A stretch of DNA of 64,000 nucleotides from Candidatus Nomurabacteria bacterium (GTDB lineage Bacteria > Patescibacteriota > Patescibacteriia > Magasanikbacterales > UBA922). The notes under the pieces are model-generated. The model had not been told where the DNA came from, searched no databases, and saw nothing but the letters and a program-made list of their open reading frames with translations. The stretch lies in NCBI GenBank assembly GCA_020632445.1, contig JACKFN010000005.1, positions 30,786 through 94,785 of the forward strand, in the 5' to 3' direction. Shown here one piece after another: positions 1 to 64,000 of the stretch (the first letter of the stretch is position 1; the number at the start of each line of letters is the position of its first letter). The position numbers were made by a program, and so were the translations under genes.

Positions 1-912
1 TGGATTTCCAAACAAAATAAAAAGAGACAGCACCGTCGCGACAGGCAACACCGCATCAAAATCCGAAATACTCATCTCAGAACCCAAAATTAAAAAGAAA
101 ATCACTATAAAAAAATCTCGAAGGGGCTTAATTCGACTTGAAATTTCTGATTGGTACGGTGACGATCCCAAGGTAATACCCGCGACAATCGCTCCTATTT
201 CTAGTGAAAAACCAAGCGCATAAAGAGCACTTGCAAGACCAAAACACCACGCCATGGTGAAGATAAACAAAAACTCATTTGACCGTGCAATATGGTCCAA
301 GATGCGAGGAAGAACTTTCTTTGCCAGCACATACACCAATGCAATAAGGGCAAAAATCCGCACCACAAAATCTCCTACTATTCCTATCCATGATCCCCCT
401 TCAGAAAGCTGCACAAAAGCCATCATGATAAAGACCGCGATGATATCCTGAATCACCATAAGTCCAAAAACATGTCTACCATACACTGATCTCGTATCAT
501 TTTTGTCATTGAGCAGCTTAACGATAACAATGGTAGACGAAAAAGTCAGCGCAACGGCGAGATACAGGGCTGAATTGTGTTCAAAGCCCAAAAACAACAG
601 TAGCGCGTATCCAACGACTGCGGTAAAAATCACCTGAACCAGCCCAGCAATCACCGACGCCTTTCCGATTTTTTTGATATGATTAAAGTTGAGACTCAGC
701 CCCACCAAAAACAACAAAAGAATCACCCCAAACTCAGCAAATGCATCAAACAGGTGTGCATCACCATGCATTAAATCCAAAAAGAGTGGCCCCGAAATCA
801 ACCCTGCAAAAAGATACGCGACCATCAATGGCTGACGCAGCAATCGCATAACAAAAGCAATGGAGACGGTAATCCCCATAAGTATACTTACTTGTAAAAA
901 GACGTTATCCAT
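1..912 (-). CDS. Monovalent cation:proton antiporter (CPA2/KefB-NhaP-like), N-terminal part; C-terminus lies beyond the window start
   Basis: Absent from the ORF track because it is truncated. Reverse complement from the ATG at 912-910 reads MDNVFLQVSILMGITVSIAFVMRLLRQPLMVAYLFAGLISGPLFLDLMHGDAHLFDAFAEFGVI... and runs as uninterrupted hydrophobic helices to position 1. LxxxxAGLxxGP and HxxxxFxxFAEFGV motifs are typical of Na+/H+ exchanger family proteins. Confidence 0.7.
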   Translation of the reverse strand, partial: MDNVFLQVSILMGITVSIAFVMRLLRQPLMVAYLFAGLISGPLFLDLMHGDAHLFDAFAEFGVILLLFLVGLSLNFNHIKKIGKASVIAGLVQVIFTAVVGYALLLFLGFEHNSALYLAVALTFSSTIVIVKLLNDKNDTRSVYGRHVFGLMVIQDIIAVFIMMAFVQLSEGGSWIGIVGDFVVRIFALIALVYVLAKKVLPRILDHIARSNEFLFIFTMAWCFGLASALYALGFSLEIGAIVAGITLGSSPYQSEISSRIKPLRDFFIVIFFLILGSEMSISDFDAVLPVATVLSLFILFGNP

Positions 913-983
913 GATCGACAGTATACCATTTTTTCTTTGCAAGGAAAAAAGCTCACGCGACACGTGAGCTCTTCTTTTTTTTC

Positions 984-1379
984 TTACATCATTGCAGCCA
1001 CACCAAATCCGAAATACGAAAGTACAATTCCCAAAATTACACTTGTTGAGAATTCTAAAAGATACATGTTATCGAGATTTGCCTTCTTGAGTACCTCGTA
1101 GACAAGACCCGGAAACAATATGGAAAGTATTCCTTTTATAAACATCGCCCATGCCATCAGGGTTATGAGTGTCTGCCAACCTGTATCCCAAATGTTGTGT
1201 GAAAGAATAAAAAGAGTTCCCAGAAAACTCCCAAGAAGTCCCCATAAGAATACATGGCCTGGATCTTCAACAATTGACATGAAGATCCCTTTGTAATCCT
1301 CTTTGTTGAATACAAGTGCAAGTGCCACCAAGAGGAAAAAGATACCGAAAGCTTTTGCAAGCAAGATGGAAAGTTCCAT
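984..1379 (-). CDS. Hypothetical small integral membrane protein (about 4 TM helices)
   Basis: 131-aa ORF with four hydrophobic segments; no recognisable family. Confidence 0.45.
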   Translation of the reverse strand: MELSILLAKAFGIFFLLVALALVFNKEDYKGIFMSIVEDPGHVFLWGLLGSFLGTLFILSHNIWDTGWQTLITLMAWAMFIKGILSILFPGLVYEVLKKANLDNMYLLEFSTSVILGIVLSYFGFGVAAMM

Positions 1380-1549
1380 ATGACAGGCAATTTAAAAGTA
1401 AGGATGCAAATTATGCATGAAATTTCCTACAAAACCTCTTGCATGACTTGCACTTTATTCAAAAGTATAACACAGGTGTTTTTTTTATCCAACATCAAAT
1501 GACAAAAGGTTTTGACGTCATAATTTTTTCTTGCTACTATTAAAACAAA

Positions 1550-1685
1550 TCCCCATCATAGCTCGTCCGGTGCGCGTGCGATGCAACCCCGGAGAGCTCC
1601 ACCCACGCAGCAGTCAGCACGGCCAGCCTGTGTGCGACAGGTCCACCGTCCGAGGTCGTGCTGACTGCTGCGTTCCATTCAAAAA
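1550..1685. ncRNA. GC-rich structured element of unknown identity: 15-bp perfect inverted repeat (1607-1621 / 1657-1671) enclosing a nested CCUGU-GUGCG-ACAGG hairpin
   Basis: About 130 nt at roughly 65% GC inside an AT-rich intergenic region between a minus-strand membrane gene and holA. Arms GCAGCAGTCAGCACG and CGTGCTGACTGCTGC are perfectly complementary. No SRP, 6S, tmRNA or RNase P signature motif found. Confidence 0.25.
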
Positions 1686-1751
1686 AACATCTTTTGTCGA
1701 GGTGTTTTTTTGTTTGCCAAGAAATGGCAACGGTGCTACTATACCCCTACT

Positions 1752-2729
1752 ATGATCCTTTTTCTCTACGGACAAGACACGCTTCGATCCAGAAAGCGCC
1801 TGTCTGAAATGATAGCCAAGTTCAAAGAAGACCGCGACCCACAAAGTCTCAACGTGGTATCTTTGGACTGTCAAAAAGTAAAAACTGAAGACACCATATG
1901 GCAGCAAATCCTTTCGAGTCCGTTTCTGGCAGAAAAACGCATGGTTGTCCTCGAAAACCTACTCGTGAGCTCACACAAAGGGCTCCAAAAACAACTCCTT
2001 GAGAGGATCGAAGGTCAAACCTTGCCAGAATCGACGGTACTCGTCTTTTGGGAATCTACAGAAAAGTTCAAAACCAAACTCGCAAAGGAATTCTTTGCAC
2101 GACTGCTCAAAGAAAAATTTGTCCTTCACTTTGAAAATCTCGAAGGGGCAAAACTCTTGGTTTGGGTCAGTGAAATTTTTAAAGAAAATCATCTCTCTAT
2201 AGATAAAAATGCTCTAGTCTTTTTGTGTGACAATGCAGGCCCAGATCTCTGGTCGATTGAATCGGTCGCTGCCCAACTCGTCTCTTACAAACAAGACGAA
2301 GGGGTGGTTTCTTTGAAAGATGTTCAATTGTTTGTTAAAGAAACCTATGATGACAACATCTTTAACATCATTGATAACATTGTCAAAAAAAACACTTCAA
2401 ATGTTTTTTCACAAATCGCGCAAATCTATCGAAACGGCGAAACGCCCCACTATGTCCATGCTATGCTTGTAAGACAAGTCCGAATAATGCTCATGCTCAA
2501 AGATGCGCAAAAGCGAGGAGAGAATCTCTCTGATCCACGCCTGGCAAAAAAACTTTCGCTCCACCCATTTGTCGTGAAAAAAACCACCACCGTGCTACAA
2601 AACTATTCTCTCGAAAAACTTCAAGACTTGCAAAACGACCTTCTCGACATAGACACACAAACAAAAAAGGGCCAAAATGACCCTTCGCTCTTGCTTGATG
2701 TGCTGGTGACCAAACTTGCCAACCATTAG
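1752..2729 (+). CDS. holA: DNA polymerase III subunit delta
   Basis: Start taken at the internal ATG (MILFLYGQDTLRSRKRL...), matching the canonical MIYLFYGED-type HolA N-terminus. About 325 aa with the expected size and domain pattern; the upstream 14 codons of the tracked ORF overlap the GC-rich element. Confidence 0.7.
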   Translation: MILFLYGQDTLRSRKRLSEMIAKFKEDRDPQSLNVVSLDCQKVKTEDTIWQQILSSPFLAEKRMVVLENLLVSSHKGLQKQLLERIEGQTLPESTVLVFWESTEKFKTKLAKEFFARLLKEKFVLHFENLEGAKLLVWVSEIFKENHLSIDKNALVFLCDNAGPDLWSIESVAAQLVSYKQDEGVVSLKDVQLFVKETYDDNIFNIIDNIVKKNTSNVFSQIAQIYRNGETPHYVHAMLVRQVRIMLMLKDAQKRGENLSDPRLAKKLSLHPFVVKKTTTVLQNYSLEKLQDLQNDLLDIDTQTKKGQNDPSLLLDVLVTKLANH

Positions 2730-3964
2730 TTTTCAAACGGTCCAAATTCCCGCTCCATTTGTACAAGCCCTCGCTCTATCCGAAGACTGATCTCTTGCTC
2801 CAGGAGTTCTTTTTCTGCTTGCAACAAACGGATTGTTCTCTCATCTTCTGTTCTGCTCATAAGCATGTCAAGCTCACCAGACTGTCGCTTCAGATCTCGC
2901 TGAGCCACCTTTGCTGCCCACATCCTTCTTTTTTCTGCCGTTGAAACATCAGGCCGAAGCTCCTCACTATACACACGGATTCCTCCTGGTTCATTAATCT
3001 TTTCAAAAATAGCTGCCCTGTCTGCCTCGTCGGCGGCTCGTGAAAATTGTACCTGCTCCCTAGGGGCAATAACACGTGCTCCCCCGGTAACGGAAACCTG
3101 TCCTCCTGCCCTGTCACTGACACCACGAACAAGTTCCTGAACCTTTTGTAATACCGTATCCACACTCTCACTTCCCACCCCCGGCAAAACGAGCAAAAAC
3201 TCATCTCCACTTCGGCGTCCGACTGAGTCCACCCCACGTAAACCAGCCCTGAGTTTTTGAACAACCTCTTGAATAATTTGGTCCCCAACCAAGTGACCAC
3301 GCGCTGGATCATCGTTTATCTTTTTAAAACCATCAATGTCAAAAAAAACGAGAACCAGCCGCTCCCCCTCAGTTCCTTTCTGATCAAGTTTTTCTCTTTC
3401 AATATCAAAGTGGTGCTCTAACCCCTTTTTTGAAAGCCCACCAGTCAACTCGTCCTGGTATTCTTTCTGTTCAAGCTCTACTTTTTCTACTGCTGTTTGC
3501 AAAATATAAGGGCTGAGTTCCCTAACCGTTGGCCGCAAATTAGCCGTAATAGCGTCAACCTCTGATGGAGAGAATGGGGAAGATTCTTGTATGCTTCTTT
3601 CAATATTCCCTGCGAGCGAGTTAAGCGTAGTTTCATCTATCAAGTGGCTCACAACTTCATGTGCTGGTCGATCGGTGGTGTCGCTTAAAATGCTCTCTCG
3701 TATATCATCAAGCACGTTTTTGCTCAATCCAACTTGTTGTGCTTCTTGACGCTCAACCCCTTCAACCAACTTGGAAATCAGGACTCTTTTCACCAAAGAA
3801 CGTTGTATTTCTTCCGCCTCAGCGATAATAGCGTTACGTTTTTCATCGTCAAAAGCGAGTTTCTCAATAAGCTGCCGAGGAAACGGCTCACAGAGCATTT
3901 CAATAATTCCCTCTACTCGCTCACTCTCCCGTTGCGGTGGTCTGTCCATTATTCTTTCTACCAT
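2726..3964 (-). CDS. GGDEF-domain protein (diguanylate cyclase-like) with a degenerate RSGDEF motif
   Basis: C-terminal half holds LVLVFFDIDGFKKINDD...GDQII...RSGDEFLLVLPG, a GGDEF domain in which the first Gly of GG(D/E)EF is Ser. N-terminal half is a coiled-coil/charged region. Stop codon overlaps the holA stop by 4 nt (convergent). Confidence 0.6.
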   Translation of the reverse strand: MVERIMDRPPQRESERVEGIIEMLCEPFPRQLIEKLAFDDEKRNAIIAEAEEIQRSLVKRVLISKLVEGVERQEAQQVGLSKNVLDDIRESILSDTTDRPAHEVVSHLIDETTLNSLAGNIERSIQESSPFSPSEVDAITANLRPTVRELSPYILQTAVEKVELEQKEYQDELTGGLSKKGLEHHFDIEREKLDQKGTEGERLVLVFFDIDGFKKINDDPARGHLVGDQIIQEVVQKLRAGLRGVDSVGRRSGDEFLLVLPGVGSESVDTVLQKVQELVRGVSDRAGGQVSVTGGARVIAPREQVQFSRAADEADRAAIFEKINEPGGIRVYSEELRPDVSTAEKRRMWAAKVAQRDLKRQSGELDMLMSRTEDERTIRLLQAEKELLEQEISLRIERGLVQMEREFGPFEN

Positions 3965-4018
3965 AAAATATTTAATGAATAAAAAATCCCGAAGTTATCG
4001 GGATTTAGTATACGCAGT

Positions 4019-4288
4019 TTATTTCTTCTTTGCAACTGTGTTCACTTTTGCCATGAGGCGTGAAAACTTTCTTGATGCCGTGTTCTTTTTGAGAACTCCT
4101 TTTTTTGCCGCCTTATCAAGCTTCTTTTGAGCAGTCTTGAGAAGATCAGCCACATCCTTTTGTCCAGCATCCATTGCCTTATTTACTTCCTTGAGGGCGG
4201 TTTTGTATGCTTTTTTGACAACTAAGTTTTCTTCAGCACGCTTCTTTGCCTGACGAAGTGCTTTTTTTGCGTTTTTTAAATTTGGCAT
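4019..4288 (-). CDS. rpsT: 30S ribosomal protein S20
   Basis: MPNLKNAKKALRQAKKRAEEN... basic, Ala/Lys-rich 89-aa protein matching the S20 N-terminal signature (M-x-N-x-KSA-KK). ATG at 4288-4286; the track ORF begins 2 codons upstream at a TTG. Confidence 0.85.
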   Translation of the reverse strand: MPNLKNAKKALRQAKKRAEENLVVKKAYKTALKEVNKAMDAGQKDVADLLKTAQKKLDKAAKKGVLKKNTASRKFSRLMAKVNTVAKKK

Positions 4289-4700
4289 AACCAATGGTTA
4301 AAAATACTATTGGCGTGAGAGTGGCGTTATTATATCTAAGCTTAGCCACATTGTCAAGCCCCTACTTAGAATCTCTTCTTGGCAGAAGGTGATACCCCTC
4401 CGGCCTTCACGCCCTTCTTCTCGGTGAAAATCACACAGATAACACCGAGCAGGGCCATCAGGCCCCAAAAAAAGCCATGAATAATCGATAAACTCACTGG
4501 GTCATGAGCTTTCCCCCGTGGCCAGTAACGACGTAATATAGCATCGTTTTATTGATAGTTTTTCCCTAAAAATCGAATTTTTCTGTAAAAAAAGCAAATT
4601 TTATCCACATATCCACTTTTTTATACACAGTTTTGGCTAAATATTGAACTTTCCTAACAAAAAAACACTCAAATGAGTGTTTTTGAAAGTTCTTTCCCCC

Positions 4701-5825
4701 CTATTGCCGTATAGGCATAACAAGGTACAAATAATCTTCTTTCCCCTTTCCGCGCATCATACAAGGCGCATCATGAGAATTCATCAAAAATTCCATTTCT
4801 TCACTATCAAGATTTGCCAATCCATCGAGGACGTATCTAAAGTTGAGCAAAATGGCGTTTTCCTCTCCGGCCACTTGCGCTTCCACTTGTGAAGAGTGCT
4901 CACCGGTTTGGCTGCTCATTGAAGCCACCATAACTGCAGACTCAGAAGGACTGAGCGTAAAATTCACTCCGTTTATACCCGTGCTGCTAAACAAACTGGC
5001 CGCTTTGATTTTCTTATGAAACGCATCCACACTCACAATCGCATGTGTTTTAAACTCTGTGGGGATTATTTGTGCATAATCTGGATAACTCCCAGATACC
5101 AGCCGACTCGTTATCTCAAAACTTTCATACCGTACCCCAATCTGATTGTCACTCACCCACATTCGCACTTGTGTTTCCTTTCCAGAATTTTTCACGCTTG
5201 AAAGGAGCCTTGCAACTTCCATTACTGTTTTGATTGGCAAAATACATTGGCGCACATCACTCCCCTGTGCCACCGAAACTTTCTTTTCCGCAAGACGGTA
5301 TGAATCAGTCGCAGCCATTACGAGTCCTTCATACCTGTCGGTAAAAAATCCACAGTACACCCCAGAAAGCTCTGGTCGAATGTCATTTTTGGCGGCGGCA
5401 ATTCCCACTCGTGTTAGGGCATCTGCAAATACGTCTACTAAAATGGTATATACAGAACCTTCTTCTGCTTCTGGAATAATTGGATAATCCTCTGAAGGGC
5501 TTCCCTTAATTTTGGTTGATGAGTCATTACAAGAAACCACCAATTCATTTTCCTCAACGGATATTTCAATTTGTTCATCAGATATGAGTGAAACAAAATC
5601 GTAAAGCGTTTTTGCCGGCACGGTAAATTTTCCCGCTATTTCCACCTTGGCACGCAGACTGCACTTTACCACCATTTCAAGATTGGTACTCACAAACTCT
5701 ACTCTAGATTCTGTTGCGTCAATCAAAACATTACTCAGTATTGGAAGATTGGACTGTTTACCAGCAAGTGGGGCAACTAAATTAAGTGCTCCTACAAGAT
5801 TTTCTTTCGTACAAACAAATTTCAT
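4701..5825 (-). CDS. dnaN: DNA polymerase III subunit beta (sliding clamp)
   Basis: 374 aa, MKFVCTKENLVGALNLVAPLAGKQSNLPILSNVLIDATESRVEFVSTNLEM..., three-domain clamp pattern; sits immediately downstream of dnaA as in most bacteria. Confidence 0.95.
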   Translation of the reverse strand: MKFVCTKENLVGALNLVAPLAGKQSNLPILSNVLIDATESRVEFVSTNLEMVVKCSLRAKVEIAGKFTVPAKTLYDFVSLISDEQIEISVEENELVVSCNDSSTKIKGSPSEDYPIIPEAEEGSVYTILVDVFADALTRVGIAAAKNDIRPELSGVYCGFFTDRYEGLVMAATDSYRLAEKKVSVAQGSDVRQCILPIKTVMEVARLLSSVKNSGKETQVRMWVSDNQIGVRYESFEITSRLVSGSYPDYAQIIPTEFKTHAIVSVDAFHKKIKAASLFSSTGINGVNFTLSPSESAVMVASMSSQTGEHSSQVEAQVAGEENAILLNFRYVLDGLANLDSEEMEFLMNSHDAPCMMRGKGKEDYLYLVMPIRQ

Positions 5826-6127
5826 ATGACTTCCTTCTTGAGGTGTTTATAACCCGTGAGGGTTTGTATTCTTTTTCTAAAAAAATATTAGTATTAGTAA
5901 TAGGCGTTGTGGACAGTGGGGATAACTTGAAATTTCTTGCTTATTTGAGAGCAAAAAAGCGTTTTTCCACATGCGTATAATGCGTGTGTGGAAACTCTCC
6001 CAACTGTGAACAATTTTTCTTCTCCATTTTTTCTTGTGGATAGGTATCGTCTTCCTACACAAGAAATCCCAATCTTTTATACACACCTATGCCCAGCTTT
6101 ATCCACGATAATGGGGATAAATTCAGA
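5826..6127. promoter_or_regulatory. Candidate oriC: dnaA-dnaN intergenic region with at least 6 DnaA-box-like 9-mers plus an AT-rich unwinding stretch
   Basis: Boxes within 1 mismatch of TTATCCACA or its complement: TGTGGACAG (5907-5915), TTTTCCACA (5964), TGTGGAAAC (5990), TGTGGATAG (6037), TTATCCACG (6099), GGGGATAAA (6113). AT-rich run TCTTTTTCTAAAAAAATATTAGTATTAGTAATA at 5869-5903. Confidence 0.6.
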
Positions 6128-7498
6128 CTATCCGTACAGCTTCTGTCGTATTAATTCAATTTCCTGCTTGAGGTTTGGGTCTTCTTTTACGTTCTTTCGG
6201 ATTTTTGTGTCGGCATGCATTGCCGTGGTGTGGTCTCGGCCGCCCAGCTCTTGTCCAATAGCCGGAAAGGACATCCCAAGCTCTTCTCTCATCATATACA
6301 TAATGACCTGACGAGGGTGCGCGAGTCGTTTTTCACGACTTTTTCCAACCACTTCGTCAACTGAAATGTCATAAAATCCTGTAATGAGCGAAACCAGCTC
6401 TTTGGGTGTTTTTTTCCTGTTCGCGGTTTGTTCCTGGAAGCTTTCGAGGATGGGGCGTACGGTTTCCGGGGTAGGTGTGAGGTTTTTGAGCTGGTGAAAA
6501 GCAATGACTTTGTTGAGTGCACCTTCGAGCTCACGAATGTTGCTTTGAATCGTTGTAGCAATGAGCTGGAGGAGTTCCTGTCTTATGGGGAATCGTTTTT
6601 CTTGCGCTTTGGATTCAAGAATGGCAACCCTTGTTTCTAAGTCAGGTGCCATGATATCGGCAATCATTCCCCACTCAAACCGACTACGGAGCCTGTCTTC
6701 AAGTGAAGGAATGGCTTTTGGTGGGCGATCACTGGTAAGGACCACCTGTTTTCCTTGTTGGTGGAGTTCGTTGAATGTATGAAAAAACTCTTCTTGGGTT
6801 TGTTCCTTTCCTCCAATGAATTGAATGTCGTCAATAAGCAGGAGATCGACGGTTCGGTACCGTTCTTTAAATTCACTTACCCGACCCTCTTTTACGGTAG
6901 CCACAAACTCATTGGTAAATTTTTCTGAGCTCACATAGAGAATTTTTGCCTGCGGGTTGTCAACGAGCATCTTGTGAGCAATGGCCTGGATAAGGTGCGT
7001 TTTTCCAAGTCCTACATCTCCATATATAAAGAGTGGATTGTATGCCTCACCAGGCCTGTTGGCAACGGCTTGCGCAGCGGCGTGCGCGAGTTCGTTTCCT
7101 TTTCCAACAATAAAAGTTTCAAAGGTGTATTTTGGGTTGAGCCCAAATGCGGACATCAGCGTTTTTGTTGGTTTTGAAAAGATAGGCTCTTCGAGCGTCG
7201 AAACCGTTTGCGTCGTTTGTGGGTGGCACTCCATTTCTTCGATGTGCTTGACGTTTTCTACTTTGTATTCTACTCGTTTAACGGGTTTTTGGGTGATGCG
7301 TTCGAGTGTCTTGGTGATATCTGAATGATATTTTTTCTCGAGCCAGCTTTTGGTAAATGCATTTGGAACACAAATGACAACATGGCCATCTTGAAAGTGG
7401 CCTATTCCCGTGTTTCGAAACCAGGTCGTAAAGTTGGCCTTTGAGAGTTTGAGCTCAAAATCGGCCAGAACGGCCTGCCATATTTCGTAATTTGTCAT
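6128..7498 (-). CDS. dnaA: Chromosomal replication initiator protein DnaA
   Basis: Start set at the internal ATG (MTNYEIWQAVL...). AAA+ Walker A GDVGLGKTHL, sensor/box motifs and the C-terminal DNA-binding domain (LAHPRQVIMYMMREELGMSFPAIGQELGGRDHTTAMHA) are present. The track ORF extends 198 codons upstream through GC-rich DNA without DnaA similarity. Confidence 0.95.
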   Translation of the reverse strand: MTNYEIWQAVLADFELKLSKANFTTWFRNTGIGHFQDGHVVICVPNAFTKSWLEKKYHSDITKTLERITQKPVKRVEYKVENVKHIEEMECHPQTTQTVSTLEEPIFSKPTKTLMSAFGLNPKYTFETFIVGKGNELAHAAAQAVANRPGEAYNPLFIYGDVGLGKTHLIQAIAHKMLVDNPQAKILYVSSEKFTNEFVATVKEGRVSEFKERYRTVDLLLIDDIQFIGGKEQTQEEFFHTFNELHQQGKQVVLTSDRPPKAIPSLEDRLRSRFEWGMIADIMAPDLETRVAILESKAQEKRFPIRQELLQLIATTIQSNIRELEGALNKVIAFHQLKNLTPTPETVRPILESFQEQTANRKKTPKELVSLITGFYDISVDEVVGKSREKRLAHPRQVIMYMMREELGMSFPAIGQELGGRDHTTAMHADTKIRKNVKEDPNLKQEIELIRQKLYG

Positions 7499-7599
7499 AG
7501 TGGGGAAAATTAGGGAAAACAGAGGAAACTTCCCTCTGTAAGTGCATTGTAACATAATTATACACAAGAAAAAAACGCTGAGTATAGCGAAATGTGTAA

Positions 7600-7642
7600 C
7601 ACCTGTGGATAGACTGTGGATAATGTGGATAACTTTGAAAAC
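7600..7642. promoter_or_regulatory. Three tandem DnaA boxes upstream of dnaA (autoregulation/origin-associated)
   Basis: CCTGTGGATAGACTGTGGATAATGTGGATAAC holds TGTGGATAG plus two perfect TGTGGATAA (complement of TTATCCACA) about 105 bp upstream of the dnaA start. Confidence 0.7.
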
Positions 7643-8000
7643 AAAGAAAAACTTTCTTGGCTGAGGGTTGCAAAATTTTGGACTTTTTTGTAAGATGCAC
7701 TGGTCTGGATTCATTTCCCCCAGACGAGCGAGGAACCCATGGCTGGAAAAGGAACAGGGGGCGTGAAGTCCCGTGGTGGGCACCGGACCCGTGCGGCCAA
7801 GCGTCGGTCGCAGCGCAAGCTGAAGGCGCGACGGCGGGGCGAGACCACTCCGGATGCGCCGAGGCCTTCGACGACGCGCAGGTGCTGGTTGTGCGGTCAC
7901 AGGTCGCCCAAGAATCTTCCTCGGTGCGAGAGCTGCAAGACGTTCTTGGGCGCTGCGGTGTAGTTCACTGCAAAGTTTCAACACTCCCACACCACCATAT

Positions 8001-8062
8001 CCCACCTTCAAAATACCAAAAAACACCAACGCTATGGTGTTTTTTGGTATTTTGAAGGTGGG
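8001..8062. repeat. Perfect 28-bp inverted repeat with a 6-nt loop (CCCACCTTCAAAATACCAAAAAACACCA-acgcta-TGGTGTTTTTTGGTATTTTGAAGGTGGG)
   Basis: Read directly; arms are exact reverse complements. The right arm ends in TTGAAGGTGGG, an 11-mer that recurs at 37869 and 40800. Confidence 0.9.
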
Positions 8063-8064
8063 AA

Positions 8065-8538
8065 TTAATAGGCGACAAAGCCGCAGCGACACATGTGATG
8101 CATTGCTGCATCAATGTCAGTCCCCCGCATGGTGTTGGTACGCCTGCAGGTGGCGAGCGGGCACTGCCAACGCCTGGGTGGTAGCTTGCGCAGTGGGTGG
8201 TGAATTCGGCATCTGGCGCAGTAGAAGCATGCGGGCTGGTTTATTTTTCCGCAGCTTGGACAGTGCCAGTTCTGACTGAACTTAATGTGGATGGGTACGA
8301 CTTCCGCTGAACGGAAGATTTCTGGAGGTACAGGCCTGGTTACAGTGCAGCCGTTTCCTTGGCACACTTCGTTTTCCGATCTGTTGAACCACGACCTTCC
8401 GATATGGCAGTGGCTGCAGCTGCAAATCCAGTGCTTTCCGTCGGTGGTCCAGTAAGTGTGCTCAGTGCACAGATGATCATCTGCTCTTGGTACCATGGTG
8501 CGCCACTTCCCGGTTGGTGTTTCTTGTATTGTAGGCAT
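8065..8538 (-). CDS. Hypothetical Cys/His/Trp-rich protein (possible zinc-binding) encoded in the GC-rich island
   Basis: 157 aa from the internal ATG (MPTIQETPTGKWRT...). Multiple CxxC/CxC pairs (WICSCSHCH, HCPSCG, CFYCARC). The TAA stop is immediately followed by CCCACCTTCAA. Frame choice is uncertain because GC-rich DNA keeps other frames open. Confidence 0.3.
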   Translation of the reverse strand: MPTIQETPTGKWRTMVPRADDHLCTEHTYWTTDGKHWICSCSHCHIGRSWFNRSENEVCQGNGCTVTRPVPPEIFRSAEVVPIHIKFSQNWHCPSCGKINQPACFYCARCRIHHPLRKLPPRRWQCPLATCRRTNTMRGTDIDAAMHHMCRCGFVAY

Positions 8539-8589
8539 TTTGAGGAGTTTGTCAATGTGCTTCTTGAGGAGTTTTTGTCTCTGCGAGTG

Positions 8590-8635
8590 GAAACAAAAAA
8601 TCAGTGTATCTGCACTGATTTTTTTTGTTTTGGGT
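8590..8635. terminator. Bidirectional intrinsic terminator hairpin
   Basis: AAACAAAAAATCAGTG-tatc-tgCACTGATTTTTTTTGTTTT: 12-bp stem flanked by A and T runs on either side. Confidence 0.55.
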
Positions 8636-8642
8636 ATGCGAG

Positions 8643-9440
8643 CTACGACCACCCCTCAAGTTTTTCTGCAAAGTGAAAAAGACCGTCAAACATGGCACAC
8701 ATAAATGCTACAATTCCACTGTGTCTAAGCGTGATAACCATAGAAGTTTCTGGTAGGAGAAAGGAAATGCGGTCGCCGTAAATCAAAGCGAGTTCGTTGA
8801 TTGGGATAATAGATTCGGGGAGTGTGCGCAAATCCCAAATGCGTTTTTCAAAGGTGCGGTTCACCTCAGGTGACTGCAAAAATTTTTGTTTTGGTACGGC
8901 AAGAGATTCTTTTGTGAAGATTCCATGTGTGATAATCTCCCTTTTTACTACACGGTCAAAGAAGATGTTCCATTGGTTTGGTGTGAGAAGATCGAGCTCG
9001 TCAATAAGCCCCTTTTTGCCCTCGAGGACACGAAACATAGAGCCCTTTGGAAGCAGAGAGATTTTTTCGTATACTGAAAAGTACCCTTTTTTTGACTCAA
9101 CTACCTCAAATTCGGGTCGTTCACTGGTGACCTTTTGAAGTGACTCAAGTTCCGGTACAAGCAACTTAAGGTCGAGGGTCAGTTTGGTGAGATCTGTTGC
9201 CAGCTGTGCGGGCGGCTTAGCGTTAAAGTGCTGAATTTTTCCTCGCGGAGACTGAAAGAGGAGACCCTTTTCCTGCAGGTTTTTGATGTGAAAATAAGCT
9301 GCAGTTCTGGTCATTTTTACTTCTTTTGCAATTTCAGAGGTGCTGGGATTTTCCAGTGAGAGCACCGCCAGGTAGATGTCGACTTCCTGTTTGGAAAGAG
9401 AAAAGTGTTTGAGGACAGAGTAGATATTGGAGATTTCCAT
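8643..9440 (-). CDS. TrmB-like winged-helix transcriptional regulator (paralogue 1 of 7)
   Basis: Start at the internal ATG (MEISNIYSVLKHFSLSKQEVDIYLAVLSLENPSTSEIAKEVKMTRTAAYFHIKNLQEKGLL), an N-terminal TrmB-type HTH, plus a roughly 150-aa C-terminal domain ending in the family-shared hydrophobic-x-x-LW motif (FHFAEKLEGW). Confidence 0.6.
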   Translation of the reverse strand: MEISNIYSVLKHFSLSKQEVDIYLAVLSLENPSTSEIAKEVKMTRTAAYFHIKNLQEKGLLFQSPRGKIQHFNAKPPAQLATDLTKLTLDLKLLVPELESLQKVTSERPEFEVVESKKGYFSVYEKISLLPKGSMFRVLEGKKGLIDELDLLTPNQWNIFFDRVVKREIITHGIFTKESLAVPKQKFLQSPEVNRTFEKRIWDLRTLPESIIPINELALIYGDRISFLLPETSMVITLRHSGIVAFMCAMFDGLFHFAEKLEGWS

Positions 9441-9568
9441 AGGTTTCTTTTTTACCGAGTGTATCACAACAAGTGGTTTTGTCAAATATTTTTTTCACCA
9501 CAAAGTGTTGACATAATACATAAAAAAGGGTAAAGTTACTTGAATTGTTAAATATAATTTTCAATTGC

Positions 9569-10645
9569 ATGAAAAAAGCAATCTATGCGCTGTGTGCTGT
9601 GGCGCTCATCACCCTTGCCGGGTGTGGAAAAGCAGAACAATCGTCCATGGCTGAGCAAGGACCAATAAAAATTGGTTTTATCGCACCAATATCCGGTGAC
9701 CTTGCCAGCCTTGGAAGTGACGCCTTGGTATCAGCACAGATCGCGGTCGATGAGGTCAACCAAGCTGGTGGGGTGGATGGAAGACCTATCGAGCTCGTTG
9801 TAGAAGATGGAAAATGTAGTGCCAAAGATGCACCACAGGCGGCTAGCAAGTTGATGAATGTGGACAATGTGCAGGTAATTATGGCCATGTGTTCACCAGA
9901 AGTGGTTGCCTCGTCTGGAATGGCAAATCAGCAAAAGCGAGTACTTATTTCGTCGTGTGCCTCGGCTCCAAACGTAACGGATGCAGGAGACTATGTTTTT
10001 CGTACGTATCCTTCGGATAGTTTCCAAGGGAAGTTTGCAGCGCAGCACGCGTATAATACACTTGGAAAACGTAAAGCCGCGATTTTGTCTGTTCAAAATG
10101 ACTGGGGAGTTGGACTTCGTGATGTGTTTGCTCAGACGTTTGAAGCGCTTGGAGGTGACGTTGTGGTCATCCAGGAGCATACGCAAGATTCTCGAGATAT
10201 GCGTTCTCAGATTTCCAAGATAAAAGAGGCAAATCCAGACATCATCTATTTTCCATCATTTACAGAGCCGAGTTTGGTTGGACTTAAACAAATCAGGGAT
10301 TTGGAAGTAGATGTGGAAATACTTGGTGGTGATGCATGGAGCGATGCAAAACTCCAAGAGAGTTCATATGCTCAAGGGGCACAATATGTACAACCTCTTT
10401 CAAACTACAGTGAGTCGTGGAAGGAAAAAATGTTGGCGCGAGGTGCTGGTGCAACTGTTTGCGCTCCGTCAGCCTACGACAATGTAAAAATCATTGCCGA
10501 TATAATTGGAAGTGTTGGCGAAGATGGTGAAAAAATCAAAAATGCGCTTTATGATGTCAAAGGATATGCCGGCGTGGCAGGAGATATTACCTTTGATGAG
10601 AATGGGGATATTACCCAGGCTCAGTATGAGGTGGTAGAACTCTAA
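9569..10645 (+). CDS. LivJ/LivK-family (type I periplasmic binding protein) substrate-binding lipoprotein, probably amino-acid binding; no cognate permease or ATPase adjacent
   Basis: MKKAIYALCAVALITLAGCG lipobox signal, then IKIGFIAPISGDLASLGSDALVSAQIAVDEVNQAGGVDGRPIELVVEDGKC..., the hallmark N-terminal lobe of branched-chain amino-acid binding proteins. Confidence 0.75.
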   Translation: MKKAIYALCAVALITLAGCGKAEQSSMAEQGPIKIGFIAPISGDLASLGSDALVSAQIAVDEVNQAGGVDGRPIELVVEDGKCSAKDAPQAASKLMNVDNVQVIMAMCSPEVVASSGMANQQKRVLISSCASAPNVTDAGDYVFRTYPSDSFQGKFAAQHAYNTLGKRKAAILSVQNDWGVGLRDVFAQTFEALGGDVVVIQEHTQDSRDMRSQISKIKEANPDIIYFPSFTEPSLVGLKQIRDLEVDVEILGGDAWSDAKLQESSYAQGAQYVQPLSNYSESWKEKMLARGAGATVCAPSAYDNVKIIADIIGSVGEDGEKIKNALYDVKGYAGVAGDITFDENGDITQAQYEVVEL

Positions 10646-10696
10646 CGGTTTTATCGAAATACAAAAAAGAAAAACCCGCACGATTGTGCGGGTTTT

Positions 10697-11443
10697 TTAC
10701 GTTGGTACATCATCAGGCTCAGGTAGCAAATCCCAAAGCATTTCAAACGTTGCGCGAAAAACATCTACCATTGCCGGGATCTGGATGACCACAGCGAGCG
10801 AGGAAAGCTTTGGACTGACCACCATCACTTTATCATCATAGATATCCATGGTTGATTTAAAGGTATAGCCTTCGGGCGTGTATTTCCATGTTCGACAAAA
10901 GCTTGGATCCGTTGGGTTATTGTATTTTGAATCAATACTTAAGATGAGTTTGGTGTGTACTTTCTTTTGCCCGCGGCGTTTTCGAAATTCTACAAACCAA
11001 TCCGTATCAAGTTGTTCCCAATAAACGGCACTCCCTATATCGTAGTATGTTTTGCCTGCGTATTCATCAAGAATGTTTTCATAAAATCTTTTGAGCTCTG
11101 CGAGCGTCTCTATGTATTGCAGCCCAAAGGGGGTTTGCGAGGATCCTTGAAGAGACTGGAGCATTGGCACGATGCTCTCAAAAGCTTCAATCTTTTTTTC
11201 TTGTTGACGTATGACATTTGCGGGTTTTTGCGGATAAAAGAGTTTTACATTGTTTTTGAAATACGTGGTAGCAAATCCTTTTTGAGAAAGTGACTTGAGG
11301 ATTGGGTAGACGGTCGTGCGTTTTACGCCCATGCTGCTGGCCACTTTGCTGGCAGGGGCCCCACCCAAAGAAAGTAGAGTAAGGTAGGCATCTACCTCCC
11401 CGTCAGAAAGACCAAGTTTTTTGATAATGTCGTGGTTTTTCAT
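10697..11443 (-). CDS. TrmB-like winged-helix transcriptional regulator (paralogue 2)
   Basis: MKNHDIIKKLGLSDGEVDAYLTLLSLGGAPASKVASSMGVKRTTVYPILKSLSQKGF...; C-terminus FRATFEMLWDLL. Confidence 0.6.
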   Translation of the reverse strand: MKNHDIIKKLGLSDGEVDAYLTLLSLGGAPASKVASSMGVKRTTVYPILKSLSQKGFATTYFKNNVKLFYPQKPANVIRQQEKKIEAFESIVPMLQSLQGSSQTPFGLQYIETLAELKRFYENILDEYAGKTYYDIGSAVYWEQLDTDWFVEFRKRRGQKKVHTKLILSIDSKYNNPTDPSFCRTWKYTPEGYTFKSTMDIYDDKVMVVSPKLSSLAVVIQIPAMVDVFRATFEMLWDLLPEPDDVPT

Positions 11444-11598
11444 AGATATTCACAGCATACTGTCAAAAAAATACAACAGCAAACACGCTCTAACAAAAAC
11501 ATATCTAAACATTAACAAAAAGTCAACAGGCTGTGACGCAAACCATAGACACAAAAGCATCAGTGAGTATAATAAGCGGTAATTTTTAGAAACATTTT

Positions 11599-12729
11599 AT
11601 GAAAAGGTATATTCTTTTTCCCGCCCTGCTGCTCGCGTTTGCCGTGTGTTTTTCTGGTTGTGACAAGCCGGCTGTACCAGAGACATCTGAAAGCATTCGG
11701 ATTGGATTTATTGGGCCGATCACCGGTCCTGCAGCCAAGTATGGGGCCGATAAGGCAGCGCTTTTGGCACTTGAAGAGATTAATGCCGCTGGCGGAGTTA
11801 ATGGGCAAAAGCTTGAGTTTATCATGGAAGATGGAAGGTGTGAGGCCAAGGATGCACTCGATGCGATAAACAAACTTATCAATGTTGACAACGTTCAAGT
11901 GGTGCTTGGTGGACACTGCAGTCCTGAGACCGTTGCCATTGCCCCGGTAGCAGAGCAAAACCAGGTACTTTTACTGGCGTCTCTTTCATCGAACCCAGAC
12001 ATTCGCACCATGGGTGATTATGTGTTTCGAACCACGGCAGAAAGTGTGGCACGAGTTCCAAACACTACGCAAGAAATGAGAGAGACCTATAACATTGAGA
12101 AGCTTGCGATTTTGAGTGAGGAGACCAGCTACGCTCGGCCAATCGCCGATGGCATTGCCAAAGGATTTGAAGCCCGCGGTGGAAGTGTGGTGGCTTTTGA
12201 GTCCATCCTCCCAGAAGACAAGGATTTTCGATCACAGCTTCTCAAAGTGAAACAAGAAAATCCAGATGCGATTTATATATCCACCCAAGCACCAGACAAA
12301 GCGATTCTCATCTTACAGCAGATGCAGGAGCTTGGAATGGAAATGCAGATTTTTGGAAACGAAAGTGTTGGAAGCATTCCACTTATTGAGGAGCTTGGAG
12401 AAAGCGCAAATGGAATCCTTTTTGATTCAGCTTTGTATGATAAAACCCAACCAGAGGTGGCGCAGTTTATTGAAAAGTATCAAAGTCGATATGGAAGTGA
12501 GCCACCATACGGGCTTTTGACCGCTGAGTCCTATGATGCCGTATATATCATAGCCCAGGCTATAGACGAGGTTGGCACAGATCCAGAGAAGGTGAGAGAT
12601 TATCTTTATTCCGTTAAGGAGTATCACGGCGCATCTGGAACCTTTGGTTTTGATGAAAACGGTGATGTGAAAAGGAGATTTATTCTCAGTGAGATTCGTG
12701 ACGGTCGGATAGTACAATTGGCTGATTAA
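11599..12729 (+). CDS. LivJ-family substrate-binding lipoprotein (orphan)
   Basis: MKRYILFPALLLAFAVCFSGCD lipobox; IRIGFIGPITGPAAKYGADKAALLALEEINAAGGVNGQKLEFIMEDGRCEAKD... Paralogous to 9569..10645. Confidence 0.75.
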   Translation: MKRYILFPALLLAFAVCFSGCDKPAVPETSESIRIGFIGPITGPAAKYGADKAALLALEEINAAGGVNGQKLEFIMEDGRCEAKDALDAINKLINVDNVQVVLGGHCSPETVAIAPVAEQNQVLLLASLSSNPDIRTMGDYVFRTTAESVARVPNTTQEMRETYNIEKLAILSEETSYARPIADGIAKGFEARGGSVVAFESILPEDKDFRSQLLKVKQENPDAIYISTQAPDKAILILQQMQELGMEMQIFGNESVGSIPLIEELGESANGILFDSALYDKTQPEVAQFIEKYQSRYGSEPPYGLLTAESYDAVYIIAQAIDEVGTDPEKVRDYLYSVKEYHGASGTFGFDENGDVKRRFILSEIRDGRIVQLAD

Positions 12730-12766
12730 AAGAACTCCCGGGTATCCGGGAGTTCTTTTGTAAACA

Positions 12767-15700
12767 TTATTCGGTCACTGTGGCGCGAACCGTATCACTG
12801 TCGTGGACAAAATTTGCTTTGGTCGTAACCCGCGCTTTGAGCTCCCAGGTTCCAAGATCTGGTCCTCCGCTCCAACTAAACAGGATTCTTCCACCAAAGA
12901 GCGTGTCAAAGTTGGTGATTTCACCAAAGATCGTTTCTTCGCCATCTTTTTCTCCAATGATTTCTACTTTTTGAAGTTCATCAAGTTTGTAATGACGTAG
13001 ATACAATACCCGAGGGAAGGCTTTTCGTGACACAGTAAAGGCATTTTCTTCAAAATACACACTTGGGGGTTCTGGTGGAACGCTCAGAGTAAATGGAATC
13101 TCTTGTTCGAGGCGGTTTCCGATGTCATCTTCGACATAAATTTTAAGGGTATGGTTTCCAGGCTCAACCCCTTGAAGTTCGCGACTCAGGTTGAATGGGT
13201 GTGAAGAAACATATCCGAGGAATATCCCATCAAGCTCATATCCAACCTGTTTGACCCCTCGAGGTGCAGAAACGCGTATATCGGTTTGAAGGTGACGAGA
13301 AAATAGCGTTGAGCTTGGTGAAGGGAAAACAACATTCATTTCAGGGATCAACTCCAAAGAATATTCATTGTCGAATTCTTCTGGTGGCTCTTCGAAACTG
13401 ATTTCCCAATTGGGGTCTTCTTCTCGTTTTCTTTTAATCCAGTCCTCGATAGCGGCTTCCCAGACAGAATATTGTGGATCGAGGCTTGGAACTTCTGGTG
13501 CTGGTCCACGAGGATCATTTTTGTCTACATAGTGAAGAATAGAGTGGCGACGAACATAGCTTCGTTCCACCACCAAGTTTTCTGGTGTAGAACTTGCTGC
13601 ACGTTTTCCCGTGACCTTGTTAATCTTGACAGTGATTCCTCCACTGTCAGTCCCAAGAAGAGCAGCTTTGTCGGTTTTGACTTCAGGCATCTGCGGAAAG
13701 TTTTCTACTGGGGCATCTTTGAGTGCTTCTTTCATAAATCGGTTCCAAATTGGCGCGGCAACGCGCGAACCTCCAAAACCCCTGTTCATCGCGGTATTGT
13801 CGGTATTTCCGGCCCATACTCCTGCTACGAGTTGCGGAGTGTATCCAATAGTCCAGGCATCAACATAGCTGTTGGTGGTACCAGTTTTGGCAGCGACGGG
13901 TCTGCCAGGAAGAGTCAGGATTCCTCCTGATCCAAAAGCATATGCACGGGCTCCGTCATTGGAAAGAACATTGGAGATGGTGTCTGCGGTTTCTTTTTCA
14001 ATAACCCTTTCGCGTTTTTCTTCTTTCCACTCCTTGAGCACTTGTCCAGAAGGATCTTCCACCCGCAGCACAGAAACTGGTGGTGTTTTGAGTCCTCCGC
14101 TAGCAAAGACTGAGTAGGCAGCGACATGATCAATGAGTCTTACCTCTCCTCCACCAAGTACCAGGGAAAGCCCATAGTCACCATGCGAGAGTGTGGAGTA
14201 CCCAAGGCGTTCCGCAAATTCAGTACTTTCTTTTGCTCCCACCAGGTACATAGTTTTTACCGCAGGAATATTGAGAGAACCTTGCAGTGCTTTTTGCATT
14301 GTTACGGGACCATGCTCTTTGAGATCATAGTTGAGCGGTTGGTATTTTTGCCCGCTTGCAGCGCCAAAGTTGGTCACAACATCATACAATACGGTTCCAG
14401 GAGTGTATCCTTTTTCAAAAGCAGCGGTATAGATAATTGGTTTGAAAGATGAGCCGGGTTGCCTGCGTCCAAGAGTGGCAACATTAAATTGACCAGAGAT
14501 TTCTGAGTCAAAATAATCACGTGACCCGACCATGGCAAGAATTTGGCCTGTCTTGGGATCCATGGCAACCAGCGCGGTATTGTCAGCGCCAGCTTCTTCA
14601 AAGGTTTTTTCACTTTCTTCTTTTACGGCAATCTCGGCGGCTTCTTGCTTGTCATAATCAAGGGTGGTAATAACTTCAAGTCCTCCTGTTTCTACCAGGC
14701 TCTCTCCAAACTCATTTACGAGCTGCTCTTTGACATAGAGGACAAAATGCGGCGCCTGTATGTTGTCGAGTTTTTGCTTGAGTTCGAGATCTTGCGACTG
14801 TGCGTCGTTTTTTTCTTGTTCAGTAATAAATCCTTCTTCATGCATTCTTCGAAGAACAAAGTTTCGTCTTTCTTTGAGAAGTTCTGGATCGTTGAGGTAC
14901 CGGGTGGGTTGCTTTGGGATACCTGCAAGCGTTGCTGATTCAGCAAGCGAAAGGTCAGCCACGGATTTTCCAAAGTAACTTTGCGCTGCAGACTCTACTC
15001 CGTAATTGGTCGAGCCATAAGGAATTTCATTGAAGTAAATTTGGAGAATTTGATCTTTGGTGTATTTTTGCTCGAGTCGAACGGCAAGAATAAACTCTTT
15101 GAGTTTTCTGGTGATGGTTCTTTCATTGGTTAAGATGGCATTTTTGACGAGTTGCTGTGTGAGGGTTGATGCTCCCCCACCAACACGTCCACGACCAAGT
15201 ATTCCGTACACAATAGAACGAGCGATGCTCAGTGGGCGAATTCCCTTATGTTCATAAAATGCGGTGTCCTCAGTGGCAACAAGTCCATGAATCAGGTCTT
15301 GAGGAATCTCATCAAGTTCAACCAGAGTGCGCCTTTGTTCGGAAAAAATTTCATAAAGAAGGTGCTCTCCAGTTCGGTCGTAAATTTTGGTACTTTGTGC
15401 AATCTCTCTTTCTGTCAGTTTGTTTGGGTCTGGTAGATCGCGACTTACCCAGAGTCCAAAGATGACTAGCATCAAAAATCCCAGTGCACCAAGGCCGATA
15501 ATGCCGGTGAAGAGCCTTCTTCGAATCTCCCTTCGACCCTCTTTGTCTTTTTTTTTGTATCCACGAAAAAATAGACGAAAAATCCAGGCAATAAGCCGAA
15601 AAGGGAGAGAAATGAGGAACAAAAGAATTCCCAACCAGCTTCTTTGTTTTTTGGGACTTTCGAGGGATTTTTCGGCAAAATTATGTGTGTTTTGCCTTAT

Positions 15701-15781
15701 TTTAGGCTTTTTTGGCGGTTTTTGGGGCTTATTTGGACCGTTTTGTCCAATATACCCATACGACCGACTATTGTCTGACAT
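12767..15781 (-). CDS. mrcA: Class A penicillin-binding protein (PBP1A; transglycosylase + transpeptidase) with a C-terminal Ig-like/beta-sandwich extension
   Basis: N-terminal TM anchor; GT51 motifs (EDTAFYEHKGI, GASTLTQQLVKN, RKLKEFILA); transpeptidase SxxK (GSSFKP), SxN and KTGT (AAKTGTT); about 250 extra C-terminal residues. Confidence 0.9.
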   Translation of the reverse strand: MSDNSRSYGYIGQNGPNKPQKPPKKPKIRQNTHNFAEKSLESPKKQRSWLGILLFLISLPFRLIAWIFRLFFRGYKKKDKEGRREIRRRLFTGIIGLGALGFLMLVIFGLWVSRDLPDPNKLTEREIAQSTKIYDRTGEHLLYEIFSEQRRTLVELDEIPQDLIHGLVATEDTAFYEHKGIRPLSIARSIVYGILGRGRVGGGASTLTQQLVKNAILTNERTITRKLKEFILAVRLEQKYTKDQILQIYFNEIPYGSTNYGVESAAQSYFGKSVADLSLAESATLAGIPKQPTRYLNDPELLKERRNFVLRRMHEEGFITEQEKNDAQSQDLELKQKLDNIQAPHFVLYVKEQLVNEFGESLVETGGLEVITTLDYDKQEAAEIAVKEESEKTFEEAGADNTALVAMDPKTGQILAMVGSRDYFDSEISGQFNVATLGRRQPGSSFKPIIYTAAFEKGYTPGTVLYDVVTNFGAASGQKYQPLNYDLKEHGPVTMQKALQGSLNIPAVKTMYLVGAKESTEFAERLGYSTLSHGDYGLSLVLGGGEVRLIDHVAAYSVFASGGLKTPPVSVLRVEDPSGQVLKEWKEEKRERVIEKETADTISNVLSNDGARAYAFGSGGILTLPGRPVAAKTGTTNSYVDAWTIGYTPQLVAGVWAGNTDNTAMNRGFGGSRVAAPIWNRFMKEALKDAPVENFPQMPEVKTDKAALLGTDSGGITVKINKVTGKRAASSTPENLVVERSYVRRHSILHYVDKNDPRGPAPEVPSLDPQYSVWEAAIEDWIKRKREEDPNWEISFEEPPEEFDNEYSLELIPEMNVVFPSPSSTLFSRHLQTDIRVSAPRGVKQVGYELDGIFLGYVSSHPFNLSRELQGVEPGNHTLKIYVEDDIGNRLEQEIPFTLSVPPEPPSVYFEENAFTVSRKAFPRVLYLRHYKLDELQKVEIIGEKDGEETIFGEITNFDTLFGGRILFSWSGGPDLGTWELKARVTTKANFVHDSDTVRATVTE

Positions 15782-15852
15782 ATTGTGCTTTGTTTAGCGA
15801 AAAAATTGACTATTGTTTCTATCAACATGGTTATTGTATCACAGGTAAGGTC

Positions 15853-15885
15853 TTGACAAAAGAGCAAAAATATGATATAGTATGC
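15853..15885 (+). promoter_or_regulatory. Near-consensus sigma-70 promoter (TTGACA-17 bp-TATAGT) upstream of the 3D-domain gene
   Basis: TTGACAaaagagcaaaaatatgaTATAGT read directly; leaves a roughly 120-nt leader before the 16007 start. Confidence 0.4.
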
Positions 15886-16006
15886 CGTCAATGACCCGAA
15901 GCATAGCCTAGGGTCTTTTCATTTAGAGCGGTTCTTGCTATACTACTGCTCGTCGCTTTTCTGGGACGTTTGTCAGTATAACGTCTCGAGAAGCAATATA
16001 TAACAT

Positions 16007-16519
16007 ATGAAATTTGTAAAAGCAAACCTTGCCCACGTGTATAAGCAGCTTGCTACGGTTATCATGGGAGCCATTGTCATTGCGACGGTTGGTGTTCCAA
16101 GTATGGTAGCTTCGGAGTATGTGGCAAGTGCCTCTGACTATACCCTTGGCTCTGATGAGGAGCCTCCAAATAGCTTCCCGGTATCAGAAAACCGGGAACC
16201 AAGATATACACAATGGGTGACTGTTACCGCATATTCACTTGAAGCAGCGCAGACAGACTCAACTCCATGTATCCCTGCAAATGGTGAAGACCTTTGTAAG
16301 ATGCGTGAAAAGCAAGGATACCATAACACAATTGCAGCGAACTTTCTTCGGTTCAACACCAATGTTCGTCTTCCAGAACTTTTTGGAGACAAGGTATTTA
16401 TTGCTCGTGATCGTATGAACGCAAGATATAACGGTACGAACCGTATCGACGTAGTGATGGACACCAGAGAAGAAGCGATTGCCTTTGGTGTAAAACACGT
16501 GAAGATGGAAGTCTTCTAA
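16007..16519 (+). CDS. 3D-domain (MltA-like) cell-wall-associated protein
   Basis: N-terminal TM/signal; C-terminal VTAYSLEAAQTDSTPCIPANGEDL...IAANFLRF...ARDRMNARYNGTNRIDVVMDT matches the 3D-domain pattern (TAY..., conserved Asp residues, IDV). Confidence 0.5.
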   Translation: MKFVKANLAHVYKQLATVIMGAIVIATVGVPSMVASEYVASASDYTLGSDEEPPNSFPVSENREPRYTQWVTVTAYSLEAAQTDSTPCIPANGEDLCKMREKQGYHNTIAANFLRFNTNVRLPELFGDKVFIARDRMNARYNGTNRIDVVMDTREEAIAFGVKHVKMEVF

Positions 16520-16543
16520 GAGAATAGAAAAGATATCCTCGGG

Positions 16544-17302
16544 TTACTCACTCGAGGATTTTTTATTTTTGGATGGAGTACTGGATTTCCAAAGAAACGC
16601 AAAGATGTGTTTGAAGGCGTTTGCGATAGTGTTGTTTTTTATGAGGATGCCCGAAGGGTTTTTCGGGTCAAATGCAAAGATCGCGAGTTTATCATCGTAT
16701 ACATTTATTTCAATCCCCAAATCTTTAAAGAGATCAATAAATTTCATTTCGCGCAGCAAAGCACTTGCCTGAGAAATATCTTTTTTTCCAATGGCACTCT
16801 CTGGAAGAAGACTTTTGACTTTGACACCTTTTTCGATTCTCTTTTTGAAGTAATTGTTTCGCAAGAATTCATCCCCCACTACCTTGTAAGCCTGCTCATA
16901 GTCGGTTAGGGCGTAAATAGTTTTTTCTTTGTTATCTCTCCAGGTGTCGTCATAAAGATTCATAACCCCATCGAGTCCTTCGTAGTATTTTATTTCAGAT
17001 AGCAGTGTTTGAGGGCGTCTTGGCTGCGTGTGGGTCCATTCAATAAATGCCTTCGTTTCTTGTATGGTTTGGTCTTGTTTGCGCTTGGCCCAGGAGGAGA
17101 GTTCTTGGTGTGAGAGTGCTTTGTACACGGTGTGTCCCTCTATTTGTATTTTGCTCACGAGGCCTCTTGAAAGTAATTTTTCAAGTATTGGGTACAGTGA
17201 TGTGCGATTGATGAGAATGATTTTTGAAAGGTCGGAAACAGAAGAGGGACCATTTTGTAGTAGGCCGGAAAGAGTTTTTTTTTCTTTTTCGCTGAGAAGC
17301 AT
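16544..17302 (-). CDS. TrmB-like winged-helix transcriptional regulator (paralogue 3, solo)
   Basis: MLLSEKEKKTLSGLLQNGPSSVSDLSKIILINRTSLYPILEKLLSRGLV...; C-terminal FKHIFAFLWK. Confidence 0.55.
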   Translation of the reverse strand: MLLSEKEKKTLSGLLQNGPSSVSDLSKIILINRTSLYPILEKLLSRGLVSKIQIEGHTVYKALSHQELSSWAKRKQDQTIQETKAFIEWTHTQPRRPQTLLSEIKYYEGLDGVMNLYDDTWRDNKEKTIYALTDYEQAYKVVGDEFLRNNYFKKRIEKGVKVKSLLPESAIGKKDISQASALLREMKFIDLFKDLGIEINVYDDKLAIFAFDPKNPSGILIKNNTIANAFKHIFAFLWKSSTPSKNKKSSSE

Positions 17303-17404
17303 AATATTCTGAGTGTACCAATGTTGTAAAATTGTGTCAACACTTTGACAATTGTGACCGTGGGAAATATATTAAAAGCAGATAATTCATATATTTGTCA
17401 TCTT

Positions 17405-17785
17405 ATGAAAAACAAAATTCAAGAGATTCTTGCAGGGCTTCAAAAGATTCAGTTTGAAGTCGTTGGGCCATTTTTGGTTGCAGATTTCAGCCAAAGTCAT
17501 CCAGAGACGTTTGATCGTATCGCGGTTGGTACACATGGCATGGAGAAAGTGGGGGTCGGTGAACAAACCGAGGGACACACCCACGGTTTTCTCTCCGTAT
17601 ATAAGTCGAAGAAGCTTAGCATAGTGGCGTATGGGCGAAAGTATCTTCTCCCTGAAAAGGCCCTCACCATTGTGCCACCGGGGGTGGATCACAGTTGGGT
17701 TCCAAACGACGGAAGTGGTGAGGTTGGGTCCTCCGACAACCAGCATGAAAAGCAAGTGATTGTTCGTCAGTCAGCCGTTGCGTAG
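17405..17785 (+). CDS. Cupin-domain protein
   Basis: Start at the internal ATG (MKNKIQEIL...). Two-motif cupin signature G(x)5HxH...E (GEQTEGHTHGF) and PPGVDHSWVPNDG. Confidence 0.45.
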   Translation: MKNKIQEILAGLQKIQFEVVGPFLVADFSQSHPETFDRIAVGTHGMEKVGVGEQTEGHTHGFLSVYKSKKLSIVAYGRKYLLPEKALTIVPPGVDHSWVPNDGSGEVGSSDNQHEKQVIVRQSAVA

Positions 17786-17845
17786 GCTGCGAGTCGTGCA
17801 ACAAAAAATCCGGGATGTATAGTCCCGGATTTTTGTGAGGTTTTG

Positions 17846-19432
17846 TTATTGGTTTTTCTTCGTCTGTCCTGGAGGAACTTTTCCACTGTTTCCCCGAATA
17901 GAGATGTCGGTACCCAGGTTGATTTCAGCTTCGACTTCTGCTTCTGTTTCAGCGTCGTCATCATTTTCTTCTTCATTCTCCGCTTGGTCGTCTATATCAG
18001 ATTCGTCTGTTTGATTATTTTCCTCTTGTTCATCCCCATGTTCGTTACTTGATGAGTCGTCTGCATCGGTTTGTGACTGATCGTCTTCATTTTGCTCTGA
18101 ATCGTCGTTGCTGCTTGAATCATCGGTTTGATCTTCTGTGGATGTTGAGGTGTCTGATGTATTTTCCTCACTCTCTTCTGAATTTTGCTCGTCTGATTCT
18201 TCTTGGTCCTCGTCAGCACTTTGCTTTTCTCCGTTGTTTTGCTTGGCAAAGTGCTTGGCGTTATTTTTTAGTGCATGAAAGGCTTTTTCGAGGCCTTTTG
18301 CCTTGTTTCCATTCCCTTTTTCAAGTGATTCGTCAATTTGGTTTGCCTTTTTTTCGAGTCGAGAGAACAGTTTCTCAGCATCTCCCTCATCAACACCGCT
18401 TTGCAAAAGTTGTTCTTTGAATACCGATAGGTTCAACTGGATTTCTGTTTGGTTTACTTCTTCCTCTTCTTCATTGGCGTCTTCATCGGTTTCCTCCTCT
18501 GCTGCTTCATTATTGTCTTCGTTTGTTTGGTCCTCAGTTGATGTACTGGTTTCGTCTGTAGAAGAATCGTCAGTTTGTTGATCAGTTGATGTTGTGGTTT
18601 CGTCACTGCTATTCTTTGCAGCAAGAGCAAGTTGGACTTCCGAATACAACTGAGCAATCTGAGCTTGACCATCTGCAATTTCATCTAGCGCTAGGGCAAC
18701 AGCTTCGATGTTTCCCTCGCTGGCATCAACGCCGAGGATTGCGGCGACTTGCACAAGTCCTTCGATCTGTTGTGATTGCGCTTCGATAATGAGCGAAAGT
18801 GCGAGTTCGAGTTCGGCGCTCATGTTTTCATCCTCCATTTCTTCTGCTGCCTGCTCAGCCTGCTCCATTTCGTCCATCATATCTTCAACCGTTTCGGAAA
18901 GATCATCAGATGCTTCCTCTTCGTCCTCTCCGACATCTTCCATTTGATCTTCTGTGGATGTGGTGGTTACTTCAACCTCTGTTTCTGTTTCCACATCGAC
19001 ATCGACCTCAGTTTCTGACTCAGTAGTCGTGCTGGTGTCTTCTGCTGCATGGGCCACATCGATTCCAAGAAATGAGAGAACCTCTGAGAGATCTTTGTTT
19101 TGCTCTTTGGCAAGAACTTTTGCCTCGGCAAGGCGTCGCATAGCGAGGTCTGTGTGGACTTGTACTTTTTCGTAGTGTGAGTTCGCCATTTTCACACGGA
19201 CAGATTCTACTGAACGTTTGAGTCCATAGAGCGAATCTCCGTGGGTAACGTTTGGTGATGCGTAGGCATAGCCGGTGAGTCCCACAAGAGCAAAGAGCAC
19301 TACCACCAAGGACATGGCAAGATTTTTAAATAACATAGTATGTGTGTTAGATGATTGAAATTGTGAAAAGGTGAGCTGCTTGTAAAATTTTAGCACGGCT
19401 CGTCTTCTCATTTTGAATTTTGGTAAGTTCAT
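17846..19432 (-). CDS. Putative anti-sigma factor / membrane-anchored protein with a hyper-acidic low-complexity ectodomain
   Basis: 4-nt ATGA overlap with the upstream ECF sigma gene. One TM helix (MSLVVVLFALVGLTGYAYA), a roughly 60-aa structured juxtamembrane segment, then about 400 aa of D/E/S/T-rich sequence. Confidence 0.5.
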   Translation of the reverse strand: MNLPKFKMRRRAVLKFYKQLTFSQFQSSNTHTMLFKNLAMSLVVVLFALVGLTGYAYASPNVTHGDSLYGLKRSVESVRVKMANSHYEKVQVHTDLAMRRLAEAKVLAKEQNKDLSEVLSFLGIDVAHAAEDTSTTTESETEVDVDVETETEVEVTTTSTEDQMEDVGEDEEEASDDLSETVEDMMDEMEQAEQAAEEMEDENMSAELELALSLIIEAQSQQIEGLVQVAAILGVDASEGNIEAVALALDEIADGQAQIAQLYSEVQLALAAKNSSDETTTSTDQQTDDSSTDETSTSTEDQTNEDNNEAAEEETDEDANEEEEEVNQTEIQLNLSVFKEQLLQSGVDEGDAEKLFSRLEKKANQIDESLEKGNGNKAKGLEKAFHALKNNAKHFAKQNNGEKQSADEDQEESDEQNSEESEENTSDTSTSTEDQTDDSSSNDDSEQNEDDQSQTDADDSSSNEHGDEQEENNQTDESDIDDQAENEEENDDDAETEAEVEAEINLGTDISIRGNSGKVPPGQTKKNQ

Positions 19433-19929
19433 ATGTTTGTTGATTGGGTTGCTAGGGCTTTGAGATTGCCAATAGCTCGTGAGAGAGCCGTTCGTATTGC
19501 GCCTTCACTTTTTCCCAGAAGGCCACTTATTTCTTTGAATGAAAGTTCGTCGACATGCCTGAGGAGTATCAAGTGCCTCTGGTTGTCAGGCATCCGCTCA
19601 AGAAGAATAAAAAGCCGCTCGGTTTCTAACTGTATATCGGTAAGGGACTCCAGGTTCTGCTGGTCGGGTACGTTTTCGATTTGCTCGAGTGAAACGAACC
19701 TACCTTGCTTTCTGTAGTGGCTGACAAGCGTGTTATGAGCAATGGCATAGATCCAAGACTGAAAGGCAGATCCCTCTTTGAAGCTGTCTCGGGCGTCAAA
19801 AGCTTTAAGAAAGACGTCTGATGTCAGGTCTTCTGCCACTGGGGTGTCAAAATTCACCCGGTACAGAAAGTAGGTATAAATTTTGTCACGATACTTTTTG
19901 TATTGCTTCAAAAAGGTGATGGTATGCAT
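19429..19929 (-). CDS. ECF-type RNA polymerase sigma factor (sigma-70 regions 2 and 4)
   Basis: 166 aa; region 2 (DLTSDVFLKAF...FQSWIYAIAHNTLVSHYRK) and region 4 HTH (LSFKEISGLLGKSEGAIRTALSRA). Confidence 0.85.
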   Translation of the reverse strand: MHTITFLKQYKKYRDKIYTYFLYRVNFDTPVAEDLTSDVFLKAFDARDSFKEGSAFQSWIYAIAHNTLVSHYRKQGRFVSLEQIENVPDQQNLESLTDIQLETERLFILLERMPDNQRHLILLRHVDELSFKEISGLLGKSEGAIRTALSRAIGNLKALATQSTNI

Positions 19930-19990
19930 ACGATTATTTCCTTTCTACCCTATTATACGCGAAAAGGATTGTTTTGTTACAAGAGAATAA

Positions 19991-20016
19991 AAAACCACCG
20001 TTTTTGGTGGTTTTTT
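19991..20016. terminator. Hairpin plus T-tract immediately 3' of tRNA-Cys
   Basis: AAAACCACCGtttttGGTGGTTTTTTT. Confidence 0.5.
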
Positions 20017-20092
<76 letters not shown>

Positions 20093-20313
20093 TGATGGTG
20101 CAAGCATAGTAACACGGAAAGAGGTTTTTTTCAAGGGAGTGGATAGAGAACAGATTCAGCCGCTTTTCCACTTCATAGAGGGGAACATACCAATGTCATT
20201 TAGAACTGCCTGAAAATTTATCCATAACGCTATTTAGGTGTGGGGTGACTTTCACAAATATATGATGGACTTCATTAGATTTCAACCTCATCTTATGATA
20301 TCATAGACCCACT

Positions 20314-22986
20314 ATGGCAAACAGACGATTTGTTATTGTTGATGGAAACGCTCTCATTCACCGTGCCTACCACGCAATCCCCCCTTTGAATACCAAAGAT
20401 GGACTGAGTGTGAATGCGGTCTACGGCTTTACTTCCATCCTCCTCAAAATTCTTTCAGATCTTAAGCCGAGTCACATAGCGGTGAGTTTTGATGTGGCTG
20501 GTGCAACCTTTCGTGATGAAATTTATGAGGAGTATAAGGCCACCAGAGTGAAGGCTGACGATGATTTATATGATCAAATCCCTCTCTGTTATGAGGTGGT
20601 GGAGGCCCTCGATATTCCCATTTTTACCAAAGAAGGGTATGAGGCGGATGACGTGATCGGAACACTGGTGACGAAGTTTGAGACAAAGGATGCGGGTCTC
20701 GAATCAGTGATTGTTACCGGTGATAAGGACATGCTGCAATTGGTCGATGATCAGACCAAGGTATACATGCTACGCAAAGGTATGTCTGACTTTATGCTTT
20801 ATGATGAGGCTGCAGTAAAAGAACAGTTTGGTTTCCCTCCCAAGATGATTATCGACTACAAGGCACTCATGGGTGATAGTAGCGACAACATTCCAGGAGT
20901 CAAAGGTGTTGGAAAAAAGACTGCAGAGCAGCTTTTGGTAGAAGTTGGAGATCTTTCGACCATTTATGATCTGCTGAAAAAAGAAAAGCTCGATGCAAAG
21001 CCTGCGGTTTTAAAAAAACTGGAAGTTGGAGAGGGTGATGCCTGGATGAGTTATGAGCTTGCTACCATTATTACCGATGTAAAGGGACTCAATTTTACGC
21101 TCAAAGATGCTTTGATAGGTGAGTTTAATAGAGACAAGGTGCTCGAAGTGTTTTCACGTTTTGAGTTTGTTTCACTTATGAAGCGTTTGCCGGGTAATAA
21201 CTCAAACACGCAAACGTTTGAACATACAAACAGTGTTATATTGGTAGAAAGTACTGGCTTTGGGAAGGTATTTGAGAAAATTGCCGGCGAAAAAATACTC
21301 TATATAAAAGAAGTACTAAGCAGCGACGACGTCATGAAAGCCAAGCTGCAAGGCTTGGTGATACAGGCAAAAGATGCGGTGTATTTTTTTGAGATGGTCA
21401 AATTGACAGATGGTCAAATTGATGAATTGTTTGAACTGTTTCGAGGTGGGAAGCAAACACTTGTAGGGCATGATGTGAAAAAACTTCTAAAAATTTTGCT
21501 TCGAAATGGTGTTGAGTTGAAGTGTAAACTTTTCGATATTATGGTTGCAAGTTACCTGATCAACTCATCGACACGTGCGCATGACATGCCGTCACTGGTT
21601 CTCAAAGAGTTTGGCAGTGAGCTCAAAGAAAAAAAGAGTCAGCAAGGAAATTTGTTTGGGGTTGACGCAAGCTTTGTCACCCAGGAAGTTTCATATTTTC
21701 AAAAACTGCACACCACTTACCTGGATAGACTTCAAGAAGACAATAATTTAGAACTTTTTGAGAACATGGAGATGGCGCTTATACCGGTTTTGGCGACTAT
21801 GGAAGTGACGGGTATTAGTGTAGACACCAAAAAACTTTCGAGGCTTTCGGTAAGTACCACCAAAAAAATCGAGAAGCTTGTAGGTGCCATACACAAAGCC
21901 GCCGGAGAGGAGTTTAATGTTGCATCTTCGGTGCAGTTGCGTGATATTTTGTTTGAAAAATTAGGGCTTTCTACGGAGGGTATAAAAAAGGGAAAGACCG
22001 GATACTCAACGGCAGCCAGTGAACTTGAAAAGTTGCGCGATGAGCACGAGATCATTCCGTTGATCGAGGAATTTCGAGAACTGGAGAAGCTACGTAACAC
22101 CTATATTGATGTTTTGCCGACACTCGTAAGTAAAGAAACCGGGAGAATCCATACACACTTCAATCAAGCGGTGGCGAGTACAGGAAGACTTTCGAGCGCT
22201 GATCCAAATTTGCAAAACATTCCGATTCGAACTGATGCCGGCCGAGAAATTCGTAAATGTTTTGTGTCTGAAAAAGGAAAAATACTTGTGGCAGCTGATT
22301 ATTCGCAGATTGAACTTCGGGTGGTTGCCTCACTTGCCAAGGATAAGGCCATGATAGAAATTTTTGAAAATGGGGAAGACATTCATACTGCAACCGCGGC
22401 AGCTATCAATGGGGTAAAGTCGAAAGACGTTACCAAAGAAATGCGTCGCGCTGCAAAGGCCATTAACTTTGGGATTCTGTATGGTATGGGAGCGTTTGGA
22501 ATGGCTGTGCGAACCGGTATTCCACAGTGGCAGGCCAAAGAATTCATTGATGAATATTTCAAAGCATTTGCTGGTGTCAAAAAGTATATGGACAGAACGC
22601 TTGAGATTGCCAAAAAAGATGGATATGTTGAGACGCTTTTTGGAAGACGTCGCTACATTCCTGAGCTCTCTTCTGGGAACGTGCAGATTCGAAATGCTGG
22701 TGAGCGTATGGCGATCAATATGCCTGTTCAGGGAACGGCTGCCGACATTATGAAAGAGGCCATGATAGCGGTTGACTCAGAAATGAAAAGTCATAAATCT
22801 AAGGTTATACGAGAAAATACCAAGATGTTGCTTCAGGTACATGACGAATTAGTTTTAGAAACTCCAGAGGGGACTGAACAGGAAGTCGCCAAAATGGTTA
22901 AAGCAATTATGCAGGGGGTCGTAAAGCTTGGAGTTCCTGTGGTGGTAGACGTGGAAGTGGGGACGAGTTGGGGTGAGATGAAATAA
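20314..22986 (+). CDS. polA: DNA polymerase I (5'-3' exonuclease + 3'-5' exo-like domain + polymerase)
   Basis: 890 aa; N-terminal FEN-like domain (VIVDGNALIHRAYHA), polymerase motifs A (DYSQIELR), B (RRAAKAINFGILYGM) and C (VHDELVLE). Confidence 0.95.
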   Translation: MANRRFVIVDGNALIHRAYHAIPPLNTKDGLSVNAVYGFTSILLKILSDLKPSHIAVSFDVAGATFRDEIYEEYKATRVKADDDLYDQIPLCYEVVEALDIPIFTKEGYEADDVIGTLVTKFETKDAGLESVIVTGDKDMLQLVDDQTKVYMLRKGMSDFMLYDEAAVKEQFGFPPKMIIDYKALMGDSSDNIPGVKGVGKKTAEQLLVEVGDLSTIYDLLKKEKLDAKPAVLKKLEVGEGDAWMSYELATIITDVKGLNFTLKDALIGEFNRDKVLEVFSRFEFVSLMKRLPGNNSNTQTFEHTNSVILVESTGFGKVFEKIAGEKILYIKEVLSSDDVMKAKLQGLVIQAKDAVYFFEMVKLTDGQIDELFELFRGGKQTLVGHDVKKLLKILLRNGVELKCKLFDIMVASYLINSSTRAHDMPSLVLKEFGSELKEKKSQQGNLFGVDASFVTQEVSYFQKLHTTYLDRLQEDNNLELFENMEMALIPVLATMEVTGISVDTKKLSRLSVSTTKKIEKLVGAIHKAAGEEFNVASSVQLRDILFEKLGLSTEGIKKGKTGYSTAASELEKLRDEHEIIPLIEEFRELEKLRNTYIDVLPTLVSKETGRIHTHFNQAVASTGRLSSADPNLQNIPIRTDAGREIRKCFVSEKGKILVAADYSQIELRVVASLAKDKAMIEIFENGEDIHTATAAAINGVKSKDVTKEMRRAAKAINFGILYGMGAFGMAVRTGIPQWQAKEFIDEYFKAFAGVKKYMDRTLEIAKKDGYVETLFGRRRYIPELSSGNVQIRNAGERMAINMPVQGTAADIMKEAMIAVDSEMKSHKSKVIRENTKMLLQVHDELVLETPEGTEQEVAKMVKAIMQGVVKLGVPVVVDVEVGTSWGEMK

Positions 22987-23005
22987 ACAAATGTAGTAGA
23001 AACAA

Positions 23006-23034
23006 AAAATTCCATGTTTCCATGGAATTTTTTT
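23006..23034. terminator. Bidirectional terminator between polA and the DoxX gene
   Basis: AAAAAATTCCATGtttCCATGGAATTTTTTT perfect hairpin with flanking A/T runs. Confidence 0.6.
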
Positions 23035-23050
23035 ATCTCTTATTACGGTA

Positions 23051-23503
23051 TTACTTCGACTTGCAATTTCCACCACAACACTCCCCCTTTTTCTCACCCT
23101 TTCCACAGATGCAGCCACAATCCCGCAGTGCCCATTTTCCTCCACCATTTGAAATAAGTGGCAAAAGTGCTGCAATAAAGACGAGCACCATTTCTGATCC
23201 ACCCGGACCCATGATGCCATTTTTGAGGTGTACAAACAAAAGAGCACCAAGCATGATGATTCCAAGAATAAGCGCTGCTGTTGCTGTGTAGGCTCCGAGA
23301 ATCAATGCGATACCACCAAGGAGCTCGAGAACACCAACCAGTGGTCCGATGATCTTTGGCAAAAAGATACCCATGTTGTCAAACATGGTTTGGGTTGCAC
23401 TGATATCAGAAAGTTTTCCGTATCCATGCATAACAAAGAGCACACCGATAATCAGGCGCGCAATAAACAGGGATGTCCCTGAACAACTACATTTTCCCTT
23501 CAT
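23051..23503 (-). CDS. DoxX-family membrane protein with a Cys-rich C-terminal tail
   Basis: Four TM helices with the DoxX-type N-terminus (LIIGVLFVMHGYGKL); C-terminal DCGCICGKGEKKGECCGGNCKSK. Confidence 0.65.
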   Translation of the reverse strand: MKGKCSCSGTSLFIARLIIGVLFVMHGYGKLSDISATQTMFDNMGIFLPKIIGPLVGVLELLGGIALILGAYTATAALILGIIMLGALLFVHLKNGIMGPGGSEMVLVFIAALLPLISNGGGKWALRDCGCICGKGEKKGECCGGNCKSK

Positions 23504-23678
23504 AGTGAAGTAGATTAAAAAGAATAAGGAAGCGCATAGCCGCGCTTTGTTATCGGTAGTATAGAGGGAAAAAAGAGTTTAGGCAATATGTGAACCAGTT
23601 TCCACACTCTTGAGTTTACAAGACAACTCCTTGTGATATACTTGTTTTCATCAACCCCTTCGAAGCTAACAATTTTGT

Positions 23679-26600
23679 ATGCACATAAGGAGGGTTTTTT
23701 TTATTTTATCGCTCTGTTCCATTATCGTCGGGATAAATGTGGTGGAGGCAGACTTTGATCAACCTGTTTCGCACATCGTAATCAGTGAGGTTTCACTTGC
23801 TGGTGAAAGCTCAACCAAGGATGAGTTTGTAGAGCTCTTTAACCCAACATCGCAGGATGTAAATCTTACAGGGTATCGACTTGCAAAGTACACGGCAAGC
23901 AAAACGCTCGAAGATGACTCGCAGACTCTTGCGATGCTCGATAATCTTTTCATTCCGTCGCATGGGTTTTTGCTTATTGCACATCAGGAATATGTTTATC
24001 GTAACAGCAGCACCGCGGAATTTGTTGCCCCCGATATTGTTTATGGTGGCAATGTTGATGTTTCGATTTCAAACAACAACGCTATAGTGCTTCAAAATTC
24101 GACCGGAGTTATTGATGTTGTTGGATTCGGATCAGCGAGCACTTTTGAATCATCGGTAGTGTCAAATCCTTCTAAAGGAAAAAGTCTAGAAAGAAATCCC
24201 GGTGGACTCCTTGGTCATGGGACAGATACAGATAATAATTACGAAGACTTCTTTGTAGCAGAGCGCAGCCCAAAAAATGCACATAGCGACCGGATAAAAA
24301 GAAGTGAAAATGCCAAACCGTCGGTTGTGCTCGCGGTTTCTCAGACACAGGTTGATGTTGGTGAAGAAGTTATTTTTGATGTATCGCAAAGCTCCGATCC
24401 AGAGGGAGATTCGCTTATCTTTTCATTTGACTTTGCAGACGGAGAGTTTGTGAGCACCACGACCGATCAGTTAGTACATAGTTATAGTATACCTGGCGAA
24501 TATTTGGTGGAAGTGCGCGTACAAGATAGTTATGAAAACATATCAGAACAAACTGTACTCATAACCGTGATTGCGACAGTTGTGGACATGCCCCCGCCCT
24601 TGGGGTTAAAGGTAATTATTAATGAAGTACTTGCCAATCCTCATGATGGCGTGGAATGGGTAGAACTGTACAATCCAAATTCCGTGGCCGTTGGCATTGA
24701 TGGATGGACGCTTCATGACAATGCGCGTACCAGTAATCTGTTTGGTGCGATAGCACCGAAAGGTTTTATGATTGTAAGCAGCACAAGCCGGCTGAATAAC
24801 TCTGGAGATAAGATTTTGTTGAAGGATATTGAAAATAAGACAGTCGATGCAATGTATTATGGCAGTTATACCGATCAGGGACGCTCAAGCACGCAGCACA
24901 ACGCAATCATACCAGGAGTCGATGAAGCGTTGATTCGTTTTCCTGACGGACAAGATTCTGACAATGACCTGAATGATTTTTTGCTTACAAGCCTGTCGAC
25001 ACCTTGGCAAAAAAATGAATTGGTGCCGATAGTAATTTCCGAATCAGAGGTTTCCCAAAAAGATGAGAGTAGTATTTTTTCACCCCCTTCTTTCACGTCC
25101 AGCGAACCCAAAAGATTTGCTATAGGCAGTATGCTTATCAGCGAGCTTGTGTCAGACCCAACAGATGGAGAGGATGAATTTGTGGAGCTCTATAATGCAT
25201 CGAATGAAGTAATCGATTTGTCTGGATGGTTTATCCAGGATGGTTCTACACGAAAAACATTGCTTGAAGACAGAAAGGTCGAACCGGGTAAGTATTACGT
25301 TCTGGCAAGCCCGAGGGGAAACCTCAATAATGGTGGAGACCTGGTGAAACTTTATGACAAAGATGGACAAGTGATTGATCAGTTGGCTTACGGCGACTTT
25401 GATGACGGAAATATTGCTGATAATGCACCAGTGGCTGTAGACCCATATAGTCTCATTCGTAAACAGAAGGGTTTTGATACTGATAACGATGCTCGTGATT
25501 TTGTGGTGACACAAAAGGTTACACGTGAGAGGGAGAATGTTTTTGCACAAGTAAGAGAAGAAGAGCAAAAAACAGTGGAAACAAAATCATCAGAAGCACC
25601 ATCGGTGAGGCAGGTATCAGCTGATCGTGTAGTTCGCATTCATGCCATTTTTCCCAATCCAATCGGAGATGATAGTACCGGGGAATACATTGAGATTGTT
25701 AATCTTGAGCAAACACCAGTTGATATTTCTGGATGGAGAATTTCTGACGCTACGGCGAAGCAATATATTATTGATGTTTTGACCCTGGCGCCAAGCAGTA
25801 CCCATCGGTTTGAAAGAAGTGTAACCGGGATAGCGCTCAATAATTCTGGAAGCGAACAGGTAAAGCTCATGCTTCCAAACGGTGCCATCGTGCAGCGTCT
25901 TGAGTATGCGGGCAGTGTTTCAGAGGGGGCGGTTTTTGTTCGACAAAGCGATGGGACATATGTATGGGAAGGAGGAGAGGCACATGCCAGAGAGGCTTTT
26001 GAAGAAGTGGAAGAGGTTGAGTCAGATGATGATTTATTCGCTGATAGCAATGCTGTTATGGGTCGAGAATATGTCCAAGATGGTGCGGTTGGTGGATATC
26101 TCGGTGCGAATATTCTGGATGTCGTAATTTCTGAAATTTTTCCAAACCCATCTGGGAGCGATGAGGCGGAGTTTATTGAGCTTTACAATCCCACAGAAGA
26201 TGATATTGATATGTCTGGAGTTTTTCTTGACGATGGAGCTTTGGGCTCTCGTCCATTTGTGGTTCCTGTGGGTAGTATTCTTTTGCCTGGACAGTATATG
26301 GTTTTTCCTCGATCAGTCACCGGTCTTGTGCTTAATAACACAGCGGATAGTTTGCGCATCCTTGACCAGGACAAAAATGAGATGCTGGCAATAAGTTATC
26401 ACAATTCCCCAGAAGGAAGTTCATATATTGAAAATGGCGATGGTCAGTATGTTTGGACAACCACTGTTACACCGGGAGAGGAAAATGTATTTACGACTCA
26501 AAAAACGGTGGCTACCAAAATAACGCAGTCAATTGTGATGCCACAAAGCCTCTCTCTTGCGCAAATACGTGACTCTGATACAGGGGACCTTGTCTCTTTT

Positions 26601-27257
26601 CCTGGATATGTCTCAGTTCTTCCTGGAATTTTGGGATCACAGATTTTTTATGTGCAAGACCGTGAGGCAGGAATACAGATATATATGCATAGTAAGGAAT
26701 TCCCTGAGCTTTCATATGGTGACTTTGTGTCAATAAATGGTGAAGTTTCTGTGGTCGGTGGTCAAAAACGAATTAAGGTAAAACAGCCAGAAAACATTCG
26801 TGTTCTGTCAAAAAATGATCAAGAGATTTTGTCGGAATTTGTGGTTGATCGTGAACTTTCACAGATCGATGAAACACTCCATGCTAGGCTTGCGCAGGTC
26901 CATGGTGAGATCACAGAGCTCAGGGGGTCTCAGATGTATATTGACGACGGGAGTGAAGAATTTTTGGTGTATTTCAAAAAAGGAACAGGAATAACACGAA
27001 GTATGTTTTCGCTGGGGCAAAACGTTCGAGTGAATGGAATTGTTGAAAACACACTTACCGGAATGCGTATATTGCCGCGGTCTGTTGATGACGTCATGGT
27101 TTTACCGGCCTTTGGAGAGGTTACGAAAGCCACATCTGCTGTTCAGGAGGAGTTATTGGTACCCCTCAAAAAAGAAAAGAGCCAAGTTCCCTACGGGTTC
27201 TTGGCCTTTTGTGTCGTGGTTGGTGCAATTGTCATTAAAGTTGTGCGCAGTCAGTAA
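23679..27257 (+). CDS. Large secreted/anchored protein (1192 aa) with about five lamin-tail-domain (LTD) repeats, a PKD-like domain and a C-terminal OB-like region plus TM anchor
   Basis: Signal peptide MHIRRVFFILSLCSIIVGINVVEA. Repeated LTD signatures (VISEVSLAG...FVELFNPTSQDVNLTGYRL; VIINEVLANPHDGVEWVELYNPNSVAVGIDGWTL; LISELVSDPTDGEDEFVELYNASNEVIDLSGWFI; IFPNPIGDDSTGEYIEIVNLEQTPVDISGWRI; VISEIFPNPSGSDEAEFIELYNPTEDDIDMSGVFL). PKD-like VLAVSQTQVDVGEEVIFDVSQSSDPEGDSL. C-terminal hydrophobic segment FLAFCVVVGAIVIKVV. Confidence 0.7.
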   Translation: MHIRRVFFILSLCSIIVGINVVEADFDQPVSHIVISEVSLAGESSTKDEFVELFNPTSQDVNLTGYRLAKYTASKTLEDDSQTLAMLDNLFIPSHGFLLIAHQEYVYRNSSTAEFVAPDIVYGGNVDVSISNNNAIVLQNSTGVIDVVGFGSASTFESSVVSNPSKGKSLERNPGGLLGHGTDTDNNYEDFFVAERSPKNAHSDRIKRSENAKPSVVLAVSQTQVDVGEEVIFDVSQSSDPEGDSLIFSFDFADGEFVSTTTDQLVHSYSIPGEYLVEVRVQDSYENISEQTVLITVIATVVDMPPPLGLKVIINEVLANPHDGVEWVELYNPNSVAVGIDGWTLHDNARTSNLFGAIAPKGFMIVSSTSRLNNSGDKILLKDIENKTVDAMYYGSYTDQGRSSTQHNAIIPGVDEALIRFPDGQDSDNDLNDFLLTSLSTPWQKNELVPIVISESEVSQKDESSIFSPPSFTSSEPKRFAIGSMLISELVSDPTDGEDEFVELYNASNEVIDLSGWFIQDGSTRKTLLEDRKVEPGKYYVLASPRGNLNNGGDLVKLYDKDGQVIDQLAYGDFDDGNIADNAPVAVDPYSLIRKQKGFDTDNDARDFVVTQKVTRERENVFAQVREEEQKTVETKSSEAPSVRQVSADRVVRIHAIFPNPIGDDSTGEYIEIVNLEQTPVDISGWRISDATAKQYIIDVLTLAPSSTHRFERSVTGIALNNSGSEQVKLMLPNGAIVQRLEYAGSVSEGAVFVRQSDGTYVWEGGEAHAREAFEEVEEVESDDDLFADSNAVMGREYVQDGAVGGYLGANILDVVISEIFPNPSGSDEAEFIELYNPTEDDIDMSGVFLDDGALGSRPFVVPVGSILLPGQYMVFPRSVTGLVLNNTADSLRILDQDKNEMLAISYHNSPEGSSYIENGDGQYVWTTTVTPGEENVFTTQKTVATKITQSIVMPQSLSLAQIRDSDTGDLVSFPGYVSVLPGILGSQIFYVQDREAGIQIYMHSKEFPELSYGDFVSINGEVSVVGGQKRIKVKQPENIRVLSKNDQEILSEFVVDRELSQIDETLHARLAQVHGEITELRGSQMYIDDGSEEFLVYFKKGTGITRSMFSLGQNVRVNGIVENTLTGMRILPRSVDDVMVLPAFGEVTKATSAVQEELLVPLKKEKSQVPYGFLAFCVVVGAIVIKVVRSQ

Positions 27258-27264
27258 GAATAAT

Positions 27265-28752
27265 TTACCTGATGTATTGGAGCGGGTTTACACGTGTTCC
27301 ATTGACCCGAACTTCAAAGTGAAGATGTGGCCCGGTAGATCGTCCTGTTGATCCGAGTATACCCACAACCTGTCCTTGTGCGACCTCTTGCCCAACCTCA
27401 ACGAGGCGTTGTGAGTTGTGTGCATAGAGCGTGTGAACTCCATTTCCGTGATCAATGATAACATAGTTACCATATCCCCCATTCCAACCATCTTGTGATT
27501 TGATCACCACACCTGCTTTTGCCGCGTAGTTGCTTATTCCTGATGGACCAGCGATATCAAGACCGGTGTGTCGCCAACCAAAGTATTGTGTAATGGTTTT
27601 TGCGTCAGTTGGCCAGATATAACCTTGTCCCGCAGGGGTGTTAACGCTTGGTCGAGGAGCGGCAATAGAGCTTACTTTCTGTGCTACATTTGATGGGGCC
27701 GGTTTACTTGGTGCTTGGACAATAACCGGTGCGGTTCCTCCCGGGATGACGAGCTTTTGGCCAATTTGGAGACTTCTTCCTCCGTCGGTGATGTCGTTGT
27801 AGTCAAGAATTTCAGCAGCATCAGCATCGTATCGACGAGCGATCGTGTTGATAGTATCTCCGCTGCCAACAGTGTGAACAACACCGTCCACAGGCGGAAT
27901 AGTGAGTTTATCACCTGGGCGAATATATGACCTTGCAGTGAGGTTATTCGCGGCAAGTATAGTTGAAAGACTTACATTGTATTGCTCAGAAATTTTTCCA
28001 AGTACATCCCCAGGCTTAACAACATAGATGATATTATCCTTTCTTTTTCCTGATGCCGGTGTAGGTATTTCTGGTGTGATCGCTTCTGGTGATGGTGAGT
28101 TTGGTTGTTGCGCACCAGGCATAATGGTTGGTTTGGTAATGGCCGAACCATCTTCTGAAACCCCAAAGTACTCTTGATCTGTGGCAGGTGCACCCAGGTC
28201 CGTGCCAGAGAATCCCTCGGTCACAGCGCCTTCCTTCCAAGAGCGTGAATCTTTTGGGATGAGTAAGGCAAAATCGGTTCTTAGATCGTCTTCGATAGAA
28301 AAATCTTGCTCACCCGGTCCAAGCAAAGAATAGAGTTTGGTGTCGCGCCCCACAACATCAGCGCGCTGAAAAGAGTAGAGCTTGCTGTGTGGGAAACTCA
28401 CCCCAATAGCAATTAAAAAGAAAAGAATTTGTAGGACTCCCCTTCTACCCAAAAAATCGATCAAAGCATTTTGTGATATTCGTCTCCGGTTGTAATTTCG
28501 TTTAAATCTCAGAACCCACTGGTGAAGCTTGTATCCAACAGTGTTGTTATAGCCGTCTGCGGTTTTGTAAAAAAAAGAAACGCACTTGAAGAAGAGCCAA
28601 ACCAGAGCGCGCTTTGCGTAGATGAGGCTGCGCAAAATGAGCAGCCATGATTTGTAGACGTATTTTTTCATAAGGAAAGAGGTCCAAAAACCCAAAGCTT
28701 CCAGAGTCCCAAAACGTACAATTAGTATAGCAGGTTTTCCCAAAAAAATCAA
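27265..28752 (-). CDS. LysM-domain M23-family peptidoglycan endopeptidase
   Basis: N-terminal TM; two LysM repeats (YVVKPGDVLGKISEQYNVSLSTILAANNL; HTVGSGDTINTIARRYDADAAEILDYNDI); C-terminal M23 with HxxxD and HxH (YGNYVIIDHGNGVHTLYAH...GSTGRSTGPHLHFEV). The true start may be the internal ATG at 28671 (MKKYVYKSW). Confidence 0.85.
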   Translation of the reverse strand: MIFLGKPAILIVRFGTLEALGFWTSFLMKKYVYKSWLLILRSLIYAKRALVWLFFKCVSFFYKTADGYNNTVGYKLHQWVLRFKRNYNRRRISQNALIDFLGRRGVLQILFFLIAIGVSFPHSKLYSFQRADVVGRDTKLYSLLGPGEQDFSIEDDLRTDFALLIPKDSRSWKEGAVTEGFSGTDLGAPATDQEYFGVSEDGSAITKPTIMPGAQQPNSPSPEAITPEIPTPASGKRKDNIIYVVKPGDVLGKISEQYNVSLSTILAANNLTARSYIRPGDKLTIPPVDGVVHTVGSGDTINTIARRYDADAAEILDYNDITDGGRSLQIGQKLVIPGGTAPVIVQAPSKPAPSNVAQKVSSIAAPRPSVNTPAGQGYIWPTDAKTITQYFGWRHTGLDIAGPSGISNYAAKAGVVIKSQDGWNGGYGNYVIIDHGNGVHTLYAHNSQRLVEVGQEVAQGQVVGILGSTGRSTGPHLHFEVRVNGTRVNPLQYIR

Positions 28753-28884
28753 GGGTTTTCCTTATTTTTTTTCCTAAAATAAGTCAAATAATCGACCAAG
28801 GAAGGCATCTGAGAAAACGGGGAGGTGGTTGACTTTTTTCATGATATTCGCTACACTTCCAGCATTGTCTTTGATTATTTGATT

Positions 28885-30237
28885 ATGTCATACGAAGTAA
28901 AAAAACAGGGTGGCTCACAGGTTCAGATTACGGTTACCGTAAAGCCTGATGAGTATGCACAAGATATGAAGACCGCAGCGCAGCGAATCTCTCAAAATGC
29001 CAATATCAAGGGTTTTCGTAAAGGAAAGGCACCATATGATGTTGTGGTTCGAGAGTTTGGTGAAATGGGGATTTTGCAAGAGGCACTCCAAAGTATTCTT
29101 AGGCACAGTTATCATACGGCAGTGGTAAAGGAAAATCTTGATATTATTGGGACACCGGATATTAAAGTCGAGAAGATGGCACCAGGAAATGATTTGGTGT
29201 ACGTTGCAACCGTTGCACTTTTGCCAGAGGTGAAGCTTGCAGATGTGAGCAAGATTAAGGTCAAAAAGGAAGTTCGCACGGTAGAAGACAAAGAAATTGA
29301 TGAAACGCTCGATGCGCTTCGTGGTATGCAAGCCGAGGAAATCAAAAAAGATGGAAAGGCAACTGATCAGGATAAACTTGTTATCGACATGAACATGTTT
29401 CATGAAAAGGTTCCTGTCGAAGGCGGCCAATCAAAAGATTATCAAGTGTATCTTTCAGAAAAGCATTACATTCCCGGGTTTAATGAAAAACTTATTGGTG
29501 CAAAGGCCGGGGATGATCTCACCTTTACTTTGGAATTTCCAAAAGAACATTACCAAAAGCACCTTGCAGGGAGAAAAATCGATTTTGAAGTGAAGGTAAA
29601 AGAAGTATTTGAGCGGAAGCTTCCAGAACTTAATGAAGAATTTGCAAAAAAGCTTGGACAAAAGAGCGTAAAAGAGCTCAAAGAGCTTTTGATGAAGAAT
29701 AAACAAGCAGAAGAAGAGCAAAAAGCAGAGCAAAAGGTGGAAATAGAAATGCTTGATGCTATGATTGAAAAATCATCCTTTGAAGATATCCCGGAAGTTT
29801 TGATCAACCACGAGAAAGAAAAAATGTTTAATGAACTCCGTCGTGATTTGGAAAAACATGGGGTTACCCTTGAGCAGTATTTGATGGACATCAAGAAAAA
29901 AGAAGATGAGCTTTTGAAGGATTTTACTGAGCAGGCAACCAAGCGTGCCAAGGCCGCCCTCATTTCTCGTGAGATTGCAAAAGAGCACAAGATCACCGCT
30001 GATGAGAGTGAGATTGAAGAAGAACTCAAAAAGGTACGTGATATGTACAAGGATCATCCACAGTGGGCCGAGTACAAAGAGCATTTTGATCGCATAGAAG
30101 TCAAAGAGACTATTGCAACCACGATTCAAAACAGAAAAGTAATTGCATGGCTTAAGAGTCAGGTGCTTGGGGAGGTCAAGACGGACCAAAAGAAAGAGAA
30201 AAGCACAGCAGGAAAAAAGGAGACAAAGAAAAAGTAA
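28885..30237 (+). CDS. tig: Trigger factor
   Basis: Start at the internal ATG (MSYEVKKQGGSQVQITVTVKPDEY...). N-terminal ribosome-binding domain with GFRKGKAP, a PPIase-like central domain and a C-terminal arm. Confidence 0.9.
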   Translation: MSYEVKKQGGSQVQITVTVKPDEYAQDMKTAAQRISQNANIKGFRKGKAPYDVVVREFGEMGILQEALQSILRHSYHTAVVKENLDIIGTPDIKVEKMAPGNDLVYVATVALLPEVKLADVSKIKVKKEVRTVEDKEIDETLDALRGMQAEEIKKDGKATDQDKLVIDMNMFHEKVPVEGGQSKDYQVYLSEKHYIPGFNEKLIGAKAGDDLTFTLEFPKEHYQKHLAGRKIDFEVKVKEVFERKLPELNEEFAKKLGQKSVKELKELLMKNKQAEEEQKAEQKVEIEMLDAMIEKSSFEDIPEVLINHEKEKMFNELRRDLEKHGVTLEQYLMDIKKKEDELLKDFTEQATKRAKAALISREIAKEHKITADESEIEEELKKVRDMYKDHPQWAEYKEHFDRIEVKETIATTIQNRKVIAWLKSQVLGEVKTDQKKEKSTAGKKETKKK

Positions 30238-30239
30238 GA

Positions 30240-30270
30240 GAGAACCCGTGTAAACGGGTTTTCTTATCCG
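30240..30270 (+). terminator. Intrinsic terminator after tig
   Basis: AACCCGTgtaaACGGGTTttcttat. Confidence 0.5.
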
Positions 30271-30276
30271 TGTCAT

Positions 30277-30504
30277 ATGAAACTTGCGATAAAAGTCATC
30301 CCACGTGCCAAGGAGAATAAAATAGAAGGAACACTCGAGTCTGGCAGCCTTCGTGTTCGGCTCACCGCAGCGCCAACAGATGGACAGGCCAACGAACAAT
30401 TGATAAAACTGGTCAGTAAACATTTCAAAATTGCAAAATCCTGTATACGTATTGTGCGTGGTCACACGGGCAGAGACAAAGTTATTGAAATTTCTCAGGA
30501 GTGA
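30277..30504 (+). CDS. DUF167/YggU-family protein
   Basis: 75 aa; MKLAIKVIPRAKENKIEG...LRVRLTAAPTDGQANEQLIKLVSKHFKIAKSCIRIVRGHTGRDKVIEI matches the UPF0235 pattern (KV.P.AK.N.I.....L.V...AP..DG.AN..LI..L....V.......G..SR.K.V.I). Confidence 0.7.
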   Translation: MKLAIKVIPRAKENKIEGTLESGSLRVRLTAAPTDGQANEQLIKLVSKHFKIAKSCIRIVRGHTGRDKVIEISQE

Positions 30505-30583
30505 AATCCAAAACAAAAAACTTCCATTCAAGGAAGTTTTTTGTTTTCCGGATTGACAAAGGATTTTTTTTGATGAATAATAA

Positions 30584-31006
30584 TTGCGTCCGAGGGAAAA
30601 CATCATCCGCCGGCAATCATGGGGAGAGGTTGCTGCAAACCTCAGGAGGAGCCGAGTGGATATCCGTGAATGGTTGGTAGTGTTGATGGCTGCGGCCACA
30701 ACGTTTTTGGTCGCCGGTGGAGATTACTACTGGCGTCGAGATCGAAAGGTCATGGCCGCGCTATACAGCGCATTGGGAGTGTTCGCGTCAGCTGTCGTTG
30801 GGATCGGGCAAGCTCGAAACCAGGGACTGCAGATCCTGCCAATGTACATCCTCTTTTTCGCACTGGACATGTTTGTCTTCCTTGCGTTCTGGCGTCGCAT
30901 TGCGCACCGTCATTTCGCATGGATGGAAGCGTGCCGGTGGGGACACCGTAATCACACCCCTCTCGCCTCGGGCGCCCATCTCTCTGGTACCGGACCTGCT
31001 GCCTAA
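30584..31006 (+). CDS. Hypothetical 3-TM membrane protein encoded in a GC-rich island
   Basis: 140-aa ORF with three clear hydrophobic helices (LVVLMAAATTFLVAGG, VMAALYSALGVFASAVVGIG, ILPMYILFFALDMFVFLAFW); about 60% GC against an AT-rich background. Downstream TCCTCCCCACCCTTACTCC overlaps the yidD 3' end. Confidence 0.35.
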   Translation: MRPRENIIRRQSWGEVAANLRRSRVDIREWLVVLMAAATTFLVAGGDYYWRRDRKVMAALYSALGVFASAVVGIGQARNQGLQILPMYILFFALDMFVFLAFWRRIAHRHFAWMEACRWGHRNHTPLASGAHLSGTGPAA

Positions 31007-31029
31007 ATCCTAGCGGCAGGCCGGACAAC

Positions 31030-31269
31030 TCATGCAACGTCCTCCCCACCCTTACTCCATGGATTACAACGCAGTATTCTCCAGATCGTCTTGAGTGAGC
31101 CAATAAAGGCTCCATTTTTTTTTATGGATTCGATTGCGTATTGGCTACAGGTTGGATGAAATTTGCAGTATCCTTGTGGGAAGAACCGTCTCACCCAGCT
31201 ATGATCTGGTGAAAGGGTTTTTTGATAGACTATGATACAGCCGATCAAAAATTTTTGTAGGATATTCAT
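31030..31269 (-). CDS. yidD: Membrane protein insertion efficiency factor YidD
   Basis: 79 aa with the conserved CKFHPTCSQYAIESIKKNG and RILRCNPWSKGG motifs; directly downstream of rnpA. Confidence 0.85.
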   Translation of the reverse strand: MNILQKFLIGCIIVYQKTLSPDHSWVRRFFPQGYCKFHPTCSQYAIESIKKNGAFIGSLKTIWRILRCNPWSKGGEDVA

Positions 31270-31281
31270 AGCACGGATTTA

Positions 31282-31659
31282 CTACCTCAAAACTCGTGCA
31301 CGCGAAAGAGCACTTTTAATGCTTTTTTCAATCGCGGCATAATCAGACTCAAGTATTTCTTTCTTTGCCATAACAGCAATGAGGTATCCAGATTGTAAGA
31401 TATCTTTTTTAAGCATGAGGCGCACCACCTCACGCATCTGTCGCTTCTTTCTATTTCTCTCGACTGCTTTTTTGCTTACTTTCACACTGACCACAAAACC
31501 AATTAAAAGCGTATCACGGGTATATGCACGTCTTGGATATTTTTCAGGATCAATTTTCCAAACCTTGAGGGTTATGCACTGATCACCAATAAACCTGCCC
31601 TCATCAAAAAGGATCTGAAAATCTTTCATGTGTTTGAGACGGTTCTCTTTGGGAATCAT
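31282..31659 (-). CDS. rnpA: Ribonuclease P protein component
   Basis: 125 aa, basic, located between rpmH and yidD (the conserved rpmH-rnpA-yidD order); RNR-like basic motif KKAVERNRKKRQMRE. Confidence 0.85.
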   Translation of the reverse strand: MIPKENRLKHMKDFQILFDEGRFIGDQCITLKVWKIDPEKYPRRAYTRDTLLIGFVVSVKVSKKAVERNRKKRQMREVVRLMLKKDILQSGYLIAVMAKKEILESDYAAIEKSIKSALSRARVLR

Positions 31660-31690
31660 ATATGAGGATTATAGCATAAATGCTGTAAAC

Positions 31691-31719
31691 AAAAGAACTT
31701 CGCATGACGAAGTTCTTTT
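31691..31719 (-). terminator. Hairpin plus T-run between rpmH and rnpA (attenuator-type partial terminator)
   Basis: AAAAGAACTTCGcatgaCGAAGTTCTTTTT; 9-bp stem with A/T flanks. Confidence 0.5.
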
Positions 31720-31726
31720 TGAGAGT

Positions 31727-31903
31727 TTATCTGGTTTTTCGTGTGCGCTTTCCTGTCTTTTCGTCACTTACGGTAAGTTTGTGGCGTCCTTTTACACGTC
31801 GGCGCTTGAGTACGGCGCGTCCGTCTTTAGAAGACATTCTGGCACGAAACCCATGAGTTTTTGCTCTCTTACGCTTTTTTGGTTGATACGTTCTCTTTGG
31901 CAT
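31727..31903 (-). CDS. rpmH: 50S ribosomal protein L34
   Basis: Missing from the ORF track (below 60 aa). Reverse complement translates to [58 protein letters not shown]; matches the L34 consensus MKRTFQPS..KR.R.HGFRARM.T..GR.VL..RR.KGR..LTV. Confidence 0.8.
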
Positions 31904-31976
31904 AGAATTGCTGTTTTCCGCCTTTGGCGGATAGAATTTTCAAGTGCTCCAATAATACCTTAATTTCCCTTTTCTG

Positions 31977-32429
31977 TCAAGGCTTGGCTCTTTTTTCCTG
32001 TTGTAGTCCAAGAAAGATGAAAAATGCCCCGAAGGTAATGAGAATGTCGGCAATGTTGATAACAGAGGTAAAAAAGAGAAAGTAATCGGTGGTAAAGCCA
32101 AAAAGTATACGGTCGGCAAAGTTCGAGATGGCTCCTGAGACGACCCAAAACACTCCCAAAGTGGTCATAAAATTCGGATTGCTCAGCCCACGAAAGAACA
32201 CAAACAGAAACAAGAGAATAAAGGGAGTTAAGAGAAGGATGAGATAGGGCGGAAAGGGAAGACTAAAGGCTATACCGGTATTTTCGAAGTATTTCCACCC
32301 AAGCATTTCGTGAAATGTGGTCCAGGAAAATGCTTGGTTGGCTCGCGCCCAGTGTTTGAGGAATTGGTCAAGAGCAATAAAAAAACCGCCTAAAAGCGCA
32401 TAGCGAATTGGGCGGCTTAGATTTTTCAT
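31977..32429 (-). CDS. lspA: Lipoprotein signal peptidase (signal peptidase II)
   Basis: 150 aa, 4 TM; conserved ENTGIAFSL and ISNFADRI (catalytic Asp motifs). Confidence 0.85.
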   Translation of the reverse strand: MKNLSRPIRYALLGGFFIALDQFLKHWARANQAFSWTTFHEMLGWKYFENTGIAFSLPFPPYLILLLTPFILLFLFVFFRGLSNPNFMTTLGVFWVVSGAISNFADRILFGFTTDYFLFFTSVINIADILITFGAFFIFLGLQQEKRAKP

Positions 32430-32432
32430 AGA

Positions 32433-32801
32433 TTAAGCTTCTCCTGTGACTACTTTTTTGGCCTCTGCTGTGGTGCTTGATGTTGGTCTTGCACGTAGGC
32501 GCTCTTCTGAAATTTTCTCTCCGGTAAACTTACAGATACCATAAGTCCCGTCTGCCATACGTTTGAGTGCAGATTCAACATCCCGGAGTGATTTTTCGAG
32601 TCTGTCGACGAGCTGTCTATTGACCTCATCATCAGTTACTTCGTGAGCATTTTCTTCTTCAGAATCGCCGTATTCTACATGGTCGTGGATACGAGAAAGC
32701 TCATCTTCGAGTTTTTTCTGTTCGTTACTCAGAGCCTCAGACATTTCGTCGAGAAAGGCCTGGTCAAACAAGTCTTTTGTCTTCGCCATATGTTTTATCA
32801 T
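32433..32801 (-). CDS. DksA/TraR-family regulator-like protein (zinc-finger region degenerate, one Cys)
   Basis: Coiled-coil N-terminal region plus C-terminal MADGTYGICKFTGEKISEERLRARP resembling the DksA C4 finger region; may start at the internal ATG at 32789. Confidence 0.5.
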   Translation of the reverse strand: MIKHMAKTKDLFDQAFLDEMSEALSNEQKKLEDELSRIHDHVEYGDSEEENAHEVTDDEVNRQLVDRLEKSLRDVESALKRMADGTYGICKFTGEKISEERLRARPTSSTTAEAKKVVTGEA

Positions 32802-32884
32802 TATGCCAGTAGTATATCAGATATGGTGTGAAAATCAAGGCTCATGCCTTGCCTACTCTGGGTATAATTTTTTCAAATATAAAA

Positions 32885-33300
32885 GGCCCTGACGCCTTGG
32901 GTATAGAATTTGTGCGCGGGCCTTAGAAGCATCCGCCGGTGCCAGCTACCAACTGTCTGGTCGCATAAACGCTCAAACAGTTAGTAACCGGCAATCCATG
33001 CGGATTGCGGTTAATACATCTTCACCGCCTGCAGTGGTGTTGAAGCTCGACGACACGGGATAAACACGTGACGCATGATTGAGCAGCACCGACTCGGATC
33101 CTTTTTCCGCTCTTTTGGGGCGAGCTACCTATTTTCGCTTTTGTTTTTATTTTTGAGTCCTTCGGAATGCACATAGTGCACTCTGGGGCTTGTCCTACGA
33201 AGGGGTAAAAGAAGGATCCAAGGTAACTCAGGCAGACATAAGATGTAGACCTGTCCTCAGGAGAGCTCCTGGGTCAAGGTCTTGTAAAGATCAGATCAGC
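32885..33300 (-). ncRNA. Candidate structured non-coding RNA (about 410 nt, GC-rich) of unassigned family, ending in an intrinsic terminator on the minus strand
   Basis: About 415 bp at roughly 55% GC with no credible ORF. Local hairpins include CCGGCAATCC-atgc-GGATTGCGG. On the minus strand the 3' end GGCCCGCGCacaaattctatacccaaGGCGTCAGGGCC is followed by UUUU. No GGAAAGUCC (RNase P P4), tRNA-like T-arm/ACCA (tmRNA) or SRP domain-IV motif found. Confidence 0.35.
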
Positions 33301-33387
33301 ATTTGTTTGATCTTGCATATACTATACCATAAAAAACCGAAAAAGTCAATAGTGCCCATTTTTTCTCTTAAATTAGGAGCTTTTTGC

Positions 33388-33525
33388 TGTGGATAATACA
33401 TTCTGTTTGTATACACTAGTCTATACAAACAGAATTATTGATGGTTTTCTGGAAAATGTTATCCACAATTTATGGTGTTTTTCCACAGACTTATCCACAT
33501 CTTGTGGAAAATCAGTGGAAATGTG
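33388..33525. promoter_or_regulatory. Ectopic DnaA-box cluster (at least 7 boxes in about 140 bp)
   Basis: TGTGGATAA (33388), TTATCCACA (33449), TTTTCCACA (33480), TTATCCACA (33491), TGTGGAAAA (33503), AGTGGAAAT (33514), TGTGGAAAA (33522); bracketed by two copies of the P1 palindrome. Confidence 0.6.
33401..33434. repeat. P1 palindrome copy 1 (TTCTGTTTGTATACACTAGTCTATACAAACAGAA)
   Basis: 34-bp near-perfect palindrome, one central mismatch. Confidence 0.9.
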
Positions 33526-33536
33526 GAAAATTGACC

Positions 33537-33563
33537 CTGTTTGTATAGACTAGTGTATACAAA
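33537..33563. repeat. P1 palindrome copy 2 (CTGTTTGTATAGACTAGTGTATACAAA)
   Basis: Read directly. Confidence 0.9.
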
Positions 33564-33603
33564 TGGGGTATTATGGGGGAGTCATAGCAATGGAGGGCAA
33601 GAT

Positions 33604-33954
33604 ATGGCAGTCGTCCCAACATACTGGGTGTTGGAGGATGAGGTTCTCACGTTTATTTACTGCCTCATACCAGGGCATGATATGGGGTACGGGAGTCTGG
33701 GGCATCGCCTGGTCGTGGTGAAGGTCTTATACGAGCTCTACCTCGATCAGAGTGATCAGGTCGAGAACGTTAGGTTTTCGAGCACAGATGGTCTGCTAGC
33801 GGCTTTGTCGTGGCTTGTGGCAGACGGACACGTTGAGAAATTTGAGATTGAGCATGTCTGCGACTGGGTGTTCGGTTGTTTCTATGAAACTAACTTGGAG
33901 GACTCACCTCAGTCTCGAGGACCAGCGGTCCCTCGTACTTTTTTCCTTTTCTAA
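33604..33954 (+). CDS. Hypothetical protein (116 aa), moderately GC-rich
   Basis: GGAGGG Shine-Dalgarno 6 nt upstream of the ATG at 33604 (MAVVPTYWVLEDEV...). The TAA stop is followed by CTTTCTCCCACCTCCCTAATC. The track ORF starts inside the P1 repeat. Confidence 0.35.
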   Translation: MAVVPTYWVLEDEVLTFIYCLIPGHDMGYGSLGHRLVVVKVLYELYLDQSDQVENVRFSSTDGLLAALSWLVADGHVEKFEIEHVCDWVFGCFYETNLEDSPQSRGPAVPRTFFLF

Positions 33955-33969
33955 CTTTCTCCCACCTCC

Positions 33970-35493
33970 CTAATCAGTTTTTTGCCTGAATTGAAGCGCT
34001 TCAGATATATGCGTCGACGAGATATTGAGATCTGAAGACAAGTCAGCAATGGTTCTGGCGACCTTCAAGATTCGATGGAAGCTTCTGGCTGAAAGGTTAT
34101 ACATATGCATTGCTTGGCGTAGGAGGGCCTCACTGGATTTATCAATTTGGCAATACTCACGGATGTGGGTATTTTTCATTTCACTATTAGCACTAATACC
34201 TGCATGAGCAAAGCGTTTGGTTTGTATTTCTCGTGCCTCTTCGACTCGCTCGCGTATACTTTTGGACGATTCGGCAAGACCAGGTTGTGTGAGCTTTGAA
34301 AATGCAACTTTTGGGACCTCTATGTGCAGGTCAATTCTATCGAGCAGTGGTCCACTTATTTTCTTTTGATAGTTTTGTATTTGACGAGGGCTGCATATAC
34401 AGGATTTGTCAGGATCAGTAGCATAACCACAAGGGCAAGGGTTCTGGCTGGCAATGAGCGTAAAGCTGGCCGGAAATGTAAGAGTTCCCTGAGCTCTTGA
34501 TATGGTGACTATGCCGTCTTCAAGCGGTCCACGAAGTGTTTCAAGAACCCCTCTTGGAAATTCCGGAAATTCATCCAGAAAGAGGATACCTTTGTGAGCC
34601 AGAGAAATTTCTCCGGGGGAAGGGTATTGTCCACCACCAACGAGGGCGACATGTGAAGCGCTGTGGTGTGGGCTGCGAAATGGACGTTTTGTGATGAGTG
34701 GTGTTTGCTTTGTCAGTAGCCCTGCAACTGAGTAAATTTTTGTAACCTCGATAGCTTCTTGCGGTGTAAGTTTGGGGAGTATGCTTGGGAGTGTTCTTGA
34801 AAGGAGTGTTTTTCCAGACCCCGGTGGTCCGTTTAGCAGCACATTGTGTCCACCACTCGCTGCAATTTCGAGCGCACGTTTGCTCATGGTTTGTCCTCTT
34901 ATGTGCGCCATATCGAGGGGGTATTCTTCCTTTTCAAAAAAAGATTGTGGGTCGATATTCGGTATAGTGCGAATGGGGAGGCTACCATGGAGATGCTTGA
35001 GCATTTGCCCAAAAGAGCGCACCGGGTAGATTTCAATACCACCTATGATGGCAGCTTCTTTGGCATTCATCTCAGGGAGAAAGATTTTTTTGAACCCGTT
35101 TTCTTTGGCATAGATCGCAAGCGGAAGGACGCCTTTGACTGGACGAAGCTCACCACTGAGTGCTAGTTCACCAACAAAAAGAGCGTCATCAAGACGCACG
35201 TTTTGTATATTTTTGTCGGCAATGTAGAGCCCAAGTGCAATGGGAAGGTCAAAAGAACTTCCTTCCTTTCGTGTATCCGCCGGTGCGAGATTTACGACAA
35301 TGCCTTTGCCGTGTGGATATTGCAATCCGGTATTTTTCCATGCGGTACGAATTCTTTCTTTAGCCTCCTTGACGGCTGTGTCCCCAAGTCCGACGAGAAT
35401 AAAGCCGGGCCAGCTCGGTGATACATCGACTTCAATATCAATGGGTTTGCAATCCAAACCAAGCGCAGCAGCGCTGCAAAGTGAAAAAAACAT
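33970..35493 (-). CDS. comM: YifB/ComM-family Mg-chelatase-like AAA+ ATPase
   Basis: 507 aa; N-terminal Lon-protease-like domain, Walker A GPPGSGKT, Walker B ILFLDEFPEF, C-terminal ChlI-like domain. Confidence 0.85.
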   Translation of the reverse strand: MFFSLCSAAALGLDCKPIDIEVDVSPSWPGFILVGLGDTAVKEAKERIRTAWKNTGLQYPHGKGIVVNLAPADTRKEGSSFDLPIALGLYIADKNIQNVRLDDALFVGELALSGELRPVKGVLPLAIYAKENGFKKIFLPEMNAKEAAIIGGIEIYPVRSFGQMLKHLHGSLPIRTIPNIDPQSFFEKEEYPLDMAHIRGQTMSKRALEIAASGGHNVLLNGPPGSGKTLLSRTLPSILPKLTPQEAIEVTKIYSVAGLLTKQTPLITKRPFRSPHHSASHVALVGGGQYPSPGEISLAHKGILFLDEFPEFPRGVLETLRGPLEDGIVTISRAQGTLTFPASFTLIASQNPCPCGYATDPDKSCICSPRQIQNYQKKISGPLLDRIDLHIEVPKVAFSKLTQPGLAESSKSIRERVEEAREIQTKRFAHAGISANSEMKNTHIREYCQIDKSSEALLRQAMHMYNLSARSFHRILKVARTIADLSSDLNISSTHISEALQFRQKTD

Positions 35494-35594
35494 AATCCCT
35501 CCTTTAAATGTAATACAGGAAGTAAATCACGTTTTGTTTTTTCCTGCAAGAGGAAAAGGTAACGGTTTGTTGATAGGAGGTTTTTTGTTTAATT

Positions 35595-36596
35595 TTATTG
35601 TGGTTGAAAACTGGTGTGTAGTGATTTTTTAAGGGCATTTAAAATTGGCAGAGAGAATATTTTAGGTAGTGAAAAAATAGGGAGTACCTTCATCGAGGTA
35701 ATTTCATTTCCAAATTGTTTGTAGATCTCTTCGGTGATAAGTGTAACATCTTCATTTTTTTCTACATCAATGCCAAGTTCAAAGTCCCATTCTCCTACAC
35801 CTTGTAGAAAATGAACGACATTTGGGTGTTTTTCTGAGAATGATTGTAATTTTTTTCGCATGGTTTTGTCTGATGTATTGCAAAGGAGAAAGAGTTCATA
35901 CATTTGTGTTCCTCCTTTTACATGATCATAAGCATAAATATTGCCTGCGATAACTTTATTTGCTTCGAGTTTTTTTATTCTCTTTTTGATAGTGGATGGT
36001 GGCTGTTGAAGTAGCTTTGAAATGTCGTATGAAGAAAGTCCTCCATTTTTTTCAAGAGCGTAGGCAATCCTTAAATCAAGATCATCATGAGGGACGTGTG
36101 TACGTGTTTCAAATATGGTAGGTTTCATTAGAGGAACATTTGGAGAAAAAAATTTTCGTGTGTATAAAGTAACAAACAGTCGTACGTGAATGCTTTTGTG
36201 CAAAAAGACGTTGCCAAATTCTTCACTAACGTTGTCCATCATGTCAGTAACGTCAATGACGCTTTTTGCGCGGAATGCGAGTGCATATTGGTATTCTCCC
36301 CCAAGCTCAATTACCCAAGGAACATCTTGAGAGTCTAAAAAACGGTCAAGGATTTTTTTGCGTGTTGCACTATCTGGTGTTTGCAAGGAAAAGTAAACAC
36401 CGTACTCTGTGTAGCCAAAGGGACACAGGTTTACGAGCGCAACTTGATGGATAATTCCAGACTGCTTGAGTTTGCTCAAGGTATAAGTAATGTTGTGGCT
36501 TTTATAACCTGTCTGTTTTGCAAGTTCACGCACTGACATTTTCGCATTCATCATACTGTACGCGAGTACTTTTTTCTCTTTTGCACTGAGTTTCAT
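35595..36596 (-). CDS. Transcriptional regulator with two winged-helix (Lrp/AsnC- or MarR-like) domains
   Basis: Two HTH-like segments (LSAKEKKVLAYSMMNAKMSVRELAKQTGYKSHNITYTLSKLKQSGII; LDLRIAYALEKNGGLSSYDISKLLQQPPSTIKKRIKKLEANKVIAG); divergent from an SBP lipoprotein gene. Confidence 0.5.
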   Translation of the reverse strand: MKLSAKEKKVLAYSMMNAKMSVRELAKQTGYKSHNITYTLSKLKQSGIIHQVALVNLCPFGYTEYGVYFSLQTPDSATRKKILDRFLDSQDVPWVIELGGEYQYALAFRAKSVIDVTDMMDNVSEEFGNVFLHKSIHVRLFVTLYTRKFFSPNVPLMKPTIFETRTHVPHDDLDLRIAYALEKNGGLSSYDISKLLQQPPSTIKKRIKKLEANKVIAGNIYAYDHVKGGTQMYELFLLCNTSDKTMRKKLQSFSEKHPNVVHFLQGVGEWDFELGIDVEKNEDVTLITEEIYKQFGNEITSMKVLPIFSLPKIFSLPILNALKKSLHTSFQPQ

Positions 36597-36687
36597 ATTT
36601 TGGTTACTTAATTCGTATAATTATAGCTAAAGTTATAAAAAATTGCAATTTTTTATCAATAAGGTATATATTTTACTATATTCATTA

Positions 36688-37833
36688 ATGCAAAATATGA
36701 GGCTAAGATTGATAATTTTGTCCATTGCAGTATTGGCTTTTGTAGGGTGTGGGCAGTCACGTACTGGTGAGATACCGGTAGAGAGTATTTCTGTGGGCGG
36801 TGTATTTGCGCTTACCGGGTTGGGTGCGGCTATTGGTGAGCAGGAGTATATGGGTGCCCAGCTTGCTGTGGAAGAGGTAAATACGGCTGGTGGAATAGAT
36901 GGTAAGCAAGTAAAGTTTGTTGTCGAGGATGTGTCGCTCGACAAGCTTTCTTCCGGACCCAGTGCTGTTCAAAAGCTTGTGAATGTTGATAATGTTGTAG
37001 GAATAGTGGGGCCTACCTGGGACGAGCCTGCTGCGCAAATTCTTCCTATTATTGAAGAAGCGCGTATTCCCATCCTTATGCCAGATCAGACTGTGGATGT
37101 AGAATCTTTGCAGTCATTTTCGTTTGCCTTTTCTACGTGGTATGACAATCGTGTTGGAGTCCGTGAGCTTTTGCGGTATGCTCAGAGTCATGATTTAAAG
37201 CGAATTGCGATCGTGCGATCTGTGGCTGGAGGATTTTGGCAATTTACCAGGGATGAATTTGTGATGCGCGCACCCGAATTTGGTGTGGAAGTGGTAGAGG
37301 ATATAGATGTGGGGAACCCACTTGAACTTGATTTTCGCACCGTTCTCATAAAGGTAAAGGAAAAAAGACCAGATGCAATTTTTGCAGTCGTCACCGATTA
37401 TAATGAATGTGCTTTTCTTAAGCAGATGAAGGAACTGGGAATAAATGTTCCACTTTTGTCAACGGAATCTTCTGGGACGGCAGCAGCACTTGGACAGTGT
37501 CCAGACTTAATGGAAAATGTATTTTTCAGTACGCCGCATAAGACCCATCTCTATAAAGATTTTGCACAAAGGTTCAAAGCAAAGTTTGAACATGAGCCAC
37601 AGTTTCCGTCAGTGGCAACTTCATATGATGCTATGAAAATTTTGCTTTCGGTAATAGAAGAAACAGGCTCAACTGATGGCAAAGTGCTGCGTGAAGGGCT
37701 CAAACAGCTCGATGAATATCAGGGAGTGAGTTTTGAGAGTATATATTTTGATGAAATGGGATTTGTGAAAACTCCAGAAGATGCTTTTGAAATGATGACG
37801 GTTCGTGAAGGTGCGTTTGTGAGCGTTCCGTGA
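36688..37833 (+). CDS. LivJ-family substrate-binding lipoprotein (orphan)
   Basis: Start at the internal ATG (MQNMRLRLIILSIAVLAFVGCGQ lipobox); GGVFALTGLGAAIGEQEYMGAQLAVEEVNTAGGIDGKQVKFVVEDV..., a type I PBP fold. Confidence 0.7.
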   Translation: MQNMRLRLIILSIAVLAFVGCGQSRTGEIPVESISVGGVFALTGLGAAIGEQEYMGAQLAVEEVNTAGGIDGKQVKFVVEDVSLDKLSSGPSAVQKLVNVDNVVGIVGPTWDEPAAQILPIIEEARIPILMPDQTVDVESLQSFSFAFSTWYDNRVGVRELLRYAQSHDLKRIAIVRSVAGGFWQFTRDEFVMRAPEFGVEVVEDIDVGNPLELDFRTVLIKVKEKRPDAIFAVVTDYNECAFLKQMKELGINVPLLSTESSGTAAALGQCPDLMENVFFSTPHKTHLYKDFAQRFKAKFEHEPQFPSVATSYDAMKILLSVIEETGSTDGKVLREGLKQLDEYQGVSFESIYFDEMGFVKTPEDAFEMMTVREGAFVSVP

Positions 37834-37842
37834 TAATGCTTT

Positions 37843-37868
37843 TAAACAAAAAAACGGATCTAATCCAT
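37843..37868. terminator. A/T-flanked hairpin terminator directly followed by TTGAAGGTGGGG
   Basis: AAACAAAAAAACGGATCTAATCCATTTTTTTGTTT. Confidence 0.45.
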
Positions 37869-37899
37869 TTTTTTGTTTGGTTGAAGGTGGGGTTCAGGA

Positions 37900-38520
37900 T
37901 CACGCGTACTTAGGTCGATCGCGCAATCTCCGATTCGGTCGGTCATAGTACCACAAAACGACATTGGCGGAAACGAGCAAGCTGTAGGTGGGGTTGACCC
38001 ACATGAACACCGGGTCCTCCCGCCAGAAGAAGTAGAAGGTCCACACGAGTGCACTGATCAGATAGATGATCTGCAGTCGGACATCGACCCTTCCCCTGCC
38101 CTTGAGCCACATCTCGCGAGTTTGTAAATAGGCCGCAAAGATGATCAACGCCATGATGGCTGAAAAGGTCTCACGCTTGTGCACGGTGCTGTACATGAAT
38201 GTCGTTGCCAGCGTACTTAGAGCGACTATTATCCAGTCACGTCTGAGCCACTTCTTGTATTTCCAGAGGCCGACAAGTACGGGGAGTTGGCTGACTACGA
38301 GCACTCCACCGTTGTACAGGATCATCTCCTCCCAGCCACGCCAAACGCCGTAGTCGATCTGCGCTATCGATGCAGCGAGGTAGTAGACAAACCAGGATAC
38401 GGATACCGCTTCAGCACTTTGAGACCTAAAGATCTTGTACGCCTGGAGCGCTGACCCTACGGCTTGCGCGATGGTGAAGATGACGATCCCGACACCGACG
38501 AGCATGAGTTGGTTGAACAT
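37900..38520 (-). CDS. Membrane protein with tandem LAB_N-like (lipid-A-disaccharide-synthase N-terminal-like) repeats, encoded in a GC-rich island
   Basis: 206 aa, about 6 TM; the second repeat holds LQTREMWLKGRGRVDV...FYFFWREDPVFMWVNP, resembling the LAB_N consensus (R..QW..SEK...S..P..FW...RxDPVF). About 58% GC. Stop TAA followed 17 nt later by AACCCCACCTTCAACC. Confidence 0.4.
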   Translation of the reverse strand: MFNQLMLVGVGIVIFTIAQAVGSALQAYKIFRSQSAEAVSVSWFVYYLAASIAQIDYGVWRGWEEMILYNGGVLVVSQLPVLVGLWKYKKWLRRDWIIVALSTLATTFMYSTVHKRETFSAIMALIIFAAYLQTREMWLKGRGRVDVRLQIIYLISALVWTFYFFWREDPVFMWVNPTYSLLVSANVVLWYYDRPNRRLRDRPKYA

Positions 38521-38621
38521 GCTGACCTCCTCGTGTTTAACTCAACCTATCACACAACCACAAAATTGTAAATACTAGGAACCAAAAAACACCTTTCGGT
38601 GTTTTTTGACTACTTGATTGA

Positions 38622-39722
38622 TTATTGAATTGATACGGGTTTTCCACCCACCACCTTAATTTTCTGGAAATCCTTGGTAAACCCACCCTTTCCATCCGAG
38701 AGAAGTTTTCCTGATACTCCATCCCAAGTAGTGATTTCGTTTAAATACTTTGCCAAAGTATCGCTGTTTGTCGAATCGGTTACCTCGATCGCCTCCGCGA
38801 GCATCATCATCGCATCGTATGCAGAATCTGCTCCAATATCGATAGGTTCATTATAGGTTGACTCAAAGCGCTTTCGAAAATCATCAGTTGGCGTCAGCGA
38901 TGTAAGATACGTGAGTCCATCAAACGCACCTTGCGCTGCATCAATCATTTTTTGATCCATGGTAATCGAATACATGGGGAGTTCAATCCTAAACTCGCGC
39001 AGTTTTTGTGCATATAGCACACCGAGATTGTAGTTTCCATTGGTGAATACCACTGCGTCGAGTGATGCATCATTTTTTATTTTGGTGATGTCAGTGAGGA
39101 CGTCCTTCGTTTCAACTCCTGGTTCAGTCAAAAATCCTACTGCGCCACCAAGTTGCTCGAAGCGACTTTTGAAGGCCTGGGTTTGCGCTGTAACCCAGAC
39201 TTGCTGTGCAGCAAGCAGTGCAACATTTCTTTTTCCAGCAGCATAGACCACATCAGCGAGTTTGGCAGAAAGAAATGCATCATGTGGCCAAGTGTTGAAG
39301 AAGTATTCGCTGCTTTCATTGAAGTCGGCAAGACCAAGTGATGGCGAAATGAAGATAGTTTTATCTTGTTTTGCAGGCTCGGACATGGCAAGGCCGGTGT
39401 TAGACCACGTCCCACCAACTATCATGTTAATTTCGTCAATTTTTGTCAGTTTATTGTAGGCTGAAACTGCGGTTTTGGCATCTCCTTTGGAATCTTCATA
39501 AATAACATCTAGTTTTTTTCCATCAATTCCTGTTTTGTTTATGTCTTTGAGGGCAAGCTCGATACCTTTTTGCGTGGCGGTCCCCCAGGCGGCGCCTTCA
39601 CCAGAGAGGATGAGGACACTTCCTATTTTGATGGTTTTGTCTGTTTCTGTTTTCGGAGTTTTGGCTGCACAACCTGACACGAGAAGCGCAACAATAATCA
39701 ATGCGAAAGTGATTTTTTTCAT
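38622..39722 (-). CDS. LivJ-family substrate-binding lipoprotein (orphan)
   Basis: MKKITFALIIVALLVSGCAAK lipobox; IKIGSVLILSGEGAAWGTATQKGIELALKDINKTGIDGKKLDVIYEDSKGD... Confidence 0.75.
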   Translation of the reverse strand: MKKITFALIIVALLVSGCAAKTPKTETDKTIKIGSVLILSGEGAAWGTATQKGIELALKDINKTGIDGKKLDVIYEDSKGDAKTAVSAYNKLTKIDEINMIVGGTWSNTGLAMSEPAKQDKTIFISPSLGLADFNESSEYFFNTWPHDAFLSAKLADVVYAAGKRNVALLAAQQVWVTAQTQAFKSRFEQLGGAVGFLTEPGVETKDVLTDITKIKNDASLDAVVFTNGNYNLGVLYAQKLREFRIELPMYSITMDQKMIDAAQGAFDGLTYLTSLTPTDDFRKRFESTYNEPIDIGADSAYDAMMMLAEAIEVTDSTNSDTLAKYLNEITTWDGVSGKLLSDGKGGFTKDFQKIKVVGGKPVSIQ

Positions 39723-39987
39723 AGAGTTATGAGAGTAAATAAAATGGAGCCCAGAAGGGCTCCGTGCAAGTCACTCTCAAAATCTAAAGGCGAATAAAGA
39801 TTGTGAGAAGTGTCTTGCAAGCAACACTCCTGTTTCGCCTTTAAAAGTTGTTATCTTTGACATGGTATTATATGCGAAAAAGAGACAAATGTCAATAATG
39901 TCATAACAATATAGATACAAATTTATTTAAAGATAAACAAAAAAATGCTGTTGACAATACATCAACAACATGCTATGGTGTACATAT

Positions 39988-40749
39988 ATGATACAAGAAA
40001 CGCTCAAGCATCTGGGTCTTACTGAAAAGGAAATTCAGATATACCTTGCAATTTTGCAGCATGGTCAGATTGGTGCCACGCAGATTGCCAAGTACACTCA
40101 GATAAATCGAACCACGGTATATAGTGTGGCAAAAGAGCTTCTTCGAAAGAACTTGATTGCTGAGGACCTCGCGTCACCTGTTGCAAAATTTGTGGCACTC
40201 CACCCATCTACGATTGAGTCGCAGATAAAACGAGAGGAAGAAAAATTGCATGACAAAAAACGTTGGGCCATGAAGGCTGTTCGTGAGCTTAACACCTTCA
40301 CTCAGAGCACAAAGTATTCTGTGCCACGCATTGTGTTTGTGGAAGAGGAAGATGTAGAAGCGCATTTGTATAAGCAGGCAGATGTTTGGAACAAAAGTAT
40401 TCTCGACAACAATACAATGTATTGGGGATTCCAGGATCGGCATTTTGTCAAGCACTATGAGCATTGGATAGACGACTATTGGGCAAAGTTTCCCTCATCT
40501 AAACAAGTTTCTTTGAGATTGGTGAGCGACGAGGAAGCCGAAAGACTCAAAGGGAAAAAGTACCCAAGGCGTCAGATTAAATTTTGGGAAAAGGCAAAAG
40601 ACTTTACGGCAACAACCTGGGTCATGGGAGATTACGTAACGATGATCGTTACGGAGAAGCGACCTCATTATTTGGTGGAAATATATGATGTGACACTTGC
40701 ACATAATCTGCGTGAAGTGTTCAAGGGATTGTGGGAAGAGATTGATTGA
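39988..40749 (+). CDS. TrmB-like winged-helix transcriptional regulator (paralogue 4)
   Basis: Start at the internal ATG (MIQETLKHLGLTEKEIQIYLAILQHGQIGATQIAKYTQINRTTVYSVAKELLRKNLI); C-terminal FKGLWEEID; promoter-like TTGACA-17-TATGGT upstream. Confidence 0.6.
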   Translation: MIQETLKHLGLTEKEIQIYLAILQHGQIGATQIAKYTQINRTTVYSVAKELLRKNLIAEDLASPVAKFVALHPSTIESQIKREEEKLHDKKRWAMKAVRELNTFTQSTKYSVPRIVFVEEEDVEAHLYKQADVWNKSILDNNTMYWGFQDRHFVKHYEHWIDDYWAKFPSSKQVSLRLVSDEEAERLKGKKYPRRQIKFWEKAKDFTATTWVMGDYVTMIVTEKRPHYLVEIYDVTLAHNLREVFKGLWEEID

Positions 40750-40767
40750 AATTTCCAAGAAAAAAAC

Positions 40768-40792
40768 TGCCATAGCGGCAGTTTTCTTGTGT
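40768..40792 (+). terminator. Intrinsic terminator after the TrmB-like gene, followed by TTGAAGGTGGGGG
   Basis: AAAAAAACTGCCatagcGGCAGTTTTCTTG. Confidence 0.55.
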
Positions 40793-40812
40793 TTGAAGAT
40801 TGAAGGTGGGGG

Positions 40813-41043
40813 TTAGGATTCCTCGTGTGGTGCTACCAGTGCCAGCAGAGACCTGCGAGCGAGACGACGTGCGGCACTCTTGCAGCCGGGCTGCGAGCAG
40901 CAGCGGATGGTCGCGCTGTAGCCGGGATGCTCCGGATCGTGGGCGTTGATGACCAGGGTCGAGGGATTACCACAGCCTCGTCGGCCAAGGCAGTCATCCT
41001 TGATGACCCATGAGGGTTTTTCGTCCACATGCGTTTCAATCAT
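40813..41043 (-). CDS. Small Cys-rich protein (76 aa), GC-rich, apparently co-transcribed with the upstream HAD hydrolase gene
   Basis: ATG at 41043 preceded by a strong SD (caAGGAGAccccgATG) lying inside the HAD gene's last codons. MIETHVDEKPSWVIKDDCLGRRGCGNPSTLVINAHDPEHPGYSATIRCCSQPGCKSAARRLARR... with five Cys. Stop TAA embedded in GGTTAGG and followed by CCCCCACCTTCAATC. Confidence 0.45.
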   Translation of the reverse strand: MIETHVDEKPSWVIKDDCLGRRGCGNPSTLVINAHDPEHPGYSATIRCCSQPGCKSAARRLARRSLLALVAPHEES

Positions 41044-41093
41044 CGGGGTCTCCTTGCTATGTGTTTGTATCCTACCTTGCGTAGGCGTGGTTG

Positions 41094-41693
41094 TCAATCT
41101 TCAAGAAGTCTCGAGAGGTCGCTTTGAAAGTCTGTAAGATTTTGAAAATGGTGTGCTTGCATGCCGATGCTCGCTGCTGCAGCGGCAGCTTTTTCATCGT
41201 CATCGGTCATAAAAATTTCTTCGGGTTTGAGTTGCAATGTCTTTGTAATATTTTTGTATACTTTCGGATCAGGTTTGCGAAGTTTTGTTTCTGCGCTACA
41301 AAAAATTTCATCAAAGAGCATATTCAGCTTGTATTTTTCTTTGAGAAAGTTCCATCGGTGGATTTCGTTGTTGGTACAAAGTACGCAGAGAAGGTTTCTT
41401 TCTTTGAGCATTTCAATAAGTTTGAGTACTTGGTCGTCAATGCTTCCATCATCAAACCAATAGTGTAAAAGCTCATCAAGCGTACCTGGAAAGTTCCACT
41501 CAGGAAGTCTTCTCGTGAGCACTTCTTTCATGTCTTTGATACCTGCTTGGCAGTCGGCAAATTCCATTTGAAAAAATTCGAGGACTTTTTCTTCGTTGAC
41601 GTTTGGGTAGTCTTTGAGTAATCGAGTGGTCATCAAAGGTGTGGTTTCATGATAGAGGACTCCGTCGAAGTCAAAGGATACGGCTTTAATCAT
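41094..41693 (-). CDS. HAD-superfamily hydrolase
   Basis: Start at the internal ATG (MIKAVSFDFDGVLYHE...), the DxDG motif I, with LCVLCTNN (motif II) and a C-terminal Asp-rich motif; about 200 aa. Confidence 0.75.
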   Translation of the reverse strand: MIKAVSFDFDGVLYHETTPLMTTRLLKDYPNVNEEKVLEFFQMEFADCQAGIKDMKEVLTRRLPEWNFPGTLDELLHYWFDDGSIDDQVLKLIEMLKERNLLCVLCTNNEIHRWNFLKEKYKLNMLFDEIFCSAETKLRKPDPKVYKNITKTLQLKPEEIFMTDDDEKAAAAAASIGMQAHHFQNLTDFQSDLSRLLED

Positions 41694-41796
41694 AAGGCTT
41701 ACTTTGTGAAATTTGATACGGGGAGTACTTTCAGTGACCGTTTCAACGGATGTCGTGGTCATTGAAAGTACTCCCTGTATCAAATGAGGTAATGCA

Positions 41797-42180
41797 TTAT
41801 ATGTCAAAGTAACATTGTCCGTCTGGGCTTTCGTGTCTGGTAATCATTTCTTGATACTCTGGCTTATAGAGCTGGGTAATAGTAAATTTTCCGGCGGTCA
41901 TATGCGTATCTTTGTTTTTCCCGGTAATGGTTTGTTCGAGAATAAGGACATGACCCCAATAAAGCCACTTGCCATCAATGTTGTGTACGAGGAAACAGCG
42001 TGTGGGTGCGTGATGATAGACGCGCGCACTTGGCTTGGAATGAAACGAAAAAACTTTACCTTCTACTTCGGAAATGTTTATGGGATTTTGCGTATGTTTT
42101 TTTCGATTCAGAATACTTGCTGGAAATCCTTGCTCTGTAGTAATCTGAAGCGTATCGTTAAGTTCAATAAAACTTCCCAT
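41797..42180 (-). CDS. Hypothetical protein (127 aa)
   Basis: ORF with plausible codon usage immediately downstream of the MazG-like gene; no family recognised. Confidence 0.4.
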   Translation of the reverse strand: MGSFIELNDTLQITTEQGFPASILNRKKHTQNPINISEVEGKVFSFHSKPSARVYHHAPTRCFLVHNIDGKWLYWGHVLILEQTITGKNKDTHMTAGKFTITQLYKPEYQEMITRHESPDGQCYFDI

Positions 42181-42187
42181 AGAGCTG

Positions 42188-42523
42188 TTATTTTAATTTC
42201 TCATTATTGGCGTGACGTTCGGCGTCGCGCTTGGTTTTCTTTTCCAGATTTTTTGCAAGTGCCTCGCTGAGATCAACGCCGGTTTGGTTGGCAAGACAAA
42301 TCAGCACAAAGAGCACATCTGCCATTTCATCGGAGAGGTCGTATTGCTCGTCACTTTTTTTGAAGCTTTGGTCACCGTAGGTGCGTGTAATGATTCGTGA
42401 CATCTCTCCTACTTCTTCCATCAGCTGACCGAGGTTGGTTAGCTCAGAAAAGTATCGCACACCAATCGTATTGATCCAATCATCAACGTCTTTTTGGGCT
42501 TGTTTGAGGGTAAGGTCTTTCAT
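42188..42523 (-). CDS. MazG-like nucleotide pyrophosphohydrolase
   Basis: 111 aa; EEVGEMSRIITRTYGDQSFKKSDEQYDLSDEMADVLFVLICLANQTGVDLSEA matches the all-alpha NTP-PPase EExxE/D...ELGD-like metal-binding helix pattern. Confidence 0.65.
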   Translation of the reverse strand: MKDLTLKQAQKDVDDWINTIGVRYFSELTNLGQLMEEVGEMSRIITRTYGDQSFKKSDEQYDLSDEMADVLFVLICLANQTGVDLSEALAKNLEKKTKRDAERHANNEKLK

Positions 42524-42639
42524 AATGTAGTTTCTTTTAGCTTAACATATATCTTGACAGGGAGGAAATCGCATGATACGATGCCGTGTCATAGCAGCTT
42601 ACCCGGTGGTCGGGACAGCGCTGTGCATGCTTGGGAGCA

Positions 42640-43042
42640 AAAAATGAGGCGTTGTGAGCAGAAATTCAGTGTACCCACAACGGTAGGCGTCCACGCCTAT
42701 CATCTGGTGGTCACTGCGCAGGTCGCTCGGGTGATTGGTGAGTGTGGACTGCGCACCTTGGTAGTGGCGAACTGTGCTAGGGGTGACCAGTTTGAGGCCA
42801 GGATTCTCGTTGGTGAGGTGGGATGGAGCCGCGTTGTAAGGGTTAGGGAAGCAAGTGTCCAAGACGAGGATCCAATCATAGAGATGCTTCACTTACACAC
42901 TCGGAATTTGGGTGTGGCTTCGTCTGAGGGGCGTGTCGTCCATGAGTTTCGGCTGTCTGAGTTGATCAGTGGCGGACTCGAGGTGATCAGAGATCGGCTC
43001 CAATGGAGGCAGCACAAGAGCAGATTGCTCAGCAGATGTTGA
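42640..43042 (+). CDS. Hypothetical protein (134 aa) in a GC-rich island, preceded by a 22-codon leader ORF (42573..42641) with ATGA stop/start overlap
   Basis: GGGAGGAA SD 6 nt before the ATG at 42573 (MIRCRVIAAYPVVGTALCMLGSKK); its TGA overlaps the ATG of MRRCEQKFSVPTTVGVHAYHLVV... Downstream ATCCCACCTCCATCGAC, then a strong terminator. Confidence 0.35.
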
Positions 43043-43116
43043 GTCCAAACGAGCATGATCATCACAACTGGCCACACACCGCAGTTTATCCCACCTCCAT
43101 CGACTCACCACCGTCG

Positions 43117-43160
43117 AAAAAAACAAACCGCTTTTATGTAAGAGCGGTTTGTTTTATTTT
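43117..43160. terminator. Strong bidirectional intrinsic terminator
   Basis: AAAAAAACAAACCGCTtttatgtaagAGCGGTTTGTTTTATTTT (12-bp stem). Confidence 0.6.
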
Positions 43161-43654
43161 ATCCACTTTTTTATCTCCTTGAAAATGCTGTCATCAAATT
43201 CGTCTGGCAGCGATTTCAATATCCACCGAGCATTACGCTTACAATATTCTCGTTGTTCTTCATTTTTCTGATTGGTGTACCACACAAAGCTATCCAAAAT
43301 ATCTGCGGCTTTGACAATGAGTGTATCTTGACCATAGGCTATACATCAATAAATCATATCACGAATTTTTTCTTCTTTATTTTCTATGGAATTATCCTTG
43401 CTATTGGCTTTTGCTATTTGCAAAATATCCTTTCCAAATTCTTTTTCCAAACGCCCTTCATTCACCCGAGACCATTCCAAACAGTCATGCAGAAATCCTG
43501 CTACTATAATTTTTTCATTATACCCATGATTGTACAAATATGTTCCTACACGAATGTCATGAAACAAAGCCGGTTTGCGACTCCCCTGCTTTGCAACCGG
43601 AAAATGTTTGGTAAGAAAGTGAATCGCCTTTTCTGCGGAAATGTTGGTTTGCAC
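43154..43654 (-). pseudogene. HD-domain phosphohydrolase interrupted by an in-frame TGA (codon at 43346-43348); the ORF resumes in frame for 63 more codons
   Basis: Upstream part (102 aa) carries the H...HD motifs (LFHDIRVG...FLHDCLE). Straight after the TGA the same frame reads CIAYGQDTLIVKAADILDSFVWYTNQKNEEQREYCKRNARWILKSLPDEFDDSIFKEIKKWIK before a TAA at 43156-43154. Confidence 0.5.
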
Positions 43655-43661
43655 AGTAATA

Positions 43662-43919
43662 TCATTGCCTTTTGAGTGCCTCGATATTCATGAGAAGATT
43701 TTCGTGCTGTTCTTTTATGGTCGCACCCGTTGCGTCTATGCCATTGTTATACACACTTTTCCCTATCTCATCAAGAAAAAAATCGAGGAGTTGCTCTGCG
43801 GCAATAACACCAATTTCTTCATCACGCTCCTCGGCAAAAAAAGAAATAATCTTGTCTATGGCGCCTCTGCGCTGCTCTTGGTTTAAGCCATCGAAGTTTG
43901 TTTTGGTCATATGTTGCAT
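43662..43919 (-). CDS. Small acidic protein, DUF2164-like
   Basis: 85 aa, MQHMTKTNFDGLNQEQRRGAIDKIISFFAEERDEEIGVIAAEQLLDFFLDEIG... Confidence 0.45.
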   Translation of the reverse strand: MQHMTKTNFDGLNQEQRRGAIDKIISFFAEERDEEIGVIAAEQLLDFFLDEIGKSVYNNGIDATGATIKEQHENLLMNIEALKRQ

Positions 43920-43922
43920 GCA

Positions 43923-45062
43923 CTATTCTACCTTCGTAGGTCCATCAATTTGCATTGGTTCCACTTCCCTATCGCCATCAGTAATTTTAACAACATCTTT
44001 ATCAATTTTTCCAAGTTCTTTGTACGCGGCATTGTAATGATTCACCGTTGTGCCCATGCTGCTTCCAAGTTTTTGCATGTAACTGTCAAATGCTTTGATA
44101 TGTTTATGAAGTTTTTCAACATTGGCGCGAATGCTCATCGCACTTTCCTCTATCTTCATGGCGCGCAGTCCTTGCAGCACTGTTTGGAGGTATGCGGCAA
44201 AGGTTGTTGGAGAAACAATGACAACTTTTTTGTCATTAAGTGCATAATCAATCAGGCTTCGCGTATTAACTTTAACACTTCCAACTTCGTTTACAAGTAA
44301 ATCATAATAGATTCCCTCTGCCGGAATGTACATAAAGGCAAACTCAAGCGTTCCTTTGTTTGGTTTGATGTACTTGGCGGTTTCATCAATTCTCTTTTTC
44401 AAATCATTCTTAAATTCCTTTTCAAGTTGCTCGCGTCGCTCCTTGTTTTCTTCTTTGACAATACGATTGTAGTTATCAAGTGAGAACTTTGCGTCAACTG
44501 GGATGATTCCATCTTTGGTAAAGATCGCAGCGTCAACGGTTTCACCATCATCAAATTGGTGTTGCAATTTGAATGCCGTTGGCGGCAGCATATTTTCCAA
44601 AATAAGTTGTAGACCAGCTTCGCCAAGCTCCCCCCTTTGTTTTTGGTGCGTGAGAACGCGTTCGAGGTTGGTAAGTTGCTCAGAAAAGCCAATTACTTGT
44701 TTGTTTGTTTTGTCGAGATTAGTAAGCTTTTCAGTAATATCAGCAATCATTTTTTGACTCTGACCAGTAATACCTTGAATCATTTTGGTGTTATGCCCAA
44801 ACTGCTCTGTAAGGGTTTCGTGCATGTGGCGTTGTGAACGTGAGAGCTCTTGGGTGGTCTGAGATATTTTTTGGTCCAGGAGCTTTGACAGGTCCTGAAC
44901 ACCTCTTGACTGCTCCTGTATTTGATTTTGGAGCATAATAAAAAGGTTTGAATCTTCATTTTTGGGCTTTTGGAGTTCTTTGAGTTTGCGATACATCAGA
45001 AGTAACAAAGTGATCATTGCGCCTAAAATAAGGAGAAAAATGGCAATTGTGAATGTGTTCAT
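43923..45062 (-). CDS. rmuC: DNA recombination protein RmuC
   Basis: 379 aa; N-terminal TM, long coiled coil, C-terminal RmuC nuclease-like domain (LPPTAFKLQHQFDDGETVDAAIFTKDGIIPVDAKF...FAFMYIPAEGIYYD). Confidence 0.8.
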   Translation of the reverse strand: MNTFTIAIFLLILGAMITLLLLMYRKLKELQKPKNEDSNLFIMLQNQIQEQSRGVQDLSKLLDQKISQTTQELSRSQRHMHETLTEQFGHNTKMIQGITGQSQKMIADITEKLTNLDKTNKQVIGFSEQLTNLERVLTHQKQRGELGEAGLQLILENMLPPTAFKLQHQFDDGETVDAAIFTKDGIIPVDAKFSLDNYNRIVKEENKERREQLEKEFKNDLKKRIDETAKYIKPNKGTLEFAFMYIPAEGIYYDLLVNEVGSVKVNTRSLIDYALNDKKVVIVSPTTFAAYLQTVLQGLRAMKIEESAMSIRANVEKLHKHIKAFDSYMQKLGSSMGTTVNHYNAAYKELGKIDKDVVKITDGDREVEPMQIDGPTKVE

Positions 45063-45097
45063 ATGTGGATATCCTGTGAAAAAGTTGTGGTTTTTTA

Positions 45098-45129
45098 TCT
45101 GTTTGTATACACTAGTGTATACAAACAGA
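45098..45129. repeat. P1 palindrome copy 3 (TCTGTTTGTATACACTAGTGTATACAAACAGA, perfect 32-mer)
   Basis: Read directly; a DnaA-box-like TGTGGATAT lies 26 bp upstream (45064). Confidence 0.9.
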
Positions 45130-45279
45130 ATGTCTTTTTATGCACAGCCCTTGAAAATCCTCCTTTTTTTGTTACAATGGGGTTGTGACAAAGACAAGTA
45201 TACCAGATACTGAGGTGACGTGTATAGTTTTTTGCTTTTAGATATTGTACGACACTATTTTTCTGCTATATATAAACAA

Positions 45280-45351
45280 GACCCTGTAGTTCAATGGATA
45301 GAACAAGGCACTCCTAACGCCTAGATCCAAGTTCGATTCTTGGTGGGGTCA
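45280..45351 (+). tRNA. tRNA-Arg (anticodon CCU)
   Basis: GACCCTGTAGTTCAATGGATAGAACAAGGCACTCCTAACGCCTAGATCCAAGTTCGATTCTTGGTGGGGTCA: 7-bp acceptor stem, D-arm GTTC/GAAC, anticodon loop CU-CCU-AA, T-arm CCAAG-TTCGATT-CTTGG. Confidence 0.8.
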
Positions 45352-45413
45352 CATTTTGCGCATTTGGCAATTTCGAATGCTCGTCTCACGCACTACCCTC
45401 CTTTTGTTTGCTT

Positions 45414-45854
45414 ATGGAATTTGCCCTTCGCTCTGCAACAATTGATGATAAAGAATTTCTCTATCAGCTGAATAAATCAACCATGAGTTCCCATGTTGAG
45501 AGAATTTGGGGTTCTTGGGATGATGCATGGCAAAGAGATAACTTTGATAAGAAGTTCACTCTCGAGGGTTATGACGTCATTGATGTAGATGGTCGTAATG
45601 CAGGTGCTCTATGGGTTTCACGTGAAACATCTCAAATAAAGGTAGAAAGGCTGCATATCCTCTCTGAATTTCAGGGGCGTGGTATAGGAACGCGTATTCT
45701 TAGAAATCTCATAAGAGAGGCTAGTGATCAGTCAAGGGAGATCGTTTTAAGCGTTTTAAGAACAAATACTCGTGCAAAATCATTGTATGAGCGTCTTGGC
45801 TTTGAGGAGATTGGTAATGACGGGAATAAGTTTCACATGAAACATTTTGTTTAA
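45414..45854 (+). CDS. GNAT-family N-acetyltransferase
   Basis: About 147 aa; acetyl-CoA binding motif QGRGIGTRILRNLIREA and C-terminal LYERLGFEE. The last codons overlap a P2-type palindrome (GTTTCACATGAAACAT). Confidence 0.7.
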   Translation: MEFALRSATIDDKEFLYQLNKSTMSSHVERIWGSWDDAWQRDNFDKKFTLEGYDVIDVDGRNAGALWVSRETSQIKVERLHILSEFQGRGIGTRILRNLIREASDQSREIVLSVLRTNTRAKSLYERLGFEEIGNDGNKFHMKHFV

Positions 45855-45863
45855 AGGAAGTAG

Positions 45864-45889
45864 GTTTGTATACACTAGTGTATACAAAC
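45864..45889. repeat. P1 palindrome copy 4 (GTTTGTATACACTAGTGTATACAAAC)
   Basis: Read directly. Confidence 0.9.
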
Positions 45890-46096
45890 TGACAAAAAAA
45901 CACCTCTTAGGGTGTTTTTTAATTTGCAGCTGGGGCTCTAGTGCTAGTATGCGAAACCGTTGATCCTCCAGAGTTCTACATCTCGACATATGCGCTGTAC
46001 TCAAATTCCCTATCTAGGCACTATGTGGGTTGTTGATTACTCCAAAGGGGATCTGTTTGCGATTAGCATCAATTATGCGGTTTTTTTGAATTGGGC

Positions 46097-46110
46097 GTTT
46101 CACGTGAAAC
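46097..46110. repeat. P2 palindrome (GTTTCACGTGAAAC) copy; other copies at 45830..45845 (CACATG variant) and 46268..46283
   Basis: Read directly; 14-16-bp perfect palindrome around a CACGTG core. Confidence 0.85.
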
Positions 46111-46235
46111 ATTGCATAGAAAAGTGCTTTAGGTGCATAGATTGTACTATATGGGGAAAGTGGAGTGCAAATGCCCTGCCAAAAAGGAATCTGCAGAGGT
46201 GTTTGTCTGTGTGGATAACCTACAAAGAATGACGT

Positions 46236-46260
46236 GTTTGTATACACTAGTGTATACAAA
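46236..46260. repeat. P1 palindrome copy 5 (GTTTGTATACACTAGTGTATACAAA); perfect DnaA box TGTGGATAA at 46210..46218 just upstream
   Basis: Read directly. Confidence 0.9.
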
Positions 46261-46267
46261 TAGACTA

Positions 46268-46283
46268 TGTTTCACGTGAAACA
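46268..46283. repeat. P2 palindrome copy (TGTTTCACGTGAAACA) abutting the stop codon of the TrmB-like gene
   Basis: Read directly. Confidence 0.85.
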
Positions 46284-47033
46284 TTAATCTATTTTCGGCA
46301 TAACACGGGTTGTCTGCCATAGCACACTAAAGAGATTTTTTTGTGTCTGAGAGTAATCGGTGGATTCTATAATAAGGGCAAACCCCTCACGCTTTGTACT
46401 GAGTACAACTACTTTGTTGTCATAAAGATATGTTGAGGTAGGAAAGATCATCTCAGCTGGTGCAAAGTGAACCGTGCGCAGCTCCTTGTCACTCGAGGCC
46501 CAGTCCTGGTCAATATCTTTGTCCTGGGAGCGTATGACATCAAGATGAATACCTAGGGATATTCGCTGCTGGATATGCTCATCCATAAAGGATTTTCCAA
46601 CGGTCTTGTAAAGATCCTCCATGGAAAGAATGGCACAAAGTTTTCTATTTTTGACGGTAAGTATATCGTTGAAAACAGATTGCATGCCATCTTGTCCCTC
46701 AAATATTCTTGTCCTAGGCTTGGTACCATTTGGGTTATAGAGTGCCATGAGATCTGGCAATGATTCATCAAGCTTTCTTTGCTTGCGACGAAGAAGGGAT
46801 TGAAGCATGTTCGGATTTTCTGCTGTATATATGCGAGTTCTGCCTTGCAAGACATAACTAACCACACCTATACTGCACAGTTGTTGAAGGATCTCATGTG
46901 TGGTGGTTCTGGGAAGCTGCGCATGATTGGCAACATCCTGTGCAGAGCCTGATCCAATCTCAAGAGTCGCAATAAAGACTTTTGCCTTTGATTTGTCGAT
47001 CCCAAATTCGCTCAATGCAGAGTAAATTGACAT
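46284..47033 (-). CDS. TrmB-like winged-helix transcriptional regulator (paralogue 5, solo)
   Basis: MSIYSALSEFGIDKSKAKVFIATLEIGSGSAQDVANHAQLPRTTTHEILQQLCSIGVV...; C-terminal LFSVLWQTT. Confidence 0.6.
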   Translation of the reverse strand: MSIYSALSEFGIDKSKAKVFIATLEIGSGSAQDVANHAQLPRTTTHEILQQLCSIGVVSYVLQGRTRIYTAENPNMLQSLLRRKQRKLDESLPDLMALYNPNGTKPRTRIFEGQDGMQSVFNDILTVKNRKLCAILSMEDLYKTVGKSFMDEHIQQRISLGIHLDVIRSQDKDIDQDWASSDKELRTVHFAPAEMIFPTSTYLYDNKVVVLSTKREGFALIIESTDYSQTQKNLFSVLWQTTRVMPKID

Positions 47034-47166
47034 ATTCGTCGAAAAAAAATGACAATGGATAAACTATACAAAATGATTTAAAATATGTCAAATTTTCTTG
47101 ATTGCAAGATGGAGAATCTGAGTTTAATACGTGTATTATTGACAAAATAGATATTTTGTACTATGT

Positions 47167-47904
47167 TTGTACCATATGTTAGACACGATGATAACAGAAC
47201 TCTGTATTGAGTTGGCAAATCACCGGAGTATGAAGCCTCTCAAGTCCAGAAATGCTCAACCAGACGAGTTTCTATGCTTCGTCTGTGAAAGAGTTGATAG
47301 TGCTAGAGTGTTTCTCGACTTACTTAAAAAGATGATTCATGTTTGCCAAGGTGATCAAGATCTCCTACTTCGAAAGGCAATAGAAGAAAACCTCCATGAT
47401 GAGCGTGGGGTTGGAAAAGGAAAAAGTGCCTCACATGATAAGTGGCGGGAGGATTACTTAGAAGGTATCCAAAAGCTTCACCATGAACGTGTATGCTGCT
47501 GCGACCATACTTGCCACTTTGTGTACAAGCAGGTATTTCGTGATGCTGTCATGAGGGGAGACAAAGGAGAAATGCTTGGGGTTTTGCTCTATCTTGAGCG
47601 AGTAATCCCCATCGAATTTGCATTTATTAGAAGCTATCAGGATAAGGTATTTTGCGGAATTTTCGTGTATTCCCAGATAGATACTCATCAACAACGTGCA
47701 ATCAAGAGAAAGCTTCGGCGGTATCTGGATGATCATATCGTTCACGATGCTGTAGATCACTACCCAAAACTCCTGCAGGCAATCCAGTTAAGTGGCAGTG
47801 ACTTATCCATGCAGGAGAAAATAGCATATGGCGCCAAGATCATCCATCGTGCAAAGTTGCTCAGCTACGAAACACATTTTCGCAAAAGAAAAACAGGCGT
47901 TTAA
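47167..47904 (+). CDS. Heme-oxygenase-like fold protein (TenA/PqqC/CADD-type iron-containing redox enzyme family), tentative
   Basis: 245 aa with spaced E/H/D ligand-like motifs (EENLHDERG...HDKWREDYLEGI...HDAVDH), all-alpha composition. Confidence 0.35.
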   Translation: MYHMLDTMITELCIELANHRSMKPLKSRNAQPDEFLCFVCERVDSARVFLDLLKKMIHVCQGDQDLLLRKAIEENLHDERGVGKGKSASHDKWREDYLEGIQKLHHERVCCCDHTCHFVYKQVFRDAVMRGDKGEMLGVLLYLERVIPIEFAFIRSYQDKVFCGIFVYSQIDTHQQRAIKRKLRRYLDDHIVHDAVDHYPKLLQAIQLSGSDLSMQEKIAYGAKIIHRAKLLSYETHFRKRKTGV

Positions 47905-47925
47905 CCTGTTTTTTGGTATCAAACA
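47895..47925. terminator. Bidirectional terminator
   Basis: AAAAACAGGcgtttaaCCTGTTTTTTGG. Confidence 0.5.
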
Positions 47926-47988
47926 ACGTTTTCTATCCTGCATGCAAGACACAAATGGAGGTTTGACGGGTGGGGCGTCGCGGTAGGG

Positions 47989-48645
47989 TTAGGCAACCAC
48001 GCTGGAGCGGTGGTCAAGGGCCTCGGCGATCGCAGCAAGGGGCATGGTGAATTCTCGATCACCTTTTTGGAACATAACCTCGCCCCTGCGCAGCAGGTTG
48101 CGGACGGTGCTCTGCGTGATGTGCAGTACGCCGATGAGGTGACACATCTCGATGCCGTAACGTCGGATGACCAGGTAGGCCGCGAGTTGGCGGATGAGGG
48201 CGTATCGGCCTCTCGTGTGAGCGACGATGTCGCCGATATCACAATCGAAGACGATGCAGACCAGGTGGAGGATCTCACGAGCGCCAGCTTCTCCATGAAG
48301 GGACGAATCCCTTAACTGGATCCGAGGGGCCAGACTCCTAAAGGAAAGCCCGTGACGATGCATCATGGAGCGCACGCGGGACCGCAGTGTGGTGCTGGAC
48401 ACGCGTGTATCGAACTGTGCGGAAGTCAAGGACACGAGCTCACCGATGGTGTCGATCCCGTCACAAACCAGCCGACCTCTTCGCCAGATGCTGCAGAGTT
48501 CTTCGGCGTCGTCCATTGACAGACCAACGAGTTCTTCACACAGGAAGGTGTCTCCGGAAATACCCGACATGGCAGCTGCTCCGCAGATGATTGTGGTCAC
48601 TATCGGACAGAGTAAAGGAATTCTCGTCAAATGTAAAGCAGGCAT
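47989..48645 (-). CDS. GC-rich island protein with a C-terminal DnaA-domain-IV-like helix-turn-helix
   Basis: C-terminal RGRYALIRQLAAYLVIRRYGIEMCHLIGVLHITQSTVRNLLRRG aligns with the DnaA DNA-binding domain (compare this genome's own DnaA, [35 protein letters not shown]). The likely start is an internal ATG at 48570, which has a GGAGCAG SD. Stop TAA followed by CCCTACCGCGACGCCCCACCCGTCAAACC, then a terminator. Other frames in this about 64% GC stretch are also open. Confidence 0.4.
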   Translation of the reverse strand: MPALHLTRIPLLCPIVTTIICGAAAMSGISGDTFLCEELVGLSMDDAEELCSIWRRGRLVCDGIDTIGELVSLTSAQFDTRVSSTTLRSRVRSMMHRHGLSFRSLAPRIQLRDSSLHGEAGAREILHLVCIVFDCDIGDIVAHTRGRYALIRQLAAYLVIRRYGIEMCHLIGVLHITQSTVRNLLRRGEVMFQKGDREFTMPLAAIAEALDHRSSVVA

Positions 48646-48721
48646 GCTTTCAAGAGAAGCCGTTTCCTGTTTTTTGGTGTATGCTTCCTTTGTTTTGTGT
48701 GATATACTTTACAGGTAAAAT

Positions 48722-49396
48722 GTGTGTATGAAGAGCCGTTTTTTCTTGTGTATCAGTTTTTTTATTCTTTGTTGGCTTGCATGGCCAATTTCCTCGGATG
48801 CCTCCATGACAGGGGGGAGTTTTGAAATATATGCGGATGGCTTTTCCATGAATGACGCATCAAGCTCTACCGGAGGACTTCTGTCTCTTGAATCTACGGT
48901 AGGTGACTCATTTGCAACCACGACCGTGGGAGGTGCAATTACTTTACGTGGAGGATTTCAAGCAATGGAGAGAGGGATCCTGCGTCTTTCGCTCAGCAGT
49001 ACAACATTAGATTTTGGAACACTGTCAACAGGATCGATTACAACGAGTACACTTGTCGTTACGGTTTCGACGGATTCTGAAACTGGATATTCGCTTATGT
49101 TGAAAGAAGATGGAAATCTTCGTTCAGGAGTACACGACATCAATGATGTTGCCGATGGTTCTGTAACCGCCGGTCAAGAGGAATATGGTGTGTCGGTAAC
49201 AAGTACTGATCGAGCGGGTACGCTTCCTGCTGGTGATAGGCCGATCATTGCGGCAGGGACCACTATCGCGCAGTCATCGGGACAAGTTACGGATAGACAA
49301 ACAACGCTTACCTTTCGGGCTGCCATTGATGCCAATGTAAGAGGAGGGCTTACCTATTCTCATCAGGTAACTCTTCGAGCAACGGTAAATCCTTAG
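48722..49396 (+). CDS. Secreted beta-rich surface protein (WxL-/pilin-like?), first gene of the giant-surface-protein cluster
   Basis: Signal peptide; Ser/Thr/Gly-rich beta-strand-like sequence; no TM anchor. Confidence 0.35.
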   Translation: MCMKSRFFLCISFFILCWLAWPISSDASMTGGSFEIYADGFSMNDASSSTGGLLSLESTVGDSFATTTVGGAITLRGGFQAMERGILRLSLSSTTLDFGTLSTGSITTSTLVVTVSTDSETGYSLMLKEDGNLRSGVHDINDVADGSVTAGQEEYGVSVTSTDRAGTLPAGDRPIIAAGTTIAQSSGQVTDRQTTLTFRAAIDANVRGGLTYSHQVTLRATVNP

Positions 49397-49404
49397 GAAG
49401 TAAC

Positions 49405-50283
49405 ATGTCAAAAGAAACACGACAACATATGAAATATCTTCTCTATTTTGTTGTAGTGTTATTTTGTGTGTACGCCCCACAATCAGTGAAAGCTTTTTCT
49501 ATTTCTCCACTCCGTCAGACGGTTACAGCTGATCCTGGTACTATCACTCGGGTCCAGCTAGAAGTCTCGAATGATTATGCACAGAGTATCGATATTGAAC
49601 CTTCTATAGACGCTTTTACCGTAAACCCACAGACAGATGAAATGCTCTATGGTGTATCGAGTATTGCCAGAGATTGGATACAGCCAAAGCAAAATACGAT
49701 AGAAGTCCCTGCAGGGCAAAGCAGGATTTTTGATTTTGATATTCGGGTCCCTGCAGACGCCGAACCAGGAGCGCATTATTTGATGCTTGTTGCTACACAT
49801 AAGGTTGGTTCTCAGGTTCAAGGTGAACTCGGTTCACTTCTCTTTTTTTATGTTGCCGGACAAATAAATGAAATGTTGAACGTGGAGACGTTTGCACCAT
49901 TGAAAAATGTGTATTGGGGTGGTAAGCCAGAAGTAAGTTTACAGTTTCGTAATAATGGAACGATTCATTTAGTTCCACAAGGAACACTCCAAATAAAAAC
50001 ACGACGCGGTGAGCATCAAACATTTGTCATGAACCCGGAAAACAAAAAACTTCTTCCACACGTTCGTTGGGAAGAAGATTACTTGATTGAGAATTTAAGT
50101 TTTTCAGATATCGGAAAGGTTTATGCGCAACTTACATTGCAGTATGGTTTTGGCGGACATACGATAATTCGAAATGTTTCTTTCTACTATCTCCCTTGGG
50201 GTCTTGTTGTTGGTATTCTTGGGGCACTCATATTTGGTGTGCTTCTTTTGAGAATTGTTTTGATTAAACGCCATGCGAAATAA
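49405..50283 (+). CDS. DUF916-like cell-surface protein with a C-terminal TM anchor
   Basis: Signal peptide MSKETRQHMKYLLYFVVVLFCVYAPQSVKA; FSISPLRQTV... start of the mature domain; C-terminal TM WGLVVGILGALIFGVLLLRIVLIKRHAK. Architecture resembles the DUF916/DUF3324 proteins of Firmicutes Csc clusters. Confidence 0.4.
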   Translation: MSKETRQHMKYLLYFVVVLFCVYAPQSVKAFSISPLRQTVTADPGTITRVQLEVSNDYAQSIDIEPSIDAFTVNPQTDEMLYGVSSIARDWIQPKQNTIEVPAGQSRIFDFDIRVPADAEPGAHYLMLVATHKVGSQVQGELGSLLFFYVAGQINEMLNVETFAPLKNVYWGGKPEVSLQFRNNGTIHLVPQGTLQIKTRRGEHQTFVMNPENKKLLPHVRWEEDYLIENLSFSDIGKVYAQLTLQYGFGGHTIIRNVSFYYLPWGLVVGILGALIFGVLLLRIVLIKRHAK

Positions 50284-53200
50284 GCTATTATTTTTGTCTG
50301 GTTTTTTACTCTCATTTGCGTGGAGTGCTTTTTGGGTTGGTAATGTTCTTGCTGATGTGAGTAGTACCAGCGCAACATTGCAGGCAACCGTGGCTGCGGT
50401 ATGTGGAAATGGTGTTGTAGAAGGCGCAGAAGGATGTGATGATGGGAACACCAATTCAGGGGATGGGTGTTCAAATGTATGTGCTGTAGAGGGTGTGGGT
50501 GGACCTGGTGTTAACCCTGGAGGTGGCGGAGGAGGTGGAAATGGAGGCGGTGATGTCACCAAGCCAACTATTGATAATATTGTTGTTGACAGGACACATC
50601 ATAGCGCTACGGTTTCTTGGACCACTACGGATGATACCAGTGTGGCCAGTTGTAGCTTTGCATATGGCATCGATGAAAGTTACGGTAGTAGCGCAGATGT
50701 TGTTTTGGCCGAGGGGACATATTCTGTAAGCTTGGAAAATTTGCAAGCAAACAAAAAATACTTTTACAGGATTCGCTGTCTGGATCCTTCTGCTAACCAG
50801 GGCCAGGTAAATGCAGACTTTACCACCAAAAATGCACCGGTGGATGATGATGAGGATCCGGTTATTTCAGATGTTGAAACATCTATTGGAAAACGTTCTG
50901 TGCATGTATCGTGGATAGCTACGGATGACTCGAGAATAGATGAATGCGTCTTTGTTTATGATGATGACAATGCGCAAGAGCCATATGACAGCAACAATGG
51001 GGTGCTTGATCTTGCGGGTGACGCTTATCGCGCAGAGATAAATGGACTCGTTCCAAATACACAGTATTTTTACAAGATAACTTGTAGTGATTTGGCTCAA
51101 AAGACGGTTGTCCACCTTGGATTTTTTGTTACTGACGCCGACAATGTTCCCCCTCCAGATGTTGAGGTCATACAACCCACACCAGGAGATAAAAGTATAG
51201 AAGTAGAATGGGTGTTTGCTGCCGATGTGATTGATGACTTTGGGTCATTTATGATTAGGCGAAAAATTGGAGGTCGACCGCTTACGCCTGATAATGGCCA
51301 ACTGGTAGCTCAGATTCCAAATGTGGGAACATCCCGACTGGTAGATAATGGTTTAATAAACGGCCAAGAATACTACTATACGATTTTTGTTTTTGACACA
51401 TCGGGGAATGCAAGTAATGGTAAGTCAACTTCAGCCATACCAAATGGTGCGTTGCCTGAGCAAGAGGTGTGTGACAATGGAATTGATGATGATTTTGATG
51501 GTGCTATTGATTGTGATGATAATGTTTGTGCCGCTGATGCAGCCTGTGTGGATCCGGCTGACGGAGGGGATCAGGGAGACGGCGGAGATCAAGGGGACGG
51601 CGACCCAGGGGATCAAGGAAACGGTGGAGATCAGGGTAACCAAGGAGATGGTGGAAACAATGATGGCGGAGACGATCAAGGTGGTGATGTTGGTCCTGCT
51701 GGTGGTGGACCAGGTGGCCAAGGAGGAGCGGTACCAGATGGAGGTGGCCCAGGTGGAGGAGGGCTTCCAATTGTTCCAGAAATTTGTAACAACGAAGTTG
51801 ATGACGATGGTGATGAAAAAGTTGATTGTCAGGATATAGATTGCGCACTTGCTCTTGAGTGTTTTGAGCAACTTGTTGAGGTAAAGTGTGATGATGGACT
51901 CGACAATGATCATGACGGTTTGAAGGATCAAGAAGATCCAGACTGCGTTGTTCAACAAGAAATTAAAGATGCCAAAGAAAAAGGAGCACAGGATGGTGAT
52001 GTTGGTGAGGGTAAAATCCCTCAAGGGGCTCCTGTTTATTGGCTTAGTCAGAGGCAGCTTCGTGCTCCGGTTATTAAAGGAAGAGTTTCCGCTTTGCAAA
52101 ACACTCAGATTACCATTGGGATTGATAGCCTACAAATAGAAAAAGAAGTTCGTTTAATGGCTTTGGTGCTTGGCGGGACGAACTATGTTTTTGATAAAGA
52201 ACTTGACGGTTGGTACTATGCAGACTTTTTTATTTCCCGTGTTGGTGTTTATGAAGCGCAAATTGTTGTTTCGTATGAAGATGGAGATGCTCAGCAAATT
52301 CCTATTCAAATTGCTATTGTACCACCTGGAGTTATCGCTGAAAGTGGAACCGGGCGGCCACTCTCGGGTGTAAAAGTAACACTTCTTCACGAAGATAAAA
52401 CGTCGTGGAATGGTTTTGTCCTTGGACAACAGAATCCTTTTATCACTAAGGAGACAGGGATGTACGCCTTTTTGGTGCAACCAGGAAAGTATCGAATGCG
52501 GATAGAAAAAGATGGGTACAACACGTATCAGACATTGGTGTTTACCGTGGAGGGGAATGTAATTAACAAGTCATATGAGCTCATTGCCAAGGCTCCTTCG
52601 CTTTTAGAAGGGGTAGACGCAGATGCACCTGTTTTGGAAAACGTCCAAAAACTTGCTTCAAACCTTGGGAAGCAGGTTGTCGAAAAGACAAAGGTCGTTG
52701 GTCAAAAAGCGCAAGCAGTAAAAGAAAAAGTAGATGAGATCGCCGATGATGAAGAAGTCGAAAAGGTTACCAAGACGGTGGTGGCACCAACTGCCGTGGG
52801 TGTTGCCGCGGCTGCCGTTGTTCCATCACTGTGGAGTACTTTTATTCCACTTTTGCGCTTTCTCTTTTTGCAGCCGTTTTTGCTCTTTGGGAGAAAGCGA
52901 AGACAAGAATGGGGAACCGTGTACAATAGTTTGACCAAGCTACCACTTGACCTTGCCATTGTCCGTCTCGTCGATACTGCCACCAAGCGAGTCATACAGT
53001 CGCGTGTTACCGACGCACAAGGAAGATATCTTTTTATCACCAAGCCTGGGAAATATCTTCTTGAAGTGACTAAGCAAGGATTTACCTTTCCATCAAATAT
53101 TCTCAAGAGCGTTCGGTCTGATGGAAAGATGTTGGATATTTATCATGGTGAAGATGTTGAGGTTATTGAAGAGGGAACCACCATTACTCCAAATATCCCG

Positions 53201-53962
53201 GTAGATCCTGTGGGAATCCACAAGACCCCGGCACGAGTGAAAAGAGATAAAATTCTCCGTTCAGCCCAGCATCTCGTATCCATGCTTGGTATATTTTCGA
53301 CGGTCGCAGCCCTCTATATCACTCCGACCTGGTATATTGGGGTCTTTTTGGCGATCCATGTGTTCTTTTATGCCGGATTTTTGAAATATGTAAAGCCGAA
53401 AAAGCCAAAAGGATGGGGTATTGTGTATGATTTGCATTCACGAAGGCCGGTGAAAGATGCCGTTATTCGTTTGTTCACGAAGGAATACAACAAGCTGGTA
53501 TCGACTCAGGTGACAGACAAACAGGGAAGGTACGCGTTTTTGGTTGGGCCAAGCAACTACTATTTCACGGTTGAACATGAAGGGTATAATGAAAGTAAAA
53601 GTAAAGAATACAACTTAACTCAGGCAAAAAAAGATCTTTCTCTTATCAAGGAAAATGTGGGCATTGTCCGCTTTGGGTTTGAAGACAAACCGGCACGAGT
53701 AAGGAGAAAAAGAAAGTGGTGGGAGAAAATATTGGGAATAAAGCCAAAACATTACCAAAAACATACACGTCGCGTCGCCATGGACGGTCCAAGGAGGAGG
53801 TTTCACCGTACGTGGTGGCAAAAAATACTCGGAATAAAGCCAAAAAGACCGACTATTGATCATGTACATCCTAGTGAGGGTCAGCTCAATGCAGTGCACC
53901 GTAGATATCATAGGAAGCGAAAATGGTGGGAGAAAATTTTGGGAATAAAGCCCAAGAAATAA
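50273..53962 (+). CDS. Giant multidomain surface protein (1229 aa): Cys-rich repeats, FN3-like domains, a Gly/Asp-rich low-complexity segment, three carboxypeptidase-regulatory-like (prealbumin-fold) domains, TM segments and a C-terminal triple WWEKILGIKPK repeat
   Basis: Signal peptide; CGNGVVEGAEGCDDGNTNSGDGCSNVC repeat; FN3-like TKPTIDNIVVDRTHHSATVSWTT...; GDQGDGGDQGDG low complexity; CarbopepD_reg-like GVKVTLLHEDKTSWNG...GMYAFLVQPGKYRMRIEKDGYNTYQ and two further copies; C-terminal KWWEKILGIKPK x3 (53701..53962). Confidence 0.7.
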   Translation: MRNKLLFLSGFLLSFAWSAFWVGNVLADVSSTSATLQATVAAVCGNGVVEGAEGCDDGNTNSGDGCSNVCAVEGVGGPGVNPGGGGGGGNGGGDVTKPTIDNIVVDRTHHSATVSWTTTDDTSVASCSFAYGIDESYGSSADVVLAEGTYSVSLENLQANKKYFYRIRCLDPSANQGQVNADFTTKNAPVDDDEDPVISDVETSIGKRSVHVSWIATDDSRIDECVFVYDDDNAQEPYDSNNGVLDLAGDAYRAEINGLVPNTQYFYKITCSDLAQKTVVHLGFFVTDADNVPPPDVEVIQPTPGDKSIEVEWVFAADVIDDFGSFMIRRKIGGRPLTPDNGQLVAQIPNVGTSRLVDNGLINGQEYYYTIFVFDTSGNASNGKSTSAIPNGALPEQEVCDNGIDDDFDGAIDCDDNVCAADAACVDPADGGDQGDGGDQGDGDPGDQGNGGDQGNQGDGGNNDGGDDQGGDVGPAGGGPGGQGGAVPDGGGPGGGGLPIVPEICNNEVDDDGDEKVDCQDIDCALALECFEQLVEVKCDDGLDNDHDGLKDQEDPDCVVQQEIKDAKEKGAQDGDVGEGKIPQGAPVYWLSQRQLRAPVIKGRVSALQNTQITIGIDSLQIEKEVRLMALVLGGTNYVFDKELDGWYYADFFISRVGVYEAQIVVSYEDGDAQQIPIQIAIVPPGVIAESGTGRPLSGVKVTLLHEDKTSWNGFVLGQQNPFITKETGMYAFLVQPGKYRMRIEKDGYNTYQTLVFTVEGNVINKSYELIAKAPSLLEGVDADAPVLENVQKLASNLGKQVVEKTKVVGQKAQAVKEKVDEIADDEEVEKVTKTVVAPTAVGVAAAAVVPSLWSTFIPLLRFLFLQPFLLFGRKRRQEWGTVYNSLTKLPLDLAIVRLVDTATKRVIQSRVTDAQGRYLFITKPGKYLLEVTKQGFTFPSNILKSVRSDGKMLDIYHGEDVEVIEEGTTITPNIPVDPVGIHKTPARVKRDKILRSAQHLVSMLGIFSTVAALYITPTWYIGVFLAIHVFFYAGFLKYVKPKKPKGWGIVYDLHSRRPVKDAVIRLFTKEYNKLVSTQVTDKQGRYAFLVGPSNYYFTVEHEGYNESKSKEYNLTQAKKDLSLIKENVGIVRFGFEDKPARVRRKRKWWEKILGIKPKHYQKHTRRVAMDGPRRRFHRTWWQKILGIKPKRPTIDHVHPSEGQLNAVHRRYHRKRKWWEKILGIKPKK

Positions 53963-54091
53963 GGTTAGCCAGCGCTGACCTTTTTTTGTCCACAAGATGG
54001 GGCGATTGAACAAAGACAAAAAGGTTTTTTTTTGGTAAAATAAAAGAAGGATTGTCACTTGTCGTGCAATTCTCATCATCTGAAATTTAAA

Positions 54092-57000
54092 ATGTTGCGC
54101 ACACCAAAGAAAACAATTCAGGAGGGTGTGTTATTGAGGTTTAAAAACGAGATCCTAACCGTCGTTATGGGAACCATTGTTGTGGTTACCCTTGTTTTGT
54201 TTGGTATTTTTGCCATGGCTGAAAATGTAGTGGGTGCGGCACCTCCAGCCATTATCACCTATCAAGGAAAACTGCTCAAAAGTGGTGCGGCCGTTACCAC
54301 GACACAACAAATGGGATTTATGGTCTATAGTGCGTCAACCGGTGGGTCGCTTTTGTATACAGCATCGGGGACACCAACAGTAACTTCGACGATTAACGTG
54401 CCCGTATCACAAGGAATTTTTTCTGTGAGCCTTGGTAATACCGGAACCAATAGTATCCCAGCAAGTATTTTTGCCACCAATACCGCACTTTATTTGCAGG
54501 TGTGGGTAAATGATGGTGGAACATACACCAAACTCACTCCTCGTAAGAGGTTGACGGCATCGCCATTTGCCATGAACAGTCAGTATCTTCTTGGGTATTC
54601 ACCTGCCGTTTCATCGACAAGTCAATATATACCGGTCTCAGATAGTAATGGAAACTTTGCCTTTCGTGGCGACCCACAGTCAACAGGAGTTGCCGGAGGA
54701 ACACTATATATCAATCCAGGGACAGCAGGCGCGAATGAAACACTGTTTGGAATAGCGCTCAATGGAAGTGAGCGTTTTCGTGTAGATGAAGATGGAGATA
54801 CGTGGATTGAAGGGGGATTGGTAGTAAGCACTACGCTCCAAGCTGCAACAACAACATTAGCAGAGCTTTCTGTTACAAACGGGATTACGCTAGGTGGCGT
54901 ACGAAGAACCACTTGGCCATCTGGTGGAGGTGGTGGTTCAAGCCTCTGGGCGAGCAGTACCGGAAGAGTTTATCCTGCAACCTTGACAGATGTTGTACTC
55001 GTTGGAAAAAATTCAACATCATCAGCGAGTACGGTTTTTGAAGTAAGTGGGTCTTCACTTTTTGAGGGAAATGTTTCTCTGAGTTCTGGTTCAACGCTCA
55101 CACTTGCGGGATCATTGACGCAAACTGGAATTTCAAGTTTTGCCACAACAACGTTTAACGGAGATCTTTCTGTGCTCAGTGACTTGAACGTTGGCTCAGG
55201 CAAACTCGTTTACGTTACAAGCACCGGATTTGTTGGGGTGAACACGTCAACACCAGGCGCGCAGTTTGCGGTTGACGGAAACGGATATTTCAAGGGAACA
55301 TATGATATAACTGCAGATTTGCGTATTCTCGATAATTTGTATGTTGGATCCCGATCAGAGGCAATTACTTCATCGACGTTTGCTCTTGATGGGGATGACG
55401 CATACATTCATGATTTGCTTGGTGTTGGTGATAGCATTTTTGTGGAAAATGCTTTGCACATTGGTACAAGTTCGCTGCATCTTACAGGAAATACTGGAGG
55501 TGCAGGTGGACTCATCCGTATGGATGGAGGGCCATTAGTTATTGACTCCGCCGGAGCGCTTAGCCTGAATACCAACAAAAATCAACAAATCTATACGGGA
55601 TCAGGAAACTTTGGTATCAACACAACCTCACCGGCGTATAATTTGAGTGTCGAGGGACAGGCCTATGTGAGTGCTACAGCCACTGCCAAGGATCTTGTGG
55701 TCAGTGATTCACTCACTCTTGGTGGTGTCAGACGGACGTCATGGCCTGGTGGAGTGGAAACCACTACAAATAACGATTTTTCTGGACTCAATACGTTCAG
55801 TGCAACGACAACATTTACTTCTACGACATTTTCTGGAAAGGCCACCATAAACAATTTGCTCAACGTGACAGGAAAAACATTCAACCCAAGACCTGCAGGT
55901 TCATATACCAACACCACGCTTTTTGATGATGTGGACAAGATTGTTGTAAAGAATAACATTGCGTATATTGGTTCTGCGACAGGTACCCTGTCACTTGTTG
56001 ATGTCAGTAATCCAAACAGCCCCGCACTCCTTGGTTCATATACGTCAACTACACTTGCGCCATTTGGTGGTGAGATGAATTTGCAGGTAGGTGGTCAGTA
56101 TGCCTACTTTGGTTCATCCAATGCATTCCATATCATTGATATATCAAAGCCAAAGTCTCCTACGTTTGTAGGTCAGATATTGAATTTTGGATTTCCTACT
56201 GGTTTGAGTGGTTCTACTGCACTTTCTGGAAGTGTTTTGTATGGTGCAAACGGCGTTGGTGGTGCAATGCCGGAATATATAGATATCACACGTGCGCATG
56301 AGCCAAGGAAGTATTCTCCAGCAGGAGCAAGCTCACTTGATCAGGGACGTGCCACTTTTGTATCGGGTCGATACGTGTATGTGCTTGGAAGCACGCCAAA
56401 TTTGGTTATCTTTGACTACAGTGATAAAACGCATCCTGTACAAGTTGGAATTGCCACATCGACAAGCTTTAGTAACATAAGTTTTACTGCGGAAAACGGT
56501 GATTTGTTTGTCGATGGTCGGTATGCTTATGTCACAGCACCTACATCGGGCTTTGGTGGTGGTGGTGATGCACTTACCATTGTGGATGTTGGTAATCCGG
56601 CTTCGCCAAGCGTTGTCGCTACATTACCTTCTACAACGAGCGCCTTGATGGATGATCCTACTTCAGTTGTTGCTGTCGGAGATTTGGTGTATATCACAAG
56701 TGAATCACAGAATTCCCTTGCCATTGTCGACGTTTCAACAAAAGCAAGTCCAACAGTGGTCGGGTCTATTACTGACTCTGGTGCTACGCTTTTACGTGGT
56801 GCCAAGTCGGTCGATGTTTCCGGAAATTATGCGTATGTGGTATCTCGGACCGACAAGTCGTTGCAGGTCATTGATATATCCGGGATCAAAGTCAATAATG
56901 CACAAATTGGTTCAGCACGTATAGAGCGAATTCAGGTATCCGGAAAATCATATTTTGATGAAGACATTGATATCGGTGGGGGACTCAGTGTTGGTGCTAA

Positions 57001-60000
57001 CGGGCTTCTGCTCAGAGGAGATTTAAATATTATTGGAAACGGTTCAATAAGTACTTCGACGATAAGTACGGGAACTATTCGTTTTGCGGGTGCGGCAAAT
57101 TTTAGAAGCGACATCACTTCGGGGAGTGCAGCATTTACCTTTAATCCTGGTGCAAATCTCGATACAGCCGTATTTAGGATACTGAATTCTTCGGGTTCGG
57201 AATTGTTTTACATGACCAAGGATGGATATTTGGGTATTGGAACCTCTACTCCATCCAAAAAATTAGAGGTGAGTGGAGATGCATACGTCAAGGACAACTT
57301 GTATGTCGGAAGGGGCACGGAGGCCATTACTTCATCGACATTTGCTCTTGATGGCGATGATGCATACATTCATGATCTTCTTGGTGTTGGTGATAGCATA
57401 TTTGTGGAAAATGCTTTGCATATTGGAACAAGTTCATTGCACCTTACCGGGGATACGGGTGCTACCACGGGTGGACTTATTCGTATGGATGGAGCTGGGC
57501 TTACGATTGATGCCGAGGGAACACTGAGTCTCAATACCCAAAGTGGGAATGGTATTAGCTTTGGTGGAAATGTCACCTCTGATTTGAGTGTTCGTGGTAA
57601 GGTGGGCTCTCCGGTAAACGTTGGAACCATTGATTTGTCATTTGGAAATACTGTAGAGGTTGTTGATGGCTATGCCTATGTTACTCTTATCGATGGTGGT
57701 TTCTCTATTATCGATGTTGGGAACCCGGCAACACCAACAACAACAGCAACCATTGATCCGGTTTCAAATTCTTATGACATCAGCGTATCGGGAAATTATG
57801 CATTTGTTTCGCATAACAATGGAGGATCTGACGGGATATCGGTTATTGACATTACAGATAAGTCCAATCCGTTTTCAGTAAAAAATTATCGGTTTTCTGC
57901 GCTGGCAGTAGAATCAGTTATTTCGGGAAATTATCTCTATGTAGCTGCCTCAACACAATTGAGTGTCATTGATATTTCAAATCCCCTTGAACCTGTTACG
58001 GTAGGTTCATGGTCTGGTGACTCTGTAGTTGGAATTGAAGTACAGGGAAGCTATGTGTATGTGAATGGTGGTACAGAAATTCATGTCATCGATGTATCTG
58101 AGCCTACAAGTCCCGTTCAGGTGGCTACATTCAACACGGCTCAGAGTATAAATGACATGATACTTGAAGACGGGTATATATATACAAGTGGTGGTAGTCC
58201 TGAAGGTGTTCGAATTTTTCGCGTCGGAGATAATGGAAATATACGACTGATTGGATCTCTGACATCAGGGCTTACCGATCTTCGAAAGATGGCAATATCA
58301 GGAGATTATCTTTATGCATCTGATTTTACTGATGGACTTGTCGTGATAGATATTAGCGATAAAACAGCACCGGTGGAAGTGGTTACCACGAATCCTGGAT
58401 CTTCTGGTGCACTTGATGTCGAGGCCGTTGGAAATTATGTGTACCTCGCTACCAAGGCAGATGGATTCCGTATTTTAGATGTCACAGCCATCCGTTCGGC
58501 CAATGCTCACATCGGTTCGCTTCGCACTGGTAGGCTGTATGTAGACAATCAGGCATTTTTTAGCCAGCCTGTGCATATCAATAGCGGACTGCATGTTGGC
58601 AATGATGGGCTGATGCTTTCCGGTGATTTTGCGATGTTTTCTAATTCTACATCGACGTCAGCCACTACAACCATGCGTTTTGGAGATACGGTGCGTTTCT
58701 TATCGACGGTGACGAGCTCTGATGATTATGCCTTTATTTTTGACACTCAGAATCGCTTGACCATCAATACTACGACATACATCATGTCCATTCGTAACAA
58801 TGGAGATCCGCTTTTCTCCATAGATACTCGTGGGGATGTCTACGCATCGGGTACATATCACGGAGAGGCCATTAATGTTAGCACCTCAGGACAGCCTGGA
58901 GACCTTGCCGAAAAAGTAGATATTGCCATAAATGAATCTGTTGAGCCTGGTGATGTTATCGTTGTTGATCATGAGGCGAATGATCGTTATAGAAAGAGTG
59001 TACAGCCATACCAAACAGGGGTAGCAGGTGTTATTGCTACCAATCCGACCATTGTCATCGGAAGCGGAAAGACAGAGAATCAAGCTAAGCTTACTATGGT
59101 TGGTCGTGTACCCGTAAAAGTAAGTGACGAAAATGGTGCGATCCAACGTGGAGACCTACTTGTTACCGGTTCTAAACCTGGGTATGCAATGAGATTTGAT
59201 CCATATCATGATACTGGCGCTCAAGCTGTCGGCGTCGTTGGTGTCGCACTTGAACCACTTCCTGTTAACGAAGGAAAAGTCATGGCGCTTATTCGTGGTG
59301 GATACATTAATAATCGGACCAAGACGCTTAGCGAAATTCAGCAAGATCTCTTATCATTGGCACAGTATGAAGGAATTCCGATTGGAACGAGTGTTCAGGA
59401 TTTAAGTATTAACATCAATTCAGAAGGGGGAATAGACAATCAGTTAGTAAATCAGGATTTGGGTGGTAGCTACATTATCAATGTAGCCGGATTGCTCGGA
59501 AAAGATGGAGCTTGGGAGGTGGATGATAATGGAAGATTTATTACGAAGGTTGCTACTTCGGCGGGTACTAAGGAGCTCTATGCTATTCAATCAGGGAATA
59601 CAGAATATGTGTTTTCGGGTACAGGACAGCTAGAGTCAGGAAGTGCGCGCGTAGATTTTGGTGAGGTTACTCAGGAGCTTATTGATGGTAATAAGCCTAT
59701 GAAGGTAAGTGTTACACTCACGTCCGAGGCAAACGGAATTTTTGTGGAGTCAAAGAATGCCACTGGATTTACGGTCAAGGAATTACAAAATGGAAGCAGT
59801 AGTGCAACCTTTGATTGGGTTGTAATAGCCCAAAGAAAGGTAATAGATAGCGATAATACTCATTCTGATGAGGGTGTTCAGGAGGCGCAGCAAGAGCGAC
59901 TAGAAGAGCAACCAGAAGAGCAACCAGAAGAGCAACAACCAGAGGTAGTGGAGGAAGAAGTTGGAGAAAGTGAAGAAAATGAAATCGTGGAGGATCCAAA

Positions 60001-60313
60001 CCCATTGACAGACGAATCGCCTGAACAGGATTTGGAAGAAGTGCCCCCGGAAGAAGTCCAAGAAGACAGCGAATTGGCTGAAGATGCCGACCCAGTGTCA
60101 GATGAGCCAACCGGGTCACAGGAGTCAGAATCAGAAGGAGCATCGGAAGAAGAGGTCTCAATTGATGAGGCTTCCCCACAAGAAGAGACGGTCCCTGAAG
60201 TCGCTGCGGAGCCAGAACCGGATCCTGTTGTTGAAGAGGTAATCGATCCAGATCCAGAGCCTGTCCCTGAAGAGGTGGTCGACCAGCCTTCTGAATCGAC
60301 AGAAGAAAACTAA
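54092..60313 (+). CDS. Giant surface protein (about 2070 aa): N-terminal membrane anchor, two tandem modules each comprising a fibre-like stalk plus a 7-bladed LVIVD-type beta-propeller, a C-terminal globular domain and an acidic Pro/Glu-rich tail
   Basis: Start uncertain (TTG at 54059 in the track; first ATG at 54092). Fourteen repeats of the form YAYV..(8-12 aa)..IIDVSNPxxP (for example AYIGSATGTLSLVDVSNPNSPALLGSY, YAYVTLIDGGFSIIDVGNPATPTTTATI). Stalk segments are about 90% identical at DNA level (about 55330..55560 and 57295..57530). C-terminal tail is EEQPEEQPEEQQPE... Confidence 0.75.
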   Translation: MLRTPKKTIQEGVLLRFKNEILTVVMGTIVVVTLVLFGIFAMAENVVGAAPPAIITYQGKLLKSGAAVTTTQQMGFMVYSASTGGSLLYTASGTPTVTSTINVPVSQGIFSVSLGNTGTNSIPASIFATNTALYLQVWVNDGGTYTKLTPRKRLTASPFAMNSQYLLGYSPAVSSTSQYIPVSDSNGNFAFRGDPQSTGVAGGTLYINPGTAGANETLFGIALNGSERFRVDEDGDTWIEGGLVVSTTLQAATTTLAELSVTNGITLGGVRRTTWPSGGGGGSSLWASSTGRVYPATLTDVVLVGKNSTSSASTVFEVSGSSLFEGNVSLSSGSTLTLAGSLTQTGISSFATTTFNGDLSVLSDLNVGSGKLVYVTSTGFVGVNTSTPGAQFAVDGNGYFKGTYDITADLRILDNLYVGSRSEAITSSTFALDGDDAYIHDLLGVGDSIFVENALHIGTSSLHLTGNTGGAGGLIRMDGGPLVIDSAGALSLNTNKNQQIYTGSGNFGINTTSPAYNLSVEGQAYVSATATAKDLVVSDSLTLGGVRRTSWPGGVETTTNNDFSGLNTFSATTTFTSTTFSGKATINNLLNVTGKTFNPRPAGSYTNTTLFDDVDKIVVKNNIAYIGSATGTLSLVDVSNPNSPALLGSYTSTTLAPFGGEMNLQVGGQYAYFGSSNAFHIIDISKPKSPTFVGQILNFGFPTGLSGSTALSGSVLYGANGVGGAMPEYIDITRAHEPRKYSPAGASSLDQGRATFVSGRYVYVLGSTPNLVIFDYSDKTHPVQVGIATSTSFSNISFTAENGDLFVDGRYAYVTAPTSGFGGGGDALTIVDVGNPASPSVVATLPSTTSALMDDPTSVVAVGDLVYITSESQNSLAIVDVSTKASPTVVGSITDSGATLLRGAKSVDVSGNYAYVVSRTDKSLQVIDISGIKVNNAQIGSARIERIQVSGKSYFDEDIDIGGGLSVGANGLLLRGDLNIIGNGSISTSTISTGTIRFAGAANFRSDITSGSAAFTFNPGANLDTAVFRILNSSGSELFYMTKDGYLGIGTSTPSKKLEVSGDAYVKDNLYVGRGTEAITSSTFALDGDDAYIHDLLGVGDSIFVENALHIGTSSLHLTGDTGATTGGLIRMDGAGLTIDAEGTLSLNTQSGNGISFGGNVTSDLSVRGKVGSPVNVGTIDLSFGNTVEVVDGYAYVTLIDGGFSIIDVGNPATPTTTATIDPVSNSYDISVSGNYAFVSHNNGGSDGISVIDITDKSNPFSVKNYRFSALAVESVISGNYLYVAASTQLSVIDISNPLEPVTVGSWSGDSVVGIEVQGSYVYVNGGTEIHVIDVSEPTSPVQVATFNTAQSINDMILEDGYIYTSGGSPEGVRIFRVGDNGNIRLIGSLTSGLTDLRKMAISGDYLYASDFTDGLVVIDISDKTAPVEVVTTNPGSSGALDVEAVGNYVYLATKADGFRILDVTAIRSANAHIGSLRTGRLYVDNQAFFSQPVHINSGLHVGNDGLMLSGDFAMFSNSTSTSATTTMRFGDTVRFLSTVTSSDDYAFIFDTQNRLTINTTTYIMSIRNNGDPLFSIDTRGDVYASGTYHGEAINVSTSGQPGDLAEKVDIAINESVEPGDVIVVDHEANDRYRKSVQPYQTGVAGVIATNPTIVIGSGKTENQAKLTMVGRVPVKVSDENGAIQRGDLLVTGSKPGYAMRFDPYHDTGAQAVGVVGVALEPLPVNEGKVMALIRGGYINNRTKTLSEIQQDLLSLAQYEGIPIGTSVQDLSININSEGGIDNQLVNQDLGGSYIINVAGLLGKDGAWEVDDNGRFITKVATSAGTKELYAIQSGNTEYVFSGTGQLESGSARVDFGEVTQELIDGNKPMKVSVTLTSEANGIFVESKNATGFTVKELQNGSSSATFDWVVIAQRKVIDSDNTHSDEGVQEAQQERLEEQPEEQPEEQQPEVVEEEVGESEENEIVEDPNPLTDESPEQDLEEVPPEEVQEDSELAEDADPVSDEPTGSQESESEGASEEEVSIDEASPQEETVPEVAAEPEPDPVVEEVIDPDPEPVPEEVVDQPSESTEEN

Positions 60314-60337
60314 CCAAAGTAACTCTAATACCTGACT

Positions 60338-60649
60338 ATGACGTACATTGACTACATTAGTCCATTTGTGTGGCACACTGGAATGATACTTGAGTTCATA
60401 GGAATTTTTATTGTGGCTATTTCTGCATTTACCGTGCTTGTGCGGGTATGTCAAAAAGGGTATACACAGCAAACCATTCGAGCCGAATTCGCGCAAAGAA
60501 TAATTTTTGGGTTGGAATTTGTGATTGCCGCTGACATCTTGCTTGCATCAGTTGCCAGTGACCTCATGCAGGTTAGCCGTCTTGGTGGAATAGTGCTAAT
60601 CAGGGTAGTTCTGGGCTATGCACTGCGTAAGGAGGCCGGGATAAAATAA
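60338..60649 (+). CDS. Small membrane protein, DUF1622-like
   Basis: 103 aa, 2-3 TM, conserved-looking GLEFVIAADILLA segment; a terminator hairpin (ATCAAGCcctaaGCTTGATTTTTTG) follows at about 60652..60690. Confidence 0.45.
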   Translation: MTYIDYISPFVWHTGMILEFIGIFIVAISAFTVLVRVCQKGYTQQTIRAEFAQRIIFGLEFVIAADILLASVASDLMQVSRLGGIVLIRVVLGYALRKEAGIK

Positions 60650-60723
60650 AATGAAAAATCAAGCTTAGGGCTTGATTTTTTGTTTGCTTTTCTTTATAAT
60701 CATCCCCACAGTATAGTATAAAA

Positions 60724-60797
60724 GGGCCTGTAACTCAGCTGGCTAGAGTGTCGCCATGGCATGGCGGAAGTCAGGGGTTCAAATCCCCTCAGGTCCA
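60724..60797 (+). tRNA. tRNA-Ala (anticodon GGC) with the G3:U70 identity pair
   Basis: GGGCCTGTAACTCAGCTGGCTAGAGTGTCGCCATGGCATGGCGGAAGTCAGGGGTTCAAATCCCCTCAGGTCCA: acceptor GGGCCTG/CAGGTCC with G3-U70 wobble, anticodon loop AU-GGC-AU, T-arm AGGGG-TTCAAAT-CCCCT; CCA not encoded. A hairpin terminator follows at about 60815..60850. Confidence 0.85.
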
Positions 60798-61100
60798 CAC
60801 TTCGGTATTAGAGGCGTTTTCGATATGATCGAGAACGCTTTTTTTAGTCGGCGGAAGTTTGACCTTCGAGCTGGGCAACATACCAAAAAGCTGTATTAAA
60901 TGCCCTACTCAACAAAAAAACCATTAACTTAGGCAAAAAACAGGGTTTTGTACGCCCTCTCCTGTCTTGATAATGGCATTGACAAAATGCAACTCATTTG
61001 ATAAGGTTTAATGTTCATTGAGACCTGTTTTTGACTCGTGTGCAGGAACAGTTCGTATCTGCGAATTGTACCGGCTCACGAACAATAAGCGGGGCTTTCG

Positions 61101-62201
61101 ATGAAGAAGCTTACCTATCGGATAGTACAGTTTTGGTCTTTCTTCCAGGAGCACGTGTACGGTCGTAGCGAGGAGGTCTCGCTCCAGATCAATCCGAGTG
61201 TGCTTTCTCGGGAGATGAGAGGCTACCACGCACAGGCGCTCTGGCACAGCCACATCTCACTGCTGTTCGTATACGTCTCGACGTTACTCGTGTGGTGTGC
61301 TTGGGAAGCAATCAATTCCCAAACAGTTCTTAACGGTGTTGGAACAGGTATATGGGATTGGGAGTCGGTGCTCAGTGGCGTGATTCTCTACCTGATGCTG
61401 GTTTTTCTCTTCGCAGTTCCATTGTGTGGATCGAGCTGGCTTCGACGTGATAACACGGTGCGATTCACGCGCGGATTCATGACTGATGAAGTCAAGGATC
61501 TACTTGAGAGGTATAGGTGGTTTTATTTCGACGACAAAGTCACCTATCGCATGGTCTTCACGAACCGCAATCCCATCTTCTTCCTGCGAATCCTCGAACG
61601 GTTTCCCTGTCAGTGCGACTGGAGCAAGCCCGTACGCAAGGACCTTCTTACATGGCTGATCATCTGTGTCCTTGAGCCATTGCTTTTCCAGCAGATTTAC
61701 CTGCGGGTCATCTGGCCTTACTTGATCAATCCATTTCAGTTGGCCTTTCTGTCGTACGACGAAGCAGCCAAAACAGCAGACCTCAAAGAGGGCGAACGTG
61801 TGCTCGTCCTCGGTGCGGGTGCTGTTCCCCACCACATTCGCTGGAAGCGTCGGCTGAGTGCTCGTGGTTGGATCGTGGCACTCGACGATAACCCCTACGT
61901 GCTTCGAGACTCACGAAGGATTGAAGCGCTTATCGAGTGGCTACGCGGACTGCTGCGTCTCCAACGTCGAGAAGTCACTAAGTACGTGCGGGCTGACAAC
62001 CTTACCCTACCATTCCCTGATGCAAGCTTCGACGCGGTCATTGCGATTCGTTGCTATGTCATAAACGTCGATGAAGCGAAACGTGTACTCAAGCCGGGTG
62101 GTCGACTTGTCGTTATCTGTTGTGGCGAGGTACGAGGCAAGGACCTGCACCATCAAGCCGGACTCCAGGTAACCTATGATGGGTTTGTCCTCACCATTTG
62201 A
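61101..62201 (+). CDS. Membrane-anchored class I SAM-dependent methyltransferase, in a GC-rich island adjacent to tRNA-Ala
   Basis: N-terminal about 200 aa with several TM helices; C-terminal Rossmann MTase motifs VLVLGAGAVP (motif I), DAVIAIRC, LKPGGRLVV. About 55-60% GC. Stop TGA followed by TCCACCAACCCACCATCACAACC. Confidence 0.55.
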   Translation: MKKLTYRIVQFWSFFQEHVYGRSEEVSLQINPSVLSREMRGYHAQALWHSHISLLFVYVSTLLVWCAWEAINSQTVLNGVGTGIWDWESVLSGVILYLMLVFLFAVPLCGSSWLRRDNTVRFTRGFMTDEVKDLLERYRWFYFDDKVTYRMVFTNRNPIFFLRILERFPCQCDWSKPVRKDLLTWLIICVLEPLLFQQIYLRVIWPYLINPFQLAFLSYDEAAKTADLKEGERVLVLGAGAVPHHIRWKRRLSARGWIVALDDNPYVLRDSRRIEALIEWLRGLLRLQRREVTKYVRADNLTLPFPDASFDAVIAIRCYVINVDEAKRVLKPGGRLVVICCGEVRGKDLHHQAGLQVTYDGFVLTI

Positions 62202-62459
62202 TTACACCGCATGAATTCCACCAACCCACCATCACAACCCTAGTACACCAATCCGTTGGTGCCCTTGGTGTTGTTTCAATCACATCTCGTTCACGTTCTT
62301 TTTATCATAGTCCCAATAGAGCTGAGGGTCGTGCGTCTTTTCGATTTTATATTGAGTACTCTTCTTTGTCAGAGATTGCATCGCATCCCTTTGGTCTCAG
62401 CAGAGTAAACAAAAAAAGCCACTGCGAGTGGCTTTTTTTGGTATTTGCCGAGGGTGTGC

Positions 62460-63032
62460 TCAGGCAGGGTCAACTGACCGATTGGGTGAGAGAAGGATGA
62501 TGGCGAGGGTGGTGAACTCCGTTATGGAGAAGGAGATTGGCTGCCCAGCGTTGGCAAGGTCCCACGTGGGGACAGCAAGGAGTTGGATGAGGCAGCTCAG
62601 GCTAAACATTGACCACCCCCACTTACTTTCATACTCGGGGCGCTGGTAGGCAGAGAACATTGTGGGTATTCCACCAGCAACCATGGCTACCAGGAACATC
62701 ATCAGCGCAATGTCCCCTTTATCCAGTACGAGCCAGATGCCTGCGCCGATTGAGGCGACAGCCATGCTGGCGATATCGATCCAAGACCATCCTGGCCTGC
62801 CGTGCTTGATCGACAGCAACAGAACGACCGAAGCGCCGGTGACGACTCCGGCCATCATCCAGTTCATACTGCCATTGTCGATCATAGACCCGATGACCAG
62901 GAAGTCCAGGATGACCCATACGATCCAACTCGCTCGGACGGGGCGCGCGCCTTCCTTGAGAATAGCGCGAATGTAGGGGGCAAAGCCCAGAAGAAACACG
63001 ATGCCCGAAGCCATGGAGAGGTATTCTTTCAC
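62460..63032 (-). CDS. Hypothetical polytopic membrane protein (GC-rich island)
   Basis: 190 aa, 5-6 hydrophobic helices; followed on the minus strand by terminator AAAAAAAGCCACTcgcAGTGGCTTTTTTT. Confidence 0.4.
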   Translation of the reverse strand: MKEYLSMASGIVFLLGFAPYIRAILKEGARPVRASWIVWVILDFLVIGSMIDNGSMNWMMAGVVTGASVVLLLSIKHGRPGWSWIDIASMAVASIGAGIWLVLDKGDIALMMFLVAMVAGGIPTMFSAYQRPEYESKWGWSMFSLSCLIQLLAVPTWDLANAGQPISFSITEFTTLAIILLSPNRSVDPA

Positions 63033-63074
63033 GTCTGCGTCTCCGTGTGGTAGGTTCGAGCTATCTTAGCACAA

Positions 63075-63100
63075 AAAACACCGGATGTCAACCGGTGTAT
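63075..63100. terminator. Bidirectional terminator at the distal edge of the tRNA-Ala-adjacent island
   Basis: AAAAAACACCGGatgtcaaCCGGTGTAT. Confidence 0.5.
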
Positions 63101-63116
63101 GCAAAGAAAAAATTTT

Positions 63117-63956
63117 TCACTTTATTTTATGAAAATGCCTGAGTAGCTTTCCTTTGAGACGCTTTGCCTTTTTTTCATTTCGCGATATCACGAGTCGTAT
63201 TTTTCCACGACTCTTCAGTATGGCATTGAACGTTTCGGGAGTGTGCTTGTCGAATTTTTTTTGTTTCAAATAAAATGTATGGATGCATTTGGATATATGG
63301 GTATCAATGTACACCTCAATGAGGAAATCATCCAGAATATTTAAATAGTAATTTTCTTTTTCAAACTGCGGGTACTCAAGCATGTGGTACTGTGACATTT
63401 CATTGTCAAAAAATTTCTTTGCATATGCATCCAGTGGTGTTTTGTATCCTACTGTTACAAAGTATTGTCGTCCCATCTGCGTTACGTTGTCTCGCAGAGC
63501 AATTTCGTTTTGCGGATGTGCAATGAAAAACCACGCATGGGGATTATAGGCAATAAATGGTTCACTCGGCGAAATGCTGGAAAGGAGGATCGTTATGGCA
63601 TGGTTCCAAAAAACATCAGTGGCAATAGCGTCTTTGAAGTGATATGAGATCTTCTCTTTATCTGAGAGTCCGAGAAAGCTTCCTGGTTGACTGTGTTGAT
63701 GTAGGTAGGTTTGCTTGGCGTGCGAAAAGTAATTCTCCATTTCCTGTATCCAACTTGCGTTGAGAGATACTTTTCCTTTTTCTACAACAACCATTTGAGC
63801 AGCGCGCAGTTTGCGAATAGCATAATAGACACCTTGCTTTGTGAGATTGGCGTTTCGTCTTTGGAGAAGTGCTATTAAGTCCAGGATTATCATGGGTTTG
63901 TCCTGCAGGCTTGCGAGCACGTCGTCTTCGATGGTTTTTCGAGTTCCAAATTGCAT
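63117..63956 (-). CDS. Winged-helix regulator of the same general architecture as the TrmB-like family (paralogue 7, divergent)
   Basis: N-terminal wHTH (ILDLIALLQRRNANLTKQGVYYAIRKLRAAQMVVVEKG) plus a roughly 180-aa C-terminal domain; weaker similarity than the other six copies. Confidence 0.45.
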   Translation of the reverse strand: MQFGTRKTIEDDVLASLQDKPMIILDLIALLQRRNANLTKQGVYYAIRKLRAAQMVVVEKGKVSLNASWIQEMENYFSHAKQTYLHQHSQPGSFLGLSDKEKISYHFKDAIATDVFWNHAITILLSSISPSEPFIAYNPHAWFFIAHPQNEIALRDNVTQMGRQYFVTVGYKTPLDAYAKKFFDNEMSQYHMLEYPQFEKENYYLNILDDFLIEVYIDTHISKCIHTFYLKQKKFDKHTPETFNAILKSRGKIRLVISRNEKKAKRLKGKLLRHFHKIK

Positions 63957-64000
63957 AGAGGCTTATGCATACTATACATAAATAGTGATCATTAGTAAAG

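What the first reader, a model, noticed from the sequence alone, without database searches (positions are those of the whole stretch)
7700..8640. GC-rich island containing a perfect 28-bp palindrome, lodged between the dnaA-upstream DnaA boxes and a regulator gene
Its position right beside the replication-origin region is unusual. It contains a 62-bp element (8001..8062) that is a perfect 28-bp inverted repeat with a 6-nt loop, and its right arm ends in the TTGAAGGTGGG junction motif. Every frame on both strands is open across parts of the island, so gene content is ambiguous. The most plausible ORF, 8065..8538 on the minus strand, is rich in CxxC motifs and Trp.
Basis: seen in the sequence. 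Interest (0 to 1): 0.6.

Follow-up and report, generated by a model that had tools for sequence, protein, structure and literature searches.

The report
Two GC-rich zinc-finger genes sharing a terminator
The GC-rich patch beside the replication origin of this Magasanikbacteria (CPR) genome is two small zinc-finger protein genes facing each other, and the "perfect palindrome" is their shared two-way terminator, lengthened by two mirrored copies of an 11-base tag that follows the stop codon of nearly all GC-rich orphan genes here.

Summary
GC reaches 0.61-0.68 against a window mean of 0.44. The palindrome is slightly larger than reported: 29-bp perfect arms at 8000-8028 and 8035-8063, with a 6-nt loop.

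It is not an IS or MITE end. The island is two convergent transcription units, each with its own sigma70-like promoter:
- Gene A (7739-7963 +, 74 aa) has a basic tail and a C4 zinc ribbon.
- Gene B (8065-8496 -, 143 aa) has three RanBP2/NZF-like zinc fingers.

The inner 13 bp of each arm form the A-tract/stem/T-tract terminator used throughout this genome. The outer 11 bp are inverted copies of CCCACCTTCAA.

That 11-mer occurs four times (0.06 expected). Every copy lies between the stop codon of a GC-rich orphan gene and a terminator. CCCACC is in the 3' flank of 7 of 8 GC-rich genes and 0 of 34 ordinary genes, and variants recur in related species.

A relative with 92% identical DnaA has different GC-rich genes at this spot, and its B homologue is only 35% identical. 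The origin-proximal segment is therefore variable.

The tag's function is unknown. An anti-Shine-Dalgarno-like RNA element and a recombination junction both remain open. Interest is moderate.

The parts
7558..7632 (.). DnaA-box cluster upstream of dnaA (two perfect TTATCCACA boxes and two with one mismatch). It flanks the island and is not part of it.
   Evidence: This block is conserved with L083 and L001; homology with L083 ends at 7682.
7668..7696 (+). Putative sigma70-type promoter of gene A: TTGCAA (7668-7673), 17-nt spacer, TAAGAT (7691-7696). GC-rich sequence begins just downstream, at the presumed transcript start.
   Evidence: Read; the consensus scan did not list it. The -35 part lies in sequence conserved with L083, and the -10 lies beyond the homology breakpoint. 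Inferred, not mapped.
7739..7963 (+). Gene A: a 74-aa protein with an Arg/Lys-rich N-terminal tail and a C-terminal CxxC-x10-CxxC zinc ribbon. It diverges from dnaA. GC 0.67, GC3 0.76.
   Evidence: GAGGAA lies 3 nt before the ATG. Against strain variant L081 there are two synonymous changes and one Arg-to-Lys codon swap. The only Pfam hit is sub-threshold, to the Cas12f/TnpB zinc ribbon (E 0.0014). There is no homologue in the protein database, because public gene calls extend dnaA antisense through it.
7964..8011 (+). 3' UTR of gene A: C-rich and G-poor, with CCCACACCACC (7986-7996) and the motif CCCACCTTCAA (8001-8011).
   Evidence: The L001 gene at the same position has CCCACCACACCACCCCAC before its hairpin.
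8000..8063 (.). Perfect palindrome: 29-nt arms with a 6-nt loop (8029-8034). It is composite: the outer 11 bp of each arm are the motif, then a spacer AATA/TATT (8012-8015 and 8048-8051), then the inner terminator.
   Evidence: It is 100% identical in strain variant L081.
8016..8047 (.). Inner bidirectional intrinsic terminator: CCAAAAAACACCA, loop acgcta, TGGTGTTTTTTGG, followed by a U-rich run in both directions.
   Evidence: Same design as other terminators in the window, for example 38583-38608 (CAAAAAACACC-tttc-GGTGTTTTTTG), 45895-45920 and 19989-20016. The consensus scan did not call it, apparently because the stem extends past the T-tract. Termination is inferred.
8052..8062 (-). Motif copy belonging to gene B. 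It reads CCCACCTTCAA on the minus strand and starts 2 nt after B's TAA stop.
8065..8496 (-). Gene B: a 143-aa protein with three W-x-C-x(2-4)-C-x3-N-...-C-x(1-2)-C modules (RanBP2/NZF-type zinc fingers). GC 0.54, GC3 0.62.
   Evidence: Homologues P0003 and P0004 are 35-36% identical with 32 invariant columns, 13 of them Cys and 4 Trp. The profile hits TAB2, MDM2 and Nup153 zinc fingers in the PDB at E 1e-3 to 1e-2. The AF2 model (pLDDT 68) superposes on NZF/RanBP2 fingers at 0.4-0.6 A over 25-27 residues. Strain comparison gives 6 synonymous and 6 non-synonymous changes, none at an invariant column.
8528..8555 (-). Promoter of gene B: TTGACA (8555-8550), 16-nt spacer, TACAAT (8533-8528).
   Evidence: 11 of 12 consensus positions. 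Conserved in L081.
8595..8624 (.). Terminator of the TrmB-family regulator gene (8643-9485 -). It marks the far edge of B's unit.
37881..37891 (-). Third locus with the exact motif. It lies between the stop of GC-rich orphan gene C (37900-38520 -, 206-aa membrane protein, GC3 0.71) and the terminator at 37844-37878.
   Evidence: C has no homologue other than itself.
40800..40810 (-). Fourth copy of the exact motif. It lies directly after the stop of GC-rich orphan gene D (40813-41040 -, about 75 aa, Cys-rich, GC3 0.64) and before the terminator at 40760-40788.

Best explanation
The island is two separate, convergently transcribed, single-gene units, each with a promoter, a gene and a terminator, in the manner of phage 'morons'. 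They encode small zinc-binding proteins. Gene A has a basic tail and a C4 zinc ribbon. Gene B has three RanBP2/NZF-like zinc fingers.

Both units lie in a fast-changing segment next to the DnaA boxes and dnaA of a Candidatus Magasanikbacteria (CPR) genome.

The 29-bp perfect palindrome is the one bidirectional intrinsic terminator the two genes share. Its inner 13 bp per arm are the A-tract/short-stem/T-tract hairpin typical of this genome. It should stop RNA polymerase coming from either gene, which keeps transcription from running into the convergent partner or, from gene B's side, on towards the origin.

Its outer 11 bp per arm are two inverted copies of CCCACCTTCAA. This is a C-rich, G-poor element that resembles the 16S anti-Shine-Dalgarno sequence. 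It sits just after the stop codon of almost every GC-rich orphan gene in this genome and in relatives. The long perfect arm is therefore a by-product of two 'motif-spacer-half-terminator' modules placed back to back.

Shown: the anatomy, the protein-coding status of B, the motif's association with GC-rich genes, and the variability between relatives.

Inferred: that termination occurs there, and that the motif acts in the mRNA 3' end as a C-rich seed that can pair with G-rich ribosome-binding sites, in cis or as a 3'-UTR-derived fragment. My confidence in that last step alone is about 0.25.
For: Anatomy:
- Promoter matches for both genes.
- Two convergent ORFs whose stops lie 37 nt (A) and 1 nt (B) from the palindrome.
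- The inner hairpin is nearly identical to other terminators in the window.

Coding:
- The B family has invariant Cys, Trp and His positions at 35% overall identity.
- RanBP2/NZF fingers are the best sequence matches and fold matches.
- A has GC3 above GC1, and its strain differences are synonymous or conservative.

Motif:
- 4 exact copies against 0.06 expected, all between the stop of a GC-rich gene and a terminator.
- CCCACC occurs in the 3' flank of 7 of 8 GC-rich genes and 0 of 34 ordinary genes.
- Variants directly follow the stop of the B homologues in L001 (TAA-CCCCACCTTCTTCA) and L083 (TAG-aa-CCCTACCTTCTTCAA), although the proteins are only 35% identical.
- It also follows unrelated GC-rich genes in L083/L091 (two further genes) and in L014, where the 11-mer is exact.

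Composition: GC3 is 0.56-0.76 in island genes against 0.43 +/- 0.08 in ordinary genes.

Variability:
- Homology with a relative whose DnaA is 92% identical breaks at 7682 and resumes at 12794.
- L001 carries a different GC-rich Cys/Arg-rich gene at this position and its B homologue 5 kb away.
- About 9 of 70 Magasanikbacteria loci show a GC peak 470-580 bp upstream of dnaA, with unrelated small ORFs.

Not an assembly artefact: four independent Logan assemblies reproduce the junctions.
Against: - No transcript data exist. The promoters, the terminator and the mRNA ends are all consensus-based, and the terminator scan did not call the palindrome.
- The stem's G+C core is only 5 bp.
- Two independent modules would not be expected to share the same AATA spacer. 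The perfect 29-bp symmetry therefore needs an extra event that I cannot show, such as an inverted duplication or conversion between the arms.
- Gene A has no homologue anywhere, and its similarity to the L001 gene at the same position is not significant.
- Predicted pairing of the motif with the gene's own ribosome-binding site appears with one choice of 5' ends: A, C, D, the L001 and L083 B homologues, and three bases in B. It largely disappears with other 5' ends and is absent for E, F, L014 and L083-X.
- The 16S 3' end of this lineage could not be read.
Confidence: 0.65

Rival explanations
1. The motif is a DNA-level junction. On this view the GC-rich orphan genes are mobile single-gene cassettes that integrate next to host terminators, CCCACCTTCAA is the conserved cassette end or crossover core, and the palindrome arose when two cassettes landed on either side of one terminator.
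For: - The motif lies at the GC/AT composition boundary at every locus.
- The genes are unrelated orphans with foreign-like GC3.
- Their presence differs between close relatives: the L091 gene 3917-4480 is absent from the window, and the B homologue lies at another site in L001.
- Island F is flanked by a 13-nt direct repeat that is half of a terminator (CCTGTTTTTTGGT at 47905 and 48666).
- Island D is flanked by an 11-bp inverted repeat.
- Gene A's 5' edge (TGGACTTTTTTG, 7679-7690) resembles the right half of the terminator (TGGTGTTTTTTG, 8035-8046).
Against: - No integrase, transposase or reverse transcriptase was noticed among the ORFs I read beside the islands. I did not search the whole window for one.
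- The flanking repeats are inconsistent: direct at F, inverted at D, none at C.
- No 5'-end motif is shared. The AT-rich promoters lie outside the GC-rich part, so a cassette would have to find a promoter each time.
- High GC and the motif persist in the B homologues of three species, which fits maintained function better than recent arrival.
- No clean empty-versus-filled site was found.
Confidence: 0.2
2. The palindrome is the terminal or subterminal repeat of a transposable element: a MITE, an IS, or an IS200/IS605-type hairpin with gene A as a TnpB remnant.
For: Gene A's zinc ribbon gives a sub-threshold hit to the Cas12f1/TnpB TNB domain (E 0.0014, 19.2 bits against a 26.3 cut-off). Long perfect inverted repeats are typical of MITEs.
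Against: - The arm is single-copy in the window and absent from viral contigs.
- Only a 6-nt loop lies between the arms, so nothing is bracketed.
- Gene A has 74 aa and no RuvC region.
- There is no target-site duplication around 8000-8063.
- The inner part equals ordinary terminators.
- The region is 100% conserved in a second strain, together with both genes.
Confidence: 0.03
3. The palindrome is an origin-associated structural element, a cruciform or hairpin that takes part in replication initiation or its control, placed beside the DnaA boxes.
For: It lies about 370 bp from the DnaA-box cluster. Its hairpin energy is very favourable. Relatives also have hairpins near this position.
Against: - The hairpins in L001 and L083 differ in sequence and sit at the ends of different genes.
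- The conserved origin block ends at 7682, before gene A.
- The same motif-plus-terminator module occurs 30 kb away, at loci with no origin features.
Confidence: 0.04
4. The island is a structured non-coding RNA locus, and the ORFs are by-products of GC richness.
For: GC-rich islands in AT-rich genomes often mark structured RNAs. All six frames are partly open.
Against: - No Rfam family matches apart from generic hairpin hits.
- The B family shows protein-level conservation with invariant Cys and Trp positions and a recognisable zinc-finger fold.
- GC3 is the highest codon position in A's frame.
- Strain differences in A are synonymous or conservative.
Confidence: 0.03
5. The 11-mer is a DNA uptake sequence like those of Neisseria or Haemophilus, which often sit as inverted pairs in terminators.
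For: It is a 10-12-nt exact motif lying next to terminators, once as an inverted pair, and it is conserved in another species (L014).
Against: Uptake sequences occur about once per kb and throughout core genes. Here there are 4 copies in 64 kb, and all are attached to atypical orphan genes.
Confidence: 0.02

Closest known systems
Bidirectional intrinsic (Rho-independent) terminators between convergent genes
   Same: It has an A-tract, a short stem, a loop, the complementary stem and a T-tract, placed between two convergent stop codons. Many other terminators in the window have the same design.
   Different: The stem continues for a further 16 perfect base pairs, because each gene contributes an inverted copy of a conserved 3' motif and an identical spacer. 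No other terminator in the window exceeds 16 bp.
Phage 'morons': autonomous promoter-gene-terminator units whose base composition differs from their neighbours, as described for lambdoid prophages (from my own knowledge)
   Same: Each unit is a single gene with its own sigma70-like promoter and factor-independent terminator. The composition is atypical (GC3 0.56-0.76 against 0.43). The units sit between conserved genes, and their presence varies between relatives.
   Different: They lie in a bacterial (CPR) chromosome with no prophage context and no viral homologues. They also share a conserved motif just after the stop codon, which morons are not known to have.
C-rich seed regions of small RNAs and 3'-UTR-derived sRNAs, such as RsaE/RoxS, LhrC and CpxQ (from my own knowledge)
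   Same: A C-rich, G-poor stretch complementary to Shine-Dalgarno-like sequences lies immediately upstream of an intrinsic terminator. It is present in several copies per genome.
   Different: There is no evidence that a short RNA is released. The predicted pairing to ribosome-binding sites is not robust, and no trans targets were identified.
RanBP2/NZF-type zinc fingers (Pfam PF00641; TAB2, Trabid, Nup153, ZRANB2, MDM2)
   Same: Gene B and its homologues carry the W-x-C-x2-C-x3-N-x6-C-x2-C spacing. These fingers are its best profile matches and fold matches.
   Different: - All scores are below family thresholds.
- By my reading of the sequence against signatures I recall, the T-F ubiquitin-binding signature and the N-F-x-x-R RNA-binding signature are both absent.
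- The host is a bacterium, and the family is confined to a few Magasanikbacteria.
Integron gene cassettes with attC sites
   Same: They are compact single-gene units with a conserved, partly palindromic element starting right after the stop codon, and the cargo is unrelated from one unit to the next.
   Different: There is no GTTRRRY/RYYYAAC core and no attC architecture, and I saw no integrase among the neighbouring ORFs. The units are scattered rather than arrayed, and each has its own promoter and terminator.

Membership tests
Bidirectional intrinsic terminator | Stem-loop followed by a U-tract on both transcribed strands (A-tract upstream, T-tract downstream) | tested here: met
   CCAAAAAACACCA-acgcta-TGGTGTTTTTTGG, followed by TATTTTG on the plus strand and the same on the minus strand. 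The design matches other terminators in the window. The generic scan did not list it.
Bidirectional intrinsic terminator | Located just downstream of the stop codons of two convergent genes | tested here: met
   A's stop is at 7961-7963 and B's stop is at 8065-8067. The hairpin spans 8000-8063.
Bidirectional intrinsic terminator | Transcripts actually end there | not testable with these tools
   No transcriptome data are available. Term-seq or 3' RACE is needed.
MITE / IS terminal inverted repeats | Multiple copies of the repeat in the genome | tested here: not met
   The 29-nt arm occurs only at 8000-8063 with up to 3 mismatches allowed. There is no exact match in viral contigs. Only 64 kb of the genome could be searched.
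MITE / IS terminal inverted repeats | Repeats bracket an internal segment and are flanked by a target-site duplication | tested here: not met
   The arms are separated only by a 6-nt loop, and no direct repeat flanks 8000-8063.
IS200/IS605 TnpB (gene A as a member or remnant) | RuvC-like nuclease domain together with the C-terminal zinc ribbon, in a protein of about 350-450 aa | tested here: not met
   Gene A has 74 aa. Its only hit is a sub-threshold zinc-ribbon match (PF07282, 19.2 bits against a 26.3 cut-off). NCBIfam and PHROGs give nothing useful.
RanBP2/NZF zinc finger (gene B) | W-x-C-x(2,4)-C-x3-N-x6-C-x2-C spacing | tested here: met
   Finger 2 is WHCPSCGKINQPACFYCARC. The equivalent fingers in P0003 and P0004 match exactly, and the W, C and N columns are invariant.
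RanBP2/NZF zinc finger (gene B) | Score above the Pfam gathering threshold for PF00641 | tested here: not met
   Gene B has no Pfam hit. Homologue P0004 scores 17.7 bits against a 27 cut-off, E 0.0022. A family profile hits PDB RanBP2/NZF fingers at E 1e-3 to 1e-2.
RanBP2/NZF zinc finger (gene B) | Zinc-ribbon fold of two beta-hairpins that superposes on solved fingers | tested here: met
   The Foldseek hits are dominated by Trabid, TAB2, Nup153 and ZRANB2 fingers. TM (target) is mostly 0.6-0.9 and rmsd mostly 0.4-0.6 A over 25-27 residues. E-values are weak because the domain is tiny, and the model's pLDDT is 68.
Integron cassette / attC | attC with R''-L''...L'-R' architecture, a GTTRRRY core, and an intI integrase or cassette array | tested here: not met
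   By reading: the sequences at the motif are TTTGAAGG, GGTTGAAGG and GATTGAAGG, and none fits GTTRRRY. The units are dispersed and carry promoters. No integrase search was run.
DNA uptake sequence | Very high genome-wide density, including within core genes | tested here: not met
   There are 4 copies in 64 kb, all next to GC-rich orphan genes.
3'-UTR C-rich regulatory seed / 3'-UTR-derived sRNA | C-rich single-stranded stretch immediately 5' of a terminator hairpin, complementary to ribosome-binding sites | tested here: inconclusive
   The position and composition fit. Predicted pairing with the gene's own RBS reaches P up to 0.7-0.98 in some transcript models, but it is not robust to the assumed 5' end.
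3'-UTR C-rich regulatory seed / 3'-UTR-derived sRNA | A stable short RNA or a measurable regulatory effect | not testable with these tools
   This needs RNA-seq, a northern blot or reporter assays.

The most novel reading that the evidence does not exclude
Some Magasanikbacteria (CPR) genomes carry a previously undescribed class of autonomous single-gene units. Each is a GC-rich, lineage-specific orphan gene with its own promoter and terminator, many of them encoding Cys/Arg-rich zinc-finger or small membrane proteins. Each is tagged right after the stop codon by a conserved C-rich motif, CCCACC(T/C)TC.., resembling the 16S anti-Shine-Dalgarno sequence.

The motif would be the functional signature of the class. 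It could be a shared post-transcriptional control element or sRNA seed, or the junction of a new cassette-exchange mechanism. The region next to oriC would be a preferred landing or turnover site.
Probability: 0.25. Interest if true: 0.65.

Novelty: new variant of a known kind. Interest (0 to 1): 0.45.

Why it matters
The palindrome itself turns out to be mundane: a two-way terminator. The pattern around it is not.

In a very small, AT-leaning CPR genome there are at least eight compositionally foreign orphan genes in 64 kb. They carry the same short tag after their stop codons, and related species show the same tag on unrelated genes.

- If the tag is an RNA control element, it would be a rare example of a shared 3'-UTR regulon in the Candidate Phyla Radiation, where almost nothing is known about post-transcriptional control.
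- If it is a recombination junction, it would point to a new route by which these reduced genomes gain and swap genes.

There is also a practical point. Public gene calls extend dnaA backwards through gene A and hide it, so this class of small genes is probably under-annotated.

The presence of RanBP2/NZF-like zinc fingers, mostly known from eukaryotes, in a CPR-restricted protein next to the origin is a further curiosity.

Tried and rejected
- **Known RNA families.** The Rfam gathering search over the whole window found only 3 tRNAs. The permissive search of 7400-8800 found only generic hairpin (miRNA-like) hits on the palindrome.
- **Phage or viral origin.** There were no relatives of B or C in IMG/VR or INPHARED. 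PHROGs gave only hits near the cut-off. The palindrome arm is absent from viral contigs.
- **Wider homologues.**
  - The word-index search found only gene B itself and a strain variant.
  - The exhaustive HMMER search added two more lineages and then eukaryote-like multi-RanBP2 proteins.
  - The metagenome scan added two L001-like loci.
  - Gene A gave no hit, and gene C matched only itself.
- **A versus the L001 gene at the same position.** The similarity is not significant at protein level and weak at DNA level.
- **C and G as paralogous membrane proteins.** They show no similarity.
- **Motif pairing with the gene's own ribosome-binding site.** It was attractive with TSS-based transcripts, but a control with fixed 35-nt leaders, including ordinary genes, removed most of the signal. 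I keep it only as a hypothesis.
- **Reading the motif's complement as a real Shine-Dalgarno for an antisense gene.** No usable start codon follows it at 8052, 37881 or 40800.
- **Chi-like or uptake-sequence readings.** Both are rejected on copy number and distribution.
- **Clean empty site.**
  - The site in the window that corresponds to L001's B homologue has a different gene order.
  - The L091 site next to tRNA-Cys is rearranged.
- **The 16S 3' end of this lineage.** No 16S sequence is present in any fetched locus.
- **Literature.** Two full-text searches returned nothing.
Full report
**Setting**

The window carries dnaN (4701-5825, -) and dnaA (6128-7498, -; Pfam DnaA_N, Bac_DnaA and Bac_DnaA_C). 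A DnaA-box cluster lies at 7558-7632, and cumulative GC skew reaches its minimum near 6-6.7 kb.

DnaA's closest relatives among GTDB species representatives are Candidatus Magasanikbacteria (CPR/Patescibacteria); the best, L001, is 80% identical. A Logan contig (L083/L091) is closer, at 92%. NCBI labels the source MAG 'Candidatus Nomurabacteria bacterium'.

Independent assemblies from four sequencing runs reproduce the island and the other motif-bearing junctions (L081, L082, L088-L090). Chimeric assembly is therefore not the explanation.

**Checking the observation**

- GC reaches 0.61 in 300-nt windows and 0.685 in 200-nt windows across 7650-8050. It stays at 0.51-0.57 up to about 8500, against a window mean of 0.44.
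- The inverted repeat has 29-nt arms (8000-8028 and 8035-8063), is perfect, and has a 6-nt loop.
- It is by far the longest perfect inverted repeat in the window; the next has 16-nt arms. It folds far better than shuffled sequence, with z = -9.6 as RNA and z = -13.8 as DNA.
- The 11-mer TTGAAGGTGGG ends the right arm, and its complement starts the left arm. Two further exact copies lie at 37881 and 40800. That is 4 copies against 0.06 expected.

**What the island contains**

The island holds two convergent small genes.

Gene A (7739-7963, +, 74 aa):
- It starts after GAGGAA-ccc-ATG and a TTGCAA-17-TAAGAT promoter-like site.
- The protein has an Arg/Lys-rich tail and a CxxC-x10-CxxC zinc ribbon.
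- GC3 is 0.76.
- Against a roughly 97%-identical strain (L081), its differences are two synonymous changes and one Arg-to-Lys codon replacement.
- It has no database homologue. One reason is that public gene calling extends dnaA antisense through it: L082 has a 632-aa 'DnaA', and the window has the ORF 6128-8092.

- The strongest promoter match in the region (TTGACA-16-TACAAT, 8555..8528, 11 of 12) ends downstream of the 8538 ATG.
- L081 has a 1-nt indel between 8538 and 8496.

An exhaustive HMMER search of 1.84 billion representative proteins found only two other lineages with B-like proteins. These are P0003 (166 aa) and P0004/P0005 (128 and 138 aa), at 34-36% identity. Beyond them come eukaryote-like proteins made of RanBP2-type zinc-finger repeats.

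The four-sequence alignment has 32 invariant columns, including 13 Cys, 4 Trp and 3 Asn. They form three W-x-C-x(2-4)-C-x3-N-...-C-x(1-2)-C modules.

A profile of this alignment hits the RanBP2/NZF fingers of TAB2, TAB3, MDM2, MDM4, YAF2 and Nup153 in the PDB, with E from 1e-3 to about 0.7. An AlphaFold model (pLDDT 68) superposes on Trabid, TAB2, Nup153 and ZRANB2 fingers at 0.4-0.6 A over 25-27 residues.

Pfam's own threshold is not reached. I therefore call B 'RanBP2/NZF-like' rather than a certified member. B is clearly protein-coding, and its strain differences (6 synonymous, 6 non-synonymous) avoid the invariant columns.

**What the palindrome is**

Every other perfect inverted repeat with arms of 10 nt or more in the window is one of two things:
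- an A-tract/short-stem/loop/stem/T-tract hairpin at a gene end, that is, a bidirectional intrinsic terminator; or
- a copy of an unrelated 24-bp palindrome.

The inner 13 bp of each arm here (CCAAAAAACACCA / TGGTGTTTTTTGG) is this kind of terminator. It is nearly identical to the terminators at 38583-38608 and 45895-45920.

It sits 37 nt after A's stop and 1 nt after B's stop, with U-rich sequence following in both directions. The outer 11 bp of each arm are the motif, one copy per gene, separated from the inner terminator by AATA/TATT.

At the RNA level each mRNA would therefore end as stop - (short spacer) - CCCACCUUCAA - AAUA - terminator hairpin. Genes C and D end in the same way. The 29-bp perfect symmetry exists only in the DNA.

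Two independently arisen modules should not share a spacer. Some inverted duplication or arm-to-arm conversion must have made the two sides identical. This is inferred, not shown.

The whole 3'-UTR/palindrome block (7964-8064) is 100% identical in strain L081, while the flanking genes differ.

**The motif is the interesting part**

All four exact copies lie between the stop codon of a GC-rich gene and a terminator. The four genes are unrelated:
- A, a zinc ribbon;
- B, three zinc fingers;
- C (37900-38520 -), a 206-aa membrane protein with weak PQ-loop/MtN3 hits;
- D (40813-41040 -), a Cys-rich protein of about 75 aa.

Variants follow other GC-rich genes in the window:
- E (30584-31006 +): CCCCACCCTTAC;
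- F (47989-48645 -): CCCCACCCGTCAA;
- H (42494-43042 +): CCCACCTCC, followed by a terminator.

An unbiased 6-mer count finds CCCACC in the 70-nt 3' flank of 7 of 8 GC-rich genes and 0 of 34 ordinary genes of 150 aa or more.

The motif travels with the gene across species. B's homologues carry TAA-CCCCACCTTCTTCA in L001 and TAG-aa-CCCTACCTTCTTCAA in L083, although the proteins are only 35% identical.

It also follows unrelated GC-rich genes in relatives:
- L083-X: CCCACCTCCTCA;
- L091 3917-4480: CCCACCTCT;
- L014 6038-6328: the exact 11-mer.

The sense strand is always the C-rich one. The sequence resembles the 16S anti-Shine-Dalgarno core (CACCUCC, from general knowledge). I could not read this lineage's 16S 3' end.

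**Composition and turnover**

Ordinary genes have GC3 of 0.43 +/- 0.08, and island genes have 0.56-0.76. The GC-rich part begins at about the predicted transcript start and ends at the motif. The promoters and terminators are AT-rich like the host.

All the GC-rich genes are orphans within the roughly 1.4 Mb of related loci I held.

Between the window and L083/L091, homology runs through dnaN, dnaA and the DnaA boxes and stops at window 7682, just before gene A's -10 element. It resumes at 12794 in the PBP1A gene.

What lies between differs:
- The window has A, B and two TrmB-regulator/Peripla_BP_6 binding-protein pairs.
- L083 has a PP2C phosphatase, a different GC-rich Cys-rich gene X, and the 35%-identical B homologue, which lies directly upstream of dnaA on the same strand.
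- L001 has another GC-rich basic, Cys-containing gene (9390-9704) at the same position next to the DnaA boxes. Its C-rich tail is similar (CCCACCACACCACCCCAC, against CCCACACCACC...CCCACC for gene A). Its B homologue lies 5 kb away, between two binding-protein genes.

About 9 of 70 Magasanikbacteria loci have a GC peak 470-580 bp upstream of dnaA, with unrelated small ORFs. The island is thus part of a fast-changing origin-proximal segment. It is not a single recent insertion into a conserved intergenic region.

High GC and the motif persist in the B genes of three species. This argues that both are maintained rather than merely left over from recent transfer.

**How it most likely works**

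- Shown: the anatomy, the coding status of B, the motif association and the variability.
- Inferred with fair confidence: the hairpin terminates both genes, which insulates each gene from its convergent partner and shields the adjacent origin and dnaA promoter region from read-through out of gene B.
- Inferred with low confidence (about 0.25): the motif works in the mRNA 3' end as a C-rich seed that pairs with G-rich ribosome-binding sites.

The evidence for that last step is mixed. With transcripts drawn from the predicted promoters, ViennaRNA pairs the motif with:
- the gene's own Shine-Dalgarno sequence in C (P 0.7), A (0.35-0.39) and the B homologues of L001 and L083 (about 0.8);
- three G of B's Shine-Dalgarno sequence (0.98);
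- the codons just after D's AUG (0.9).

The pairing is absent for E, F, L014 and L083-X. A control with fixed 35-nt leaders removes most of it.

The main rival (about 0.2) is a DNA-level role as a cassette junction. In its favour:
- The motif sits at the composition boundary.
- Island F is flanked by a 13-nt direct repeat that is half of a terminator.
- Island D is flanked by an 11-bp inverted repeat.
- Gene content differs between close relatives.

Against it:
- I saw no recombinase among the neighbouring ORFs.
- There is no consistent flank signature.
- The promoters lie outside the GC-rich part.

**Comparison with known systems**

- The palindrome's core meets the sequence definition of a bidirectional intrinsic terminator.
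- It fails the tests for MITE/IS ends: single copy, nothing bracketed, no duplication.
- Gene A fails the test for a TnpB remnant: 74 aa and only a sub-threshold zinc-ribbon hit.
- By my reading, the motif does not fit an integron attC core.
- It does not fit an uptake sequence, because the density is too low and the copies lie only at atypical genes.
- No Rfam family matches, there are no viral relatives, and two literature searches found nothing.
- The closest concept for the gene units is the phage 'moron'. The closest for the motif is the C-rich seed next to a terminator in small RNAs. Both are resemblances only.

**Verdict**

Its mobile-element and insertion reading of the palindrome is not supported.

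The palindrome is an ordinary device, a shared terminator, made conspicuous by a conserved tag. What deserves follow-up is the tag and the class of GC-rich orphan genes it marks.

- Interest: 0.45.
- Novelty: a new variant of a known kind.
- Chance that the tag defines a new regulatory or gene-exchange module in CPR bacteria: about 25%.

Noticed in passing
window 33388-33563; also 45102-45125, 45865-45888, 46237-46260: A 24-bp palindrome, TTTGTATACACTAGTGTATACAAA, occurs five times (0 expected). Two copies (33406 and 33540) bracket a dense DnaA-box cluster at 33388-33530, which has three perfect and three one-mismatch boxes. The copies at 45102 and 46237 also have a DnaA box nearby (45064 and 46210). 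It could be an operator family, a second DnaA-titrating or origin-like site, or a small repeat element.
   Followed up: partly
window 30584-31006(+), 42494-43042(+), 47989-48645(-), 62460-63032(-): Four further GC-rich orphan genes (E, H, F, G) have GC3 of 0.56-0.70 against a host value of 0.43. E, F and H carry CCCACC-type motifs in their 3' UTRs before a terminator. G has only CACACCCTC. F has weak helix-turn-helix hits, and E and G look like membrane proteins.
   Followed up: partly
window 40793-40803 / 41094-41104 and 47905-47917 / 48666-48678: Island D is bracketed by a perfect 11-bp inverted repeat (TTGAAGATTGA / TCAATCTTCAA). Island F is bracketed by a perfect 13-nt direct repeat (CCTGTTTTTTGGT), which is half of a terminator. 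These may be insertion scars or chance matches in low-complexity sequence.
   Followed up: partly
window 8595-8624 versus L081 (strain variant): The terminator of the TrmB-family gene has the same stem in both strains, but the 6-nt loop is reverse-complemented (TATCTG on the window's plus strand, equal to CAGATA in the orientation of the L081 locus, where L081 reads TATCTG). This is a hairpin-loop inversion between strains.
   Followed up: no
window 6128-8092(-); L082 6794-8692: The dnaA reading frame stays open for about 600 nt upstream of the true start (7498), running antisense through gene A. The public gene call is a 632-aa 'DnaA', which masks gene A. This is an annotation artefact typical of GC-rich inserts.
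   Followed up: yes
window 8643-9485(-), 10697-11443(-), 16544-17302(-), 39970-40749(+), with 9545-10645(+), 11599-12729(+), 36643-37833(+), 38622-39722(-): There are repeated paralogous pairs of a TrmB-family regulator and a Peripla_BP_6 solute-binding protein. Several GC-rich islands, and L001's B homologue, lie between members of these pairs. The close relative L083 lacks the two pairs next to dnaA. The 16544-17302 ORF was judged TrmB-like by eye only and was not run against Pfam.
   Followed up: no
L091 13606-13950 (between dnaN and rpsT); window counterpart about 4387-4601: In the close relative, a strong promoter (TTGACA-17-TAAAGT) drives a GC-rich segment of about 300 nt (GC 0.57-0.60). 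The GC3 of its ORF is only 0.44, so it does not look coding and may be a non-coding RNA. The window's counterpart does not align and is not GC-rich.
   Followed up: no
window 20011-20134 versus L091 4567-4689: tRNA-Cys is inverted relative to its conserved flanks between the two relatives. L091 has a GC-rich 187-aa orphan gene with CCCACCTCT plus a terminator beside it. The window lacks that gene and instead has 3.5 kb of extra genes on the other side of the tRNA.
   Followed up: partly
whole window: NCBI names the source MAG 'Candidatus Nomurabacteria bacterium' (locus tag H6758_03700 for gene C). DnaA and the gene order place it among Candidatus Magasanikbacteria.
   Followed up: no

Follow-up and report, generated by a model that had tools for sequence, protein, structure and literature searches.

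A short C-rich box lying between the stop codon and the terminator marks nine of ten GC-rich genes as one class of accessory gene units. We define "the window" as the whole 64-kb stretch of DNA that was analyzed; it belongs to the chromosome of an uncultured patescibacterium (CPR) labeled "Candidatus Nomurabacteria bacterium" at NCBI (locus tags H6758), the relatives of which are Magasanikbacteria-like, and dnaA and oriC lie close to the region. The data comprise these 64 kb from one genome and about 2 kb of a second strain. The hexamer CCCACC is found on the sense strand within 80 nt 3' of the stop codon in nine of the ten GC-rich ORFs, vs none of 45 ordinary genes (Fisher p = 1.6e-9). Within the window this bears out two proposals of the first-pass annotation, that the motif is enriched 3' of GC-rich ORFs and that ordinary AT-rich genes lack it. 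When the 80-nt UTRs were shuffled with their own composition kept, CCCACC was expected in 0.56 of them, as against the nine observed (P about 1e-12).

The ten GC-rich genes are small single-gene transcription units dispersed among housekeeping genes, each consisting of one ORF with its own sigma-70-type, host-type promoter. The window averages 44.1% GC, and GC3 is 0.58-0.76 in the unit ORFs vs 0.31-0.50 in core genes. The ORFs first listed as GC-rich have a GC content of 0.51-0.60 and a GC3 of 0.58-0.71 and were correctly described as such; the list was incomplete, lacking the ORFs at 7739-7963 (+), 30584-31006 (+) and 62460-63032 (-), and it began one ORF at 42640 instead of 42644. Codon-position GC and the pattern of synonymous and non-synonymous changes between strains support genuine coding. 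The 3' UTRs of the units are also distinctive, with C at 0.35 and G at 0.14, vs 0.20 and 0.19 in other genes (p = 1.5e-5). The host-like look of the promoters would not be expected of freshly imported DNA and counts against recent import.

Table 1. GC-rich units, box copies and associated features in the window (promoters and terminators are predicted; distances run from the stop codon).
Feature	Position	Strand	Remarks
Unit A, 74 aa	7739..7963	+	GC 0.67, GC3 0.76; promoter TTGCAA-N17-TAAGAT, 7668-7696
Perfect 29-bp inverted repeat, 6-nt loop	8000-8028 / 8035-8063	.	shared by units A and B
Exact box	8001-8011	+	CCCACCTTCAA
Exact box	8052-8062	-	TTGAAGGTGGG on + strand
Unit B, 143 aa	8065..8496	-	several Cys4 zinc-ribbon-like motifs; promoter TTGACA-N17-ACAATA, 8527-8555 (-)
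Membrane-like orphan ORF	30584..31006	+	promoter 30553-30581
Box variant CCCACCCTTAC	31045..31055	+	38 nt past stop of 30584-31006
Orphan ORF, 116 aa	33604..33954	+	promoter overlaps conserved 24-bp palindrome adjoining DnaA-box cluster
Box variant CCCACCTCCCT	33961..33971	+	6 nt past stop of 33604-33954
Unit D, polytopic membrane protein, 206 aa	37900..38520	-	GC3 0.71; H6758_03700; promoter TTTACA-N17-TAGGTT, 38544-38572 (-)
Exact box CCCACCTTCAA, unit D	37881..37891	-	TTGAAGGTGGG on + strand; 8 nt past stop, 2 nt before bidirectional terminator 37844-37878
Unit C, Cys-rich orphan, 76 aa	40813..41043	-	promoter TTGACA-N17-TAGGAT, 41069-41097 (-)
Exact box CCCACCTTCAA, unit C	40800..40810	-	TTGAAGGTGGG on + strand; 2 nt past stop, 11 nt before terminator 40763-40785
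Unit E, orphan, 132 aa	42644..43042	+	promoter 42554-42582; terminator 43120-43155
Box variant CCCACCTCCAT, unit E	43090..43100	+	47 nt past stop
Unit F, orphan, 218 aa	47989..48645	-	weak similarity to DnaA domain IV
Box variant CCCACCCGTCA, unit F	47964..47974	-	14 nt past stop; terminator 47889-47913 next, lead-in GATACCAAAAAAC
Membrane-anchored SAM-dependent methyltransferase, 366 aa	61101..62201	+	
Box variant CCCACCATCAC	62225..62235	+	23 nt past stop of 61101-62201
Membrane protein of large family, 190 aa	62460..63032	-	

The exact 11-mer occurs in four copies at three loci of the 64-kb window, vs 0.06 expected, and none of 100 shuffles reached four. The excess had been noticed before, with three copies counted against 0.03 expected and one of them placed at 37869, 12 nt from its actual position. 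Every exact copy closely follows a GC-rich ORF in the sense orientation, and no AT-rich gene in the window carries the motif. When up to two mismatches are allowed the window holds 26 matches vs 21 expected, and copies with one mismatch are absent. The variants at 33961, 43090, 47974 and 62225 are singly non-significant and gain significance only as a class sharing CCCACC; the earlier claim of seven related motifs after stop codons thus stands for the class and not for these four individually. CCCACC occurs only 33 times in the window and is not enriched inside GC-rich coding sequences. The consensus of the box is CCCACCTYCA, set within a C-rich, G-poor 3' untranslated stretch in nine of the ten units. 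Its distance from the stop codon is 2-47 nt, and in many cases it sits within that C-rich stretch, not at a composition boundary.

The convergent units A and B meet in a palindrome that carries the box on both arms (CCCACCTTCAAAATACCAAAAAACACCA), the exact copies at 8001 and 8052 being the two arms. With a predicted minimum free energy of -50 to -64 kcal/mol, it is modeled as a bidirectional terminator common to both units. Between strains, the 101 nt from 7964 to 8064 (3' UTR and palindrome) have no substitutions, vs 12 in 432 nt (2.8%) of the adjacent B coding sequence. Unit A encodes a protein whose N-terminus is Arg-rich and which has a CxxC...CxxC zinc ribbon; relative to a 97%-identical strain it has two synonymous changes and one R-to-K replacement by triple substitution (CGT to AAG), a pattern that points to real coding sequence. 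Unit B, which has weak similarity to NZF/RanBP2-type zinc fingers, differs from the strain contig L104 by six synonymous and six non-synonymous changes (dN/dS roughly 0.3). Its start is most likely the Met at 8496, and the previously assigned start at 8538 is unlikely, because a 1-nt frameshifting indel between strains falls between the two positions.

Except within the A/B palindrome, the box is unpaired in minimum-free-energy folds. An intrinsic terminator follows it in most units, so the earlier statement that a hairpin terminator follows each gene is accurate for most of them. It fails at 33604-33954, where the box fills the 15-nt gap up to the convergent comM stop codon with no hairpin after it, and holds only weakly at 61101-62201, where the hairpin after the box (ACACCAA-tccg-TTGGTG, like the core of the A/B palindrome) lacks a T-run and the true terminator comes about 200 nt later. 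Several unit terminators have a common lead-in (ATACCAAAAAA-stem); ATACCAAAAAA accompanies four terminators of GC-rich genes, and none of the terminators in 1.2 Mb (both strands) of relatives has it.

Comparison of the 3' modules with one another reveals sub-families related by descent. Units A and B match at 29 of 29 positions, C and D at about 22 of 29, extending into the last codons, and E and 33604 at 13 of 14. The string common to C and D, ATCCTRAMCCCCACCTTCAA, is longer than the box and contains an in-frame TRA stop codon, and TTTNTCCCACCTCC is common to the boxes of unit E and 33961. Unit B shares its terminator lead-in and stem with both 62460 and 61101. The ORF at 62460-63032 is the sole GC-rich unit without CCCACC, and its terminator still shares a AAATACCAAAAAA-stem with the A/B palindrome. 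The similarities that define the sub-families span only 13-29 nt.

Most of the units are orphans, eight of the ORFs lacking any homologue beyond this species. Unit A has none among 1.8e9 representative proteins; unit D, which has weak PQ-loop/MtN3 similarity, is a singleton among 5.8e9 proteins; unit C matches only itself, as does 30584-31006 (maximal ORF 140 aa, 106-116 aa by gene callers), which the second strain has at 99.7% identity; and unit B, apart from itself, matches only a 93%-identical strain variant. The genes at 61101 and 62460, which had also been counted as foreign or GC-rich, are exceptions, with homologues at roughly 40% identity in other CPR genomes. The family of 62460-63032 accounts for most of the 1,495 matches in a pooled search. 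The ORF at 61101-62201 sits about 300 nt downstream of tRNA-Ala (60724-60798), and its homologue in another CPR genome is full-length at 40% identity, has background GC and lacks the box; it is also tRNA-adjacent, which suggests ancestry rather than recent import. Searches of phage and plasmid records returned no matches to the units. The related Magasanikbacteria-like genomes have no box matches in 609-654 kb, so the motif is specific to this genome among those examined, and CCCACC lies downstream of none of their 38 GC-rich ORFs. The units are not an assembly artifact: three sequencing runs, assembled independently, agree at 100% identity over the covered parts of the window, and the 97%-identical strain has the same arrangement with the box unchanged.

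Our leading explanation, held tentatively, is that the GC-rich genes are moron-like accessory units sharing a transcribed 3' box-plus-terminator module by descent. The data agree with the first-pass suggestion that a class of foreign genes shares a 3' element: the box is confined to the sense strand of atypical, mostly orphan genes, divides into sub-families, and is absent from relatives. An unlikely alternative, in our view, is that single-gene cassettes insert beside intrinsic terminators and that the box is their junction at the DNA level, whether an attachment site, a crossover site or an element end. In C, D and B the box directly follows the terminator, at an AT-to-GC boundary, and the C/D similarity provides an in-frame stop codon, which is sometimes true of element ends. 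An exact 13-nt direct repeat, CCTGTTTTTTGGT (47905-47917 and 48666-48678; about 0.006 expected), which consists of a terminator half, flanks unit F, and an 11-nt inverted repeat, TTGAAGATTGA (40793) and TCAATCTTCAA (41094), flanks unit C; the orphan units are, moreover, scattered among core genes. However, no integrase, transposase or recombinase family was matched in Pfam among about 45 window ORFs scanned, the units have no terminal inverted repeats or target-site duplications in common, no repeat type occurs in all of them, no tRNA 3'-end (att-like) repeats were found flanking them, and nothing corresponding to the box is present at their 5' ends. The boxes of A, E, F, 30584 and 61101 are 14-47 nt past the stop, surrounded by C-rich sequence and well away from the terminator, and both strains are occupied at the two loci that could be compared. 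Unlike integron attC cassettes, the units are dispersed, have their own promoters, form no array and lack R''/R' architecture. The earlier proposal of an attC-like cassette boundary or mobile-element end is therefore unsupported, and we read the box as a common element of a gene class. A DNA crossover site is less likely than a role at the transcript level.

One such role, which we regard as improbable, is that of an anti-Shine-Dalgarno mimic in the 3' UTR that pairs with the ribosome-binding site of its own mRNA or, in the way of C-rich seed sRNAs, of other mRNAs and represses translation. The string CCCACCUCC/CCCACCUUC resembles CACCUCC at the 16S rRNA 3' end (a general sequence that may not be the host's), and the single-stranded box sits just 5' of the terminator hairpin, as in 3'-UTR-derived RNAs with C-rich seeds. 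A precedent is the UCCCC motif in the 3' UTR of S. aureus icaR, which pairs with the ribosome-binding site of its own mRNA (PMC3868564). The resemblance is nonetheless non-specific, in that any Shine-Dalgarno sequence pairs with any string of this kind, and duplex energies between a unit's own 5' and 3' regions are not systematically better than those with the 5' regions of other genes.

More doubtful again is the idea that the box resembles Neisseria DUS or REP elements, as an extragenic repeat or uptake-signal-like sequence tending to form inverted pairs in terminators. Known uptake signals have a density of about one per kb, with enrichment in core genes, whereas the window has only four exact copies in 64 kb, none in or after 45 core genes. 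An inverted pair is present at only one of the three loci. The motif is short, exact and oriented, and its one perfect inverted pair would be the terminator between convergent genes, as are DUS pairs in Neisseria (PMC2397512).

It is very improbable that the box is a coding relic or extension, an in-frame Pro-Pro(-Ser) reached by stop-codon read-through or left by truncation of longer ORFs. Counted from the stop, the offset equals 2 mod 3 for seven of nine boxes, so that the box reads CCA-CCN in frame with the upstream ORF and its variable base falls at the wobble position; only one box is separated from its ORF by further stop codons in frame. Yet the frame bias is marginal (p about 0.01-0.06 after allowing for shared descent and frame choice), all three stop codons are used, the boxes of A and 33604 are out of frame, and beyond the box lies unrelated terminator DNA. 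The in-frame box in seven of nine cases is left unaccounted for by the moron-like explanation. Chance, or a by-product of C-rich strings being commoner in GC-rich DNA, agrees with the number of single variants and is refuted by the UTR shuffles, the coding-sequence counts and the GC-rich ORFs of relatives.

As moron-like accessory units, the GC-rich genes would be laterally acquired or at least lineage-specific, with a putative foreign origin. The box, presumably transcribed, would act on the transcript, because in every case it lies 3' of the stop codon and 5' of the terminator in the sense orientation and is predicted to be unpaired; this RNA-level role we infer from strand and position alone. 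Its likeliest function would be to offer an unstructured, C-rich stretch for termination or for the binding of proteins to the RNA (a Rho-utilization-like or anti-Shine-Dalgarno-like C-rich element). Short homologies in the terminator part may help units recombine into intergenic terminators, and a small regulatory cassette of box and terminator would travel with the gene class.

Ten open reading frames in the window stand apart in composition, with GC contents of 0.51-0.67 and GC3 values of 0.58-0.76. The GC3 of core genes is 0.31-0.50, and the 64-kb window as a whole has a GC content of 44.1%. The first-pass annotation had recognized the atypical composition of this gene class but missed three members (A, 30584 and 62460; units are named by letter or by start coordinate). 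The ten units are scattered over 55 kb among core genes, each between the terminators of its neighbors, and nearly all have their own sigma-70-type promoter, typically TTGACA-N17-TAnnAT; no clear promoter was found at unit F. In most of these ORFs GC content peaks at the third codon position and is lowest at the second, and the ORFs look coding. Between the window and a second strain, B differs by 6 synonymous and 6 non-synonymous changes, and its start is placed at 8496 because of an indel between the strains; A differs by 2 synonymous changes and an R-to-K replacement that involves a three-base change. We rejected the possibility that the islands are gene fragments in a wrong reading frame, as ORFs in the alternative frames have no Pfam domains.

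Eight of the ten ORFs have no homologue outside this species. One window ORF, D, is annotated by NCBI (H6758_03700, "Candidatus Nomurabacteria bacterium"), and it is a singleton in an index of 5.8 billion proteins. An exhaustive search of 1.8 billion representatives with A, B, C, E, F, 30584 and 33604 returned only self matches or strain variants, and the orphan ORFs had no matches among phage and plasmid records. The methyltransferase 61101 has a full-length homologue, 40% identical, in another CPR genome, where it is adjacent to a tRNA gene, has background GC and lacks the box described below; ORF 62460 belongs to a large membrane-protein family. Two distantly related CPR genomes have the membrane methyltransferase gene immediately after a tRNA gene, an adjacency that suggests a conserved tRNA-linked islet or ancestral linkage. 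A weak match of ORF A to the Cas12f1-like TNB domain (E = 0.0014, below the family cut-off) was set aside, as it reflects a zinc ribbon only; IS200/IS605 features were not found.

Coordinates of the features discussed, counted along the window unless a locus is named (L numbers denote loci fetched from relatives or strains)
Feature	Position	Strand	Remark
Unit A	7739-7963	+	
Unit B	8065-8496	-	
Unit 30584	30584-31006	+	
Unit 33604	33604-33954	+	
Unit D	37900-38520	-	
Unit C	40813-41043	-	
Unit E	42644-43042	+	
Unit F	47989-48645	-	
Unit 61101	61101-62201	+	membrane methyltransferase
Unit 62460	62460-63032	-	membrane protein
Exact box	8001	+	
Exact box	8062	-	
Exact box	37891	-	
Exact box	40810	-	
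A/B inverted repeat	8000-8028 / 8035-8063		arms, 29 bp
A/B locus, strain comparison	7750-8810		
30584 locus, strain comparison	30207-31154		
Inverted hairpin segment	8607-8612		compared with L104
TrmB-like gene	8643-9485		
Binding-protein gene	38622-39722		
tRNA-methyltransferase pair, window	60724-62201		
tRNA-methyltransferase pair, relative	L017 1-1280		
24-bp palindrome	33406-33429		
24-bp palindrome	33537-33563		
24-bp palindrome	45102-45125		
24-bp palindrome	45865-45888		
24-bp palindrome	46236-46260		
DnaA-box-like cluster	33388-33563		five copies
Second DnaA-box cluster	7600-7640		upstream of dnaA
Second palindromic motif	45615-45643		
Second palindromic motif	45830-45858		
Second palindromic motif	46097-46125		
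Open frame of dnaA	6128-8092	-	
dnaA start	7498-7500		MTNYEIWQAV...
44-nt coding repeat	53705-53955		three units
167-nt duplicate	55331-55497 / 57293-57459		84% identical
Candidate small RNA	1560-1715	+	

The units are tied together by a short C-rich motif, the box, downstream of their stop codons. The hexamer CCCACC occurs within 80 nt 3' of the stop codon, on the sense strand, in nine of the ten GC-rich ORFs and in 0 of 45 ordinary genes (Fisher p = 1.6e-9). When the ten 3' regions were shuffled at their own composition, 0.56 positives were expected against the 9 observed (P about 1e-12). The hexamer is present 33 times in the window, both strands counted; nine of these copies are the ones in the 3' regions of GC-rich genes, and five lie inside GC-rich coding sequences. 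Beyond CCCACC the sites have T/C, T/C, C and A in common, which gives the consensus CCCACCTYCA. The 50 nt after the stop codon are also skewed, with C at 0.347 and G at 0.142 in the GC-rich units versus 0.199 and 0.191 in other genes (p = 1.5e-5). In 7 of 9 cases the box continues the frame of the ORF before it and reads CCA-CCN, a marginal excess (p about 0.01-0.06). Within the 64 kb, the association of the box with this gene class is solid.

Repetition of an exact 11-mer after GC-rich genes, as originally proposed, proved to be a strong excess: CCCACCTTCAA / TTGAAGGTGGG has four copies in the window against 0.06 expected. The earlier count had been three, with one coordinate off by 12 nt. 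The four looser variants described at that time are not individually significant, since matches with up to two mismatches number 26 against 21 expected; copies with one mismatch number 0. Two of the exact copies are the arms of a perfect inverted repeat between the convergent units A and B.

Comparison with relatives indicates that the box is not a lineage-wide terminator consensus, a possibility that the first-pass annotation had itself raised against its proposal, because it is absent from both sets of relatives' sequence. CCCACCT[TC]CA has 0 matches in 609 kb from 84 related loci, and a sequence model of nine boxes detected nothing at E ≤ 10 in 654 kb. Among the relatives' GC-rich ORFs, 0 of 38 have CCCACC downstream. 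The next-best match to the nine-box model in the window falls to 6 bits. In the 97% strain, 101 nt comprising both 3' UTRs and the palindrome of the A/B locus are unchanged, while the adjacent coding sequence differs by 2.8%.

Divergence between the strains is ten-fold higher at the A/B locus (3.1%) than at the 30584 locus (0.3%), and the differences at the former cluster in the coding sequence of B and the region 5' of it. Nearby, the terminator that follows a TrmB-like gene has its loop and inner stem flipped between the strains: GTATCTGC in the window and GCAGATAC in the second-strain contig L104 are exact reverse complements.

The box is accompanied by terminators, and pairwise alignment of the ten 3' regions groups them into sub-families, although the similarities are short. 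A and B are identical at 29 of 29 positions. C resembles D (ATCCTRAMCCCCACCTTCAA, then CAAACA), a likeness that extends into the last codons, in-frame stop codon included, and E resembles 33604 (TTTNTCCCACCTCC). For the terminators of 62460 and 61101, the likeness is to the inner A/B palindrome (AAATACCAAAAAA-stem; ACACCA-loop-TGGTG). Four of the five copies of ATACCAAAAAA in the window are at terminators of GC-rich genes (A, B, 62460 and F); of the four found in 1.2 Mb of relatives (both strands), none is at a terminator of any kind. Minimum-free-energy folds leave the box mostly unpaired outside the palindrome, and it lies 0-55 nt upstream of the hairpin. The hairpin had been thought to follow every gene, but 33604 has none. 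Upstream terminators abut the promoters of the units: the -35 hexamer of 62460 is inside the terminator loop, and those of 30584 and D sit 5 nt and 11 nt past the terminator. At F, half of a terminator is duplicated on both sides. No conserved 5' counterpart of the box was found at the units.

We tentatively favor, as the most economical reading, that the units are moron-like accessory genes with a transcribed 3' box-plus-terminator module held in common by descent. The finding is best filed as accessory units of atypical composition with a shared regulatory cassette. Its nearest known parallels are phage morons and PeSL cassettes, integron attC cassettes, uptake-signal terminators, the icaR 3'-UTR anti-SD motif and rut sites. 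Phage morons and the PeSL mobile regulatory cassettes of T4-type phages are independent promoter-ORF-terminator units of atypical composition that encode mostly orphan proteins and are inserted between conserved genes; the short conserved promoter/stem-loop sequences at their bounds can act as recombination homologies (PMC2839356, PMC4122927). The units described here are likewise autonomous promoter-ORF-terminator units unlike their neighbors in composition, with mostly orphan products, positions between conserved genes and short conserved bounding sequences. They differ in residing on a bacterial chromosome near oriC, not in a phage, and in that their conserved part is the 3' C-rich box and terminator lead-in, whereas that of PeSL is a composite promoter-stem-loop on both sides.

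The main rival, that the box is a DNA junction or recombination signal, we consider unlikely. An exact direct repeat of 13 nt, equivalent to half of a terminator, flanks unit F, and an 11-nt inverted repeat flanks unit C; both speak for such a signal. These were the only local repeats around seven units (61101 and 62460 left out), however, and the units have no terminal or target-site repeats in common; none of about 45 window ORFs scanned matched an integrase, transposase or recombinase family in Pfam. Integrons have a tyrosine-recombinase intI, with attI and Pc, beside promoterless tandem cassettes, and their attC sites are imperfect palindromes with R'' (RYYYAAC) and R' (GTTRRRY) cores. The units do resemble integron cassettes in being unrelated small genes, often of atypical GC, each with a sense-strand 3' element. 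Yet the window has no intI, no attI and no array, and the units are dispersed with their own promoters. The box is an 11-nt linear motif that does not fit RYYYAAC/GTTRRRY, whereas attC spans 60-140 bp with R''/L''-L'/R' cores. No attC-like cores were found at the boxes, and an inverted partner is missing for the boxes of C, D, E, F, 30584, 33604 and 61101; the A/B locus alone forms a palindrome, and a perfect one. The proposal of an attC-like site or mobile-element end is therefore unsupported by these tests.

IS/MITE elements have terminal inverted repeats and a fixed-length target-site duplication at every copy, and a tRNA-integrated island repeats the 3' end of the tRNA, in direct orientation, at its distal boundary. 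Judged by defining features, the units belong to neither of these two classes, nor to integron attC sites or uptake signals, the other sequence-defined families considered. The 61101/62460 pair lies just downstream of tRNA-Ala, but no tRNA 3'-end repeats flank the units, and repeats of at least 11 nt of the 3' halves of tRNA-Ala, tRNA-Arg and tRNA-Cys are absent from every unit boundary. An att site derived from tRNA or tmRNA was rejected: the box antisense shares only GGTGGGGT with the tRNA-Arg 3' end, and flanking repeats are absent. A tmRNA was not found in the relatives' loci.

Moron-like units would also be expected to vary in presence between close, collinear relatives. No empty site was obtained, as the second strain, the only closer one, carries both recoverable loci and the other relatives, only 50-60% identical at protein level, are too rearranged. 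No close-relative contigs with the binding protein next to D were found, and a metagenome scan yielded only relatives 25-34% identical. Exact-protein look-ups recovered only short contigs of the same strain, besides two of the 97-99.7% strain. A convergent binding-protein pair in a relative (L059) was discarded as an empty-site proxy for D, its proteins being paralogues of 25-30% identity. Viral contigs scanned with 17-19-mers of the box gave only chance matches inside coding sequences.

A further reading, which we regard as improbable, is that the box and terminator lead-in mark an undescribed CPR gene-capture system, in which single orphan genes would be captured and placed beside the intrinsic terminators of core genes, or a class-wide 3'-UTR control element for newly acquired genes.

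At the RNA level, the region 3' of the stop codon is, in predicted folds, an unstructured segment with more C than G, and such a C-rich, G-poor box region is compatible with a putative Rho-loading site. The likeness to rut sites lies in this composition immediately past the stop codon; composition is what defines a rut site, whereas the box is a conserved 11-mer and most units have an intrinsic terminator. The box also resembles the anti-Shine-Dalgarno end of 16S rRNA and might act as its mimic. Unpaired C-rich 3' elements are known in the UCCCC anti-SD motif of the icaR 3' UTR and in C-rich-seed sRNAs (PMC3868564, PMC5502269), and the box has in common with them an unpaired, anti-SD-like sequence in the 3' UTR near the terminator. 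Predicted pairing of the box with its own ribosome-binding region, however, is no better than with those of other genes; no specific 5'-3' complementarity was detected, and the box is common to a whole class of unrelated genes, not the property of a single regulon member. An Rfam scan of the window at gathering score returned three tRNAs and no other RNA family.

A genome with uptake signals has hundreds to thousands of them, about one every kb, with copies in and after core genes as well. Neisseria DUS and Pasteurellaceae USS are short oriented motifs that can form a terminator as an inverted pair (PMC2397512, PMC3630211). The box is similarly short, exact and oriented, with an inverted pair as terminator after genes, but at 4 copies in 64 kb its density is too low by at least roughly ten-fold, and it is confined to atypical genes, unlike uptake signals, whose enrichment is in core genes. 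A Chi-like or biased-gene-conversion explanation is dismissed on polarity and leaves the orphan status unexplained.

The window carries dnaA, dnaN, holA, polA, tig, rnpA, lspA, a dksA-like gene, comM and rmuC. It also encodes a class A penicillin-binding protein, very large surface proteins, three tRNAs and several TrmB-like regulators, the last paired with periplasmic binding proteins. The arrangement is not an assembly artefact, because assemblies from three independent sequencing runs are 100% identical wherever they cover the window and a fourth run contains the 97-99.7% identical strain. Core proteins are 50-78% identical to those of Magasanikbacteria-like relatives, in which gene order is rearranged.

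Several further features of this DNA were observed. A perfect 24-bp palindrome, TTTGTATACACTAGTGTATACAAA, has five copies in the window; its 20-bp core, itself palindromic, retrieved 84 stretches of many Magasanikbacteria-like Patescibacteria genomes (L019-L102). The copies are often paired 53-198 bp apart, upstream of dksA-lspA-comM or beside tRNA-Arg(CCU)/rmuC, and several TrmB-like regulators are encoded nearby; the palindrome looks like a lineage-wide candidate operator. Many public MAG records in which this palindrome accompanies syntenic CPR genes bear the title "uncultured Gammaproteobacteria bacterium" (L020, L023, L024, L027-L029 and others), which appears to be a placeholder or mislabel. 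A cluster of DnaA-box-like sequences (TTATCCACA) lies between paired palindromes, also in L025, L043, L047, L058 and L097; either this or the second cluster could be, judging by sequence, oriC or a DnaA-controlled promoter. Another palindromic motif, GTTTCACGTGAAAC, has three intergenic copies around GNAT and TrmB genes, where the 24-bp palindromes are interspersed with them. The dnaA frame is open upstream of the true start, across DnaA boxes and the antisense of unit A, and automatic gene callers therefore give a 632-aa DnaA (as at L013). Coding repeats in the giant surface proteins include a 44-nt unit present three times (KWWEKILGIKPK-like tails) at the end of a 1229-aa protein and a duplicate within a 2084-aa protein. 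A GC-rich candidate small RNA of ~150 nt, between a 131-aa ORF and holA, is bounded by a TTGACG-N17-TACTAT promoter and a terminator and folds as a long hairpin (-78 kcal/mol, z = -7.3 versus shuffles); no Rfam family matched it.

CPR bacteria have tiny genomes, and little is understood of the ways in which they acquire new genes and bring them under control. A tag common to unrelated orphan genes offers a handle on their origin, from a common donor or vehicle, and on their expression or silencing. If the box were an insertion or recombination signal, it would represent a new mechanism of gene capture; were the capture reading true, the system would be the chromosomal counterpart of integron cassettes or PeSL shuffling and have a recognition sequence of its own. 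Should the box instead be an RNA element, a 3'-UTR motif spanning a whole class of accessory genes would be a rarity.

Follow-up and report, generated by a model that had tools for sequence, protein, structure and literature searches.

The founding member of the TrmB family is encoded within the operon of the binding-protein-dependent trehalose/maltose ABC transporter and represses that operon, acting at a palindrome in the promoter of the binding-protein gene (PMC4158304). For TrmBL2, of the same family, no ligand is known; it acts as a non-specific chromatin protein and as a global repressor. In E. coli, livJ and livKHMGF are under the control of Lrp. The window analysed here, a 64-kb stretch of DNA from a Candidatus Nomurabacteria bacterium, carries relatives of these regulators side by side with genes for LivJ-like lipoproteins.

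Region 8643-12729 consists of two tandem units, in each of which a minus-strand gene for a TrmB-family winged-helix regulator faces a plus-strand gene for a Peripla_BP_6 lipoprotein, and two further divergent regulator/binding-protein pairs occur at 35595-37833 and 38622-40749. Pfam calls and strands agree in this with an earlier note on the same DNA. All four binding-protein genes thus divergently adjoin a winged-helix regulator, an outcome with a probability of 4e-6 if 50 genes were ordered and oriented at random. Peripla_BP_6 was found with E-values of 4e-44 to 4e-62 in B1 (9545-10645, plus strand, probable start 9569; 5e-51), B2 (11599-12729, plus; 4e-62), B3 (36643-37833, plus; 2e-45) and B4 (38622-39722, minus; 4e-44). 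The four ORFs are intact and encode a signal peptide and a lipobox (LAGC, FSGC, FVGC and VSGC, respectively), as the earlier description of lipobox-bearing, LivJ-like proteins had it; lspA is also encoded in the window (31977-32429). PF01978 (TrmB) scored above its curated cutoff in R1 (8643-9485, minus, probable start 9440, 265 aa; 37.4 bits, cutoff 25.6), R2 (10697-11443, minus; 54.1 bits), R5 (39970-40749, plus, probable start 39988; 51.7 bits), which is divergent from B4, and the solo regulators R3 (16544-17302, minus; 43.6 bits) and R6 (46284-47033, minus; 35.1 bits).

The seven regulators counted previously are therefore reduced to five TrmB-like proteins and one fused Lrp/AsnC-type protein, R4 (35595-36596, minus). 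The difference lies in the 63117-63956 ORF, which had no Pfam or NCBIfam match, aligned to the TrmB-like profile (hhalign) with a probability of only 4% when used as a single sequence and 17% when used as a family profile, and belongs to an unrelated, unnamed family. Family assignments consequently hold for 10 of the 11 proteins, and two of the three supposed solo regulators, those at 16544 and 46284, are indeed TrmB-like. R4 contains two winged-helix-plus-RAM units in tandem (HTH_24 twice plus an HTH_AsnC-type match), and each of its profile halves (residues 3-123 and 166-315) matches complete Lrp/AsnC structures (PH1519, E 7e-22; LrpA; AsnC), in line with its initial description as a dual-winged-helix, Lrp-like regulator. 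In four other loci (L086, L039, L026, L041), homologues of R4 likewise form divergent pairs with binding-protein genes.

In architecture, the TrmB-like proteins follow the short TrmBL2 type, with a winged helix, a long helix and a PLD-like domain. For R2 (AlphaFold model with pLDDT 90), the top PDB fold matches were TrmBL2 (5bpd/5box, full length, E 5e-13), followed by TrmB (3qph), and its profile aligns with TrmBL2 residues 12-262; R1 and R5 matched local HMMs with E-values of 8e-65 (full-length TrmB-like model) and 2e-58. The C-terminal hydrophobic-x-x-LW motif reported earlier proved genuine as F-x-x-L-W in four out of five copies, with a variant in R1. In our alignment A3, its F233 shows no variation and its W237 is conserved to at least 90%; the TrmBL2 counterpart of the motif is 'FNEYW', in the last helix. 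Resemblance to the TrmB/TM operon of Thermococcus litoralis and Pyrococcus furiosus is found in the homologous N-terminal domain (PF01978), in the equivalent of the DNA-contacting Tyr50, retained in four of the five copies, and in the location of a TrmB-family regulator gene beside genes of a binding-protein-dependent ABC importer. However, the host is here bacterial, each binding-protein gene has a regulator of its own instead of one serving a whole operon, the binding proteins are type I (LivJ-like, amino-acid class) and not MalE-like, and the regulators, of ~250 aa, lack the C-terminal sugar-binding subdomain of TrmB as well as its effector domain PF11495. Because PF11495 is missing and the proteins resemble TrmBL2, ligand sensing through their C-terminal domain is hypothetical.

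By sequence family, B1-B4 are ordinary binding proteins of ABC importers. The best solved relatives of B2 are E. coli LivK (1usg) and LivJ (1z15), with E-values of about 1e-37, and both B1 and B2 keep the LivJ disulfide and the residues that hold amino-acid alpha groups (in B1, equivalents of the Cys53-Cys78 pair, Ser79, Ser102 and Asp226). The pockets of B3 and B4 have diverged from that of LivJ, which suggests distinct ligands. Another likeness to the E. coli liv system is the presence of an Lrp-family regulator, R4, beside B3. In contrast with that system, the proteins are lipoprotein-anchored and not equivalogs (NCBIfam score of 176.7 bits against a cutoff of 477), there are at least four paralogues with diverged pockets, their genes are unlinked to livHMGF, and R4 is a tandem fusion encoded locally.

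The pairs are not restricted to this genome. In a sister genome (65–73% protein identity), pairs 1 and 2 keep their order beside dnaA, the R1 orthologue (73% identical) occupies an unchanged position and further pairs are present. A GGDEF protein, encoded at 2726-3964 in the window, is conserved close to the pairs in both genomes. From a comparison set of 79 loci from other genomes plus two earlier ones, we analysed 31 CPR and 13 DPANN loci and found a divergent regulator/binding-protein pair in 12 and 8 of them, respectively. TrmB-like genes were divergently paired with a binding-protein gene in 23 of 27 cases in the CPR loci and 13 of 21 in the DPANN loci, with intergenic regions of 34–160 bp in most pairs. 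The regulator-plus-binding-protein unit is a true recurring module and no local accident, since it is retained in the sister genome and found in 20 further CPR/DPANN loci; of the repeated, diversified ligand-sensing module first proposed, the repetition thus stands.

Most of these 20 loci (15; 8 of 12 in CPR and 7 of 8 in DPANN) have, within 10 kb, genes for the livH/M permease or the livG/F ATPase. Multi-binding-protein liv clusters (L009/L024 from Buchananbacteria, L017 from an archaeon, L046) share the binding-protein clade (35–48% identity) and the divergent TrmB-like partner, the pairs being interleaved there with livH, livM, livG and livF. The Pfam gene order is LivH/M, LivG, TrmB, four binding proteins, TrmB, two binding proteins, LivF in L009, and LivH, LivM, TrmB, binding protein, one unassigned 124-aa gene, TrmB in L093. 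In ordinary bacteria, the binding-protein family lies beside livHMGF without TrmB. By contrast, the lineage studied here and its sister have their pairs dispersed near the replication origin with no transporter genes in view: as stated before, neither permease nor ATPase genes occur in the 64-kb window (Pfam searches of all ORFs from 150 aa upwards, local HMM searches of those from 80 aa upwards, and tblastn), and we saw none in ~42 kb of the sister contig. Since homologous pairs occur inside livHMGF clusters of other genomes, the label 'orphan' given to these binding proteins most likely describes their position and not, judging from sequence, their family. Many CPR bacteria and DPANN archaea share the pairing, mostly within ordinary amino-acid transporter clusters, so that the cassettes vary modestly on an arrangement already known and do not constitute a new system.

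Between the two options offered initially, a shared transporter elsewhere or standalone receptors, the comparative data favour the former. We propose, with a probability of roughly 0.6, that B1-B4 feed one common Liv-type ABC importer (hydrophobic amino acid/amide family) encoded elsewhere and that each gene is individually regulated. The LivH, M, G and F subunits would be encoded outside the window and serve all four lipoproteins, with several binding proteins per translocator as in E. coli. Each binding-protein gene would have its own local transcription factor (three of TrmBL2 type, one fused Lrp/AsnC), divergently transcribed from a common control region of 60–250 bp with back-to-back promoters. 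The most likely binding site of the regulator lies between the two -35 boxes or over them. From there it would control its own gene as well as that of the binding protein, limiting expression of each binding specificity to times when its substrate or a related intracellular signal is present. Permeases are 76–83% identical across more than 120 CPR clusters, compared with about 40% for the binding proteins and about 20–35% for the regulators, which fits a single conserved translocator with diversified binding proteins. Against the proposal count the lack of liv genes in both stretches, the closeness to TrmBL2 and the missing sugar-binding subdomain, together with the weak correlation of regulator and binding-protein divergence once close pairs are dropped (r = 0.23), the lack of a convincing common operator (see below) and the exchange of partners: B3 lies beside the Lrp-like R4, whereas a TrmB-like gene is the partner of its closest homologue (48%, L051). 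The closest homologue of B4 among the fetched loci (46%) is from a DPANN archaeon (L041).

Alternatively, the TrmBL2-like proteins might be general nucleoid proteins or global repressors, adjacent to binding-protein genes through shared horizontal transfer or insertion hot spots. TrmBL2 is the best structural and sequence match, no effector subdomain is present, and five copies lie within 64 kb near the origin. R2 also belongs to a conserved, CPR-wide orthologue group (45–57% identity) whose members in three other CPR genomes neither adjoin a binding-protein gene nor have a conserved partner, which also speaks against the proposal above. Likeness to TrmBL2 (PF0496/TK0471) extends to length class, domain order and the F-x-x-[LY]-W end helix, but identity is ~19% and the NCBIfam TrmBL2 equivalog score is 21.9 bits against a cutoff of 530. 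Unlike TrmBL2, these proteins occur in several copies that differ greatly within a single genome, and their genes are tied by position to those of binding proteins, which suggests that they act locally and specifically, not by genome-wide coating. Their mutual identity of just 20–29% fits specific regulators better than one abundant chromatin protein, the pairs are divergent throughout and separated by short intergenic regions, and the same position is taken at other binding-protein genes by an unrelated regulator family (fused Lrp/AsnC), which points to a regulatory slot. We consequently regard a general nucleoid role as doubtful.

Slightly less probable still is that a Liv translocator is missing from the genome altogether and that the lipoproteins are standalone surface receptors, which might, for example, pass a signal to the GGDEF protein or another membrane sensor, or act in host-cell contact. 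CPR genomes are reduced, the pairs are dispersed and not clustered, the transporter genes are missing from the stretches seen and the GGDEF gene accompanies the pairs in both genomes. However, nothing connects that protein with the binding proteins, livHMGF clusters contain most of the homologous pairs, ABC importers commonly have unlinked binding-protein genes, and B1 and B2 keep their LivJ disulfide and ligand-holding residues. A decayed liv cluster, with the transporter lost and the binding-protein genes becoming pseudogenes, is very improbable: R3 and R6 have no partner, lost or never had, and their closest relatives are cluster-associated (for R3, 31% among the fetched loci, paired with a binding-protein gene within a liv cluster in L024/L009; for R6, 35% in L043, immediately after livH-livM), but the four binding-protein ORFs are intact and conserved at 65–73% in the sister genome, as are promoters, and tblastn found no permease or ATPase remnants. 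Nor did tblastn detect a binding-protein remnant near R3, and the divergent neighbour of R6, a 245-aa gene (47167-47904), had no family match.

Individual regulation of the genes feeding a common importer would be exerted at the intergenic regions. That of pair 1 (9458-9536) contains, by consensus scan, putative back-to-back sigma-70-like promoters, TTGACA(9485)-16-TACACT on the minus strand and TTGACA(9508)-17-TAAAGT on the plus strand, with the -35 region and flanking A/T tract partially conserved in the sister genome. That of pair 2 (11498-11573) has predicted promoters TTGACT(11526)-17-TATGTT (minus) and TAGACA(11546)-16-TATAAT (plus), of which both -35 boxes and a -10 box are conserved in the sister. 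Between the two modules, a terminator-like hairpin with a 12-bp stem is flanked by an A-run and a T-run (10670-10697). Comparison of the pair intergenic regions revealed no convincing common operator, and reading them by eye showed no TACT-N3-AGTA site as in TrmB. A palindrome GTCA-N8-TGAC lies at 11522-11537 in the control region of pair 2. Of 37 pair intergenic regions, 4 contain a palindrome of this class (0.04 expected); as an operator, the one in pair 2 is a weak lead, because it overlaps a -35 box.

Upstream of B4, on the minus strand (39737-39895), a predicted promoter (TTGACA at 39895-39890, a 17-nt spacer, TATAAT at 39872-39867) precedes a structured leader of ~130 nt (MFE -51.2 kcal/mol, z -6.8). 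The leader comprises a P1 stem, a conserved hairpin (39831-39806), a terminator hairpin (39763-39746) and a U-run (39745-39737). It matched no Rfam family and has a homologue in the sister genome (E 1e-11) with two blocks 100% identical and a compensatory P1 stem; this conserved 5' leader with its terminator is possibly a new attenuator RNA.

All four genes for LivJ/LivK-type binding-protein lipoproteins in the window (B1–B4) directly adjoin, on their upstream side, a regulator gene that is transcribed away from them, an arrangement with a chance probability of about 4e-6 under a random order of 50 genes. The earlier note had described these four pairs (R1/B1 and R2/B2 in tandem, R4/B3 and R5/B4), had regarded the binding proteins as LivJ-like type I lipoproteins with a lipobox, and had seen no permease or ATPase gene after any of them; each of these points was borne out, with no ABC permease or ATPase gene found anywhere in the 64 kb. 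We give a probability of roughly 60% to the reading that B1–B4 are individually regulated substrate-binding lipoproteins for one shared, unlinked, putative LivHMGF importer. They would all feed this importer, encoded away from them, and each regulator would work locally at the promoter region common to its divergent pair.

B1 (9545–10645), B2 (11599–12729), B3 (36643–37833), and B4 (38622–39722) all matched Peripla_BP_6 over its full length (E 4e-44 to 4e-62, from profile positions 1–2 to 323–342 of 343), and the best PDB matches of B2 were E. coli LivK and LivJ (E about 1e-37). By sequence, the four proteins are members of the LivJ/LivK (HAAT) family of type I periplasmic binding proteins. 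Bacterial lipoproteins were defined by a signal peptide ending in a lipobox, [LVI][ASTVI][GAS]C, together with the presence of processing enzymes. The four signal peptides end in LAGC (B1), FSGC (B2), FVGC (B3), and VSGC (B4), with the lipobox cysteine at residues 18–36 when counted along the ORFs as listed (for B1, residue 19 from the likely start), and lspA, encoding signal peptidase II, is present in the window (31977–32429). B1 and B2 retain the LivJ disulfide Cys53-Cys78. In LivJ, Ser79, Thr102, Tyr202, and Glu226 are the reference residues for binding the α-carboxylate and α-ammonium groups. In alignments of 25–30% identity, the equivalent residues were S, S, F, D in B1 and S, S, Q, E in B2, so that both appear to keep Ser79, Ser/Thr102, and Asp/Glu226, with which LivJ grips the α groups of its ligand; at the same low identity they were D, Q, T, E in B3 and S, G, G, T in B4, with several pocket positions altered. 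These low-identity alignments suggest that B1–B4 probably each bind different solutes. The binding proteins were only 25–37% identical to each other and the TrmB-like regulator paralogues 20–29%, values by which both sets of paralogues are to be considered old.

The decisive evidence on the role of the pairs is their comparative context in other genomes. Relatives of B2 at 35–48% identity came from CPR bacteria and DPANN archaea. We retrieved 79 loci with 10-kb flanks and classified their ORFs with locally built HMMs (TrmB-like, binding-protein, LivH/M, and LivG/F), using for the locus scan a 12-sequence binding-protein alignment, as a 30-sequence alignment was too diverse. A divergent TrmB-like/binding-protein pair occurred in 12 of the 31 CPR loci and 8 of the 13 DPANN loci, and most TrmB-like genes were paired in this way (23/27 and 13/21, respectively). 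Liv permease or ATPase genes lay at most 10 kb away in 15 of the 20 pair-bearing loci. Independent Pfam-annotated gene calls gave, for one such locus (L009), the order LivH/M, LivG, TrmB, four binding proteins, TrmB, two binding proteins, LivF, and, for a DPANN contig (L093), LivH, LivM, TrmB, binding protein, a 124-aa gene without assignment, TrmB. In conventional bacteria, the same binding-protein family adjoins livHMGF without TrmB. R3 (16544–17302) and R6 (46284–47033), two TrmB-like regulator genes with no binding-protein partner in the window, have closest relatives that are cluster-associated. The first rival explanation is that the binding proteins are true orphan receptors. It agrees with a window devoid of transporter genes and is less supported when set beside the frequent proximity of liv genes in other genomes; we take the 'orphan' binding proteins for components of a transporter that are most likely just unlinked from it, and not for a novel class of receptors.

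A second rival explanation concerns the regulators, which could be non-specific nucleoid proteins. The earlier note had counted seven regulators, with the one at 35595 (R4) as Lrp-like. Taking as membership of the TrmB family an N-terminal TrmB-type winged helix above the Pfam gathering cutoff (PF01978, 25.6 bits), five of them belong to it: R1 (8643–9485, 37.4 bits), R2 (10697–11443, 54.1 bits), R3 (43.6 bits), R5 (39970–40749, 51.7 bits), and R6 (35.1 bits). R4 scored 21.2 bits, below the cutoff, and is an Lrp/AsnC-type protein, and the supposed solo regulator at 63117 (R7) had to be dropped, as it matched no Pfam or NCBIfam model and was unrelated to the TrmB-like profile. The TrmB-like copies are not TrmB sensu stricto (sugar-sensing TrmB/TrmBL1): they measure 248–280 aa vs 338–341 aa for TrmB/TrmBL1, the TrmB effector domain with its sugar-binding subdomain (PF11495) was absent from every copy at E up to 0.01, and scores against the NCBIfam TrmB/TrmBL1 equivalog (17–40 bits) remained far under the cutoffs of 500–650. 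According to a review of the TrmB family, the sugar-binding site lies in a C-terminal stretch of 70 residues that is missing from TrmBL2 (PMC4158304). A profile of the TrmB-like regulators (A3) aligned to residues 12–262 of TrmBL2 (5bpd, E 4e-7). An AlphaFold model of R2 built from 40 sequences (pLDDT 90) had full-length TrmBL2 chains as best solved structures (5bpd, 5box, and 5bqt, E 5e-13; match spanning 257–267 columns with 5bpd/5box), followed by TrmB (3qph) and, at E 5e-4 or weaker, by Phospholipase-D-fold proteins (alignments of about 190–250 columns). R1, R3, R5, and R6 all matched one local HMM for full-length TrmB-like proteins (E 1e-58 to 1e-70). According to the R2 model and these profiles, the five are TrmBL2-like short TrmB proteins, with a predicted winged helix, a long helix, and a PLD-like C-terminal domain, a class defined by this architecture and a length of about 260 aa. 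This similarity to TrmBL2 extends over the full length of the R2 model and the A3 profile, although none of the five qualified as a TrmBL2 equivalog or approached any NCBIfam equivalog cutoff. The C-terminal hydrophobic-x-x-LW motif highlighted in the earlier note is real in four of the five copies and aligns to 'FNEYW' in the last helix of TrmBL2; it is not a specific ligand motif and is best described, from the alignment, as a family-wide structural element. We also looked by eye for the PLD-type HKD catalytic motif in the C-terminal domain of R2 and in the A3 consensus and rejected it, with spacing off and the His not conserved.

The same review describes TrmBL2 as a component of chromatin that represses genes globally, and TrmB as a repressor of the very operon that encodes it, one for an ABC transporter dependent on a binding protein (PMC4158304). 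The first of these behaviours would fit nucleoid proteins, an explanation that we find less supported for regulators standing one-to-one beside binding-protein genes. Any ligand response of the TrmBL2-type proteins studied here is putative and unproven. The remaining alternative, that the pairs are a decayed liv cluster, is less supported in a 64-kb window where no remnants of ABC permease or ATPase genes were found.

R4 (35595–36596), the partner of B3, contains two winged-helix domains; HTH_24 was detected twice (47.8 bits), and HTH_AsnC-type scored 32.6 bits. Each half could be aligned with Lrp/AsnC structures over almost their whole length, the C-terminal RAM/effector domain included (PH1519 20–146, LrpA 2–120, and AsnC 6–125); PF01037 did not reach E 0.01. 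Since each half thus resembles a whole Lrp/AsnC structure, R4 is, as judged from these alignments, a tandem-fused Lrp/AsnC (FFRP) protein; what is known of this family makes an amino-acid effector plausible. Similar fused Lrp proteins were found divergent from other binding-protein genes in four of the retrieved loci (L086, L039, L026, and L041).

With a Buchananbacteria permease as query, the LivH proteins of CPR showed 75–83% identity among the best 120 of 5105 matches, a conservation far above that of the binding proteins and regulators. The closest neighbours of binding proteins often belong to the other domain (bacteria vs archaea). In loci L013–L057 (e.g., L041, L017, and L015), compared with B2 and B4, the best matches of binding proteins, TrmB-like regulators, and liv permeases do not separate CPR from DPANN, which suggests that liv components have been exchanged between CPR bacteria and DPANN archaea. 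The divergences of regulators and binding proteins were correlated (Mantel r = 0.52, p = 5e-4), and the correlation fell to r = 0.23 without close pairs; we accordingly rejected co-diversification of regulator and binding protein as a unit, and partners have evidently been swapped, to judge from these distances. The R2 orthologue group (45–57% identity) spans Uhr-, Magasanik-, Kerfeld-, and Moranbacteria. In three other genomes, the R2 orthologue had no adjacent binding-protein gene and no conserved neighbour or partner, so pair 2 may be a lineage-specific juxtaposition; one of these three again has it near dnaA. As separate observations, the CPR LivH (query L024 1831–2703; matches P0241–P0360) is unusually conserved, with 76–83% identity over more than 120 clusters (clustered at 90% identity) drawn from many CPR lineages, its cognate binding proteins, in contrast, share about 40% identity, and the closest homologue of B4 among the fetched loci (46% identity) comes from a DPANN archaeon.

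Local regulators beside transporter genes and several binding proteins per ABC translocator are already known, as are the control of an ABC operon by TrmB and of liv genes by Lrp. What is new is the combination: bacterial short TrmBL2-type regulators, one-to-one with LivJ-type lipoprotein genes, recurrent in CPR and DPANN. In the literature searched, TrmB and Patescibacteria were named together in no paper, TrmB and 'Candidate Phyla Radiation' in none of the papers listed, and DPANN liv genes appeared in metabolic reconstructions only. A wider scenario, which we regard as tentative and rather unlikely in all its parts jointly, is that CPR and DPANN have an almost invariant LivHMGF served by fast-evolving binding-protein 'cassettes' exchanged between domains, each with a dedicated regulator (TrmBL2-type, sensing the cognate solute via its PLD-like domain, or fused Lrp-type), and that in this lineage the cassettes lost all linkage to the transporter and came together near the origin, one of them also gaining an undescribed terminator/antiterminator leader RNA. 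CPR bacteria and DPANN archaea are believed to rely on other cells for building blocks such as amino acids. If our reading is true, a conserved translocator surrounded by binding proteins with one regulator each would offer a tiny genome a compact means of matching uptake to the supply from host or community, and it would provide a role for bacterial TrmBL2-type proteins, to which, to our knowledge, no ligand or target has been assigned. The cassettes make up a concrete list of candidate regulator/operator/ligand triplets for in vitro study, and in annotation such 'orphan' binding proteins should be treated as most likely unlinked transporter parts.

Pairs 1 and 2 have predicted back-to-back divergent sigma-70-type promoters with -35 boxes about 20 bp apart; the sister genome, a Candidatus Magasanikbacteria relative with both pairs in the same order, keeps the pair 2 promoter elements and the pair 1 -35 region. 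A hairpin with a 12-bp stem between the two modules (10670–10697) scored as terminator-like on the minus strand. No operator common to all pairs was found in the pair intergenic regions, where only the palindrome class GTCA-N8-TGAC stood out (4 of 37 regions vs 0.04 expected, including 11522–11537). As it overlaps -35-like hexamers, we treat it as a lead to a candidate operator, not a finding. The same applies to GTCAACAG, present in two pair regions and not enriched window-wide (4 matches vs 2.6 expected).

Upstream of B4 (39737–39895, minus strand), a sigma-70-like promoter (TTGACA-17-TATAAT) is followed by a leader of about 130 nt. The predicted fold of this leader (-51.2 kcal/mol, z -6.8) was far better than those of shuffled sequences and comprises a P1 stem, a hairpin, and a terminator hairpin with a U-run directly before the start codon; the leaders of the other binding-protein genes were not unusually structured. 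A homologue in the sister genome (L016 9834–9941, E 1e-11) precedes a non-orthologous binding-protein gene, 25% identical to B4. The two leaders share identical blocks of 27 and 23 nt, and P1 is kept by different, compensating sequences. RNAalifold also proposed that block1 and block2 pair with each other in an alternative helix, which would tie up the 5' arm of the terminator and be a possible antiterminator. From these two sequences, the leader looks like a candidate transcription attenuator or riboswitch-like RNA. It matched no Rfam family, and a search of JGI metagenomes for its exact 20-mer core gave a single occurrence, which belongs to the sister lineage. A leader peptide was discarded, since a 28-codon ORF in the B4 leader has no counterpart in that of L016 when both sequences are read by eye.

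R7 (63117–63956, minus strand) belongs to a family without a name that comprises 919 clusters (E up to 1e-3) of proteins of about 280 aa. Any winged-helix signal at its N terminus is weak at best, and its single-sequence model was unusable (pLDDT 36). W117, H119, H140, and W142 are nearly invariant in this family and 'YNPHxWF' is conspicuous in its consensus. The DPANN contig L093 contains two divergent genes of a third type (244–1155 and 8972–9880, about 302 aa), each preceding one binding-protein gene and one of them with a weak MazE/AbrB-like N-terminal match; the 'regulator slot' upstream of these binding-protein genes may thus accept members of three or more unrelated families.

The window covers the surroundings of the replication origin in a CPR (Patescibacteria) genome, with a switch in GC skew sign near 6 kb and both dnaN (4701–5825) and dnaA (6128 to about 7500) on the minus strand. 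Its nearest genome in the reference collection is that of Candidatus Magasanikbacteria CG11_big_fil_rev_8_21_14_0_20_39_34 (65–73% protein identity, identical gene order). Between the real dnaA start and the next ORF lie a GC-rich island (7700–7899, 64–71% GC vs 44% for the genome) and, after it, an inverted repeat (8000–8063) whose 29-bp arms match perfectly around a 6-nt loop, a stretch for which no Rfam family match was found. The 654-aa 'dnaA' ORF runs through 7700–8063 and is probably over-extended. The next ORF (8065–8652, minus strand), between dnaA and R1, encodes a zinc-ribbon-like, Cys-rich protein of 195 aa with many CxxC-type cysteine pairs and without Pfam match; it has a gene call in the metagenome assembly, and no gene is called at the matching position of the sister genome. 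Near the origin, a GGDEF diguanylate-cyclase-domain protein (2726–3964, minus strand) with a 168-aa N-terminal region without assignment adjoins holA and is kept at the same site in the sister genome.
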